Assembly (NCBI GenBank): GCA_020891255.1
Contig: BQFW01000003.1
Location: forward strand, 1,488,001 to 1,552,000
Direction of reading: 5' to 3'
DNA length: 64,000 nucleotides
Source of the DNA: Entomortierella parvispora E1425
Taxonomy: Eukaryota > Fungi > Mortierellomycota
The translations under genes were made by a program, and so were the position numbers. Shown piece by piece: positions 1-64,000 of the stretch (the stretch's first letter is position 1; every line of letters begins with the position of its first letter). The notes under the pieces are model-generated. The model was not told the DNA's origin and ran no database searches. It saw nothing but the letters and a program-made list of their open reading frames with translations.

Positions 1-675
1 TCGGGTACCCTATAGCCCTGATGACCAAACAGCGGAAGACTTTATTTACAGGAGCACATTGGGATGTACGCGGATCGACAGTCTTCGACACTTGGACGCG
101 CGACCATAGCCATGGCTCTTCTCCTCTCCTGACTATGGCGTGTGCTCACAGTCCACACACCCACCAATGCATGGATTAAGAAGACGCGGGAAGCAGTCAG
201 AAAGTTCGTGGTGCCTTTCAACTCTGTTCCTGTATGGTCAGCACTGTGTCGCAGCCGGAGTCAGGGTGGATTGTTATGTATTGGTCAAGCGGGCATGTCA
301 GATACCACAATAAAGTAAGATGACAGGAACCGTGCTAAACCAGAGGGATCACCCCAGATCCTCACTTTGTCCCGATTACTTCTTGTGAGTACCAAAACAT
401 TTCACTGCTTCCAGACGCGGTCCAACTTTTTAGTTTGTAACCCCTCTTGATCTATTGCTGTGCTCCTCAGTCTATGATTCACAATAAGCTATATCTTGCC
501 CTCTCTCTCCTGTTCCTGCCTTGTCTGACCGTGACAGGTGACCGTGACAGTGGACCATACAACATGAAAAGATGGACCCAACTGAGCTGGATATGTGTGG
601 TTGCTGCAACAAATTTACTAAAATGTACTACATAGAGTCGAGTTCTCTGTCCTGATTGCATAGTTTGGCGCGGAT

Positions 676-3600
676 TCAAATTCGGCTCGCATGACTGACC
701 TCAGGTTCTTGCAGGGGATTGACCTCACTCGATGAGCTCGCGCTGGTACTTCCATCGGGAAGGGTCCAAGAAGGACGCCGTGGATCAAAGGGTGCTAACG
801 TCCTTTGATCAGTTGAGTGGAGCAACGCGTATCCAGCCAGGGCTATGTTAACTGCCGCATTGGTGTCACGACCGCGAATTGTGTAACCCACGCGAAAGGC
901 CACGCACAATGGGTTGTAGCATTCGATTGCCCCGTTGACGCGTACCAGTCTGAGCCCTTTCTTTGTTTGACGCCTTGCTCTAGCTAGGCGCACCGGCTGG
1001 AAGCAAAAACAACATGTGCACGAAGACTTGTGCTCATTAGTGACGCACACGGGCCCATGGGCCATGTTTCGCACTTGAATATTGTTCCCGCCCATCCTCG
1101 TGTGACCACCTAGCCGTGATCCAGCACCTGTCCCCGCTGCCCCGTGGAGATACAGTGGAATCACGCGCGGCTTAACTTTGGGACAAACTTGCACATGCCG
1201 GAGTACAAGTCGTTTTCCGTCGATGCTGTCGTCGACGCAGAGCTCTGGCCAGTGGTGAGTGCCGCACGAGTTGCAGTATCCGTTTTCCGCTATGACAAGA
1301 GTCGGAACGGAAGAAGCAGAAGATGCTGATACCGAGGGCGCGACTGGACTTGCGTCGTTGTCTAAGCAGTTTTGTAAATGAGTTTAGACTTCATAATTAA
1401 TGTTCCCAACAACGCACAAAAAAATGAACTTACAATGTGCGTGCTGTCTGAACGCGTCTCGTTCTTTGGCTGCAAAGCGGTCGTAAGTACTCTTCAAACG
1501 TAACTCCTTGTGGTGGTTCATATTGCGCGCCTTTTCAGAATACTCAAAGCTTCGAACCAACTCTCTGTTATCCCGCCTGACGCCTTGCCTTTCTGCAATC
1601 TGTTCTGCAGTTGTTGCTCTCCGAAAAGAACTTTCTGCCAGCGCACTATACGCACTCTTTACGTTATCATTTCTGGCGAGTCGTCTTGTTCTTGTGCGTG
1701 CTTGGGCATTCAATCCAGAGTGGTGCCGGATCTGTGAGGCCGTGGTCTGATGGGCCTCGGGAAATCGAATGTCTTCAAGCGTGTGGGGTACGGCAACATC
1801 GACTGTGTCCAGAAAGCCAGTCATCTTGTCGAATCGACCCTTTAAAGAAATCAACATTCCTTCTGGGACCGGGACGGTGTTGAGCATGGTACGGACTCCA
1901 GGGTCGGTCCCCCCTGGCACCAAAATGATTTTTTTTCCGTGCCCTCCCTCCTTGACGCGCTCATTATTTTCGTCGATGTCGCTGACCAACTGCTTAATGT
2001 TCACTGATTCGGCTTTGTCCATGCAACCAGGGCGTGAAATTGATGGATTGGATGTGAAGACTGGAGTCGAGCTGCTGCTGTCCTCGTCCATCTGTCTACG
2101 CTGATGCGCCGATGGAGGCTGGAACTTGTCGTAGTCGTACTTTTGCTGTTTCAAATTTTTGATATTTGCTCTCAGGGGGATAACGTTCTGACGGAGCTGA
2201 TACACATGGTCACGCTGGGTTTTCATCGCTTTGAAGGTCTCGTCGAAATCGTTCCCTTTCTCTGACGCTAGATCCCTGAGAGTAGCCTTTAAGGAGCGTA
2301 GTCGACATTCCGCCTGCGCCAATTCCCGGTTTTGCTGCTTGATAAGTTTATCATAGACGTCGATGTCTTCTGCCAGCTTCGCTGAGAGTTCACTCGCCCT
2401 ATCTTTTGACAGACCGGATTTTACAAGATCGAGCTGACGCAGTTGGGCTTCAGATGGTTGATGCTGCCCTTTTTTGTTGTTTTTCTGGCGTCCCTTCTTG
2501 ACCTCAATTTGATTTAGAGGTGCATACCGCCGAATAGAATGCCCAATTATTTTCACCGTGTTTGGATCAACAAAATCAAATCTAGAGCACATTTGTGAAA
2601 TGGTAAGAACACTTGCCCGAGAGTGCAGTCGATCGTTTCATGAACATACTCTACGCGTTACTTACCGGTTCGCAAATATCATTCCGTGTTCCAAGCATGT
2701 TTTATGGACCACATCCATTTTGAAGAATGCTCCGAACATGATTGCCGGGCTATGATTCGCAGCTTCTCTATCCGGTATGACCTTGTTGTTCAAGGCTCTG
2801 ACATCGAAATGGTATTCCTCACTGGAACAGAGAGTCTCATACATCCCGGTGGCATTGAGAGGTATGGGGTGCATTTTCCCAACCGAGGACACTGGAGATA
2901 TTCTCCTCGCAAAATCGGCGTACCCCATTGCGAAGAGCAACTGATTCGAAAGGTAGACGAAAGGGCCCGTTGCGAGGATATGGTGCGGGATATGACCTCC
3001 AGAGTTTTTTCTGGGCGCAAAAGGTCTCAGTGCGTTTGCAACAAATACTGCCATCTGAACTTCGTTGTCCTTGTAGCTTTTTCCTTTGAAAAGATGGCGA
3101 CGTAGATCGGCGGTTGTAATTTCATTTGGGGGATCATTCGTGTCCACCAGATAACAGGTAACTGCTTCTAGCCCACGGAGGTATTTTGACTTGGGCTCTG
3201 TCTTATAACTGTCATCTGTGAACAGTTTTTTAAAAAAAATATAAATATTAGTTGTTGCACGTAGAAAAACACAATGCCTCGTTTCAGCAAACTTACCCCC
3301 TGCTGCTCCATCAGAGTCATGGTTTTTTTCAAGATCAGGGTCATGGTCTTCTTTCAGCATCTGTAAAAATCCATCATACTCGTCGTCGTCCTCGTCGTTT
3401 TCTTCTTCCGAATCTTCTGAATCAGCCTCTTGAAAGAGACCCAACTGGGGCGAGGTTGGTAGTGGCGACGCAAGGAATTCAATTTGCCTGTGGATCAAGT
3501 GAAGCACTTTTTGTATCCGCTGAGTGCGCGGTTGCAAAACTTGGGTGTCATCATCGCTGTCATCGTCCCAGAAACCATCGTTCCAGAAACCATCGTCCCA

Positions 3601-5910
3601 GAAACCATCGTCCCAGAAACCATCGTCGTGACTTTCGCCCATGTCGTCGTCGTCTTCATTACTATCCATAGATACGGATTGTGAGATAACAAGCGTCGAC
3701 CCTGACCATCGTTTTGCACACAATGTCACAGCCCTGTCAAGTTGGTCCAGGAGTGACCGAAGTTTTTGCCAAAGCCTTTTCGGGCGCAGTCTTGATTTCT
3801 CTTGGCGAACTGCCTGGCGCTGTTGCTTTTCTTCTGCCTTTTGCTTCCTGAGTGCGCGGTATCTTTCTTCACTCAGGGGTCTCAGGTGGAGTCTTAGAAG
3901 GTAGCGAACAATGTGCCTCTTCAAATTACTGTAAATGTTTCCCGACCAAATGTTGGAGATGTTGGTCGCCATGGTACGTAATAACTCGGTCCTGGACCGT
4001 GACATTCCTGTAGGGCAACTGACAGCATCGTCCATTACAGATGTCTCGTTAATGAGTGATACAACATGGTCCCAGACTGGGTGGTCGCCTGTTTTGGAGT
4101 GCTTTGTTGTATCGAGCCTCACCGCCATATATTGCAGACAAGCTTGGCTGAAAACGTTTCGAAGATCGGTGCTAAATACGTCGTCCTTCTGAGTATCAGC
4201 CAACGTTGCCAAAATTCCCTCTGTGACGTTGGCGACCTGGATGACTGGATTCTTTTTCAGATCTGCATCTCGTATCTCGAAACCATCAGGAAGAATGGTG
4301 GAGATGTCAACACTGGTCATCGTCCCAAAGAGTCGACCCCGGAATATCTAAATAGCAAGACGAAGACGCTCATATCAGTTTAAATTTCGCTTGGAAAGAT
4401 TAGAACATCAAATACCAGGCTAGTTTTGACTTACCTCTACATGAGCCTTCAATATCGCCACTTGAATCTCGTCGATGTGGTTCGACATCAAACGCTGCTT
4501 TTCGTGTAAAATCTCACATATGGTGCCTTTCGTGTCAGAGTCGAAGTCGTTGCGGAGTATCTTCTGTAAGGGCACTTGGCATACCCTTATGTCTGGTTTG
4601 TTTTTCTCATTCCCCTCTAGCACTGTCGGGCCATTGCCGTTGTCGTCAGCTTCATCACTGCCTTCATCTTCCTCTTTCGCCTCAAGGGCTTCCTTCCAGA
4701 GAATGTGACAATGACTCTCCACGAAATTGTGATACAGCACCAGCCTTTTGTCTTTGTCGACTTTCTCATCAAACTGTGTTTGGGTGATATTAGGAGGTTC
4801 GTCTTCGTCTGGATCTTTGCAGCTTGTTTCCAGTATCGAGATAGCGCGTTCAACAAGATGACGGGGCGATCTTTTGCATGTTCGTTCCTTCTTCCTGAAG
4901 TCCTCAAGAGCTTTAGCCATGATATTTTCGCGATCCTGCTCGCTCGTTGCTTTCTCTGCTTTTTTCAAGGCTGCAGCTACGATACGTTTGGTTCTGCCTT
5001 TCAATATCGACATGCTACAAAGGTTCAAGGTGGAAATGGGTCAGTGATCGATATTCAAGGGCACCACATGTCTTAACCAGTTAATTCAAAACTTACCAGC
5101 TCTGCTTGAAACAGTGCTCTGCCAGAGCTGCAGTGAACTCTACAGAGGCATGCTTAGTGTGTTCTCTTGCATAATCCCTGTACTCTGCCTTGGCGATAGA
5201 CGACGATGCCATAAGTTGCACTGGAAGAGGAATTGGCTCTGTTATGGAACAGGTGAGAGGGACGTATGTCCGCAGACTTCTGAAGGATTCAGCCAAATCC
5301 AAAAGGACTATCAGCTTTTCCTGATCTGTGGCGTCCCCTTCTGGTCGTACAACATGTGTTTTTGAGCGCGAGGATATGACTATAATAGCCGTATTAACAA
5401 GTTGAGCGAGTCTCCTCAAAAGGAGTCTGCAGGGGGGGAGGACCACGTCGCCGGCGCTGGAGCTTAGGATGAAGTTCGTCTGGACTTTACGGTTCATCAC
5501 GTTGACAACGAGAGCTGTAGCAGGTGCAGGTTCCTCGTCCAAGACAAGACCGTACGTCCTCTGGAGGGAATGTAAAGTTTGCTTGATGGTTTCGTTTGTT
5601 TTGGGTGTTGTATGTCCATCCCATAATAGGGCGTTCACCCGATTTTGAAGCTCATGGTTCGGTGGTTGAATGGGAGGCAGTGCATTAAGAGTATCAATGA
5701 AGGTGGCATCGTCCAAGAAAGTCAGAGAAGTCTAGAGGTTCAAAGGTTTGGACATGAGCAAGACGAGTTCGTTCATTGTATGACTACGACGATAATAGGA
5801 TTTCGAGTGCAAGCATAGCATACCTCAACCTGCCCTCCTGGATACGCATGGTCGGTATCAGTCTCCATAGGTGTTGGGCCACCGCCCATCGGCTGGTACC
5901 CTTCGTTCAT
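676..5910 (-). CDS. Fanzor (Fanzor1-type eukaryotic TnpB homolog, RuvC RNA-guided endonuclease), 7 exons, ~1578 aa
   Basis: Manual splicing with GT-AG introns gives exons 5910-5824, 5731-5097, 5014-4435, 4347-3297, 3215-2666, 2581-1434 and 1361-676. All phases are compatible: 4737 nt with no internal stop. Motifs: RuvC-I GTDPG, GAAGTGAGSRLGGH, RuvC-II TNEHKSS, Zn finger CxxC...CYNPLC, RuvC-III RDTNAAVNI. This fits the TnpB/Fanzor signature D-X(125-275)-[TS][TS]-XX-C4-X(5-50)-RD (268-residue spacer here). Exon 1 and the start codon are the least certain part. Confidence 0.9.
3561..3627. repeat. 15-bp tandem repeat (4 full units plus a partial) encoding (D/N)DGFW x4 inside Fanzor exon 4
   Basis: catcgtcccagaaac units at 3561, 3576, 3591 and 3606, partial at 3621. 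Confidence 0.95.
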
Positions 5911-8089
5911 TATTGTGGGATGACTGAAAAATGTAGAACCAGAGCGAGAGGCTGTATGGCAATAGCAGGGTCCACAAGATGAATGGTGAAAGGGATGCGG
6001 GGATAAGAGGAGGGAGGGACGGGGGGGAGGGGACTGAAAAGGCTCTTCCCGCTCGAGCGATCAGTCTCCCTCTGATCGAAGGCCTGTCTCGCATGTTCCT
6101 TGGTCCATTGTGTGCCTGTCGTGGATGAGACCCAGATTGCTGTGTGGCGCCACTGTGGGGTGGATCTTGTGACTGCCAACTAGTTGTGTTTCCCTCCGGG
6201 GTCACTGTGGCTGTTGGGCTGGCCGATGAAGGGAAAGTAGTGGTCGTAGTTGGTTGGGGAGTTGTTTCTGTCTCTACTTGTGTCGTGTACACCTCGCTGG
6301 TATCAGCTGTGGTGATGTCTTCACTCATCGTAGGGGATGGCGTGTAGAGAGAGTCAGAGGTTTTGAAGGTTGATAGAAATGGAAGTGTTGTTGCCGTAAA
6401 GGTCAAGAAAGGGGCGGTTGTAGTGGAAATAATTGAGAAGGGGATCGTAGTAGTAGCTGTTTCTTGATGAATGTATGGAGTTTCTGAAGACTGAGACTCG
6501 GACATAGACTCTGGGAAAGAGGGAACAGCGGTGGTTGTTGTTGAGAAAGCTGAGATGGCGGTACTGACTAGATCACTCGTGGTCGAAGAGATTGTGGAGG
6601 CGGACAAGGATGTAGTGACTGTAGTAACGGAGGAGTTCTGAGTAGTGGTCTTCAAAGTTGCTGAAGGTGATAGAGATGAATTTGAGGGCGAGTCTGGCAA
6701 CGGCGAGGGTAAGGGAGAACTTGAGGACAGCGACGTTCCAACGGAAAACGACTCGAAGTATCTCCTTACTTCTGAAAACCAGCTGATAGGAAAAAGCGAT
6801 TGTAACCAGAAGAAAAAGGATGACGAGAACAACCAAAACCAGTGGATCAACCACGAGGGAGAGAAGGTCAGGCCAAGTTGGAGTAGAAAGAGTGCTAGGA
6901 AGGTACCGATGAATGTAAGGGAGGATCGAAAGTGAGAGGGTGATGATCCAAAGAGCTTTCTTGTATGCAATCGACGCGACACTTGCCAAGATATGAACGA
7001 GAGGAATAGAAAGTCGAGCGAGGCGGAGTACCAACGCAAGGGCGGCAGTGAAGAGTCGCCAAGTGGTTCGGATGAGTTGGCCGGACTTTTGGACAATGAA
7101 CAATAGGTTGTCGAAGGTGCTTCGTAGAAGAAGATAGACGAGAGGAAACACGACAAAGATTGGGTGTAGTCGATATAAGAAAAGAAATACAGGGCGTAGA
7201 GACTGAGGAACAGGATACATAGGGCAATTGCACTCAGGACTACGGTCTTAGCGATGCCACGAACTTGTCGATAACCGTTCACCAGTAGAACAGAGAAAGT
7301 CCTAGGACGCGCCCGTTGTAGTTCAGTGACCAGATATGAATAGCCGTAAAAGAGGAATATCTGGAAGTTCCAGACAAGAGAAATGAAGAGGAAAAAGTGG
7401 AACGAAATGGATTGCAGGAAATTGTTGAACTTCTGTTTGGTGACACGCCAAAATCGGTAATCTGATGTAGCGTACGAAAGGGCGTATGAGACGAAAGAGG
7501 GGACGTGTTGGACGTGGTAAAGAATAAGGTAGATACGTCTGATCAAAGGCGAAAGGACTCTAACGAGGCGATCGAAAATGATGGTAGCAGAATAGTAGAG
7601 ACTGAGAGTTATAAGGAGGGCGAGAGAAAAAAGAAGGACAATGATGAGAAGAGTGCTCATAAGGTACTCCAGATAGGGCAGCTTTTCTCGGATTTTGAAG
7701 TTGTACTGAAGCCAGTCAGTGAGGTAGAAGGTAGTGTCGTTGATGAGTCTTTGAATGAAAGGGATGGCAACGAGGAAACTGCAGAGGATGATAAAACTCA
7801 AACCAATGGTTGCCTCAGGAATTGCGTATGGTCCGAGTAAGAAGAAGTAGATAGAGGAAACGGCGAGAGCGACAGCAAAGGTGATGAACGCCCACCTAAA
7901 TCCCAGGCTATCGAAAGCTCTCTCTTGCTCCTCGGTGTAAGGACGAGGTAGAGTTGGTGGAATGATGAAAGTTGGTCTGTAGACGAAGAAACCTCCCTCA
8001 GACGACCAAGCGTCAGTTGTTTCAACAGGACCAGGAGCGGCAGCAGGAACAGCATCAACAGCACCAGCAAGAACACCGACAGCAAACAC
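5858..8089 (-). CDS. Orphan multi-pass membrane protein-like ORF with Ser/Thr-rich (mucin-like) C-terminal third, 743 aa
   Basis: 2.2-kb stop-free ORF with several hydrophobic segments, then a long S/T/P-rich tract. There is no ATG at the start (GTG; an AG acceptor-like site lies ~30 nt upstream). The C/T-rich strand lowers stop-codon frequency, so coding status is uncertain. Confidence 0.5.
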   Translation of the reverse strand: MFAVGVLAGAVDAVPAAAPGPVETTDAWSSEGGFFVYRPTFIIPPTLPRPYTEEQERAFDSLGFRWAFITFAVALAVSSIYFFLLGPYAIPEATIGLSFIILCSFLVAIPFIQRLINDTTFYLTDWLQYNFKIREKLPYLEYLMSTLLIIVLLFSLALLITLSLYYSATIIFDRLVRVLSPLIRRIYLILYHVQHVPSFVSYALSYATSDYRFWRVTKQKFNNFLQSISFHFFLFISLVWNFQIFLFYGYSYLVTELQRARPRTFSVLLVNGYRQVRGIAKTVVLSAIALCILFLSLYALYFFSYIDYTQSLSCFLSSIFFYEAPSTTYCSLSKSPANSSEPLGDSSLPPLRWYSASLDFLFLSFISWQVSRRLHTRKLFGSSPSHFRSSLTFIGTFLALFLLQLGLTFSPSWLIHWFWLFSSSFFFWLQSLFPISWFSEVRRYFESFSVGTSLSSSSPLPSPLPDSPSNSSLSPSATLKTTTQNSSVTTVTTSLSASTISSTTSDLVSTAISAFSTTTTAVPSFPESMSESQSSETPYIHQETATTTIPFSIISTTTAPFLTFTATTLPFLSTFKTSDSLYTPSPTMSEDITTADTSEVYTTQVETETTPQPTTTTTFPSSASPTATVTPEGNTTSWQSQDPPHSGATQQSGSHPRQAHNGPRNMRDRPSIRGRLIARAGRAFSVPSPPSLPPLIPASLSPFILWTLLLPYSLSLWFYIFQSSHNNERRVPADGRWPNTYGD

Positions 8090-8109
8090 CCCAACAGGTC
8101 GATTCTTCG

Positions 8110-8889
8110 CAATATAAGTCTAGTGTAACGCTCAGCTTGACTGCTGCAGCCGCTGCATGCGGCGCAATGGATAGTACCAAGTATCCCATGGAACCTCTTT
8201 ATTCATGCTCGTTGTTACACATGACTTTTTTATCTGCAGGATTCTCCTCTCGACGCGTCCGAGCTCGCGTCAGGACAACAAGATCCACGAAAAGCACCAC
8301 CCCATTACTTCTCTTGTCGCGCAATTCCGCGAGGCCAAGAAGACACATCAAGTTCATGAACTGGATCTAAGGCAGAAAGAGATGGCGTACATGCGAATTG
8401 TCCGCGAACAGCAAAGAGGTGTCAAAGCAAAGACGCGCGCAACCTTGACCGATATCAAGCCAAATTCCCTACAAGTTGGATCAAAGAGCACGAAGCAGTC
8501 ATTTTTGTTGAGCAAGGATGGCAAGATCCGATACAATGTCGTGGTACGAAACTTAGATGTGGAGGCGTGTCCTGTCGGTGCTCCAGTTTTTTTTCTGCTT
8601 GAGTATTGGTTGGTAAATTTGAACTTTTTAATCACGACGTACATTTCATGAGTTGGGTGAAGTTCTACCTCTTTCTAATCTGAATTATCTGGCTCTAGCC
8701 TACTTCGTCATCGGCTGCCCCTCCGCCTTGCATAGGAAATCACGACTGGGTCAACTACCAGTTGTTGTCAAAATCTGCCTTACGAACATCAGAGATGCGA
8801 TACGCCACGCAGTACAAGCCGACACGCTACATCCAGGATTATCTCAACATTGAAAGACAAAGCAAATCATTTCAGTCGACGCCTGGGTG

Positions 8890-8923
<34 letters not shown>

Positions 8924-9650
8924 GCGCCGCTGACTGGTGCCAGGAACGAGGATATAACTAACGAAACAGAGTGGTTGCGCGACAAACCGACTCATCACCC
9001 ATTACCTCGACGGCGTCGACGCGTCGGTGGCGTTGCAAATGGCCGGATTTGAGAATGGCCGATCGGAAAACTTTTGAATGGCGCGTGATGTCATTTCAGA
9101 CCTCGAGCTACAGCGCATTGACTTCCCGTTCATTGAACGTGCATGCTCAAATCCCGAGGATACAAAGCCTGGCGACCCTTTCTGGATCCGAACTATCGGC
9201 GACACCATGCTGGATCGAAGTATACTCTACGGACCAACAGGAAGAAGTCAAGGTCAAAAAAAAAAAAATCAAGAAAATGGCTGCACGGAACGTTCCCTCT
9301 GATGATGCAATCTCGCACTGATGACATCTTCATCTGCTTGCCCACTTGCCAAAACATTTTGCAGGACGCCGCCGTCGTGCTGTAGGCCGAGAACAAATCT
9401 TCCCAGTACCCTATTTTCAAGAGTGAAGTATTAGGTTTCGGGCCTTTAAGAAAGTTGATGGCAGAAACGTAACGTCTGTGGAACCTGTTATCCAGCAGCA
9501 ACTGGAGGCCGTCATGTCCTCATATCACAGCAAACTTCTCGACAACAAACCATGAGCACTGCGATCTCCAAGATCTTGGATAACATCGAGAGGCTCCAAG
9601 TTTATTAGGACAGCGAGCCTTGCATGCAGAGCAGCGTAAGTAGTATGTTC
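8110..9650 (+). pseudogene. Decayed Crypton-type (Ndc10/CBF3a domain II-like) tyrosine recombinase
   Basis: Motifs spread over several frames: RGVKAKTRATLTDI; GKIRYNVVVRNLDVEACPVGA (to ~8582); KANHFSRRLGA (HxxR, 8868-8879); G[C]ATNRLITHYLDGVDASVALQMAGF (Tyr 9003-9005); ARDVISDLELQRIDFPFIE; ILQDAAVVL. Premature stops at 9075 and 9383, frameshifts, and a poly-T insertion at 8891-8922. Confidence 0.75.
8891..8922. repeat. poly(T)32 tract interrupting the recombinase
   Basis: 32 consecutive T. Confidence 0.95.
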
Positions 9651-10883
9651 TTGAGGTCAAGGTATGGGCAGTGGTGTTCGGTAATTGTTGTTGGGGGGAG
9701 GGGGGATGGTGGGTAAGTTGAGAAAGAAAGAAAGGAAAAACGAAGAGGTGCAGGTCTTGGCGGGCAGTTTTCAAGATTGATCGCGGTGACTGCTCAATGT
9801 GTTTCATTTTATCATCATGATATCTGCAAGTTTATTTTTTTTTAGGTGCAAAGCACAATACCTTGCACAGATAACAGATCAGAATGCAGGAGAGAGCTTT
9901 AGTCATGTGACTACTGCACGTCGTCTTTTTTTTTGACACATGGGGGAATTTACGTTTCTCATCTCTCATCAGTCAGGACAAACTACAAGCCCATCCTCCG
10001 CCGCGAACGAACTCTTCCGTATGTACCATTACACCCTCCCTGTTGCTATATAATACTGGACGCGGTCGTTTATCAGAACAAAGACGGGTGTCTGTTTACT
10101 TTCTCAACCGAGGTTGGGACGGCGTCGTTGAAGTCAACCACACACATGGAGCAGCGAGCATTGTCTCGTTTTGTGCATGAGAGAGGCATAATCCCTTTCA
10201 TTCCTGTTCATTTCAACTTTGCAGAGCTGAAGACTTCTCTCCTTGATGCTCATTCATGCGAGGAGAAAGAGGGATACGCGTAGCATTGGCACATCTCCAT
10301 CTCATTTCATGTCCTCGAACGTGACGCGGTCAAGCCCACCCCGCCTTCTCTCCCTCTCTCCCTCGAGTCTTCTCGCCCCTGTGGGTGGGGTTGAATTCCC
10401 ACAACCCTTTGCATTTCTGGCGCAACACCATGGGAAAGGAAGGATGGAAAGAAGGATAAGAAGGCCAAGAGGATTCTCGTGGTTCACCCGAAACTTGTCG
10501 TTGCACTGTTTCCGTCTGTGCCTCCTTATCTCCTTTTTCCGTGAACGAGGAGGACCTAATTTAACGATCATGTGCAGAAAAAGGGAGAGTGGCTCTTCTT
10601 CACTTGAGGAGATCTGAGCTACCTTGTTCTTATTTACTCCTGTCTTTTGCTGGATGCCTTTTTTCTTGTTCATCAGTCGGCTACAACTTGGAGCTAAGGA
10701 TTATGGATGGGCTTCTCTTAGATTTTGTGCGAACAGGTCGTTTTCAGTTGTTTCCCTGAACTAACAGTTTTATTTTTTGCTCTTCTTTCATAGACAAACC
10801 CACGGACGCAACCTCTAAACCTCAGCAGTCAACCTCAACACACAAATACCCGATCTTTTCTCCTGAAAACAGTACAGACAACA

Positions 10884-11273
<390 letters not shown>

Positions 11274-11672
11274 GAGTGCATACCCAACAATATCCCAAGC
11301 CTTCAGGGGTCATATATCTTCAACCCTTTTTGCTGGCTTCTCTGTTCTCTACTCCGAATAAACCGACAATCTTGCCCTATTTTGCAATATCATTGTACCC
11401 AGCGTATCATCCATTATCGGCAATCCAGATGCAACATCTTCTGACTGTATCTATCCTTCGAGAGCTGTCCATGATGATGCGGTAGGCGGGAAAGACTATA
11501 TGGAAAATTCAGAGATATATATTTGTCTGTTGTACTCATGACTAAAGCCCAAGTTCTAAAGGTGGTGATGGAGTTTGAGTTGATGTGTCGATAGTGGTGT
11601 TGTTTGTTGGACAGGATGGGAGAGCTGACAACGATGTGAATCTTAGAGAGAAAGTAGATCCTCTTTTTTTCC

Positions 11673-12146
11673 TCATGCCTTGGTCTCAGCAGCCTTCTCA
11701 GCAGCGGCAAGAGCATCAGCAGCCTTCTTTGCCTCCTGCAGTCCATGATGTGGTCGCATCCTCCAGCCCTTGAGACGGTTCATGAACCTTGACCGTTCCT
11801 GAACGGCATCCTGAATACCAAAGGTCTTGGCCTCGGGTTCTTCTGGCCACTTGAATTCACCCTCGATGGTGACGATGGCCTTCTTAAACTTTTGACGCTT
11901 CAGAATAGTGTTTCCACCGGAACCGGCCAGCTTGGCGGGCATGTTGCTGGTGCGGACAGTGACGACGGGAATCTGATAGATGTTGGAGAGGTAAGACTTG
12001 ATATCAAACTTGTTCATGGAAGGGGGCACTCTGAAGGTGAGGATGTTTGAGACTTGGGGGACATTGGGGGCATTGCGGACGAGCTTGAGAACAGTGGAGG
12101 GGAAGTAGATCTTCTTGAGACCCTCCTTGAGCACTGGTGTTGTCAT
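11673..12146 (-). CDS. MRP20: Mitochondrial ribosomal protein uL23m
   Basis: KKIYFP...LTFRVPPSMNKFDIKSYLSNIYQIPVVTVRTSN...FKKAIVT...FKWP. Confidence 0.9.
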   Translation of the reverse strand: MTTPVLKEGLKKIYFPSTVLKLVRNAPNVPQVSNILTFRVPPSMNKFDIKSYLSNIYQIPVVTVRTSNMPAKLAGSGGNTILKRQKFKKAIVTIEGEFKWPEEPEAKTFGIQDAVQERSRFMNRLKGWRMRPHHGLQEAKKAADALAAAEKAAETKA

Positions 12147-12638
12147 GATGTCGATGTGCTGTCTTGTTTAAACGTATGTGTCGAAAGAAAAAGGGCGAAA
12201 GAGGCTGCGTCCGTGGGTCCTGGTGATTGTTGTTGTTGTTGTTGTTAATGTGGAAGTGCCTACAGTCCCTGTGAATGGATGGATGTAATCCCGAGAATGG
12301 AGGTTGTGTGGGCTTGGTGGCGACTGACCGCCCCTTGCGGACGGGGCGGGTGGTGCCCAGGGACAAAGTGTGACTGCGACTGTGATCGGTGCATTTGTTG
12401 TGTTTCTTTTTCTTTTTGTTTTCAAGCCACCGCTGCTACTGGCTCGCTGTGGGCCTTTCTTTTTTTTGACCTGGTGCATGCATGTCCCATTCGTCCACTC
12501 CTTCTCTTCTCCACGTCTAGTTCCATCAGGATCCTCTCCCTTGCTTGACTCGACTCCCTTTTCATTCCATTTCCCCTCCCTCCTTTACCTGCGTCAACTC
12601 ATACACATTCACCTTTTACTCTCACCGCTACAATAACA

Positions 12639-14572
12639 ATGTCGACCGACTTCAAGACCTTGACGGTCAAGAAGTACCCCCGTCTGCCAGGACGCAAGAC
12701 CCACGAGTCCAGATACTGGCGCAAGTTCAAAGTAAACATACAGAAGAGACCATAATCCACCTCTATGTTTGTCTCCACAAACTCTGTTACATCCCTCTCC
12801 CCTCCAGAAAAAAAAAAGTGGCATCAGTAACTCACCGTCTCGCTTTTGTTTTTCACAACTTAGTCACCTATCGTGGTCAAGGAGTTTGCGGCCGTGTCCT
12901 CGATCCATTTCTCAGAAACCAACCCATATGACTTTGCCGTGACGGCCTCGACTCGCGTTCAGATTTATAGCTCAAAGACCCATCAGGTCAAGAAGACTAT
13001 CTCACGTTTCAAGGATGTTGCATACTCGGGAACTATTCGTGCGGATGGACGTTTGGTCGTGGCTGGAGATGCCACGGGTTTGATCCAAATCTTTGATGTC
13101 GGAAGCAGAGCCATTCTCAGAACTTTCAGAGACCACAGACAGTAAGGATTTCGCAAAGTCCAACCAACCATCATAGGCGACTGAACCTACCTCCTGAGAG
13201 TTCCTTTCAAAGGTCCTAACACGTTTCGTACTTCTAAACTTTTTTTCAACGTGCTAGTCCCGTCCATGTTGCAAAGTTCTCTTCAGACAAGACTCAGATT
13301 CTGTCCGCCTCAGATGACAAGACAGTTAGAATTTGGGATATGCCAAGCGAGACTCCCGTGACAATCTTTACGGGCCACGAGGATTATATTCGCGCAGGAA
13401 TGGTTTCGCACGACAACCCTCATTTGATCCTCTCGGGTTCTTATGATCAGACAGTCAAGCTCTGGGACATGCGTACTCAAGGATGTGTCATGACCATGAA
13501 CCATGGTGCACCTGTGGAGGCTATTGATATGTTCCCAGATGGCGGTGTGGTCGTTGCCGCCGGAGGACCCAACCTGAAGGTCTTTGATATCTTGGCCGGA
13601 GGACGGCCCATGCATTCGCTCTCAAACCACCAAAAGACTGTCACCTCTCTCTGCTTCGACAACTCTTACTCCAGATTGTTGACTGGTTCATTGGATCATC
13701 ACGTCAAGGTTTACAATGTTCAGGATTACAGCGTCGTCCACAGTGTCAAATATCCCGCCCCAGTTATGAGCGTTGCTCTTTCCGTAAGTGCTTTTCTCCG
13801 GAAGAGTCGGCACTCTTTGGTTCATATTTTACAAACTGACTAATCCTCAATCTTTGTTTGACTCTCATAGCCCGATGACACGCATTTGGTGGCCGGTATG
13901 GCTGGAGGTTTGCTTTCGATCCGCCAGCGTGTGGTCAAGACACCCGAGGTCCAGACGAGGCGCGCACAGGAGGAGCAGGCTCGTGGAGGCAGCTACAAAT
14001 ATTTCGTCCGTGGACAAAAGACTGCAGGCGAGGGCGATATCACGGTCGAGTCTCAAAAGAAGAGACGCTTGAGAGAATATGACCGGTACTTGAAGGCTTT
14101 CCAATACGGAAATGCTTTGGATGCCTGTTTGAGAACGAACCAGCCAGCAGTGACGACCGTTTCTTTGATTCAGGAATTGATCCACCGTGATGGTTTGAAG
14201 CAGGCCCTGGCAGGAAGAGACGACAACACATTGGAGCCTTTGACTCAGTTCTTGGTCAGGAATATCAACAACCCCCGATACACCGCCCTCTTGGTGGATG
14301 TGTCGACGGTGGTCATTGACATGTATTCGGCCGTGTTGGGTCAGTCCCCCCTGATCGACGAGCTGTTCTTGCGCTTGAGGACCAAGGTCAAGGCCGAGAT
14401 TGCCTTCCAGAAGCAGCTCTTGGCTGTGGTGGGATCAATGGAGATGCTCTTTGCCAAGAGCACATCGACCTCAGCTAGTATCGCGTCCCATAACGAGCTG
14501 GCCTCTTCGGCCCCCGCATCTGCATCCACTGTACCATCACCTTCAGCATCAGCATCAGCATCCACGATATAA
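12639..14572 (+). CDS. UTP15: U3 snoRNA-associated protein 15 (WD40 + UTP15 C-terminal domain), 4 exons
   Basis: RYWRKFK|SPIVVKEFAAVSSIHFS..PYDFAVTASTRVQIYS, WD40 repeats, YDRYLKAFQYGNALD, LIQELIHRDGLKQALAGRD. Exons 12639-12731, 12864-13141, 13258-13783, 13871-14572. Confidence 0.95.
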
Positions 14573-14899
14573 TTCCCCATTATCCTTGTTTCCCAGAATC
14601 AAACTATCAAAAAAACAAAACAAAAAGCCATAAAATAACTCGGGATTCTATCCATTTACCTGTCAGTGGGAGGGATAACGATTCAGCAAGCCCAGAGAAT
14701 TGGAAAGATCTGACCACCAGGGACAATACTCCATGATATCCTCCAAAAGTATCAATTCTTCCTCATTCTCAACACTTTTATTTTGTCGGCAATGCACCCA
14801 AATCATCCCCATCCTCCTCCCGCCAGCCAATAGCATAGAAATTAAAAAATCATATAACCAGTATGCCAACTCAACGACAGACAGCTAAATGAATGATAT

Positions 14900-16377
14900 T
14901 ATAGTTGCTGGATATATTTTGCCGCAACCGCGATCCTTCACCAACACACGCCAACATGAGCCCAGTTCAAGCCGATCCATTTCAAATCCTTGATGCTGAC
15001 TCGACTATCCTCCAGCGCAATGTAGTACATCCCCCGTGCCTGTTCTCACTATATGTCCATGTCAGCATAGGCTTGATACTGCGTGATTTCAATCTCCAAT
15101 ATAACCTCACAGTCCGCCTGGCTAAATTCTTGCATTCCTCCTCTTCCTGATGGGCCAAATGCAGTTCTTTCTCCCATGCCTGGTCATAATCTTCTTTGTT
15201 TTGGAGCTTGTCTCTTCTTACATAGTGACACGCCCTTGAGCTGCAAGCGAGCCCTCGGTCCCGACCGTGAAGGGAAAGATATCCTGATTGTTATTCGCGG
15301 GTTCGTGGACATATAGCTGGAGCAGGTCCAACTGATTGGATTTCCAAGGAGTATCAACCAGACATTGTAAACCAATGTTGAACTTCATGCCGGGTTCGTA
15401 ATACTTCATAGCGAGCGACTTGAGTTTCCAGCAATTTGCTGGGAGGGACTCTGTCTGAAGGAGGTCGTCAATCATACCCCAAAAGTCATCCGCGATAAGA
15501 ACACGCTCGAGGGTCTCTGCGGAAGAGCAATCGCCGCCATCCATCCCCAGGAGCGCTGGAAACAAGATGCGCCACATTCCAGGGTGCGGAGGAATGGGCA
15601 GCTCTCGGAGTTTCCCTGCATAGGTGCAAATGAAACCGATCAAGTTCGGCAAGATGGAGCTGGTCTCCAGTGAGTCCATCTCTGGACAGTGCCTCAATAG
15701 CACTTGAATAGTACGGCAGTTATACTTGTCCGATCCAGTCCACAAAAATCTGTACTTGGCCAAGTTGGGGCGTGGCTGGAGAAGAGGATAAAGGAGATAT
15801 TGCTCTGTTGCGCAAACACAGCACCGCTCACCCGCAAATATCGCATTCGAGGGAGATATCTCCAGTCATCGCCTGGTATTCTACAGTACCAGAGCTGTTG
15901 TTGTACTTGCTCCTGCGCCATTCCTTTAGCACATCAAGTTTATGACTCCAGATCGATTCCACATGCAAATCCTCCAATGACAAAGGCAGGCTCCTGAGCA
16001 AGCACATGTGCATCTCCGGTACAACGTCCCGATATTGCATTGATATCGACTTTTCTTTCGGCTTCAATAGAGGACCATGGCAAATGAGATTCCTGAGGTT
16101 GGTTCAATCGCTTGCTATAAAAGGGACATCGCCCCATAGACATTTGAAAGTCTGGATCCACTTTGCGTTCCTGTGGACGAGCACGACTTGGGCAGGCGTG
16201 AGAGAACCCTGAGTGTTTAGGAAGTTGATCATATGCCATTGAACAGAGACAAATGCTGCGGCCCTTTCCTTCGCATGTGCGTCTGCAATTCCAAATGTCG
16301 GCGAAGGTCACACAGTTGCAAATGAGATCGACAAGGAGGGGGATCTCAAAGACAGAGATTGGATTGAGCGAATGCAT
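14900..16377 (-). pseudogene. F-box/RNI-like (LRR) protein pseudogene
   Basis: N-terminal F-box-like SVFEIPLLVDLICNCVTFADIWNC, then a frameshift, an in-frame TGA and LRR-like fragments (MDSLETSSIL, CWKLKSLAM, LTWTYS, IKDLKWIGLNW). Confidence 0.7.
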
Positions 16378-17386
16378 GGGTCAGAATGCAGAGGAGGCAG
16401 AGTGAACGGGCTGGACAAAGGAAAAAAAAAAGAAATTACTGTTCCCCTGCTTCTATTTACCAAGGGTCTGTCCTGCATGCGCCTCGCCCCTTTCAGATCC
16501 AGACTCTCTTTCCTCTCTTACAGTCAGACATGTCCAGACGGATCGCAGACATCGTGTCAACAAGCAATCTGAACAATGAGGTTTGCAAAGCGAAACAAAG
16601 CCCGCAACGCGCTCTTTGCCTGCTTCTCTCCCGATCATCCTGGAAGACAGTTCCTTGTACGAACCACAACATGCACAGCAGTAGTGATGGATGATACCAG
16701 CGAGGCAGGAGGGTGGTGGAGCAAGAAAGGACTGTTCACACGTTCGAGTGACATCGACGCGCTCTTCCTGGTCTTGTCTTTGACCCTCGACATCCTCACC
16801 AAGCTCCACCGCGCGTCGGATTCCCATCAACCTGCTGCGACCGCCCCTCAGCATCAATAAACGCGAACTCTGAAGCACTATTTCTTCTCCAGTGATTATA
16901 TTTTTGCTGTCGTCGACTCTGGCGAGAGTGAATACATCCTCGAGTGCATCCCTGGGCGATACATGTAGCGAGCTCTATCTTCAGTTTTTGGGCCTCAACC
17001 CACGGTCAGGCTTGACACACCGATCAGCTGGTAAATTTATTTATTGGCCCTGTGTCAAAATGCACAGCATGACTCAGGGCTATGGCCACCGAGTTGTTTT
17101 CAGCCGTTTCCACCGTCTCGGCGGTCCTGGGAATAGGTGTCGACTTTCGGAATGACCACCTTGTTTTACATGCATTGACGCATGGATGGACACTGACAAT
17201 GCATGTAAGAAATAACTGGACGGACGGAATCTGAACATAGTTGACACGCGCTGGAAACCAAAAATCGAAAAAGTCTGGAATGAAATCGACGCGCTTCTTC
17301 CTGACAGGATTGCCGAGCTTTTTGCGTTACACAAGCATGTCCACCGTTGCAAACGTGTCCCCCTCTGTCCTTGGTTTCCAGCGTCA

Positions 17387-17414
17387 AGTGACCGTCTCTC
17401 GACAGGTATAAAAG
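17387..17414 (+). promoter_or_regulatory. AGTGACC-N11-GGTATAAAAG bipartite promoter-like motif
   Basis: The same motif occurs at 33814-33787 (-, N11) and 41175-41200 (+, N9). Confidence 0.55.
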
Positions 17415-17439
17415 GTGGCCCTGGGACCACGTTTTCTTT

Positions 17440-17575
17440 TTTCTTCTTCATTGCAATCTTAGTTGACCTGCTCACACGGGTCGTAAAAAAGCGCGCTCTA
17501 AGGGAGAAACCCACTCCCAGTACAGGACGGGCAGACAACTAAACCCATTATTTTTGACCTCGGTATACCGCGGGT
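17440..17575 (+). ncRNA. Candidate Sm-site structured small RNA, locus 1
   Basis: Stem TTAGTTG(17459-65)/CAACTAA(17536-42) plus CTGCTC/GGGCAG; ATTTTTGA at 17550-57; hairpin CCTCGG-tata-CCGCGG at 17558-73. Confidence 0.35.
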
Positions 17576-18174
17576 GTTTTCACACTCGTCGCCGATGGGA
17601 ATATCTTTATTTTACAAACAAACAAAACGAAAAACGGAAGGGAGAGAGAGAGAGGGAGAGGCAGCTGCAGGGGAAATGGGGGGCAAGAACAATGCGAGAT
17701 GCATTGCTGGCACATGGGGCTTGCCGAGGCAGGCGTTCCATGCTTGTCGCATGGAGTGCACCTCGCCAGACTTGCATTGGGAGGAATGGACAACGGAGGT
17801 TCTGGTCCATTCCATGTGGGGCTGAAGACATTCCTCCATTCGCACTTTCGCTTACATGCGAAACAGAACACAGAAACGTTTGAGCCCTGATTTTTGGCGC
17901 ACTGACTTACGCCCAAATCCCCCACAACTGCCTGGCTTGCTGGCGGGCTCACAGACCAGCACTCCATCCCATAGCTCATGGTCGTGGTAATGGAGTTCGA
18001 GATTGTTGGCTTGGCGCACTCTTTTCCATGGCTCCATGACACGCGTTGCATGAAGTCGACTCATTCTCACAAAGCAGACACTGATTAGCGCGACAAGACA
18101 ATGGACCATATGCCCGTCGTGCCAGATGGAGTCTGCTTCTTTCATTTCACAATAATTTTTGATGTTTTGTATGA

Positions 18175-20337
18175 TCACTCTTCTATGAGCGTAACTTTTG
18201 TGTTCATCAAGAGGGCAGCTTGGAGTTGCGTCTTTTGAGGATGCAGTGCACACAGCCACTTGTTGATCGAGAGTCTTTCCAGCCGAGCACATCCCAGGAT
18301 CAAGGACTGGACACCGCGAACCGTGTATTCCAGACAGCGGACAATGTAGAGTCGTGTCAGTCGGCGCATGGTCCGCACCATCAAACCGATCAGCTGGTCA
18401 GAGACGGGCCATTTCTCGTATAATTCCAGGTCCAAGAGGTTTCGAGCGTGGCGACATATCAGTGGCATCCGAGCTGTCATCTCTTTCAAAACGCGATCGT
18501 CTTCACTGGTCGAGAACAGATAAGGCGGTAGTGAGAGCCGCAGAGTGAGAAGGTTGGGGCAAAATTCAAGAGATTCAAAATTAAAAGCGATTGCAACCTC
18601 TCCTTCCAGATCCAAGGTGGTTAATCGGGTCAGAGGCCAAGACCACGTCAAAGAGCCGCTCAGGGACAATGGGGTCGACGTGACAGCGGCCATGGAGTTG
18701 GTGGAGTGAAGAAACATGTCCGACAGTTTTTCGAATGTATCAGGAAGGACCATGCTCGTGCCCATAAGCGACAGATTTGTGGCGAGGGAAACCCCTTTAA
18801 GAGTTTCAAGCGTGTCTCGAAAGGCATCCATGGCGTTGATGAAGGCCGGGATCAAAAAAGAGTTTTCTCCACAGAGGTCGATAGAGCGGAGTGGGGGTAG
18901 AGACCCCTGCCGACGGGATTCATTATGGTGTGCTTCCCCCCCGCTAGCACTGTTGCCCCGTTGACGAAACGAGATCTTCGACAAAGGTTGGTTCTGGGTG
19001 GCACGATTGTGGCTGTGGCCCCCCAAGCCGCGACCTTTCCCTGTCATTGCGGCCGCCATTTTGCGCCTTTCCACAACGGCCCATTGGAACATTTCTTCAT
19101 CATGAACAGCCATCCTCAAATCTTCTAGGACCCGACATCGGGCTAGGTACTCATTCACAAAGCTGGTCCTGGACATGTATGCGGCAGGGAACGCCCTCGT
19201 ATCCGAGCCATTGGACCATCCTAGGAGCAAAGACTTCAGTGATTCGACTGGGATCTGCTCCAGCACCAAAATTGCCTCTCTCCAATGCCTCGCATCCACC
19301 ACTTCAGGCGTCCGCATTGCTTGAACCAACCGCACCAGGCCCTTATGAGCTTCATTGATGGTCTTATTGGACTGGTCATCCTTCCCCTTGATCTTGATTT
19401 CCCGCAACGTACGATGAACCGCATCGTGGACCCTAATGAATTCCAGTAATGGCTCGATCTTTGGCGCCAGATCCACCATCCGAGTACCACAGGCAGGTAT
19501 CCCCGAAATCTCAATTCGGACTAAATTCCGTAGCCGTTCCAGACTAGGTAAAAGTAGCGGAATGTGCTCTAAAGGTTGACCGATAATGCGAATATCCTCG
19601 GGCCAGTACTGAAGTAGAGACATGGCAAGATCCTTTACGAGGGACTTGGTGGGTTTTTGATCATCGATAATCCAGGGACCAGTACCCTCTGCTGTGGTGC
19701 GCCCTCGAAGATCCGCTGTAGATCGCCAGAGATCAATCTCGTATTGGTGGGTGAAGAAACGAAGATAATCGACAGTAGTTGCTGAGATCGGGGAAGCAGG
19801 ATCATCAGGTACAACAAACGCAGCAGACGCAGCAGGCACAGCAGAAGCGGCAGGGATGGCAATTGATGGCACTGCCACAGCTGCAGGTGCAGCTGACGAG
19901 GTAGATATTGTCGCATCTGAACAATTCTGTGTCTTGTCGTTGAGGCCATCCTCGTTAAGGTTGTTGCGGTTCCCCGTCCGAGCGTCAATGGTCACCTGGG
20001 CACGTGCCATCATCCCTCCAGATACCGAGATGTCACCACCACCGTTGTCTGACAAAGGGATGCCAATGATAAACGCAGAGCCGCGGATGATTTCTGTGGA
20101 TCTCGAACTCAAAAGTAAAGCGACCAAGGATGATATCCTGGCCTCTCTCTCAGCGATACTCAATGGCGATTCATGAAGAAGCTGGAATGGGGATCGATAG
20201 AGGACAGGGACAGCTCGTTGGAAGAGCTTTTGACTGGATAAAATAAGGGCATGGAGAGTGATTCGGTCGTGGACTAGGTAGGCCAATATGAGATCAATGC
20301 ATTCGTCGGGAAGTGGAAGTTTGGATGCCAACAGCAT
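18175..20337 (-). CDS. F-box/RNI-like leucine-rich protein, 720 aa, intronless
   Basis: F-box-like LPLPDECIDLILAYL...LHALILSSQKLFQRAVPVLYRSPF; LRR-like C-terminus (LTTLDLEG, CPNLLTLRL, LTRLYIVRC). Confidence 0.85.
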   Translation of the reverse strand: MLLASKLPLPDECIDLILAYLVHDRITLHALILSSQKLFQRAVPVLYRSPFQLLHESPLSIAEREARISSLVALLLSSRSTEIIRGSAFIIGIPLSDNGGGDISVSGGMMARAQVTIDARTGNRNNLNEDGLNDKTQNCSDATISTSSAAPAAVAVPSIAIPAASAVPAASAAFVVPDDPASPISATTVDYLRFFTHQYEIDLWRSTADLRGRTTAEGTGPWIIDDQKPTKSLVKDLAMSLLQYWPEDIRIIGQPLEHIPLLLPSLERLRNLVRIEISGIPACGTRMVDLAPKIEPLLEFIRVHDAVHRTLREIKIKGKDDQSNKTINEAHKGLVRLVQAMRTPEVVDARHWREAILVLEQIPVESLKSLLLGWSNGSDTRAFPAAYMSRTSFVNEYLARCRVLEDLRMAVHDEEMFQWAVVERRKMAAAMTGKGRGLGGHSHNRATQNQPLSKISFRQRGNSASGGEAHHNESRRQGSLPPLRSIDLCGENSFLIPAFINAMDAFRDTLETLKGVSLATNLSLMGTSMVLPDTFEKLSDMFLHSTNSMAAVTSTPLSLSGSLTWSWPLTRLTTLDLEGEVAIAFNFESLEFCPNLLTLRLSLPPYLFSTSEDDRVLKEMTARMPLICRHARNLLDLELYEKWPVSDQLIGLMVRTMRRLTRLYIVRCLEYTVRGVQSLILGCARLERLSINKWLCALHPQKTQLQAALLMNTKVTLIEE

Positions 20338-21194
20338 TGGTTCTCAGTGTCTTTTGGGGCCTTTCAAGGAGGGTGAATGGGTGGGAATGGATGATGACAA
20401 AAGGGGATGGGCTAGGAAAAAAAGGGAGAGATGATGAGAAGGGCCTACCGATGCAGAGTGGGAAAGGACCGGGCAAAAAAGTTAGCGCGTGTGTTGGTTG
20501 CCGTGTGTGTATATCGAGTGTGGACAAAAGAGAGTGGTCCATAGACCCATTAGGTCTCCTGCCAAGGAGAAAAAGGAAACAGAAGGGGATCAAAGAAGGG
20601 AAGGAAAGCGGAAGTTGTGCCCTCGGTGGCACAAGGACCAGAAGGACAAAACCAAACGAAGGTCCTTGGTTGGTGCAGCGGTCCCACCTGCAAGGAAAGC
20701 ACGGAAAGGGAGGAAAGAGCGCAGACCAAGAAAGAAAGGATAAGGGAAAAAAAAGGAAGAGCAGGAACATCTGGGAGAAGGCATTGCCGCGCCACTGCCA
20801 CGCGACAGCGCGCTGTGGGAGGAAAGCAGTGGCAAGTCGCGTCATGATGCGATGACCGCAAGCAATTGGCGGCAAAGCGACAGGTCAGGCCAATCCAAAA
20901 GCCTGTCCAATCTTGTTAAATGCCAGGGTCGTCGCTGTCGTTATCGTCGTCGCTCTTGAGCGGAGGGTATTCTCCTATTCTTTCCACTGGGACAGCCGCG
21001 TTTGAATTTTGTTTTGCCAAGACTTTTTTGTTGTCGAATTAAGGCTGTGGTGGGCAGCACCTACACAGCCAAACTGAAGGCCAAGGGTCAACCTCTTTGC
21101 GTTCCTTCGCCATTCATTCATTCATTCCTTCCTTCCTTCCTTTTCCCTTTGCATCTTCATACTCACTTCCACCTTCCCCTTCTCTTCACCCACA

Positions 21195-22439
21195 ATGGCC
21201 AACCCCTGGCAGAATGACGAACACACCAGTCCCGAGGGAGCAGACTCAGACACGTCTCCCCTTCTCTACCCAGACCTAGAGTCCCAAGAACACCAGACCT
21301 CTGTTTCCACCTCTGCACCACAACCGCCTCCAACACAGACTGCCGCCCCATCATCGCACTCCACAAAACCTCAAAAGACCCCTCCAACCTCATATGAAGA
21401 TGCGCCTCCCTCATACGAGGCCATCATCTCCAAAGATATTCCCCAGCTTCACGACAACTACGATCATCTGAGAGGTCCACCCGGTCAACGCGGCCGGGAC
21501 GACAAGATTCGTATTCCTTTTGATACTTACGGCGGAGCAGGTGGTAGCAGCAGCAATGGCGCCGGATCCTCCTCTGGCAATTACGGTGCCACAGGGATCG
21601 AGCACTCCCCCACATCCACACAGGCTCCAGAGCTGGGTCTGACCGGTCAGATTGCGCTCCATTCCGATGAAGAGGACGAGTCCTTTACTCAAGACATCGA
21701 TAGACTGCTCGGAGCAGACACAGATGCAGATAATGCGGAAGCCGATGGCTGTGACCATGGCGAAGATGACTCTCGTTCCTGTTGGACCGTAGTTGGTGAT
21801 GGCCAAGCCTGGGTTGCTACAGCCTACATGATCATTGTGCTGTTGCCTTGGTCTTTGTTCTGTTTTATTTGGACGCTGGGATTCATGGTTGCAGCTGGTG
21901 TGACCATGATGTTCCCTCCACTGGGCTATTTCTTCACCATTTTCGCCATCACCTCCTGGCGTGCTCTGGCACGCGTGGACCTGGTCATGTCTGCTGCCTT
22001 GGTATCAGATGAGGTCCGTCAACGGTCTCCCTTCTTTACTTCCTCGGTATATATCCCATGCGAGCCAGGTCCAGCCTGGACTCCTCCCAGGCTCTTTGGC
22101 CGTGAAATGCCCCTGCCTGAATTTATCCGCACTCGACTGCAACGTCGCCATGCTGCGCGGGGTCGCCGTCCCAGAAACCTGGTTCATCGGGCAGTGCGTC
22201 ATTTGAAGGCCAACATCAGCAACCGACACTCGGTGCGGTCCATGTTCTACTTCTTGTTCTGGAAGTTGCTCTTGGCCATCCCGGTGTTTATAGTAGTAGT
22301 CCTGTTCTTCTCGTTGTCATTGCCGTTCATGTTCTGCTTCCTGGCCTCCCTCTTGGCCGTATCGAGAGGCTTTGCAGTATGGCAGTACAAATGGGCCGTG
22401 ACCTGGCTAAGTGAAAAGCCAGCGCCCATCGTAGTTTAG
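21195..22439 (+). CDS. Membrane protein with disordered N-terminus, PPSYE (PY-like) motifs and a 'putative sensor'-like TM domain, 414 aa
   Basis: Long ATG ORF; PPTSYE/PPSYE; two hydrophobic hairpin regions (YMIIVLLPWSLFCFIWTL...; YFLFWKLLLAIPVF...). Confidence 0.75.
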   Translation: MANPWQNDEHTSPEGADSDTSPLLYPDLESQEHQTSVSTSAPQPPPTQTAAPSSHSTKPQKTPPTSYEDAPPSYEAIISKDIPQLHDNYDHLRGPPGQRGRDDKIRIPFDTYGGAGGSSSNGAGSSSGNYGATGIEHSPTSTQAPELGLTGQIALHSDEEDESFTQDIDRLLGADTDADNAEADGCDHGEDDSRSCWTVVGDGQAWVATAYMIIVLLPWSLFCFIWTLGFMVAAGVTMMFPPLGYFFTIFAITSWRALARVDLVMSAALVSDEVRQRSPFFTSSVYIPCEPGPAWTPPRLFGREMPLPEFIRTRLQRRHAARGRRPRNLVHRAVRHLKANISNRHSVRSMFYFLFWKLLLAIPVFIVVVLFFSLSLPFMFCFLASLLAVSRGFAVWQYKWAVTWLSEKPAPIVV

Positions 22440-22694
22440 GACATATCTTTGCGTACGACCCTCACATATCATACCCCCCTTCCCACTCCCACAGTGAAAT
22501 AAATGCATGAACCATCAAACAAAAAAAAAAAAAAAAAAAAAGGGTCTGAGGGGTGGCTTAGTATCATCGCCTTGGAGCGGCATTCCTTTCACACGCGCCA
22601 CTCATTCATGTCCCATCACATTGGCTCTCACCCTTTTTTCAATCTTCACTCCTTCTCTCTCACAACCAGACCACCGTCCCAGACTCATCCGACA

Positions 22695-24065
22695 ATGTCG
22701 TCCAGCAATAGGAATAAGCGACTGCCCGGCGATGAAGAGCGTACTGCTAGCCGACACGGAGGAAGCAGCAGCAATAACGGTGGACCTTCAAAACGCGTAC
22801 GATTCGGTGCAGAGGAAGAAGTGGACGACACAGATCTTCTGGAGCAACGGAAAGCTCGACGAGGCGCCGTCACCGTAGTCAAATACGATGGCGGTGAAGA
22901 TAGCAGTGAGGATGAGGATGAGAATTCGCCAAAGAAGAAAAAGATCTCTGTGGAGGAAATGCTTGCGGAGGAAGCGGCTGAAGGACTGGGTGAAGACGAG
23001 CCAGAGGACGAAGCCGATGAGCTCTTTGCAGATCCAGAGGACCTTGCCAGGAGAGAAGCCGAAAAACGTACCCGTGCTGCTATGAAAGGAAAGACCAAGC
23101 AGACCATCGTCGCGCAAGTTCAAGCAAAGCGCAAGGGCAAGAAAAAGCTGGCACCAGGGGAGTTTGACAAGGATGAGATCGAGGGCGAGGACTTGAACTT
23201 GGAGGATCTGGACGATGAGGAATACGACTCGGAGGGGAACCCCAAGATCGAGGCCTTCAACATGAAGGAGGAGCTGGAGGAAGGAGGCGAGATTGATGCT
23301 TCAGGCAACTTTATTCGAAAGTTGGACCCGGATCGATTCCACGACTCTTGGCTGGAGGGTCTTTCGAGGAAGGAAATCGAGGCCGCCAGACAGGCCCATG
23401 ATCGAAAAATCAGACAGCAAAAGGAGGAAGAGAGAGAGGCAGCCAGATCCGCCATGACGGAGACGGATATTTACCTGGAGCTCGCCAATATCTTGACACC
23501 GGGCGAATCGGTTCTGGAGGCTATTCAACGGTTAGGCGGTGGTGCCAAGAAGAGGACATCGGCTGCCAACAAAGGAGGGCGGAAAAAGTATGGGTCCTCA
23601 TCGTCAACAGCTGCTGCATCATCAGAGGCACCTACAGAGGATTCAGAAGAGCAAGCCAAAAGGAAACAGGCCATTGAGAAGTTGACAGACCTCTGCGACA
23701 AGATGATGGCGATGGGTCATTTCAACATTTATGAGGAGACATATGAGCAGGCCGTTCGCAACCTTCGGAGGGCCGATATCATTGATGACGATTGGATTAT
23801 AGGTACGCCTGTACTGAGGCCCGAGGAACGAGCTGCGGCCGCTGCTGCTGCCATGTTGATGGAAGAGGATGAAGACATGCCAGTCCAATGGGAGTACAGG
23901 TGGGCAAGTCCACCAGAGGGACAGAGTGCCGAGGAGACTTTTGGACCCTTTTCAGCTGCAGAAATGAAATCTTGGTGGGATCAAGGGTTCTTCAGTCAGG
24001 GAATACTAGTTAGGATGGTGGGCGACACCACTTTTGAGCCCGCCACGGCCTCAACTTTCTCGTAA
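22695..24065 (+). CDS. LIN1: U5 snRNP 52K / CD2BP2 / Lin1 (GYF domain)
   Basis: IEAFNMKEELEEGGEIDASGNFI...DSWL; LTPGESVLEAIQRLG; C-terminal GYF domain WEYRW...FGPFSAAEMKSWWDQGFF. Confidence 0.92.
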   Translation: MSSSNRNKRLPGDEERTASRHGGSSSNNGGPSKRVRFGAEEEVDDTDLLEQRKARRGAVTVVKYDGGEDSSEDEDENSPKKKKISVEEMLAEEAAEGLGEDEPEDEADELFADPEDLARREAEKRTRAAMKGKTKQTIVAQVQAKRKGKKKLAPGEFDKDEIEGEDLNLEDLDDEEYDSEGNPKIEAFNMKEELEEGGEIDASGNFIRKLDPDRFHDSWLEGLSRKEIEAARQAHDRKIRQQKEEEREAARSAMTETDIYLELANILTPGESVLEAIQRLGGGAKKRTSAANKGGRKKYGSSSSTAAASSEAPTEDSEEQAKRKQAIEKLTDLCDKMMAMGHFNIYEETYEQAVRNLRRADIIDDDWIIGTPVLRPEERAAAAAAAMLMEEDEDMPVQWEYRWASPPEGQSAEETFGPFSAAEMKSWWDQGFFSQGILVRMVGDTTFEPATASTFS

Positions 24066-24352
24066 TTAAACCACAGAAAGAAAATCATGCGCTACCCGGG
24101 GTATTTCCGTTCACCCAAATCTTTCGCGCTCTCGCTCTTTTTTCTTCATTCTAGAACAATCACGGAGAAAAGCATGGAAGCAAAGTGATAGGGGTCGCTT
24201 TCGCAAAAGCTTTATTTGTTTGATATAGATTATGACCCCCTCCTTGGACAAAGTCTACCAGCAGACGATGTGAAAGCTTGGATAGGTAATCGGAGATGTA
24301 AGTAAGAGTTTCTTTAGATGGTAAGCGAGTTGACTGTTGACAATTAGGTGCT

Positions 24353-24646
24353 TTAGAAGGAGTTCAACAAGACAGCGGGGAGGACCACGAGGACCAAGCC
24401 GAGGGCGGACAACTTCTTGTGGAGGTTGGAGTTGGCAGCGCTGGTCTGAGTGGGGGCAGCGGGGGCAGTGGAGACGGTGGTCACTACGGGAACAGTGCCG
24501 GAGGCGGTGGTGGGCACAGCGGGGGCGGTGGTGGGGACGACGGAGCCAGGGCTGCCGGAGGCAGCAACGCTAGAGGGCGAGACAACGGGGGAGGCCGAGG
24601 GGAGGCCGAGGGACATGGAAGCGGCGGCGGAGACGGAGACGGACAT
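24353..24646 (-). CDS. Small Ser/Thr/Pro/Ala-rich protein with hydrophobic C-terminus (GPI-signal-like)
   Basis: Low-complexity STPAV body ending in SALGLVLVVLPAVLLNSF; start position uncertain. Confidence 0.55.
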   Translation of the reverse strand: MSVSVSAAASMSLGLPSASPVVSPSSVAASGSPGSVVPTTAPAVPTTASGTVPVVTTVSTAPAAPTQTSAANSNLHKKLSALGLVLVVLPAVLLNSF

Positions 24647-25409
24647 TGTGATAAAAAGTTGTTGAGACTGAAGGAAGGATGAGGTGTAGTGAAGAATAAA
24701 AAAGAAGAGGAAGGCAGCGATGGTGGCAGGGTATTTATGAAGAAATGGAGAAGACAGGGATAAACATGCCAATCGAAGATTGATAGCACGGTTCGTAGGC
24801 TGTGTAGAACGGAACGGTGATGTAAAGATCTAACGGTCCGGGGAGCGAGCGCGCGGAGCAACAGCGCAAGGGTCCCAAAGGTGCCAATTCAATAAGGTTT
24901 ACCCTAAGTGCTGTTGGACAGTGGGTGCTTTGTTCGTGCTCGAAGGCACTGGACCAACGAGGGTCTATTCATTTGGCTTAGAAGGCGTGTGTTTGGCTAG
25001 TTTGCTCTCTGTGGAGAGAGGTGGGACGGGAAGGGAGGAGCGAGAGCATCAAGGGGGGAAAGGCAAATGCAGGAACTGAATACAGGGCTGGGGACCGTTG
25101 TGGGCAGACCGTACAAACGGCTGGTCGACACCCAATTGGGCCTGGTCCAGCCTTTGTTGGGTCCAGTGGGGTGTTGACTTTGCTTCCTTCCCTGTTACAC
25201 GCCGTTTGTTCCTGCCTTTTTCTTTTATTTATTCTCGCTCACCGCAGAAAAGATGGATGAATTTTCGTTGACTCGACTCTCTGACCACAATTGGCTGGAA
25301 TAACTTTTGACATTGTCCGAGTGTTCATGGGCCTTTTTCTTGGCAAAGTAACCCTTTCATTGATCCATGCTCCATTAGTGCTGTATGGATAAAAAACCAT
25401 ACCCCTGGC

Positions 25410-25412
<3 letters not shown>

Positions 25413-25457
<45 letters not shown>
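25413..25457. repeat. (GA)n microsatellite, ~22 units
   Basis: Direct read. Confidence 0.95.
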
Positions 25458-25460
<3 letters not shown>

Positions 25461-26172
25461 TCACAATTTTTTGCATGAACGTAGACTCCCAGCCCTTCAG
25501 AAACGTACATACATTGAAAGCTACCTCAAGTACTATTTTCGCTATCTTACCAGGGGTTAGAGCATGACAAGGACCAGAGGATCTAAAAACCAAGTGCAAT
25601 GGGGCTATTTTGGTCTTTGGCTATGTCTAGCGTGGAACCAAGCTTGTGTTCGGCCGTGTTTTTCAAGCTTGAGTTTTTGGAGCGGCTATAATAGAAGCCA
25701 TCTTTCTTGAGATTGTTCTCGTGACCCCTACACTGGGCTCTCATTCAAAAAGAGGGTCATCCATCATCCTTTTGTCGCAATAATACAAATCCTCTTTTCT
25801 TTCGTCTTGCTTGACAATGCAGACAAAACAACAAGAGAACGAGTGGTGTCGCCATTGCCAAAGCAAGCCGATGCTGAAGAGCGTACATTTGCTGGAACAC
25901 CGTTGTTCCTGGCCCTGCTCACACCACAGAGAGAGCCCCACAAAAAAAAAAATCACGAAAGAGGGTTTTTTGGGTGCACGTACGTGTTCCACAGCAATGA
26001 AGAAATCACCGCAACAAGGCTTTTCCAGGGAAAAACTCGTTTTTATCATCATTTAGGTACCGTACCGGCCATGATACTAACGGGACGTGGGCACTGTATT
26101 GACAAAACCTATCTATGATGTACGAGTTCAACTCGATGCCTTCTTATCGTTCCTTATCCCTTTCACTTCCTC

Positions 26173-29100
26173 TTAGTGGTTTCCTGACTCTCTCGCCAGG
26201 GAGAAGAAAATGGACTTTGGATCCGACAGCAACTTTGCAGGAGAGTCGAATTCCGCAACTTGACCTTGATCCAACACCATGATTCGGTCGCTGTCCATCA
26301 CTGTGTTAATACGATGGGCGATGGTCAGAATCGTGCAGTCGCAAAACTTTTGACGAATGATTGCTTGCACTAACGAGTCCGTCTCCAAATCAATGGCGGC
26401 CGTTGCCTCGTCCAAGATCAAGAGCGACGTCTTTCGAAGCAACGCTCTGGCCAAGCAGATCAATTGACGCTGACCCACAGAGAAGTTATCTCCTTGTTCC
26501 AACACAGCAGCATTGAGTCCGCCTTCCATGCTGGAGACATAGTCCTTCAGGTAAGAATCCTCCAAAGCCTGCCACAATTCCATGTCAGATTTGGTACCCA
26601 AGGGATCCAAGTTGAAGCGGATTGTGCCGGCAAACAAGACGGGATCCTGAGGGATGATCGAGAATCGGGAGCGGACGTCGTAAAGACCCAAGGTCGAGAT
26701 GTCAATTCCATCCACAAAGATCTGACCCTTGACAGACTCGATAATACGGAAGAGAGACAGCGTCAAGGAGGACTTTCCAGCACCGGTTCTGCCCACAATG
26801 CCAACCTTCTCGTGAGCTCTGATCGAACAGGTAACACCTCGAAGGACCAACTCGAGTCCAGGACGGTATCTTGTCTCATAATTGATAAAGTCGACTTGAC
26901 CTTGGGCAGGCCAGTCCTGAGGTGGGCGGTGATCCTGAATGATTTCAGGAGCCTCGGGTTTCAATTCCACGTACTCTTGCAATCTCTCGACCGAAACGAT
27001 GTTGGATTCAATCTCGGTGTACTGACGCACCATCCAGTTGAGGGTCTGCGTGATGCTCAGTGCATAGGTCAATGAGAGACCAACAAGACCAGGATCGACA
27101 GCCACCTTTCGGGACAAGGAAACGACCGACAGGAAAGCAGAGCCAAAGATAATGATGGAACTAAGACATTCCAAACGGAAAGCCAACCAGCGGTTACCAG
27201 CAATACCGGGATAGAAGGCACGCAAGTTTTGATCCAAGCGGTATTCGTTGTCCTGAATGAATCGGTTCTGTTGACGGTAGGCGCGAATGGTGCTGATACC
27301 TCCAAGAGTTTCCTGGAAGTGAGCAAAGACGGGCGATCTTGAAACAGAATCCAGGCGACGGATCTCACGCGAGGTAGAGAGGTAGTAGCGTTGCAACCAA
27401 AGGTAAACGAAACTGAAAGGCAGAATGACGATAATAAAGCTTGGCGTAGACAGGGTTACCACTACAAGGACGGATGCAACTTGGAAGAGAGTGCGAGAAT
27501 ATCCTGAGAAAGATCTAGGCAGTACCTCGTCGATGGTCGACTGGTCCTTGCTGAATCTGTTGAGAATTCTTCCCATGGGTGTGGTGTCAAAGAACATCAT
27601 GGGTGATCGAAGGACAGAGTGCAACATCTCCTGGTGCAAAACGCGTGCAGACCGGATACCACAATGAACTTGGAGGATGATCGACTGGAAGACGGTCAGG
27701 AGAGAGTAACTCATGCCGAGGGCGGCATAGACTCCAATATAAAAGAGTGGGTTGTTGACACCCTTTCCAGCATCATTGTCACTACTCCAGTGGGTGAGCC
27801 AGAGCGATGTTGAGATGGAGGCGGTTTGAGAAAAGACCATAGAAAGAATGTAGGCAAAGACAGCGGGGTACGAACACGCCTTTGCATATGCAAGGTAGAC
27901 GCTTCGACTCACACTGCCTTGCTTCATCTGCTCCTCCGACATAATGTTCGTGTTGGTGTTGTCCTTCTTGGGCTCGACCGCCTTCTGAATCAAAGCGGAT
28001 GCGATCGAGGGTCGGCGTAAAGTCTGGACACTGGAGACACTGCGAATAGACATGCGTCTTGCGGATCTAGGGGTCGTAGACAACAATGGTAGTTCCTCTG
28101 ATGGGAAGGCATCTGTTTCGACAACATCTTCCTCCAAACATGTGCTCTGCACCACCAATGGCTCTGGGATATCGGCGGCTTCCAAGAGCTCGTCAGTGAC
28201 CGCGGAAGACGGATCATGACCAAACTCTGTCACCAGCTGGTAAACCTCTGCCTTGTTCTTCATCAGAGCCTGGAAATTGCCCTGTTCCACAACTCGGCCA
28301 TCGCGCAGCATCATGATTTCCGTCGACTGAGCAAGATAGTGAATCTGATGGGTCACAAACACACGAGCCTTCCCTGCGAGCAATCCCTTTGGTCCAACAA
28401 CTTTGTCAAAGATGGTGCGACCGACATGAGCATCCACAGCAGACAAAGGATCGTCGAAAAGATAAATATCCGCACGGGCATACACGGCACGAGCCAATGA
28501 AATTCTGGCCTTCTGCCCTCCAGACAAGTTGATGCCACGCTCACCAATCTCGGTTTCGTCACCTCCAAGCAACATGTCAAAGTCCTGTTGAAGACAGCAA
28601 GCCTCAATAGTCTTTTGATAGAAGCGAGCGTCGTAAGCGTTGCCGAACAAGATGTTGTTCCTGAGAGTATCGTTCATAATCCAAGCTGTCAAATTAAAAT
28701 AATAGAAAAAGGGTTAAAAGGGTGCCTTTTGAGAGCAGACGAAAATTGTGATGATATTCAGTGATAACTTACCTTGTTGGGGCACGAATGCAACCGATCC
28801 ACGAATGCGGACTTCACCAGAGACGCGTTCCAAGTCACCGCAGAGAGCTGCAACCAAAGAGCTCTTTCCTGATCCAACTCGTCCAATGACGCTCAACAAG
28901 CAGTCCTTCTTCAAAGCCAAGTTGATGTCCGAGATAACAGGGGCAGAATTCTTGTGCCAGCTGTATGATGCATCTGTGACGAGAAGAGCGTATTTGTCGG
29001 CAGCGTCAGGTTGGCCCGAAGAGCGGCGACGATCCTCCACGATGATAGCGTGAGGATCGACCTCAGCACTTGTCAAGAACTTGTAAACACGGCCCAAAGC

Positions 29101-31493
29101 AACATATGCCTCAACAGACGAGCTATTTGGTAGATATTTGAATGAAATAGCTTAGCAATCAGCACTGTACATATAAATTTATATGAAGCGAAATAAACCA
29201 TTATCGAATTGTAGGTATAGACTTACCTGATGACGCTTGGGAACATGGCGAGCGGGAACTGGAGCAAATTGAAAAGAGCGATAGAGGGGAAAACGATGTC
29301 CGTGGTCATGGGTCGTTTCATCACCAAAGCGTACACCGAGAATGTGGTCAGTGAGACCAAGAACGGAGTGCAGGCCCAAGTGAAACTTTGAACGGCCGAG
29401 AGATATCCAATCTTTTTCATCGTCGCCAATTCGTGGTCATTTCTGACGGTCAAGACTTTCTGCAAGAAGGTGCCTTCCCAAGCGTACAGCTTGATGACTC
29501 GGATGCCATTCAAGATTTCGTTCATGAGCTTGATTCTGGTGTCCTTGTTCTTCATTTGCTGTTGTTGGAAGGTCTTCATATAGATCGACAGGCGGGCATT
29601 GAGTGGGATAGTGAGGATCATGACGGTGACTCCGGCGAAAATCGCGAACGACATGGTGTCAAACAACAGATACAAGGCAATGCTGATCTGGAACAGGCCG
29701 CTCCAGACGACATGCAGATAACTGACAAGGTCCTGGACACGCTGAGCGTCAATCGACATATGGTTCACAATCTCGCCAACCTAAAGAGCAACAATCGAGA
29801 AATGTCAGTAATCAAAGGGAGTTCTATAGGACAGAGTACTTCTAACAAGTTTCTCACTTACCGTAAACTCTTGACGGGCAGAGTTGGAAAGTCGGAGCGA
29901 CTTCTGATAGATAGCGGTGACGAGTCCAGCACGAATGTGCATGCCTGTGCGGAAGCAGAGGTGAAAGTACTGGTGCAGCACCGTGGTCTGGGACAAACTG
30001 CAGGCAAACATCAAGCACGCGATCGTGTATCCTCGGTACAAAGGCTGTGGGTTATCAGTCTTGTAACTCATAACAAATCGGAGCATCTCGCCCAAAAGAA
30101 CTGGTTGAAGGAACCCCAAAATATCATTCGCCGCTTTCCAGATTCCTGCAATATAAAACGGTTTTCCGAACGCACTGGCAAGAGCCTTCAGCAGACTCGG
30201 ACTTTTTGCCAAAAAAAAAAAAGAGAAAAAAAGGGGGGGATGTCAATCATTGCACTTTTGTGCACCTTCCATTATGCAAGGGGTAGGATCTTACTGCTCT
30301 TTGGCCAGTTCTTTTTCCCAGGCAGCAGCGAAGGTGTTTGACACGTTCTTGGATTGGTCTTCTGATCTCAATGACCAAAGATCGTCCATTGTCAATGGTT
30401 TGGCGTATCCTTTGCGCATCAGTCCTGTAACCCAGTTGAATGATGCAATTGAAAAGATGTTGGCGTCGTCTTCTGGGCATTTTTCCTATTTCCAAGTAGA
30501 GCAACAAGTGTTGATAAGTCTTTCTGTCCTCTCGGAAGAGAATTTACGCGGAAGAACCTCATGCATTTGCAGCGAGCTATCTCCGCGATTTCCTTTGATT
30601 TCAGGGAGAAGCAAGGGGATCCTTTCAAGCTGCGCATCAAACAAAAAGACAGGGTTGGAGTGTCATACGTAAGTCTCGTCGCCAAGTTGAATCCCGGCAT
30701 CTCTGTGGACGCATTCCAGAGCAAACACCAAAATAGTTCCGACCATTTTGGTAAGCAAGAGACACGCGGCAGTTTGGAGATGACGCCTCTTCTCGTCTCC
30801 AATGGCATCAGCGCTGGAAGGACATCCCATGGTAAGAGTTCGAAGCTTGATTCCGGAAGCAATAATCGAAAAAAGCCAAAAGACCAGGAGCACATTCGAA
30901 GACAAAAAGGTCTTTTTGCTTTCGATCACTGTCAATGCAAACGCGAAGATCAAGGCGATGATCTCCAAGACGGACGACAAAAGCTCAAGTCCAAAGGGGT
31001 GAAAGAGCCCGTGCTTGTTTCCGAGACGATCAAAAACAACGGATGCAGTCGTGATGACGATGACAAAGACAATGAGTATCTATGCACGTCAAGTAAGAAA
31101 GGACCGAGCCACTGTCAACACGAATGAGCAATTGAGCACAGTTGCCACCAAACAAATAAAAAAAAAAAATTGAAGGAAGCAAATACTTGCCAGCTTCAGA
31201 GACTGACGCCAGCCACAGTTTGGATAGCTGAGGTTCTCTTTCTTGGACAGGATAAACAGACGGTGCAGGCCTGCGACGAACAGGAACAGCACGGGAATCA
31301 GCTTGATGAAGGTATCCTCAAAACAGGGCGTGAAGTCAGCGGGGCAGTCTGCGTCGAATGGTCCCTACAGTTGAAATGTAATCATTGTGAATTACAGTCA
31401 GAGGCATGTGAAGAGACGCGAGCTTCATTCAATTCAAACATAAAATGCGGTTGTTACCCATGATCCCCCGGACTGACATTGCCAGATGGACAT
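26173..31493 (-). CDS. YCF1: ABCC/MRP-family ABC transporter, Ycf1-like (TMD0-TMD1-NBD1-TMD2-NBD2), multi-exon
   Basis: N-terminal W|GPF..DFTPCFED; NBD1 GRVGSGKSS and LSGGQKARISLARAVY; NBD2 GRTGAGKSS and FSVGQRQLICLARALL; LDEATAAID. The orthology call is approximate. Confidence 0.9.
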
Positions 31494-33556
31494 TGGAGGA
31501 GTGAATGGGATGGGATCGATTGAAGATGGCAAATGGATTGGTTTTCCGACTGTGTCTGTGGGCGCCGTTTAAACTATTCTGCTGTGTTGTTTGTTGCTTG
31601 ACTCGACGACAATGAATTAGGGCAAGCGCGGACAGACAGAAGGACGGGAAGAAGAGAAGGGGAGAAGCAGCGAAAGGAGAGTGGGGAGTGGAGGTGAGGG
31701 CAAGGTCAAAGACGAAGGCAAGGTAAAGAGGAAAAAGGGAAAGATCAAGAAGCTATGTGGATCAACTGCAGAAAAAAAGAAAATTTCGAACTCCTCAAAC
31801 TGCCCGTCGCTGCTGCTGACAAAACCAATTCTCCTCTCTCGTCGGGCCTCCTGTCACGTCTATCTCTAGCGACGACAATATCTTTGCAGATGAACTCTAG
31901 TCGTCGAATCTCACCATCGGCAGATGCTTCCCCAGGCTCTCTTGATCCTTTCGACCCTTTGTCAGGCCGTGACCCTCCCTCTTCAGATCACACTCCTCGA
32001 AGCGGAGAACTTCCAGATCCAACTGGCAAAATCCCGATCCACCAACCGACTGTCCGACACGACGTTTCAATTACCTGGCCATATATGAGAAGAATGGAGG
32101 ATCGATTAAGCAGAGACCTGAGCCGCGTGTTCGGCAATGGTTAAGATACTTGAAAACAATTGTTGTGGTTGTTGTTCTTGCTGTTCTTGCTGTTCTTGTT
32201 GTTCCTCTTGTTCATCGAAGGTGTGTCCTGGCGCTAAAAAAAAGTCCATGTGGTCACGTGGTCGTGGCAAAATCGACGCCTGCAACATGCGTCCGTGTCC
32301 GCCTCTTCTCCAGACAACCTGGACGGACAAGCATTGTTGAACTGGCGTCAGAAGTTGACCAACAGGCGAAAGTTTAGAAAGAACTCGAGGAGTGCAAAGC
32401 CTTATTCCTGAAGGATTCCAGACGAAATGGCCCTTGAATTCTTTGAGATGAGAACGGAAAATCTCGAAAACAGGAGCTTGGCTGCATATCCCCTCAAGAA
32501 AGATTGACATCGAGATGAACACTGCGATCTGACATGCCCGAGTTTTGGCCAGTTAGTAGGTTTTGAGTGAATCACATTATGATGCTTGTGAACGACTTGC
32601 TTTTATTGACGAAAGTCGCCAATAAAGATGCAGGACCTCAGAGTCGGAGGCAATTCGTATAAATGGCAAGGATTGTTGCGGCCATGTCTTGGGACCAGTT
32701 GAATGGAAGTTGTGGCACATGGTGAATCGAATGAAGCACCTTTAATGGCACAGGTTTCTTTCCTATATGGATGGAGTAGAATGACGGCTACCCGCCCATG
32801 CTCCATCTCGTGAACCTACAGGGACGCGAGTGTTACATGCAGGGTACTGACAACCATCGTTCACCGAGCTACCTAATCTTTATTCATGGCAGGGCAGGGC
32901 AGGCGTGCACCATCCCCATGTATGTCTAAACGAAGTTGCTCGCGTGTGAAAGACAGGCGTGGGTATATGGAAAGTGGGAATTGAAGGATCAGATATGAAG
33001 GGGCAGGGTGTTCTCCCTCCTTCCAGGAACAGCAGCATCGTCCACAGAGGCACGACTTCGCCGGGGCACACTTCCTGCTCACCAGAGCAGACATGTTAAA
33101 AGGCGGTCATTCGAAGAATGGTCGAATTCTCATTGCAGCGCGTGTCATGGAGCCAAGGGGCAGGCAGCCGCAAGAGGAAAGGGTCAACTTCATTGCCTCC
33201 ACCCCAACTGGGATTGATTTGGTGGTCTGTGTGCTCACGGAAAGGCAACGGCGCCACAGCCGTGGAGGACTGATTTTCTCCGCACAAAGTCAGTGCGCCA
33301 AAACAAAGGAGGGCTCACGATTCAGCGTCCTGTTTCGCATGGCAATGAACACGCGAACGGAACATGGAATGAAACCGGGCCTCGACTGTCCATCCTTCTC
33401 TCCTTCTCGATGCACTTCTTGAACGAGCCCCATCAGGTGAAATGCATCTCACATTGCCACCTCCACTGCCCCTGCCTCTTCTCCCTTTCCTTTTGTGTTT
33501 GTTTGTTTGATAAAATAAAGATAGTACCGTCGGTGCGCGAGTGTATTCAGTGAATT

Positions 33557-33760
33557 CACTCACGGTGATACCGAGGTCAAAAATATGGGAAATAGAGGAC
33601 CTTCGTCCAAGAGCATACTTGGACAACAGAGGGGAGTTAGGAGATATGTAGACTTCGGCCCTTGGGCATCGGGCGGTAGTCATCCTCCATACCTCAACTA
33701 ACTTCTCTGATGCCGTCGCAGCATCGAGTCGATGATCAACTAAACAGATCTGTGAAGAAG
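33557..33760 (-). ncRNA. Candidate Sm-site structured small RNA, locus 2
   Basis: TATA at 33796-33787; stem 33705-33688 paired with 33648-33633; 7-bp hairpin GTCCAAG/CTTGGAC at 33605-24; ATTTTTGA at 33584-77; hairpin CCTCGGT-atc-ACCGTGAG. Confidence 0.35.
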
Positions 33761-33786
33761 AAAGAAAGAACTGGTCCCGAGGGCAG

Positions 33787-33814
33787 CTTTTATACCCGTT
33801 GAGGGGCGGTCACT
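33787..33814 (-). promoter_or_regulatory. AGTGACC-N11-GGTATAAAAG bipartite promoter-like motif
   Basis: Plus strand reads cttttatacc(33787-96)...ggtcact(33808-14). Confidence 0.55.
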
Positions 33815-34965
33815 TTGACCGAGGGGGGGCAAGTTAGCAATGGTGGGCATGGTTGTGTAACGCAAAAAGCTCGACCATTCTGTCAAGAAGAAAGCCGTCG
33901 ATTTCATTCCAGGATTTTTTGATTTTATGATTTTCACGCGTGTAAACTTCATGCGGGCACCGTCCGTGCATTCGTTCCATCTCATTCACAACATGCATGC
34001 ATTCAGCCATTCATCTCTTCTTCCGTCCCTTCACTGCTAGCTGTCGCTTGCTGCCAGAAATATCGCAGTCCTTGACTTCCTTCTGTGGCTGTCTGACTGA
34101 ATATCTACGATACACCCGAAAGATAACTTATTTTATTTTAATAAGTCGCGTTTGTGGGCAGGTGGGCCATTTGTGCCCAGTGGTGAAACCAACGTGCGTA
34201 TAAGGGCCGTGGTTCCGTTTGAGAAGAACCCTGAGAGAAGGGCTTGATACTTCTCACAAATAAGGAAGAAAGGCCACGTTGGTCAACATGGACGATCAGG
34301 AGCACGGAGCGGAAGGGGATTGGGGTTGAACTATCGTCACTCCTTATGACACTCAAGCAGTTGGTGCTCTTTTGACACTTCGCATGAGTTCCAGACCGCA
34401 GCCATCGAACACTAATAATGTTGGATCGAGAGTCAAAGTCGATCCAAGCAGAAATGCGCTCTAGCCAATGCTTAAGTAAAGAAAATTCCCACATGTTGCA
34501 GAGGAAGCAGGGAATCGCCTGCTAGGAGGTAAATAAACAAGGCGCCGATAAATAATACATTGTCAACAAGTGGCATCACTTTGGGTCTATGCCCCACCCG
34601 AGGTACTCCAAGTGGTGGAGTGGACTCAATTACGTTCGAGCAAAGTCAGTATCAGGGGACCCAAAGAGTTGTTAATACACGACAAAGTGCTTGCTTGTAG
34701 TTTTTTTACACAGGTTTTTTTAAATAGTATTTCAACGAATCTTGAGCAAGGAATGGTTCGTTCGTTCTGGGATGAAGATCATCGATTCTGAAAAAGAAAA
34801 GGAAAAAAAAATAAAAGCCAAGAGAAAAAAAAAGTACAAGTCCTTTTTGGGCTCGTCAAAGTTGATAATGACCGCGACGTTAACATTGTTGCGGCGGCTA
34901 ACTGTTTGGTAGGAACCATGTCTTGGTTCGACAAAATGGATGGCTGCAGGTGAACTCGAGCCCTT

Positions 34966-36647
34966 CTATTGCACCTCCACATCCACAAAAGTGACAGGTA
35001 ACTTGAACAACTTTTGTAACTTGTCACATTGGACGGGGTCGGGATGGAGATCCGCAGTGATCTTCCTCAGGTGTGTCCAGTTGGTGCACATCCACCTAAT
35101 GTCTTCCTCGTGCAGGATTTGATCTGTTCCATGAAACAAGAAAGTGCCCAACTGTACCAGCGGTGCAAGTTCTTGGAGACCGCGAGAAGCCAAAATGAGA
35201 TGAGGGGCCCTAGAGTCTTCTCGCCTATTGTCCGGCATCCAGAATTCCAGGTACCTTAGATTGACCAACTCTCCTACCCGCCTGAGGGCGGGTTTATCCC
35301 AGCCAATCGAATCGTCTTTGGGGAATAATAAGGCGAAGGACAGATGTTGGAGGTCTTTGCACATCCACTTCCCGCGGTTGTGAAGACCTCTCGCTTCGTA
35401 AAGGTGCCTGATTGCTTTGGCCTGAGCGATCTCTCCTTGGGCTTCCTCAGCCATTATGAGAGCATCATCAGCCTTTGTGTCGGCTGCTTCTTGTTCGTCG
35501 CGCTTGAGATTGGACCACCGATAGTCAATAAGATCATGGGCGTCAATAATGGCCCCCCGGAAAGAAACCAGGCATGGACAGTTCTCCATTATGTACTGAC
35601 CCATCCAGCCCCGCAGGTTCTCGCACTTGTACAAATTTAGCTCTGCCAAAGTACTAAAGTGCAACTCCAGACCTGCAAGAGAGCGGAACCAAAAGCTGGT
35701 GCCATAGACGGTGACGTTTTCGAGTTGAGCTCCTGGCGTGCCTAGACGAGATCCCGAGGCCTTCAGCATGAGAGCGACGATTAAGTCGTGGAGCGACGTG
35801 GTGCTGTTATGCAAACTGATGCTGTTGAGACCTGGCCAGTCTTGGTTCAAAAGATCTTCGCGACAGATGTCCATCTCCGTGTCGCTGGTACCAGTACTGT
35901 CCCAGTACAGTGACCTCAAGTTTGGGCAGCTCGTAGCCCACTCCAGCTGTTGACTGAAGGGAAGACTTGACCGGTGGAGGGTGAGGTTCAACATTCTGGA
36001 TTTGATGTTGCCACTTCGCCCGATTTGGGACTCGTAGACCTTGAATGTAACGAGCGACTGCAAGTGCGGCAGTATTGCTGCGACAGGTTCTCTGAGAAGA
36101 ATCATATTCAAGGTCAGCGAGTCCAAAGGGGGGCATGCCAGCAGAATATCGTTCCACAGGAGCCCCCTAATCACGAGCGGAAGGGTATCCTCAAGGTGGA
36201 GATTTTTTAATCCCGGGAGCTTCCTGACAAGTTCGGTGGCGTTCACGAGGCTGTTATCAGGGGCTCCAATGAATTGCAGTTTCAATTCGGAAACATTGGG
36301 GTAAGGATTGGGCTGGAGGCTGTACAGGGTCATGATATCCATGTTGTTCTTGGTTCCTGTGCCTTCTTTGAAAGAGAGGTCTCGAATTCGAAAGGCATTT
36401 GCCTGCAGCGAGGCGACCGGAAGTTGGATGCCCCTCTTCGGAAGAGAGCCGAGTTCATAATATGGCACCACAACTTGTTCACCCTTGCTGTCCGCGCAAT
36501 AGTTCGAAGATCGCCCATGTGACTCAGCTTCCAGCTGACAAGTAGCACTATGTTTGGGTCATTTAGAGCAACCTTGAAAACAGGATAGGCAATAGTGTTA
36601 GAACATGGAATGAGAGTGCCATCTGCAGCCACGTTTTTTCTCATCAT
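34966..36647 (-). pseudogene. F-box/RNI-like LRR gene with one frameshift near 36440 (pseudogene or sequencing error)
   Basis: The F-box-like DPNIVLLVSWKLSHMGDLRTIARTARVNKLWCHIM is in one frame. The 501-aa LRR body (LKNLHLED, CPNLRSLYW, WMCKDLQHL, WMCTNWTHLRKI) is in the next frame. Confidence 0.7.
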
Positions 36648-37351
36648 GCGCCATACGTGGGCTGGATTAACCATTTATGTGTTTGATCGTGGGTTGGAGA
36701 GACAAAAACGGTCGAGATGGTTTCTGAGGCTGCTGGCGATGATTACAAGGGTGATAGTGAGGGTGGAACTTGGGATAGTGGATGGGATGGTGGGATAAGA
36801 AGGGGGAAGCCAAAGGGGAGAGTAAGAGTGGTGGAGTAAAGGTAGGGAACAACAGGGGATGTTCAGCGTGGTTTATATGAGGTCCAGCCGATCAGTGGTC
36901 GCAATCAGTGATTGACTCGTTTCCAAACACATATCCACACAATCGGACCTTCCCGTTTTGCCCCTCTGATCTGCTGCAGGACAATATTGTCGCTTGGCCA
37001 GACAACAATAGAATAAAGACACATAGCCTTGTTATTTAATTCTTCTCTTTTGTTCTTTGCACTGGCTGCTTGAAAGGTGTCTGGTGTGGTTTTGATTCGA
37101 TCAAAGATACCCTCGGCGCTTAATTGGGAAAAGCGCTCATCTAACAGTTCTTGACGGCATGGGTGGTGTATAGGAGAGGACGACATGTTACCAACAATTT
37201 CGCATACCAAAAATACAAGAGCCTCCATTTAACGCATACGACCTTTTATAGCCATTGTGGACAAAGAAGGCCCAAGAACGGATGAAAGGGTAACTCCAGA
37301 CCCTTCCCCAGAATACTTAAAAAGGATATGAATACATTTGAAGACAAGGTT

Positions 37352-39875
37352 CTAGTGATGGAGGCCCAAAAAGCCATAGGTTCGGTACATGCGTTTGGTA
37401 GTGCGTAGTCTCTGATGGACTGTAAGAGAGCTTTCCTCAATTTCACGCAGATCTTCCAACACCTTGTCCCTCAGACCCTCGGTTCGTGTGAGGCGAGAGG
37501 CAAACGTTCTCAGCAAATGAACCTCGCACAAAATGAGGCCCTGAGTCCTGTAGGGAACCTTGCCCTTCTTAGCCCTGATCCTGGACAGCCTATCAGAGGA
37601 CAAGTTGATTTGTTGAAGAGTGTTGAACAGGGGTTCCACAGATGAGGAGCGCGATGAATCGACGGATCCTTCAATTGGTCGACCATGTCGTTCTTCGTCT
37701 GCGATGTTCTCGTAATCATCAGAGAACTGCCCATTGCTGGCCTGTCCGTGTTCCGTGGACCGATGCGATTCCGAGTCCATATTCTTTGCTCGGGATGAGG
37801 TACGCGCCACATCATCACCATCGGTTGAGGCCAGGTTCAACAGCCTCTCAACCTGTCTTAACGAGTTTTTCATCTGTAATGATACCACGCCAAGATTCCT
37901 TCCAGCTATGCGCTGCCATGTGCTCTTTGCCTGTGAAGAAACTGCCCAGAGTAGCAGCAAACTGGGTCCAACAGCCAAGAATGCAAAGTTGAGCTCATTG
38001 GCCTTCAACAGCTTATCCAGAGCCGCCATGGCCACCTCAACATCAACTTTGGTCTTCTGAACTTGAATCAGTAATGTTTGGAGAAGGTTGCCAGTTACCG
38101 CTCCTTTGAGGGGTGCCTATGAATAACAAGAGCACAGTTGAGGACAAACCAAAGTTCCTTCTTGGGGCGCCACCAGCAATAGATAATCCAGCGGTCTCAT
38201 ACCTTCAAGTCCTGCTCATAGGCTCGCATCACAGCCGAAATATCGCCGTTATGAACGGCATGCGAGAGTCGTTCAAGATCTTCAGGTCCCATGTGTAAAT
38301 GTTCCTTTCCGAAATCCAATACCATGCGTTCTAGGCTCTATCAAGTTATGACAATGGCTGGTTACTATACTAGCCTTGTACGACAATATGTGAGAAATAC
38401 AAGGTATTAGCGTGAAAACGACGTGTTCCTTACTGCAATATCAGACTTTAGGCTTTCATTTCCAAGCATTTGCAATGAGCCCTGGTCATCGCTGTGTCGG
38501 ATGATGGTCATAATTCTCCTGGACGGTTCCCAGACCCAATCCGCTACAAAGCGCCTTACAGTCTCCCAAGCCTCATCGATAAGTTCATCCAAATCCGCGC
38601 GGTGCTCGCTCACATATTGGAGTCCATATTTCAATCCGAAATATCCAATCAAAGTGGGAATCCAGATTCTGGTAATCCAGGAGGGTCGATAAAACTGCTG
38701 GGCTCGAGTCTCCGTCTCATCCGTGTACCGAGGTATTTGGATCTGGATCAGGTCCTTTAAATGAGAAAGTGTCTCATTACTACTAAGACTGGCGACCCCA
38801 CGTAAATCTCCAATGATGGTCAATGAGCGCGAAGCAGCTCTGAATGATGAGCTGAACTTTCTTTGCTGAGTGGTGTCGGTGAGCTTGTGGGTGTCCTTGG
38901 AAGCTTTGTCGAGCACTCGTTCCATGAGACAAATTGTTTTGGAGACCTGTTCTTGGACAAACTCCTCTGTCTGTCCAGTTGCGAATCCCTCCTGCTCCAA
39001 GCACTCGGGAGCCAAATGGAGTCCTTGTTCAGCCAAGAGACCGAGGCATTCAGCCTGATATTCCCGAAGCTGTTGCAAGTGTCGACGGTGGTGTGAAATC
39101 TCGTAATGGATCGCCTCTGGGAAAGAGACGGGCTGGGAGATCAAATGTCTACTCAGGAATGTGGGAAAGTACTGCAGAAGTTGAAGAATGTGCGTCGCTT
39201 TATCTTCAACCTGACTAGTTCCGATTAACGAGTCGATGTGTTCGCGAGTTGACTCAATCACGCTCTTCGTGAGCAAGAAAAATCGGTGTGGAGATGCTAT
39301 TATAGCAAGGGACAACACGAGTTAGCATGAGTTTGTGTCGTTTCCATACTGTAATCGGGTGGCGCGTTATTTATCTTACTCTGGAGAATATAGAGGAGTT
39401 TCCACGAACGGTTGTCCAGAAGTGATTGCCAGTACTCTATCTCGGCCGCCAAGGGTAGGGTCGCATTAAGGATGTTGTCCAGTAAGTTGAGGTATACCGA
39501 GATAGTACACTTTGCGATGAATAGGTGCTGTAAGCGAGCAAGTTCGTTTCCATCTTGGGATTCAGACACGGTAGTAGAAATCGACTTGTCTGAAAGAGCT
39601 TCAACCTTTTCAATCTCTAGAAGAACGCGCTCCATGGAAGGGACAACCCCAGAACGCAGATCCAAGATATCGATCGAAGACCGGAGTCCGTTTCTGAGGG
39701 CGATTTCAGCTTGACCAGAGACTGCACGCTGGTGTCTCTGTTTTTTGTGGCTGGGTGGCGAGGACACGGCAGCATCTTGCATGCCACCTTCCAAAGGCGC
39801 TTGGGCATCGAGGTGAAACAGCTGCACCAAATCGGTGTTAAGATGCTGTAGTCTGTCTGTAATGAATGTTCCCAT
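37352..39875 (-). CDS. NCA2: Nuclear control of ATPase protein 2 (NCA2), multi-exon
   Basis: WIPTL...FVADWVWEP..IMTIIRH; SLERMVLDF...MRAYEQDLK; AMAALDKLLKANELNFAFLAVGP; GLILCEVHLLR. Confidence 0.88.
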
Positions 39876-40035
39876 GGTTGGCTCCTGTTCGATCTGAAGA
39901 TGTTGTGTGGGAAGGAGCATGCTCGGTCGCGCGTTTCGTCATCTTATGTATTCACGTGATACTGTTTTGTTGACTTTTGCCACCAATTTTGCTCTCTGAG
40001 CCTCTTTCGTTTCCTCCATTACACATCGCAGCACC

Positions 40036-40714
40036 ATGGTTCTCATCTCTATACCCGCTTCAGCCTCGAGAAATGCACCAGCGACTACTTTTGCGACCTG
40101 TTGTGATACTCAGTCAACTATCATGCTCGAGTTCCAGGGAATGATTGAAATGGATGGAACAACTTGGGCTGGAAACCAGCTTGGGCAACTCTCTATCCTC
40201 GACGGGGTATGCTCTTATCCAGCCCCACTTCTTCTCCTGCAGGCAAACACTATTATGACGCAATCAAATACTCATAGGATATCTTCAACGTTAGGGAGTC
40301 AAAGCACAACTTGTCATTGGAAACCATCGTCTGGACGGCAAGGTTATTAAGCTGGACAAGCCCTTGCTTTTGATACAAAAACAGCGGCCAAGCAAGGACA
40401 CTGTCGAGGACTTGAGCATTCCAAAGACTATGAACGACGAGGATTATGGAAACCGCCGATCATCTTTTGATGTAAGGTCATCATCACCACCTTGGCATGG
40501 AGACCATGATAACGATGATACAATGATGTCGACTGGCGCAGGACCAACGACGGATATAGAAGCGATGGACCCAATGGCGCCATCGAGCATCAAGGACACA
40601 GTTCAATACAACACAGTAGCAGTGATCCGTCAAAAGATTCTGTTCAACGTCATGCCAGTGCCTATCATTCACACGGAACGCAGGGGGCTGACAGTCATCA
40701 AACGTGGCGTATAG
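40036..40714 (+). CDS. CTF8: Chromosome transmission fidelity protein 8 (Ctf18-RFC subunit), 2 exons
   Basis: IMLEFQGMIE...LGQL|GVKAQLVIGNHRLDGKVIKLDKPL...YNTVAVIRQKILFNVMPVPII; intron 40207-40294. Confidence 0.85.
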
Positions 40715-41174
40715 ACAGCGCACGACATAGAAACCCTCTTCCGCCTATTGTATCATAGTAAAATCAACTGTCACCAAAGACATATGGATACTGCTTGCTC
40801 GCTTGTGTAGTAATAATTGATTCTATCTACTGGAATCGATGCTCCCCGGGATTTCTTTGATCACTTGAAAGAGGCTACAGTAGAGCTGTTTGATGGTAGC
40901 TCTTCAAGCGCTCTTTAAGGAGAGTCGCTGGGTCAAACAAACCAAACCTAACATCGTCTCCACGATCAAACCACAAGAACAGGGCCATGTCTATTATTGT
41001 CATCAGGGGATGATGTCCCATTGGGGACTAGGAAGGTCCCATTGCAGAGGTCTCTATTTAATTTAGTAACAAAAGGATAAAAATCGATATATCTGCTGCG
41101 TGGGCATCAGCGACCGATTTTTGGATGGTCCCCTTCCTCTTTTCCTGGCTCGCTCCCCTCCGTCTCCCAGCTCG

Positions 41175-41200
41175 AGTGACCCTCCCTGTCGGTATAAAAG
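41175..41200 (+). promoter_or_regulatory. AGTGACC-N9-GGTATAAAAG bipartite promoter-like motif
   Basis: Third occurrence of the motif. Confidence 0.5.
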
Positions 41201-41219
41201 TGAGGCATTATTTTTTCTG

Positions 41220-41290
41220 AAGAACCTCATAAATAGGCAAAGGACTCCTGTCCTTCGCCTGATTTGGACCTCGGTGTACTACACCGAGGT
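41220..41290 (+). ncRNA. Candidate Sm-site structured small RNA, locus 3 (stem-loop / Sm-like site / stem-loop)
   Basis: AGGC-A-AAGGAC-tcct-GTCCTT-C-GCCT at 41235-60; ATTTGG at 41262-67; inverted repeat ACCTCGGTGT-act-ACACCGAGGT at 41268-90. Confidence 0.35.
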
Positions 41291-41938
41291 AAATTATCTT
41301 TTTTGAACAGAGAAAAAAAAAACAATATGATATAGCTTCCTCTCTGAGCGTGGATCCTCTTTAAAAACATTCATCAGGGGGAAGACGTCCTTCTGTTCAC
41401 GCGTTTGAAAAAAAAGATCGGACGATGAACCCTGATTTTGAGGTACAGATATCCTGTTGGAGGCACAAACACCAATCGACGCGAAAAATTTAGAGCTTCG
41501 GGGGGGGGGGCATCAGGTTTGGAGATGCTGTTTCCATCCATCGTGCTCTCATGGCACGCGACGAACTGATGCCAAGTCCTCTGAACAGCAATCTGTTTCT
41601 GCAGGAGGAATGTCGCTTATAGGTCCACAGTCGAGTCTCGCAAAGATGTCGGCAATACAACTGGCATCGTTGAGCTAAAGGATATCCCATGATCTGGCGA
41701 CATTGATATCAAAATCGGTTCAGCCGAGGCCCCTCTCCATGTCGGACGTCTTCCGCTTTGATCCACCAAGCTCCACGGCCTCTGAAACCCCTGGTAGCGT
41801 GGATTTCAGTTGAAAAGATTTTGTCCGCTTCAGAGTTGTATCCATATAAGGAGGATTGACCAAGCTGTTGTTTCCTTCCTTCATGGAAAATAGCGCCCGG
41901 TTAAAGTCAGGTAAGCTTGTTTATTCGCGTAGTTGTGG

Positions 41939-43685
41939 TCAAGACTGGAGGATCGACTCTAATGACGAGTTCTTTTCTCCTGTTGGAAAGGACATTCCTG
42001 TTTGAGTCTATGCAGGCAAGGCAACGGGGAACACCATATGGTTCAATAAGGGCTAATCAACACAGTTTTTGCCATTGAATTTTGAGCACACACTTACAGC
42101 GCTGTTCATCATCTTTTGCTTGAGGTCGACTATCAGAGAATAACAAAGTGTAGACAGATGTGTAAAGTAGTGTCAGTGGTTGGTTTGAAGTCCATTGTCT
42201 GTTGTCCATGCCCAATGACTCTGGAATGTTGAGCTCAATTACCAAACTCCTGTTCTGAGAGCGGTCCAAATTTGATGGTGTTGTGGTTTGGGAAATTGTT
42301 GTACAGATGTGATTCCGTGATAGAAAGCTGTGCCCACTGCTGCGCCAACTTTGCGAAAATATTGTTCTCGTTCCGGTACCTAGGTTTGAGTAGGGTTGAG
42401 GGATGAAATAGAGGGTTTTTTAGGATGCTAACTACCGAGAGCAGTTCGGGAACGATAAACTGTGAAAATACATGGCACCCACATGCGGTAAGCCTCCTTG
42501 TTGACGGCCTGTTTTTCCACAACCGTGTCCAGCACACACTTTTTGAATGCTGCCTTAATAAAGTGCAGGACATGGAATAGATAATCCCGATGAGGTCGCC
42601 ACTGTGGGAACTGGTACTGAAGAGCCAAGTATCCATGATTGTCGATCAAAGGGTGGAATGAAGTGTCGGTCAAGAACTGGACTACTGGCCTCCGATCCGG
42701 GTATTCCTGAGGGATGATCAGCTGAAACTTGAAGACAGCATTGCGATAATAGCCTTTGTGAACGAACAGCGTCCCGAACCACACTATTTTTTTTTTTTTT
42801 TTTGAAAAAAAAGAGAACAAAATTATAAGAAAGCCAGCAGGGGTAAAGGGGACTCGATCGACCTGATAGATCCCGTGTGTTGGCCAAGATTAGAATGCCC
42901 TTGACCCCCTAGTTGCTCCGCGATGATGCTGTGGCCAGTCCAAACCCAAAGATCCTGCAGCCGCTGACTGACAACTCTCATGACTGGTGTCATCGTTCCT
43001 CTCCTGCTCTGTCCCTGACTCACTCTGCCAGGTCCTCTTTCTCGTTTCCTTTGTTCCTTTGTTCCTTATTAGACAATGCTCCATGTGCTGTGGTGCTGTT
43101 TGCTCCAATGGTTTTGTTCTGATATCCTGGGTAAACGTACAGTTCAAGTTATCTGTCGCAGGCATAACATAGAGCCCCGATGGACAGTGATGTGGATTTC
43201 TCAGGTTGGAGCTAGAAGATGAAAAAAAAAAGCCATCAGGTTAATGATATGTCTGAGGATTTGGTCCTTTCTTTCAACCTCAACAAGCTAGTAAAACATA
43301 AAAAGGCAGAAACAAGCGCGACACCACCAGTCGTCCCAAGAAAACGCGTCTTGTCAAAAAGAAAAAAAACGTACAATTCAATGGTCAACTCATATTTACG
43401 GAAAAAGTCAGAGTAGAGTTGAGGTCTGGCAGCAGTGGCGGGTCTGACCATGCCTCCAGCGGCCTGAGTAGCCTGTTGTTGCTGTTGCTGCTGGCGCTGT
43501 GAGTATTCCTGCTCTGGATGGAAGTGATTATCATGGCCCTGCTGTTGGAAAGTCAGGGAGGAAGAAGGGGCCAGAGAGGCATGGTGCTGAGGTTGCGGCT
43601 GCAAGATCTGTGGGTGCTGGTGCGAGGATGCGCTCCCTCCCATGACGGCACTAGTGGTCCTGGATCGAGGTTGAAAGAGGTTCAT
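41939..43685 (-). CDS. AKTIP/FTS-like ubiquitin E2 variant (UBC-like), multi-exon
   Basis: FFRKYELTIE; VWFGTLFVHKGYYRNAVFKFQLIIPQEYPDRRPVVQF...FHPLID; LFHVLHFIKAAF; NKEAYRM|YRNENNIFAKLAQQWAQLS. The 3' exons are tentative. Confidence 0.8.
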
Positions 43686-44146
43686 TGAATGAACAAATGA
43701 ATGAATGCAAAGGAGGAAAGGGAATAGACCAGGGTGCTCGAGGCAAAGGATGAACTCGCTGCAAGAACAGAAAAAAAAAAAAAAAAAAAAAAAAAAGGGA
43801 CAAAGGCAGGGCAGGGCAGGGGAATGGAGTGGGGGTGGAGTTGGAAAAGGGGCGGCGGGCAAGAGGGAGGGGGATGGATGGACACACACGGACTAGGACA
43901 AGAACATGGGATGGCAAGGGAGGGACGGGATGATGAAAAAGAAAGAGAGGAAAGAAAAGAGGGGAAAAAGAGAGCGGAGCATGAGTGCATGCATGCATCT
44001 CCCAGGCAGGAGGAGCTCATCTCTCCCACTCCGACGGACAGACGACAAGCGGGGTCACATCACAGAGCAGACAGAGCAGACAGAGGCAGACAGACACAGA
44101 GACCACGCGTGTTGTTCCTTGGGGAGGATGGATGAAAGCTGCTTGG

Positions 44147-44182
<36 letters not shown>
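44147..44182. repeat. (AGAC)9 microsatellite
   Basis: Direct read. Confidence 0.95.
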
Positions 44183-44374
44183 GACCCCTTGTTCCGCCCG
44201 TCTGTTCCTGTTTCATTGTTCCTTGTGCACCGTGGTTGCTCTGCCGCCTTCATTTTCCCTTTCGTGCCTTGTTCCTTCCTTCCCTCGTTCCTTCTCTCTC
44301 TTCTCTTTCCTCGTCCGCCTTTCTTCTTTTCCGCCCACTCTCTCCACTCCAGCTCACAACCTCTTTTTTTTCGC

Positions 44375-46681
44375 ATGGCACACAACTTGTCCGCCGCTGA
44401 ACTTGGTCGCGGCAACGCACCAAGCCCGAGGCACTCGATCGACGGCACCCAGGAGTCCTCGCCCTTGCTCGGAAGAACTAACCCCGCAGGCACTCCTGCC
44501 GCCAACAAAAGACTCGGCGCAAGTGCAGGCAGCAGCAACAACCACACCAACACACCCACCAAGCGATCTCTGTCGGAACATGCCCGCAAGAAGATCATCA
44601 TCACTCTTACTTCCATATCGGGAGTCCTGCTCGTGGTTCTGGCCGTCACCTTGGTCTCTAAGCTGGGTGCTCCTCCAGGTACGCCATACTTTGAAGGACT
44701 AGCAGCAAACCCCTCACTACTGCTAACCGACAGAGATCCTTCTTCATTTCAGTCATAGAAAAGAATACGCCCACGTTGATCAAGGCAAAGTATGGCGCGG
44801 TCGCAGCAGAAGAAATCCACTGCTCCGAAATCGGCGTCGAAGGTAACAGACGTAACAGACGGTGCAGGAGGTTGTGCTCGCGTTGGAGCGCAACTCATCA
44901 GTCATCCCTCCCCCCCTGAAATTCATCGTGCGTTAATTGCCGCAGGTCCTCAACCCCCCCGAATCTTTTTCTTTCTTTTCTTTGCCTTCTCTGTTTAGTG
45001 CTAAAGGAGGGCGGGAACGCTGTGGATGCCGCTATTGCATCCTGCCTTTGCGTCGGCACCGTCAACTCTTTCTCTGCCGGCATTGGCGGCGGAGGCTTTA
45101 TGGTCATCCGACTCCCCAATGGAACTGTAGAGACGATCGACTTTCGGGAGGCGGCCCCTGCGGCCTCTACCCCAACAATGTTCAAAAAGGATCCAATCCT
45201 CGCTCAAACTGGAGGGCTGGCGGTAGCAGTCCCGGGCGAGATTCGAGGATTGGAATTGGCCCACAAGCGACATGGCAAGTTGCCCTGGGAAAGACTCTTT
45301 GCCCCAGCAGTCAAGTTGGCACGAGAGGGATGGGCAGTTGGACCAGAGTTGGCGAGGCGACTACAATTGGCCAAAGTCTTGATAGAGAGTGAGCCAGAGT
45401 GGTCCCATGTCTTTGCTCAAGATGGTGTCGCCTTGAGAGAGGGCCAATGGATCAAGCGCGAGGCACTGGCTGATACACTGGAAACCATAGGAAGGAAGGG
45501 AGCAGATGCTTTCTATACGGGAAAGATTGCACAAATGATGGTGGACCATGTCCAAAAGCATGGAGGAATTCTGACGATGAAGGATATGAAAGACTACAGG
45601 GCGTTGGTCAAGGAGCCTGTTGTCGGATTCTATCAAGGAAGAAAGGTCTACACAACGACAGCGCCAACCAGCGGCCCAGCCTTGATCAGCGTCTTGAATA
45701 TTTTGGAGCGCTACAATGTGGGCAAGTCAGCAAACTCTGCCAACGTCGACACGCATCGCTTGGTCGAGGCCATGAAATGTAAGTTGAAAGCGTCAGTCTC
45801 AATTGAAAAAAAAAAAAAAAAAAAAAAAAAACGTTTACCGTTGTCCCTTGCAGCAAATTATGTGCATCCTGTACGCTTTCTGAAAATTGCATTGACGCTT
45901 GTGCATCCCTCTTCATTCCTTCGAAACAGTTGGGTTCGCACAAAGGACTGAGTTGGGTGACCCAGACTTTACCGACCTGGAAGAAACGATCCAGAACATG
46001 GTGTCCAAGGACACGGCCGCTTCCATCCGCGCTAATATCTCAGATGCCCACACCTACCCAGTAGAATACTACCATCCTCATTGGGGACCTATTGAGAACC
46101 ATGGTACGACCCATCTCTCTACTGTGGACAAAGATGACATGTCTGTCGCTCTGACATCGACCGTGAACTTGCTCTTTGGATCCAAGCTCCTTGATCCCCA
46201 ATCGGGAGTGATCCTGAATGACGAGATGGACGATTTCTCGATCCCTGGACGTGCGAACGCGTTCGGACTGCTGCCCTCGCCCTTCAACTATCCCGAGCCA
46301 GGCAAACGACCGTTGTCGTCGTGTGTACCCACCATTGTAGAGAGTGATGGTCGATTTGAGATGTCCTTGGGGGGCAGTGGTGGCTCGAGGATCTTGACGG
46401 CAGTGCTGCAGACGATGCTGAGTGTTTACAACTACGACCTGGATGTGATGGAGGCGATTGAGCGCCCAAGGATCCACCACCAGTTGATGCCCAACGTGGT
46501 TGACATTGAGATTGGGTACCCGCAGACGGAGATTGAGTATCTGCGACGGGCGGGCCACAATGTCACGCTGTTTGACCGGGCCCTAGCAAAGGCGGAGATC
46601 CAGGTGGTGATGAGGCAGCAAGATGGACTCGTATATGGCTCAAGCGATACACGCAAGCACGGCGTTGCAGCAGGGTACTAA
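44375..46681 (+). CDS. Gamma-glutamyltransferase (Ecm38/Cis2-like), type II membrane anchor, multi-exon
   Basis: TM KKIIITLTSISGVLLVVLAVTLV; GGNAVDAAIA..LCVG..NSFSAGIGGGGFM; IDFREAAP; catalytic HGTTHLS; LNDEMDDFSIPG; PGKRPLSS; GGSGGSRI. Confidence 0.95.
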
Positions 46682-47343
46682 AGGGTTGTTTGTTGTTCTT
46701 TGTATCTAAATCGTAGATGTAATGGGGTGATGTGAAAATAAAAATAAAAGAATCTTGGGGAAACAAGAGGAAAAAAAAAAAAAAAAGAGAAAAAAAACAC
46801 GAGCGGTGATGATCTGCACACTGTCTGCATGCACAAACAAATTTGCCTCAGACAAACAAACACAACAAAATTTACGGTTCCAAGGTTGAAGCACCACCTG
46901 GCCACGCACATGGACACGGCGTGGGGGCACACCGTCAGAGGACAGCAGCGACGACGATGACTGTGTCTGTGTGGGATGACACTCAAAGAGAGAGAGGGAG
47001 AGAGAGAGAGAGAAAGAGAGAGAGAGACACACTGTCAAGACTAGCTGTTGGCTGTGGATAGTGAACAAGAAGATGGAGGTAGTGAACACTGTGGATGGTA
47101 TCTCTCGAAAGGAGGAAACAACGAATGGAGCGCATTGCTGCCCCAAAAGGCATCCACCCGAACCCAGGGGATGGATCATGTCTCTTTTATTTTTTTATTT
47201 CTTCTTTTACTTTCCAATCTCTTGTCACTCCCTCTTCCCCTCCGTCATTCCATCTGCCCAACCACATTGACAACTTCATCGACCCTACTACGACTGCGAC
47301 TTGTACTTCTCCCCACACAGGAATCCCTCCCTCTTCGCTCTGC

Positions 47344-50306
47344 ATGGACAAGCCCATTAGCGGCGACAAGTATGTCCGCACGCTCTCGCACTACCTCCGC
47401 TCGAACCAACGAAGGCTTTTGCCGCCAACCCCTCTCCCGCCACTCTCCACCCCGCAGACCGCTTCCTCGGCCGCAGCTGCCAATGCGCGCACCTTTGTAA
47501 CTCCTGGCGACCCCATGGCTGCCGCCTATGCTGGCATGGTCGAATCTCTCTGGAGTGTCACCGCCGCCGTCGTCAGCTCCATCACCCCGACTTTGCTCAA
47601 CCCCGCCGCGGCAGAAGACCCTGTCCAGGCCCGCGAACGTGAGCTCTATGCTGGTGCATGGGACGGTACGGGCGCGGTGTTGCCAGAGGCCAGTCCTATT
47701 GAACGACCACAGCCCCAGAACATGATGCGCTCACCCACTTTGCCCCTCGATTTGTATTACCTTCTGTACCTGCTGGAGCGCTTTGAACAGGATGGCATCG
47801 ACCTTGAGGGCTGGGCTGGCACGACATCAAGAACCGTGGGAGACTCGAATCCGCGGGTGCTCGTCGACAGTGCCGAAGCCGCGAACGGATACTCATCCAT
47901 CCCTCCGCCAGCCAACGGGGCGCCTTCCAACAGGCCACAGTCTATCCGTTCGTTCTCGTCCACGGCTCTGTCCACTCTGACTCTGATCACAGGCTGGAAG
48001 CAGTGGTCCAATGCTGCGTCCTCCACCACCAGCAACTTTACTATCGCTGATGATGTGCACTTTATCTACGAGTTCATGAAGCAGGTTCCCAGTCTGCGAC
48101 TCGTGGCCAAGATACCTCCCGGAGACCATGTGCAGGGTCGAGGAAGGATCGAAGGTTACAATGCAGATGCCATCTTGACGCTCTTTAACCATGGGCTCCC
48201 TGTTGCCGCAGAGGACGAATCTGCCAAACCATCATTGCTCTTGTTGCCCTTGCCAGCTGCCTTCCCGGCATTGACACACCTGGAGCTTCACAAGATCCCA
48301 CCAGATTGTATTGAGGGTTGGGAAACACTCATGCTTCAGCTTCAGTCTCTGGTCGTTATTCAGGGCAAGATTGACGATGTCCATGACATTATCGTCACCG
48401 CAGTATTAAACAGCGAGCGGAGGCGCCGTCTCAAACTAGCAAAAGAGCTTGACCGTGCCGTGCAGATTAAGCAGGAGCAGCAGGAGGCACTTCGGGACGC
48501 GTCCTCGACCACCTTGCAACAAGAGACCGCCAGTGGAGATACACAAGAGAGGGCCAACAAAGCAGATCAGGAGGAGGAGGAAGACGACGCTCGGATCCTT
48601 GCATCTCTCCAGATGTGGCCGGTCTTGACCAACCTTTCCCTGTCGGACAACTCATTCCCAACTCTGGCTCACAGCGATACCTTTTCCTACACGCAGTCCA
48701 TCACGAGTCTGGATCTTTCGCACAATCTGCTATTATCCCCACCGTCAGGTCTTATACACCTCCATAACATGAGGCAACTGAACCTTTCCTACAACATGAT
48801 TGCAGGCGTGCAGACCATCTATCAAATCTTGGGCAACATTACGTCTTTGGATCTCAGAAGCAATCGACTGGAGAGCCTGTCAGGGCTGGAGCGGCTATGG
48901 AATCTGGAAAAAGTAGATGTCCGTGAGAATCACTTGGATGACGCGTCTGAGGTGGGCCGCCTGGCAGCCCTTCCTGGCATTCGCGAAGTTTGGTCGGACC
49001 GCAATCCTTTCTGCTTTATACAGGTAACTTGTTCGAATATCATGGAAGTTATCGTACTATTCTCTTACTCATCAACCTCTTATTGCTTTCAAACCAATGT
49101 TAGCCAAAGTATAGGATCGAGATCTTGACAGTTTTTAAGGCTAATGGTCACAATCTGCTCTTGGATGGAACTTTCGCCTCCTTCACCGAGAAACGCGCGT
49201 TGGCAAACATGAGCCCAACAGCCTTCGCCGCCTCAATGGCCAACGTTGCAAATATACCCGCAGCCTCTGCACCCGTTGCTACGTTTGCCAAGGATCTGTC
49301 GCCTCATCTTCATATTCACCGTCCTCAGCCTCTCCGACCTCAGCATGAGCATAATCGTTCTCAATCCTCGGCAGAGGACGCAGTTCTGGCCGCCACAGTT
49401 AAATCAGCGCCAGGAAGCAATGCACAATCGCCTGTCAACAAACTTGTCAAGAGAAAACTCATGAAGTCGACCAAGAGCTCAAAGCGAGTTGTGCATTTGG
49501 ACGATGGCGACAACTATGACAGAGGAATGGAGGATAACACTGATGCAGGTGTTAAAGGACTGGAATATTTGATGAGTGAGGACGAAGAGCTGGCAGGACC
49601 TACAGTCAAGTTCTCGTCCGACATTTTGGGCTCTCCAGCGGCGATCGTCAAAAAGAAGAAGAAAAAGTCTCCCAAGGCTACTGCTTCCACCACGGATGCT
49701 GCACCAGCTGCTGACACTGCTACAGTAGCAACTGCCGCCGCTGAACACAATGGTACAACATTGATTGGTGGAAATGGAAAAGCGCTCGTTGAAGGGCAGG
49801 AGCAAGTCTTGGTGAAGGAAAAGGTGAAACGTAGGGTGCCCAAGAAGAAGAATTCTCTTCCACCGAACGTGTCGTTTGCTACCGAGTCTAGCAATGGACA
49901 AGACGACGATCCTTCTATCGATCATTCTCTCTGCAAGGATAACCACCATGTGCACCGACTGGCGCAACTAGAGCAATCAATGGCGACAATTCAGTTGGAG
50001 CGAGCAACCTCCCCCGTTCTTGGAGCATCTAGTCATCAACGACACCCGTCACGAGGAATATTGAAGCGAGCTGGAACTATGGCTCCTGATTATGGAAGAG
50101 CAGGAGCAATCTCACCTACTCCTCAGCGACCTTCGTCCCCGATCGGGTCCTTTTCTTCGGACGATGGTGGGGCTGATGGTTACAGACGGCGGATCCAGGC
50201 CATGCGAAACGAGGCGGGGCACAATTGGCTGATGGTGCTAGCCGAGATGAATGCAGATACAAAACCAGATCAGGACAAGTCCACAGATTTCCCTGTTCAG
50301 AGATGA
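47344..50306 (+). CDS. Fungal leucine-rich-repeat protein (Nischarin/STK11IP-like LRR region), 2 exons
   Basis: MDKPISGDKYVRTLSHYLRSNQRRL; LDLSHNLL, LNLSYNMI, LDLRSNRL, VDVRENHL; intron 49024-49103. Confidence 0.85.
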
Positions 50307-50983
50307 ACAGAGCGCACAACCGTGAAAAATCGCATAATAAACATAATTCTTGAGAGGAAGAAAGAGAGAAGGGAAAGAGCGCGCGCGCTTTCGACGCGGA
50401 GTCGGAAATATATCTCTTGGCCCTTCATTTCACGCGTTTCAATGCATCCCTGCATTCAGGTCATGGGTGACCGACCATTGCATTCGCCACTTCCTGTGAC
50501 CATGCCCCGACCATCCTCTTCATACTGTGGTTTAAAGTCTTGTCTTCGCATTCCCAAACAGCAAGGGTAGCGCAGACTGGATTATACCAGCCAAACGCTC
50601 TTTCAGAGTGTGTAAATGCCTTAACATGATTGTCGGGCATTCCCGCAATACATGGACTGACAAAGAGTCCAAGGATCAGGTCAGTCATAGTTGAGTACGA
50701 GTTCTCTTGGGACTATCAAGGACCGAGTTTGAGGAAGGATGGTACCCATCAGGTCATCACTCCCTCGACACAAACAGATGGATATCACAGTCGGTGCATG
50801 TAATGGGACTGACTATTGTTTGAAAGGCCAGATAGAGTGATTGATTTTTTCTAGTTGTCCCACTTTCATTGTTTCTCTGTCCTCATTGTTTCCTCCTTCT
50901 ATTATTTTTCCTTTTTCCTCTCCGGAGGCCGATATAATCTTCATCACCACCTATCCCCCCACCTACCTTTCGCACTCCTGGCC

Positions 50984-53900
50984 ATGGTTGCGTCAAGCAT
51001 CGCAGTGAACACGTCTTTCCGAAAACCTTCAGGAACCTTCATCAGCCGGAACAGCACTCACAAGGGTAGACCGGGTCCGGGTTCTCCAAAGCCAGTGCGA
51101 CTCGCCAGCACCAAGCCGCCATCAACTCTGCAGCATTGTAAGCAGCCCGTCTTTCTTTTTCTACTTTGGGATCAACCCTTTTGTTTGGAGTGACGGTGGA
51201 CTAATAGGCTGCATTGCACTCTTGCTGGTTTTAGCCGTCGAGTCCTTCATCAAAGAGGACAATGACCTTGCATTAACGCGGCTGCTCATAGGCACTTGCA
51301 GCTCTATGAGGATGTTCAGACAGGAGGAAGCTCTGCGCAACAGTTCCCGGATCCAAAGAGTCGTCGCCAATGCACTGAGATCACATCCGGACCCGGCCCT
51401 GTTCATTGTCAGGATGCTTGTTGATATTGGGACTCTAGCATACACCCGCAGGCTGGAGATCGAGTTCGAAAGAGCCATGTCAAAGCTTATCGTGGATGCC
51501 TTTGGCTTGTTTGAGGAAGAACAGACAGCTGTAATGGCGCAGGGCAGGGCAACTGATGGCAATACTCAACTAAAGTGCAAACAGGCCTCGACTGACATGG
51601 AGAGACAGGGCACTCTTCAAGTCAATCTCATCGACTTGGCAAGCACGGACGAATCCGAGGACGCCGTTGTCGAAGGCGCTGAAGAGAGCGGCATCAAAAC
51701 CGGCAATCGTCAGGCTACATCTAGTCGACCTCTCAATCTTCTAGACGACGACGACGGTTCAGTGGCGCTGGACTTGACGCCCTTGCAGCCTTGCGTGTCA
51801 AACTCAATGACTCATGCTGCTCTCGACAATGGGCACACCCTGATGCCATCAAAAGCTTTGCTGACCACCACCTCGCGGACAACTCGTACGCAACCTCTCG
51901 CATCACCTACCGTCAATACCTACGACTTTCATTCTCAATATCTGAAAAGCGAGGATGGACAAGCTACCCAGGTGCGCTCTTCATCCCGAACCATATCCCG
52001 CTTCGTCCAATATCGACATCAAAAGCTTCTCTTGGACGAGATCGAATCTAGAAAGAATTTGATTCCTGTCTATGTCGCCATGCAAGCGTTCGGTCTGGAG
52101 GCTTACCTGTCAGACATCATCCCAAAGAGGCAATCTGGCCATCCCGCTCTCAGCTATGGAGAGTCCTTGGTATTGCAACTATCGAAACTCGACTTGTGGG
52201 AAGACGCCAACTCTCTTCTGTCAAGTCTTCCCCAGCCGAACGATATTACACTTAGGGAGGAGCTTTTCTGGATGCTGATTATCAAGAAGAGGCTTGGAGC
52301 CCTCCATGATTTCGTATCGGAGGACATGGCAATGTGTGAAATGGCTCTGGATTTTGTGGAGGCTACTCTTAAGGAACGGGCGCCAACATACAGTGGATGT
52401 AAGAGGCAGCAGGCTTCTCCCAAGATTGATATCGAGACGGAAGACTTTGGCTGCTGGGGTGATATCACGAATTGGATGGTCCCTGAAACGGAGGATGCTC
52501 ATTTCAGCACAGGCTCTGAAGTTGCTGGACGTACCAGGACTTGTGAAACGGCCTATTTAGTGGAGGTTGCGCTCAGTCTGATGATGCGCCTGGATGTCGA
52601 GGATCAAACAGATCGTTGGCCTTGGCTACGGTTCTTCATTCGGTACTGCCACGCCATTACGCTATTGGAGACACCGTGCGACGGAACTGTTCCTGGACAA
52701 AGATCCGACAAGCCGTCCAGCAAGGAGAGGTGTGTGCTGAAGAATACCTGGTCAAGGCTCTCGATCGCGATGGACGTTATAGGTGACGACAAGCTCCTCC
52801 AAAAAGAGATCATGGTATATTTTGCCCGCGACAAAAACGACTGGATGACGGCTGGCTATCTGGCATCCAAGTACAATCTCCAAAAAACACTTCAGGCATT
52901 CAAGGAGGAGCGGGATCAAGCTGCTGAAAGAGCTGTACCTCCAGCTACATTGAGGAGCGGTAGCCACAGCGATAAATCCTCAGACATCCTTTCTTCAACC
53001 GAGGACGCTTGCGGAGACGAGAGTCCTTTTGATGTTCTGATCAACATCACTTCGTTTTCGAGCTCAGCTCCGATGCAAGAGCATGGAAACAATCAATCCC
53101 AAACGAACAATTTCAAAGAGGTCAGAGTGCTGTTGAGATGTTGTCGAACAATCGCATTCATTTTTGCCAACTAACATAATACCCATTTTGTCTGTATTAG
53201 ATGCCAGTACCGCCGCCACCACCAAGCCAATCTCGGACTAAGATGCAGGACCAAATATTACCAAAACAGAATCTGGAGATGACACCACGGATGAACTTGC
53301 CAGCAGAGAATGATTCAATGGTAGGCATTTTTCCTTTCCAACAAAATACGGTTTGCCTTCTTGTGCTGTGTCTCTTCGGATACTCATTTTTTTTTTTTTT
53401 TTTTGCTCGTAGCAGCAGGAGTCCACTCCATCTAGCGGTACCACCGTGAGTTCATGGGAAGCACAACGGCTTGAGCACTCTGGAGAATTACAACAGTATT
53501 TTCTATGTACCAGTAAGCCTGTGTTGTCCCGTGAGAAGCAGGCATATCCTTCTACTTCGTTCTACACACTCCCAACAAAATCCAGGGTCGTCTATGTGAA
53601 CCGCCAGTCTCAGCTGATCACTCTCAAAAGGTCGCTTCATCGGTCGTACATTGTTGGAATGGACTCTGAGTGGCTGTCAAGGGACAGAATGAGTGGTAGA
53701 ACCGCGATTCTCAAACTGGCGTGCGACTTTGAAGACACTATATATTTGATCGATTGTCTCCCCTGTACCGACATTCGGTCCAGTGATCTTGCGGTTCTCT
53801 TAGTCAACTTTTTTGTTGACCCTTCTGTCCGCAAGATTGGTAAGCCTTAGATGTTGCAGGAAAAATGAATTAATGATTTTTTTTTCATATACACGTGTGG

Positions 53901-54450
53901 ATACAAAACTCACAATTTCTCTCTCTGTTTACCTTTTAACATTAGCCTATGACTGGGATCAGGGGAGGAAGAGACTTGAGGAAACATTTCCTCTACTCCA
54001 GCAAAAGTGGAGTCAGCTCTGCAACCTTTTGGATCTTCGGTATGTGTGGTACCGCCCAAGCAGCACGTCTATCAAGTCAAATGTCGTCGATCTCGACAAG
54101 GATCAGGCATTGGAGCCACTTGTCACTGTTGGCCAGTGGTCGACCATCCCAAACATGCCAGACATGGAAAAAACCTGTCATGGTGGCCTATCAGGCATGC
54201 TGCGCAAGTTTTTCAAGCGAAAGCTGAACAGCAAACTCAAAAACTCGAACTGGGAACTTCGACCTGTGCGCCCGGAGCAGCGCCTCTACGCAGGTAAGAA
54301 GTCTAATCTCCAAAGATAAGAGTATAAGGTGCTATGGAACGTGATGGCTCTGACTTTTCTCATGTCTCGTTGAACGTCTTCATAGCTGCATCAGCAAGAT
54401 GTCTCTTGGATCTCTATTCCGTTTTCGACAGGTCTGAAAGGATCGAATGA
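50984..54450 (+). CDS. mut-7/EXD3-like 3'-5' exonuclease (DnaQ/WRN-like), multi-exon, degenerate active site
   Basis: IVGMDSEW; AILKLA...IYLIDCL; LSGMLRKFFKRKLN..LKNSNWELRPVRPEQRLYA|AASARCLL. Spliced exons are in phase. Confidence 0.75.
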
Positions 54451-54663
54451 GATATTCCATTGAGGACGCACATCCGACTCCCAACAAATAGCTTAGTATA
54501 CACCATAGTCAATCCATAGTTTCAAAGTCAGCGTTGACAATGTATTGTCCCCTTTCATTCAGCCGCATAGTATTTATGTTCTTTTTTTTTTATTTGTTTT
54601 TGTTTGTTTTTGTCAATCGACAAATCAGAACAACACTTGCTGATTCGATTGGTGTGTTATACT

Positions 54664-57179
54664 TCAACCCTCCACAGAGGTCGAGTTAGCCTTGTGCTTA
54701 GGATCGAAGCGGAAGGCCTCAGGAGCAGGCCCCAAGATCATGTTGCTGAGTTTGATCCAGTCGGACACGTCAGGAGACGACATCAAGGTCTCGAGATCGT
54801 TACGACCCACAAAGGCAGGAGGGCGATCGTTGATCTTTTGAGGGACGACCTCCAAGAGACCGACGGGAACATAACGATGCAAGAAACTCTGCCACTCCAA
54901 CAGGAATCGACGGGTCTGGTTCACGCCCTGGGTATCCGATCCCCAATGCTCCAATCCGAAATCGCAAAACTGTTTCATCATATCGAATCGCTCTCCCGAA
55001 GAGATATCCCAATCCCGGTTCGACTTGATTTCCTCAAAAATCCAGGGCTTGACCAATGCACCGCGGGCAATCATGCATCCATCCACCTTGTGCTCATTGA
55101 GATGAGTGTAGTAATCCGAGGGGCCCAAGATATCTCCGTTTCCAAAGAGGGGCATGTAGTCGTCCGTGCCAGGCACGCCTCTGTTTGTCAACGCGCACTC
55201 CTTGATGTAATCCCAGTTGGCCAATTTTGTGTAGCGCTGTTGGCGGGAACGTCCATGAAGAGTACCAAGAGCAGCTCCAACGTCGTGGAACATGGGTGTC
55301 CAAGTGGTGGCAATGGGCTTCTTGTCCAAAACACCCATGCGGTACTTGACGGTCACGGGCACATCCAAAACTGACTTCATACCAGCAATGATTCTCTTCA
55401 CCTTGCCTCCAGAGTTCATCAATCCACTTCCAGATCCCTATTGTAGAATGATAAAAAAATGGTGAGAAACTATTCCCGAGTCATTTTTTTCCATTTGCCA
55501 TCGCTGAATATCTGGTTGTCCATATCAAACTTACAGCGTTGTACACGAGATCGATGGGGCAGCCCATGTTCAGATCCACAAAGTCCACATTCACAGTCTG
55601 GTTAATGACATCGCAAGCCCTGATCACGACATCGACCTTGTTGCCTGTCAACTGAACTCCAAACAAGTCCTCGCTCTTGTGACGCTTCAAAAGGGCGACC
55701 TCGGCCTTTTGACCCTGAACCAAGTTGGCAGCCATGGCCATCTCTCCACAAGTAATGTCAACACCGTATCCTTTACAGATACGACGGAAGGGCAAGTTAC
55801 CCACGGTCGTCAAAGGCGCCAAATAAGTCTTTCCACGGAAATCAATTCTCTTCTTTTCCACCGATCGGAGGGGAACATCGGGTGTATCTGCCTGTGTGAC
55901 ATCTTCCATGACAGCAGCTGTGCTGGATGATGATGCCTTGAGAGGCTTGATATCTCTTGTGGCAAATTCCTCGGATTCATCCTGTGTAACGGCGGTTTCG
56001 CTCTCTGAAGATGCCTTGGCTGCCTCGGTCTCTGCCTTCTTTGCCTTTGATACTGGAGCACTGTCTGCGATATCCTTGGCCATGGCCTTCAAATATTCCT
56101 CTGATCTCTTGAAATCAAACTAAAGCGAGGAGCAAAAAAATGGTTACAGGTCAGCATATATGTCCGTTCCGATCAGTAGAATGTAGACAGCTCCACATTT
56201 TCAAGTACCTTGTAGCTTCTAAGTTTGATGGTCAACTCATGGGGGAACTGGTTCAACGTCTGAGGCTCAACGCGAGCCATCTTTTCTTCATCGCGGATAA
56301 GCTTTCCTTCCGCGTCCATGTGAGCGCCCAAGTATCTGCACTTGTATCCATAGTGGCACCTATGAGAGACAGAAGCCAGCAGATTAATAAAAGTGACATC
56401 ATGGGTATCTAAAAACCTCCTGTAGGATGTACTGCACATATTTCGTCCTGGTAGAAAGAACAAAAGCGTCGAAAACATACTCTCCATAAATATCAAAATT
56501 CACGCAACGGTCTCCAAGATCCTTGTCCTTATGTTCCAGATAGTATTTGATGTCGTGGTTGAACTTGCAGCTATTATATGTACGAAAGGAAAAGTAAGTT
56601 TGTCATTTTTCTCCACGCCCTGCATGATTCGACTGCATCCCTTCTGCGTTACCTGTCACCGTGCTCACACTCATTCCCTTTGGCGATCTTGAAACAAATC
56701 TCGACCGCATCCCCTACACGGCGCGTCACAACACGATCCTGGTTCTGACCACCACGCTTCTTTCTGTTGTTCTTGACATGCTTCTATCAAATCAAAAATA
56801 TATGCGTTGTGTCGACGGTGTTAGGGACCAAGTAGGTAAATGCCCCACCCACAGCAGGTGGTTTCCAGAAGCCATTTCCTCCAAGAGTCATGACAAAGGG
56901 TACCTGATCACGATCACGCTTGTTGTTCTCGTTCTTCTCTCCTTGCTGTCCCTCGTCGCCTTCGACGCGACCCTGATCGCCTGCTGATTCGATGGCCTCG
57001 CTCAAATGAGACAGGGACTCGTCTGCATGAGCGGGTTTAGGAATGAGGTACTGAGCTTTGATGGGAGTAATGCCTTTTGTCCAGCCATCAGCTGTCGTGG
57101 TCTGGGGAGTCGACACTGAGGACGAGGCAGCGGAAGCGTCCTCAGAGGGAGTGGCCACAGGGTTAATGGCGGTGTCCAT
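54664..57179 (-). CDS. DUS3: tRNA-dihydrouridine(47) synthase, multi-exon
   Basis: CCCH fingers; [17 protein letters not shown]; TCGEMAMA; [12 protein letters not shown]; [19 protein letters not shown]; [19 protein letters not shown]; WGSDTQGV. Confidence 0.97.
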
Positions 57180-57462
57180 GCTGGTTTTCTTTTGTTTGTT
57201 CCGTGAATGGTGAAGCAACAAGAAAAAGAAAAAAAAAAGAAAAAAAAATATGGGCAAATGCCCGTTCTAATGATCCGCAGTCACCTAAAATTACACCCTT
57301 AATACGGGTTGCATCCTCGCGTTTCTCTTTTCATGAAGGAAGCGCTTGACTCTTTACCTTCCAGGGCCTCCTCTTTTGTGTTAGTGAGAGATGCAGAGGT
57401 GTTGTGAATGTATGAATTATATTGTGTTTAGTGTTTATATGGATATGAGTAATGAGTCTTGT

Positions 57463-58851
57463 TTAGATCTCCTTTGTCTGGCTGCCAGCGCCAGCCATGA
57501 AGGGGCACTTGCTTCCCGCCTCAGCCGAAGCTACAATCTCGCCGTTCTCGTCCTTTCTGTTCTTGGCGAGCTGCTTCATGAGGATGTTGGCATCGTAGAA
57601 AGTCTCGAGCTACAAGGAACGTGGGAAAAGAAAATGAAAAAAAAAGTAGAAAGAAAGAGAATGGATCAATATCAGTCAACGACTCAAATTCACAAAAATG
57701 GCGCCAATGGTCCGAATGTGCATCCACAATGGCGCATCCAATGATCGACGGAAAAAGAAAAAAAAAAGTCGTTTTTGGGCTCTGAAACGGGAACCGAGGA
57801 CAAAACCGCATCCCATGCACAAAGGGGTGCTCCTTCGGAACTCCGGAGAAAAATGAGCACAAATCAAAGCTGCCTCTTTTTTTTTCCTTACCTCTTCGAT
57901 CTCAAACTTGTCGTTGACCTTGGCGACGGTGACACCGATGGACTCGACAACCTCGTTGCTGGCAGCAGCTTCCAACTTCTTGCCGTTTCCGAGCTTGACA
58001 GACAAATCGCCGGTCATCTTGCCCCAATGGCTAAAAAGAAAAGAAGGAAATATTAGGGTTCCAGTTCTGTTTCCCACTGGGTTCACATGGTGGGAGGTCG
58101 AGAAAGTAAGAAACAGATCTTTAGATCGATTCCCCGAACGTACCGCCACTTGAAGGCAACGACTGGGGGGCCAGAGTAGACCTCGAGGACCTCCCATGAG
58201 AAGGTGCTGAGGGCACGCTTGAACAACTTGTGAGAGTCTGAGAAATCAGACTCGCTGGCCTTGTACAACTCGCTATCGCCGATCAAGGCATTGTAGGTGC
58301 CAATCTTGAGCATCTCATCGACCGTGTGCCATCCAAGACCGTTGACCGAAAACCGGTACTTCTCCTGGTTGATGGTGCGGATCTGATCAGCGCGCAACTT
58401 GTATGACATCTCCTTCTCCCAGTTCTAATGATATCGAAGAAAAGAAAGAAAGAACAAAAGTTGGAATGGTCAACTGAATGAAGATGGTGTATGTGTCAAG
58501 CTGTCGACTGTTTACCTTGACGAGGTTGGAAACCAACCAGGGAAGGGAACCCTCCTCGTGGTGCATGGTCTTTTCTATAGGCGAGTAATTGCCCGGTGGA
58601 AGTAATGGTGTCGACGAGAGCATAGGAAGGTAGCGGTAGTATCGTTAGTTGGGGTCTCCTTCATTAACGGCTCAATTACATAGAGGAAGGATGATCCGAT
58701 CATTGGGAAGAATGTCAATAGAGCCATGAGACATACCTCTGTCGAAGGCAGCGTTGACCTTGTTGTAATCAGGAACGCGGCCATAACGCCACTCGTGCTC
58801 AGTATCACCGAGGACGGCGTTGGGGTTGGTCATAAAGTCGGGCAAGGACAT
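57463..58851 (-). CDS. Pathogen-related protein family (SnoaL/NTF2-like fold), multi-exon
   Basis: PDFMTNPNAVLGD...WRYGRVPDY; SLPWLVSNLVK|NWEKEMSYK; IGTYNALIG; FSWEVLEVYSGPPVVAFKWR|HWGKMTG; C-terminal CPF. Confidence 0.88.
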
Positions 58852-60000
58852 TGTGTAGTTGCAGTGGAGAGGAGAGGTTGGGGTTGGGTGAAAGAATAGA
58901 AAAAGAAAAGAGGAAAGAGAATCGATTTCGCGCGCGGGATACAATGAACCGGGGTATTTATGTGAATTCAATGCCCCTCCATGGGCCCTCCTTCTGTCTT
59001 ATCCAGTCTGAGCCCTCAAGCCTGAAGACCAGCCATGGGTCCGAAGCAGACTGAGTTTTGTGAATGGCCGAGATGAGAGAGAGAGGAATGGATCAGCCCA
59101 TGAGCAAAGAGGCCTTTTTTTTTTCTTCGTATTCTTTTTCAAGGGTTCTTTGTATGTTCGTTTCACCTTCGGGAAGACGCCATGGACGGACTCGACGGTC
59201 GGATTTTTGTACGTGCTCTCATCACCTTGCCTGTAAAAACGGACCCAGCCCATGCATGACGAGCAATTTCATTTCACAGGACAAGTGGGAAAGGGTTTAT
59301 TTGTGTTCATCTTCAACATGGCCAACCTCCAACGCCATACACATGAAAAGGATGACAGAGAGAGAGAACAAGACGGTACTCCTGCTCAAAGGCTCTTACC
59401 TCTCTCTCTCACACACACACACATACACATTCACCTTCTCCTCTTATCTCTCTGTTTCTACCTGCCTCTGTCCTCCCATTTATCTCTTTCTGTGTCTCCT
59501 TCGACATTGATGCCAATAGTAGGCCGGCATTTTCCTCTCAACCACTCTGTGTACAAAGTTGGTCAGTCAGTTCAGAGTTCTTTTTTGTATTCATCCTTTT
59601 TACGCTCGCCTTTCATGAATCCAACGATAAAAAAGATCTCGGACATTGCTGATCGCTATCGTCCGAGGCTCTCAAAAACAAAACAAGAAAGTTCTTCTAG
59701 TTCCAACTTGTCTGACGTCCAAAGAGACCGAAAGAAAAACTGGTGGGGGAAGATGGGAGAAGAGTATGGTGCATATGGCTCTTTTTTTCAAAGTGATCGA
59801 CAGTCCCCCTTGTTTTTCTCTCTCTTCCTTGCAACTTAACCGTCCTAGGCCCACACTAACTGACTGACGTTTTTCATTTATTCATATTATCAAAACTTGA
59901 TATAAAAAAAAAGATAGTGCTTTGGTGTAGGGACTCGCTCAATTGAAAATACTTACAAAGACATTTTCCAAATGAGCGAAAAAAAAGAACTATGAACTAT

Positions 60001-63000
60001 TTACATGTGTCCCTTGGATTGGGGTTGGTTACCCTGCTGACGATGGTTGTTGGTGTAAGCTGTCTCGTTATCCTGGGCAGTTCCATAAGCAGATGGGTTC
60101 AACGGCTCTTGATGTCTCTCAACGACATCGGCATGGGCCTTGGTTCCGGTCGCCACATCATCATCGTCGTAGAAGTCCGTGGTCGTCACGGTCTTGACCC
60201 AGACAACCTCCTCGCCTGGTCCGGCCGTGGGGATGGGTCCATGGTAGGCAGCAGGGACTGAGGCTGCACCAATGGTGGGGCCAGTGGTGGTCGAAGTCGT
60301 GGCGGTCTTGGTACCCATCACGTTAACGGGAGCAGAAGACTGAGTCGCCGAGTAACTGGTCGAGTTGGTGACGGTGTCCTTGGCGGTCGACGCCCTATTT
60401 CCGAGGTAAGCAGCAGTACCAGTTGCAGCGGCGCCAACAGCAGAGGCAGCACCAACGACAGGAGCAGAGATCTTGGAAGACAAGGGCTGAGTCGAAGCAG
60501 TGCTAACTGCAGGGGCATTGTAGGTCGTCGAGGTAGTCTTGACCTGAGGAGTCTGGTAGTTGGTGTTGACCTGAGGAGTCTGGTAGTTGGTGTTAACCTG
60601 AGGAGTCTGGTAGGTGGTGTTCACCTGAGGAGTCTGATAAGTCGTGGTGGTCGAAGCAGAAGGGATCGAGTCCTTGGAAGCGGTAGCCTTGTTGCCAAGG
60701 TAGGCGGCAGTGCCAGTAGCAGCAGCGCCGACAGCAGAGGCGGTACCAACAACAGGAGCAGAGATGTTGGATCCCAAGGGCTGGGTCGAGGTGGTGTTCA
60801 CCTTAGTCTGAGGAAGGGACGTGGAGGCGGTCGAAGAAGGGGTCTTGACATTGGCCTTAGTGTCGTGGTGAGTGACATGGTGAACTGTATCCCTGACAGC
60901 TTCCTTGGCATCCGAGGCTCGTCGACCCAAGTAGGCAGCAGTACCCACAGCAGCAGCGCCAACAGCAGAAGCAGCGCCGACCACAGGCTTGGTGATCCTC
61001 TCAGCCAAAGGATGAGAGGAACGGCGAGCTGGACCAGGGGCGTACTCGGTCACAACAGTCTTCTCAAGGATCGCGTCGGCATGGGGAGCAGTCGACTGAC
61101 CGGTGGAGGTCTTCGAAGGGGTAGAGGTGGTGGTGGTCTGAGTCGCGGTGGGTTTGGGGGTCGTGTTGGGCCTGGTCGACTCAGTCACCGAAGGAGTGTA
61201 AATGGCGGCAGTCGAGTCCATAGTGGCTCCAGAGCTGATGGATGAGGGAGTACCAGTGGACATGTTGTCCTTGGCAGCAGAGGACTTGTTTCCAACATAG
61301 GCTGCGGTTCCGGCAGCAGCAGCGCCGACAGCAGAGGCGGCACCAACGGGAGCTGCAAACTTTTGAGCCAAGGGCCTGGAAGAAGCAGTTTCGATGGTAG
61401 GGCCCGATGGAGTCGAGGTGGTAGTGGTAGTTACCTCCTTCTCGATGTTGCCAGATGCATTCTTGTCTTGGCCGTTCCATCCTTGGTTCAAGGTGGATGT
61501 GGGGCGGACATCGACCTTGGCCGCAGGCTTACCAGCAGTGGCATGGAGATCAGCCTTGGGAGCTCCAGAGGAAGTCAAGTGGGGACTCTCAGGAGTGGTC
61601 ATGGAGTTGGCAGTGTTGGTCACGTTCTTGTTAACAGCATGGGAAGCACCGGTCGCGGCAGCACCAACGGCGCCAACAGAAGCAGCAGTCTTGGCTGCGG
61701 TCGAGTTGAAAATGTTGGAGGAGGTTGTTCCATGGGAGCCAGAGGCGTGGGTAGCCTGGAAGTTGCCAGTCTCAGCATCGATCTCGGCAGCAGAGCTACG
61801 GCGACGGAAAACATTCTTGATCTTATTACCAAGGCCATGGTGCTCCTTGTGCTCCTTGTGTTCCTCAGCGACGTTCTCATGGTCCTTGTACTCGGGCTTC
61901 ATGATAGCAGGAGTGTCGAGGTCAGCGTGATGGACCTTGGGAGTGGCCTGACCAGGGGCAGTGGGTGGGATATCCGTGGTGGACGTGACAGTGTCATTGA
62001 TGGGTGGAGCAGCGAAGGCAGCCGAGGTGGCTCCCATAACGGCGGCGCTGTTGACCTGCTGACCCTTCATGGAGTGAGGCATGTGGGTCTGATTAAGACC
62101 GGTGGAGTGAAGGGGCTCAACATTGGATGACGACACGTTGGTGTTGGCCGAAGGGGTCGAGTAAGTGTTGGTGGTGGTCGAAGGAGTCGAGTACGTGTTG
62201 GTGGTGGTCGAGGGAGTCGAGTAAGTGTTGGCAGTGGCCGAAGGGGTCGAGTAGGTGTTGGTCGTAGTGGTCGAGGAAGGAGCGGCAGACGAATGCTGGC
62301 TCTTCATTGCACCTGTGATACCAGCGCCCATGGCAGTGACACCAGCACCAATTCCGACGCCTCGGGCAGCGGAGCTCGAGGTGGTCGAAGCCGAAGGAAC
62401 GGCGGTGGTGGTAGAGATGGGCCTCGCGTTGATGTTGGCGGTGTTGTTGGTGTTGATGTTGCTGGTCGAAGGAGTCATGGTCGAGGGAGTCATGGTCGTG
62501 GTCGTCGACTTGGTGGCGTTCTAGCAGGATTTAGAATAGGTGAGACAAATCATCAAAAAGCCTAAAAAAAAAATGTTCATACATACCGATTCCAAGGCGG
62601 CAAGCTGGTGAGGGTGGGGGCTGGCATAGACATCCTTGGTAGAGTCCTCATGCGAGACCATCTTTTTGGCAGCGTTCATAGCGGTAGCTCCAGCTGCGGT
62701 GGCACCAGCAACAGCGGTTGTGGCGACGCCTGAAGCGGTCGAGGCGACATTCGAAGCTCCAGAAGCAACAGTGTCGGTCAACGACTTTCCAGTCTGGGAA
62801 GCACCCTGTCCAGCCCCACTGATATGAGTTCTGTTCATAGAATCAACCAAGTGCTCCTTGGCAACCTCGATGTTGGCGCTATCGTAGGGGCTGGGGGTAC
62901 CACCGATGGTGGGACCGGCAACCTCATAGTTAGTGCCGCTGGGGTTCTGGAGGTTAGCGCGCATGGCCGTCGCATTGGGCTGCAGGTTCTGATAAGAAGA

Positions 63001-63108
63001 GGTAGCGATGCGGTCATTGATGTTGTTGGCAGCAGCAGAGCTGTTGTTGCTGTTATAGTTGCTGCTACTATTTTGCCCACGAGGGTTCTGTTCGTTGCTA
63101 CGTTGCAT
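60001..63108 (-). CDS. Large low-complexity S/T/A/G-rich repeat protein (~1013 aa), 2 exons, likely disordered
   Basis: Exons 63108-62587 and 62520-60001 join in phase 0. Repeats: PVVGAASAVGAAATGTAAYLG x4, TYQTPQVN, NTYSTPSTTT. Confidence 0.85.
60541..60648. repeat. 27-bp coding tandem repeat x4
   Basis: (g/a/c)acctgaggagtctggtagttggtgtt units at 60541, 60568, 60595 and 60622. Confidence 0.95.
62141..62260. repeat. 30-bp coding tandem repeat x4
   Basis: gtggtggtcgaaggagtcgagta(a/c/g)gtgttg-like units at 62141, 62171, 62201 and 62231. Confidence 0.9.
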
Positions 63109-63695
63109 CGTAGGTAGTTATTATGTACAATATTTACAGGGTAGGAAGTATGTGAAGGTGAAGGTGATGGAGTATGTATGTAAGTGTGGTCGTAAGAGAG
63201 GGACGAAAGAGAGAGGAACGAAAGAGAGAGAAACAAGTCGTGAAGAAAGGTCGAGAAAAAAATTTCTGGACCTGAGACAATCGACTGTGATTTGCATGGT
63301 TGCAGATCAGAGACAGCCAAACGCGCGCGCTCGTTGATGCATCAACCACTCAGAGGCCAACGCGTACAAACGCGTACTACTTACTGTTCCTTTGTTATGA
63401 TCTTGGTCATGCAATGGGCGTTCGCTAGTCAAGCATCTGCGTTGGTCCTGTCTTTTGGGTCCTGAATCATTGTTGCGTATGCGCCATGATTTTATTATAT
63501 ACAATATTTACAAATGCAAAAGACAGGAGGTGGAGTGTAGAAGTGTAGTTGCTAAGGCAATGGAGAAGCCTGTCGTCAAAAATGAAAAGCAAAAGGAGAG
63601 AAGAGGAGAAGGAAAGAGAAAGAGAGAGAAAGGTAAACGGCACAAGCCTGCATGTGTGAAGACCAAGAGACACCAAACACCCCAGCAACACTGCG

Positions 63696-64000
63696 TTAAA
63701 AGTAGCCGCCACTGGCAGTTTGCTGTTGCTGAGCTGCCTGCTCCTGCAGTTTTTGCAGTCGCCTCTGACCATATGCGCCAAGGTCTTTGGTGCTGTTGCT
63801 AGATTTCAACAAGGCTGGTGAAGAAGCTGACGGTGTGAGTGGCTGTCGCTGTCGGAAGGTGCTCTTAGGTGTAGGGAGAGGTGGTGGGGGTTCGGTATCA
63901 ATGTTATCCCGGTAAGCTCGTTGACCACGATGAGGGGATCGGGCACGCGTGCTCCCCAGGTGGCTAATCTGGGCCACCAAAGCATCCTGGCTACGCTTTC
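63696..64000 (-). CDS. 3' end of a gene running off the window (P/Q-rich C-terminus)
   Basis: ORF ...PPPPLPTPKS...LQEQAAQQQQTASGGYF*, open toward the window edge. Confidence 0.5.
   Translation of the reverse strand, partial: KRSQDALVAQISHLGSTRARSPHRGQRAYRDNIDTEPPPPLPTPKSTFRQRQPLTPSASSPALLKSSNSTKDLGAYGQRRLQKLQEQAAQQQQTASGGYF

What the first reader, a model, noticed from the sequence alone, without database searches (positions are those of the whole stretch)
17387..41290. Three loci define a candidate novel Sm-class small RNA family
Seen at 17.4 kb (+), 33.7 kb (-) and 41.2 kb (+), in the same order each time: AGTGACC, 9-11 nt, GGTATAAAAG; a structured body that differs in length and sequence but always has a stem-loop closing just upstream of the next element; ATTTTTGA (loci 1 and 2) or ATTTGGA (locus 3); a hairpin starting CCTCGG(T) whose 3' arm co-varies; then TATCTTT(A)TTT and an A-rich tract. 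Established: RAU4-6GR flanked by stem-loops is the Sm-binding architecture of Pol II snRNAs and of nematode SmY/SL RNAs. The hallmark sequences of U1, U2, U4, U5, U11, U12 and U4atac are absent. Inference: an undescribed fungal Sm-RNA family with its own promoter element.
Basis: partly seen in the sequence, partly recalled or inferred. Interest (0 to 1): 0.85.

Follow-up and report, generated by a model that had tools for sequence, protein, structure and literature searches.

The report
Orphan Sm-type small RNA gene family
Three sites in this Mortierella-type soil fungus are built like snRNA genes (shared promoter, Sm-protein binding site, terminal hairpin, shared end signal) but match no known RNA family, so they are a credible but not yet expression-proven new small-RNA family.

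Summary
AGTGACC-N9-11-GGTATAAAAG occurs exactly three times in 64 kb (0 expected). The 3' module TTT(T/G)GACCTCGGT...CCGA...TATCTTT occurs at the same three loci, in the same order and strand (0 expected; only 3 chance hits in 596 Gb of prokaryotic DNA). A further shared upstream box, CCCCTCNGTC, was found.

No Rfam family matches, even at E<=10. The shared frame has no usable start codon, and the one long ORF has no protein homologue, so the loci are non-coding.

Predicted RNAs are about 150, 230 and 72 nt and are structured (z -1.8, -4.4, -6.2). The claimed "co-variation" is only four wobble-compatible one-sided changes.

New findings:
- Loci 1 and 2 are a roughly 0.85-1 kb duplication with alignable flanks but unrelated cores.
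- A decayed copy lies just upstream of locus 1.
- In a related strain the locus-2 promoter is about five-copy, and a paralogue carries a different core.

The host is a Mortierellaceae fungus. No RNA-seq run was listed, so transcription, cap and Sm binding are untested.

Best reading (about 0.5): a lineage-specific family of Pol II snRNA-type genes for orphan Sm-class RNAs.

The parts
17239..17414 (+). Locus 1 promoter. Distal block shared with locus 2 (CTGGAATGAAATCGACG, CGAGCTTTTTGCGTTACACAA), CCCCTCTGTC (17360-17369), AGTGACC (17387-17393) and GGTATAAAAG (17405-17414).
   Evidence: promoter alignment to locus 2 z=36
17450..17600 (+). Locus 1 predicted RNA, about 150 nt; the start is inferred at the CA after the pyrimidine tract 17432-17449. 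It has a constant leader with CTTAGTTGACC (17458-17468), a unique core, the Sm-type site ATTTTTGA (17550-17557) and a 3' stem-loop (17558-17598).
   Evidence: 3' hairpin -17.5 kcal/mol, z -2.3 on the sense strand against -0.9 on the antisense strand
17602..17665 (+). Locus 1 downstream signal: TATCTTTATTTTA (17602-17614), then a CAAA/A-rich tract and a GA tract. Candidate 3'-box or terminator.
33787..33950 (-). Locus 2 promoter: distal block, CCCCTCGGTC (33826-33817), AGTGACC (33814-33808) and GGTATAAAAG (33796-33787).
   Evidence: this bin has depth about 557 in strain X3 against about 110 for single-copy flanks.
33525..33753 (-). Locus 2 predicted RNA, about 229 nt: leader with TTAGTTGA (33743-33736), a multi-hairpin core, the Sm-type site ATTTTTGA (33584-33577) and a 3' stem-loop (33576-33527).
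   Evidence: -80.4 kcal/mol, z -4.4; antisense z -2.4; 3' hairpin z -4.2
33460..33523 (-). Locus 2 downstream signal: TATCTTTATTTTA (33523-33511), then a CAAA/A-rich tract and a GA-rich tract.
41155..41200 (+). Locus 3 promoter: CCCCTCCGTC (41155-41164), AGTGACC (41175-41181) and GGTATAAAAG (41191-41200). It has no other similarity to loci 1 and 2.
41220..41291 (+). Locus 3 predicted minimal RNA, about 72 nt: a 5' hairpin (41235-41260; 11 bp with one A.C mismatch), the Sm-type site ATTTGGA (41262-41268) and a perfect 3' hairpin of about 10 bp (41269-41290).
   Evidence: z -6.2; z -6.5
41295..41330 (+). Locus 3 downstream signal: TATCTTTTTTG followed by an A-rich tract.
16745..16990 (+). Decayed paralogue in tandem upstream of locus 1. 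The promoter is alignable, but AGTGACC has become GCGACC and GGTATAAAAG has become TCAATAAACG. Most of the body and the Sm site are missing, and remnants of the 3' hairpin and TATCTT remain.
   Evidence: D3; local alignment score 43 against shuffled 22.3 +/- 2.7, maximum 30
17700..18070 (+). Downstream part of the duplication unit shared with locus 2 (33440-33115, -). It consists of patchy conserved non-coding blocks such as TTTTGGCGCACTGACTT and TGGCTCCATGACACGCG.

Best explanation
The three loci, plus one decayed copy, are members of a lineage-specific family of independently transcribed snRNA-type genes in a Mortierellaceae fungus. Inferred mechanism: a compact promoter (CCCCTCNGTC, then AGTGACC, then 9-11 nt, then GGTATAAAAG) directs RNA polymerase II to start about 30-45 nt downstream. 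The transcript folds into a locus-specific structured body. It ends in a constant module: a single-stranded Sm-type site (AUUUUUGA or AUUUGGA) immediately followed by a stem-loop that begins CCUCGGU. That pairing is the signal used for Sm-ring assembly and cap hypermethylation. The shared UAUCUUU(A)UUU plus A-rich tract just beyond the hairpin serves as the 3'-end formation signal (3'-box-like or terminator-like). The bodies are interchangeable: constant flanks carry unrelated cores, so each member is probably a distinct RNP scaffold or base-pairing RNA. Shown here: motif architecture, order, strand and statistical excess; absence of coding potential; absence from Rfam; predicted structure; paralogy, core replacement and multi-copy status. 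Inferred only: transcription, the polymerase, the RNA ends, Sm binding and function.
For: Both composite motifs occur only at these three loci and essentially nowhere else in very large collections. Locus 3 shares only the short functional-looking boxes with loci 1 and 2, in the same order, with no flank similarity. That argues for constraint on those boxes rather than recent copying. The Sm-type site is unpaired or in an open loop in the MFE folds, and it is followed directly by a stable hairpin. All four substitutions in the 3' hairpin stems keep pairing through G-U, and the sense strand folds better than the antisense strand for loci 1 and 2. No Rfam family matches. The loci are not coding: there is no ATG before the shared frame in loci 1 and 3, locus 3 has only a 2-codon ORF, and the locus-2 ORF has no homologue. 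The neighbouring decayed copy has lost exactly the boxes that the three loci keep intact. In a related strain the locus-2 promoter is about five-copy, and a second locus-2-like contig carries a different core of the same length. The NCBI annotation calls no gene at locus 1. Precedent for orphan lineage-specific Sm-class snRNAs: Drosophila LU (PMC4053861). Unchecked notes from other windows report SNAPC4-like, ICE1-like and INTS7 genes in this genome.
Against: There is no expression data: no RNA run was listed. There is no two-sided compensatory change. Locus 1 folds only marginally better than shuffles (z -1.8). The locus 3 5' hairpin pairs better on the antisense strand. No counterpart lies at the syntenic site of locus 1 in three other Mortierellaceae genera, and in Gryganskiella the intergenic gap there is 213 bp against 3.6 kb here. 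The similarity of the locus 1 and 2 flanks is no higher than that of the non-coding sequence further downstream, so that pair alone does not show selection. The purine usually preceding the Sm core is a U in loci 1 and 2. TATA plus T-runs would also suit Pol III. The promoter could not be compared with the canonical snRNA genes of this genome.
Confidence: 0.5

Rival explanations
1. Pol III small RNA genes with a type-3-like external promoter (upstream element plus TATA). The T-runs are terminators and the 'Sm site' is not bound by Sm proteins.
For: The TATA box lies close to an upstream element. In locus 3 a T6 run directly follows the terminal hairpin, and in loci 1 and 2 there is T3AT4. An unchecked note reports SNAPc-like factors in this genome.
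Against: The T5 inside ATTTTTGA of loci 1 and 2 would terminate Pol III before the conserved hairpin. Yet the hairpin and TATCTTT are conserved in all three loci. The Sm-site-plus-hairpin arrangement is the Pol II Sm-class signature.
Confidence: 0.1
2. Degenerating or neutrally drifting duplicates of a canonical snRNA gene (variant or pseudo-snRNAs). They keep the promoter and 3' end only because the copies are young.
For: Loci 1 and 2 are a duplication whose flanks are no better conserved than the downstream non-coding DNA. A clearly decayed copy lies next door. Drosophila LU is thought to derive from a U5 duplicate.
Against: Locus 3 shares only the short boxes, intact, without flank similarity. 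The bodies are not degraded versions of each other or of any Rfam snRNA; they are unrelated and well folded. The decayed copy shows what loss of the boxes looks like.
Confidence: 0.12
3. Highly divergent canonical snRNAs that Rfam models miss, for example the minor-spliceosome U11 or U4atac.
For: An unchecked note reports a U6atac-like gene in this genome. From general knowledge, fungal U11 and U4atac are hard to detect by homology.
Against: No snRNA model scores even at E<=10 on 200-400 nt slices. Reading the sequences, I found no 5'-splice-site pairing box, no U12 branch-site box, no U6atac-pairing box and no U5 loop 1. Two paralogues with unrelated cores cannot both be the same snRNA.
Confidence: 0.07
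4. TATA-driven mRNA or lncRNA units, such as micro-protein genes or long structured leaders, rather than small stable RNAs.
For: Distances between shared anchors differ by multiples of 3: 37/46/19 nt, then 21 and 33 nt. Locus 2 carries a 122-aa ORF. Conserved blocks continue about 450 nt downstream in loci 1 and 2. Other notes describe many TATA-driven micro-genes in this genome.
Against: No ATG precedes the shared frame in loci 1 and 3, and in-frame stops lie just upstream. The locus-2 ORF has no homologue among 1.8e9 representatives or in the word-indexed search. The frame breaks further downstream, and the opposite-strand ORFs are unrelated. No gene is annotated there.
Confidence: 0.1
5. 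Fragments or termini of a mobile or segmentally duplicated element, with no RNA function.
For: Locus 1 sits in a 3.4 kb stretch absent from Gryganskiella. The copies are tandem and dispersed, and the distal promoter block is multi-copy in strain X3 with differing proximal sequence. The window is transposon-rich at its start (notes).
Against: No terminal inverted or long direct repeats were found, and no transposon protein domains in the flanking ORFs. Self-BLAST of the window finds no further copies. Short boxes conserved in a fixed order without contiguous similarity (locus 3) are unlike transposon ends.
Confidence: 0.08

Closest known systems
Spliceosomal Sm-class snRNA genes (U1, U2, U4, U5; U11, U12, U4atac)
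   Same: Independent small genes with a compact upstream promoter. A single-stranded AU3-5G(R) site is followed directly by a terminal stem-loop, and a conserved signal lies just downstream of the mature end. Sizes are 70-230 nt.
   Different: No match to any of their covariance models. No splice-site, branch-site or U6-pairing boxes. Paralogues carry unrelated cores.
Drosophila LU (Like-U) snRNA, an orphan Sm-class snRNA (PMC4053861)
   Same: Lineage-restricted. It has an snRNA-type promoter, 5' and 3' stem-loops flanking an Sm site, unknown function, a nearby pseudogene copy, and a proposed origin by duplication and rapid divergence of an snRNA gene.
   Different: LU is a single gene with shown TMG cap, Sm binding, nuclear localisation and covariation. 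Here there are several members with swapped cores and no experimental evidence.
Nematode SmY RNAs
   Same: Locus 3 has the same minimal plan: about 70-90 nt, one stem-loop on each side of an Sm site, and membership of a multi-copy family with a shared upstream motif (from general knowledge).
   Different: No match to the Rfam SmY model. SmY is tied to spliced-leader trans-splicing, which is not known in fungi. Loci 1 and 2 are much larger.
U7 snRNA
   Same: A short RNA with a non-canonical Sm-type site (AUUUG...) followed by a terminal hairpin. There is a pyrimidine-rich stretch near the presumed 5' end.
   Different: There is no Rfam U7 hit. Locus 3 has a stable 5' hairpin where U7 has a single-stranded guide. 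The U7-specific Sm sequence is absent. Fungi are not known to use U7/SLBP histone 3' processing (general knowledge; not tested here).
Herpesvirus saimiri HSURs
   Same: Non-spliceosomal Sm-class RNAs that reuse the host snRNA promoter, Sm site and 3' box around unrelated, base-pairing bodies (general knowledge).
   Different: HSURs are viral. Here the loci are chromosomal, in a fungus, with no sign of a viral context.

Membership tests
Sm-class snRNA (class, not a specific family) | Sm site RAU3-6GR in an unpaired stretch | tested here: met
   AUUUUUGA lies at 17550-17557 and 33584-33577, and GAUUUGGA at 41261-41268. The site is unpaired in the MFE folds of loci 2 and 3 and sits in an open loop in locus 1. 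In loci 1 and 2 the base before the A is U, not a purine.
Sm-class snRNA (class, not a specific family) | Stem-loop immediately 3' of the Sm site (the assembly signal) | tested here: met
   The hairpins start 1-2 nt after the site: -17.5, -22.5 and about -17 kcal/mol, with z -2.3, -4.2 and -6.5 (the last for both locus 3 hairpins together).
Sm-class snRNA (class, not a specific family) | Discrete Pol II transcript with a TMG cap, bound by Sm proteins | not testable with these tools
   No RNA run was listed for this organism. Only DNA contigs could be laid.
Sm-class snRNA (class, not a specific family) | Promoter and 3'-end signal shared with the genome's canonical snRNA genes (PSE/SNAPc, 3' box/Integrator) | tested here: inconclusive
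   The three loci share the upstream boxes, the TATA and TATCTTT plus an A-rich tract. No canonical snRNA gene of this genome or of relatives could be fetched for comparison.
Sm-class snRNA (class, not a specific family) | Covariation supporting the secondary structure | tested here: inconclusive
   Of 14 pairs, 0 have two-sided changes and 4 have one-sided wobble-compatible changes. Three sequences give no statistical power.
Rfam U1, U2, U4, U5, U11, U12, U4atac, U7, SmY | Match to the family covariance model | tested here: not met
   Nothing reached gathering score in the whole window. None of these families appears even at E<=10 on the three loci.
Protein-coding micro-gene | ATG-initiated ORF conserved among copies, with protein homologues | tested here: not met
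   No ATG precedes the shared frame in loci 1 and 3. There were 0 hits for the locus-2 ORF.
Transposable element or its termini | Terminal repeats, transposon-encoded protein, contiguous similarity among copies | tested here: not met
   No terminal repeats were found around locus 1 and no Pfam domains in the flanking ORFs. Locus 3 shares only short boxes. Genome-wide copy structure could not be tested.

The most novel reading that the evidence does not exclude
The family is a natural 'cassette' system. A constant snRNA-type promoter, a short leader and an Sm-site/hairpin/3'-end module carry exchangeable cores. The cores act as sequence- or structure-specific guides or decoys, in the manner of U7 or the HSURs. 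Members would be diversified by core replacement, as seen between loci 1 and 2 and between the two locus-2-like contigs of the related strain. That would amount to a programmable Sm-RNP family in an early-diverging fungus that appears to keep animal-like snRNA machinery.
Probability: 0.1. Interest if true: 0.85.

Novelty: new variant of a known kind. Interest (0 to 1): 0.58.

Why it matters
Outside the spliceosome and telomerase, fungi have no described Sm-class RNAs. Orphan Sm RNAs are known only as isolated cases: LU in flies, SmY in nematodes, U7, and the viral HSURs. A multi-member family in Mortierellaceae would be a new kind of nuclear RNP, because it combines a shared promoter and Sm/3'-end module with unrelated cores. 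It would also give a handle on how snRNA-type transcription and 3' processing work in early-diverging fungi; unchecked notes report SNAPc-, LEC- and Integrator-like genes in this genome. The shared boxes would also define a compact expression cassette for small nuclear RNAs in an oleaginous, biotechnologically used fungal group. If the loci prove untranscribed, the finding reduces to a curious local duplication.

Tried and rejected
- **Rfam.** Scanned at gathering score over the window and at E<=10 over each locus. No snRNA or any other credible family matched. Three relatives' loci were also empty.
- **RNA-seq.** None was listed. The second search returned only DNA or unknown-type runs, so expression is untested.
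- **Metagenome scans.** The extended promoter pattern gave 0 hits. The 3' module gave one hit inside what reads like an ordinary coding region of an unrelated metagenome contig, a chance match. The prokaryote and viral collections gave 3 chance hits and 0 hits.
- **Synteny.** Orthologues of the 720-aa neighbour gene were fetched from Gryganskiella, Entomortierella chlamydospora and Mortierella alpina. None carries the motifs.
- **Coding hypothesis.** Rejected.
- **Profile search.** nhmmer profiles of the promoter and the 3' module found no further significant copies in the window or in the fetched loci. Only the decayed copy emerged, by pairwise alignment.
- **Antisense targets.** Short-match BLAST of the bodies against the window and duplex predictions among the bodies gave nothing meaningful.
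- **Extending beyond the window, or reaching strain X3 contigs, through exact-protein look-ups.** This failed.
- **Manual hallmark checks.** I looked for U1, U2, U4, U5, U11, U12 and U4atac hallmarks, a telomerase template, C/D and H/ACA boxes and spliced-leader donor sites. None was convincing. UUAGUUGA in loci 1 and 2 only weakly recalls the U2 branch-site box.

Full report
**Source of the window.** A 720-aa ORF of the window is found, identical, only on contig BQFW01000003.1 of NCBI assembly GCA_020891255.1. All its homologues are Mortierellaceae proteins (Gryganskiella, Linnemannia, Mortierella, Entomortierella and others), the best at 52% identity. The host is therefore an early-diverging (Mortierellomycotina) fungus with no close sequenced relative in the protein collection.

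**The observation.**
- AGTGACC, a spacer of 11, 11 or 9 nt, then GGTATAAAAG occurs at 17387-17414 (+), 33814-33787 (-) and 41175-41200 (+), and nowhere else. No match appeared in 100 dinucleotide shuffles.
- A composite pattern for the 3' end (TTTK-GACCTCGGT, 6-36 nt, CCGA, 4-9 nt, TATCTTT) matches only these three loci, on the same strands.
- That pattern gave a single chance match in the JGI metagenome collection, inside what reads like an ordinary coding region of an unrelated contig. It gave three chance matches in 596 Gb of prokaryotic genomes and none in IMG/VR.
- I also noticed a third shared upstream box, CCCCTCNGTC, 2-17 nt before AGTGACC in all three loci.
- A structural scan for an Sm-type site followed by a stable hairpin and TCTTT found only these three places in the window. 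It found none in 46 kb from three other Mortierellaceae.

**What the loci are not.**
- *Not in Rfam.* Rfam finds nothing at gathering score in the window. Very permissive scans (E<=10) of each locus return only noise, with no snRNA, U7 or SmY model.
- *Not coding.* In the one frame open across the shared 3' module, loci 1 and 3 have an in-frame stop and no ATG upstream. Locus 3 contains only a two-codon ORF.
- *No protein homologue.* The 122-aa mechanical ORF of locus 2 has no homologue in the word-indexed search or among 1.8 billion cluster representatives. Opposite-strand ORFs of loci 1 and 2 are unrelated.
- *Unannotated, with no transposon features.* The NCBI annotation calls no gene at locus 1. 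Flanking ORFs carry no transposon domains, and there are no terminal repeats.
- *One oddity remains.* The distances between shared anchors differ by multiples of three. I treat this as coincidence (roughly 1 in 30-80, judged after the fact).

**Structure.**
- From the CA after the pyrimidine tract to the end of the hairpin, locus 2 (230 nt) folds at -80.4 kcal/mol, z -4.4. The antisense strand gives z -2.4.
- Locus 3 folds as hairpin, AUUUGGA, hairpin, with z -6.2 to -6.5.
- Locus 1 is only marginal (z -1.8). Its 3' hairpin is better on the sense strand than on the antisense strand (z -2.3 against -0.9).
- The Sm-type site is unpaired and is followed within 1-2 nt by the hairpin. This is the arrangement recognised during Sm-core assembly (established knowledge).
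Among 14 pairs in the 3' hairpin, none changes on both sides. Four change on one side and remain paired through G-U. This is compatible with an RNA-level constraint but proves nothing with three sequences.
- The 5' hairpin of locus 3 has an A.C mismatch that would be a G.U pair on the other strand.

**Relationships among the copies.**
- Loci 1 and 2 are a duplication of about 0.85-1 kb (17239-18070 against 33950-33115).
- Segment by segment:

| Segment | z against shuffles |
|---|---|
| Promoter | 36 |
| TATA-to-CA tract | 8.9 |
| 3' module | 19 |
| Next 100 nt | 11 |
| Core between the short leader (TTAGTTGAYC) and ~15 nt before the Sm site | -1.2 |

  The cores are therefore unrelated, with sharp borders.
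- The flanks are about as similar as the non-coding DNA further downstream. The locus 1/2 pair alone therefore shows recent copying plus core replacement, not selection on the flanks.
- The argument for function rests on locus 3. It shares no flank similarity but keeps every short box intact and in order.
- It also rests on a decayed tandem copy at 16745-16990. Its promoter still aligns (score 43 against shuffled 22 +/- 2.7), but its AGTGACC, TATA, body and Sm site are degraded.

**Evidence from other strains.**
- No RNA run could be listed.
- I laid DNA contigs of four runs on 31000-36900. Run X3 carries the same species label and differs at about 6-15% of the laid letters here. In X3 the promoter bin 33758-33954 has summed depth about 557, against about 110 for single-copy flanks, which implies roughly five copies.
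- Two ~1 kb X3 contigs share both ends (32875 and 33873), each at full depth. One runs through the locus-2 body. The other replaces 33607-33764 (156 nt) with 155 unalignable letters.
- A loose end reads as the X3 counterpart of locus 1's proximal promoter (TCTGTCCTTGG...CAAGTGACC).
- The family therefore exists in a second isolate, is multi-copy, and again shows constant flanks with a swapped core.
- At the syntenic site of locus 1, Gryganskiella has only 213 bp between the two neighbouring genes. E. chlamydospora and M. alpina lack the motifs as well. The family may thus be young or mobile within the genome.

**Interpretation.**
- The best-supported reading (about 0.5) is a lineage-specific family of Pol II snRNA-type genes producing orphan Sm-class RNAs. 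The promoter boxes, the Sm site plus hairpin and the UAUCUUU/A-rich 3' signal would be the constant expression and assembly module. The cores would be the functional, member-specific part.
- Unchecked notes from other windows report SNAPC4-like, ICE1-like and INTS7 genes and a U6atac-like RNA in this genome. If true, animal-type snRNA transcription and 3'-box processing are plausible here.
- The nearest documented analogue is Drosophila LU. It is an orphan Sm-class snRNA with snRNA-type promoter elements and stem-loops flanking an Sm site. It has a nearby truncated pseudogene and a suspected origin from a diverged snRNA duplicate (PMC4053861).
- Locus 3 has the minimal plan of nematode SmY RNAs but does not match their model.
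- Rival readings and my weights:

| Rival reading | Weight |
|---|---|
| Pol III genes (argued against by the internal T5 upstream of the conserved hairpin) | 0.1 |
| Drifting pseudo-snRNAs | 0.12 |
| Very divergent minor-spliceosome snRNAs | 0.07 |
| mRNA or lncRNA units | 0.1 |
| Mobile or duplicated DNA without RNA function | 0.08 |

**Limits.** Transcription, polymerase, RNA ends, cap, Sm binding and function are all inferred. I could not scan the rest of the genome, could not retrieve the canonical snRNA genes to compare promoters, and could not obtain the strain X3 sequences for a covariation test.

Noticed in passing
window 16745-16990 (+): A decayed tandem paralogue lies just upstream of locus 1. 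Its promoter is alignable, but AGTGACC, the TATA, most of the body and the Sm site are lost. It is evidence of birth-and-death turnover in the family.
   Followed up: partly
window 17700-18070 (+) and 33440-33115 (-): Patchy conserved non-coding blocks lie downstream of loci 1 and 2: TTTTGGCGCACTGACTT at 17892/33303 and TGGCTCCATGACACGCG at 18029/33155. In locus 1 the first reads GAUUUUUGG plus a short hairpin, a second Sm-like site. Their purpose is unknown.
   Followed up: partly
window 14572-18175: A 3.6 kb intergenic stretch between the WD40 gene and the 720-aa gene holds locus 1 and the decayed copy. The same two genes are 213 bp apart in Gryganskiella cystojenkinii (L002), so the stretch looks like a lineage-specific insertion or expansion.
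   Followed up: partly
window 17450-17457, 33753-33744, 41213-41222: The sequence at each presumed start is a palindrome or near-palindrome: ATTGCAAT, ACAGATCTGT and TTCTGAAGAA. This could be a factor-binding site or a 5' mini-hairpin, and it may be coincidence.
   Followed up: no
window 17565-17601, 33569-33524, 41276-41294 and further downstream: Lengths between shared anchors differ by multiples of three (37/46/19 nt, then 21 and 33 nt between loci 1 and 2), although the frame lacks a start codon and has no protein homologues.
   Followed up: yes
window 33837-33950 (-), in strain X3 contigs: In X3 the distal promoter block (CTGGAATGAAATCGACG...CGAGCTTTTTGCGTTACACAA) is also joined to at least two other proximal sequences lacking the AGTGACC context, seen as loose ends at 33837. 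The distal block may be an independently repeated enhancer-like or mobile piece.
   Followed up: no
window 37352-39920 (-): ORF pieces with NCA2 (ATP synthase regulation) domains form a multi-exon gene. Its start lies about 1.25 kb from locus 3, in divergent orientation.
   Followed up: no
window 34966-36471 (-) and 18175-20337 (-): These are large ORFs (501 and 720 aa) with no Pfam domain. The 501-aa ORF region differs at about 15% of positions from strain X3 and is partly missing there, so it appears to evolve fast.
   Followed up: no
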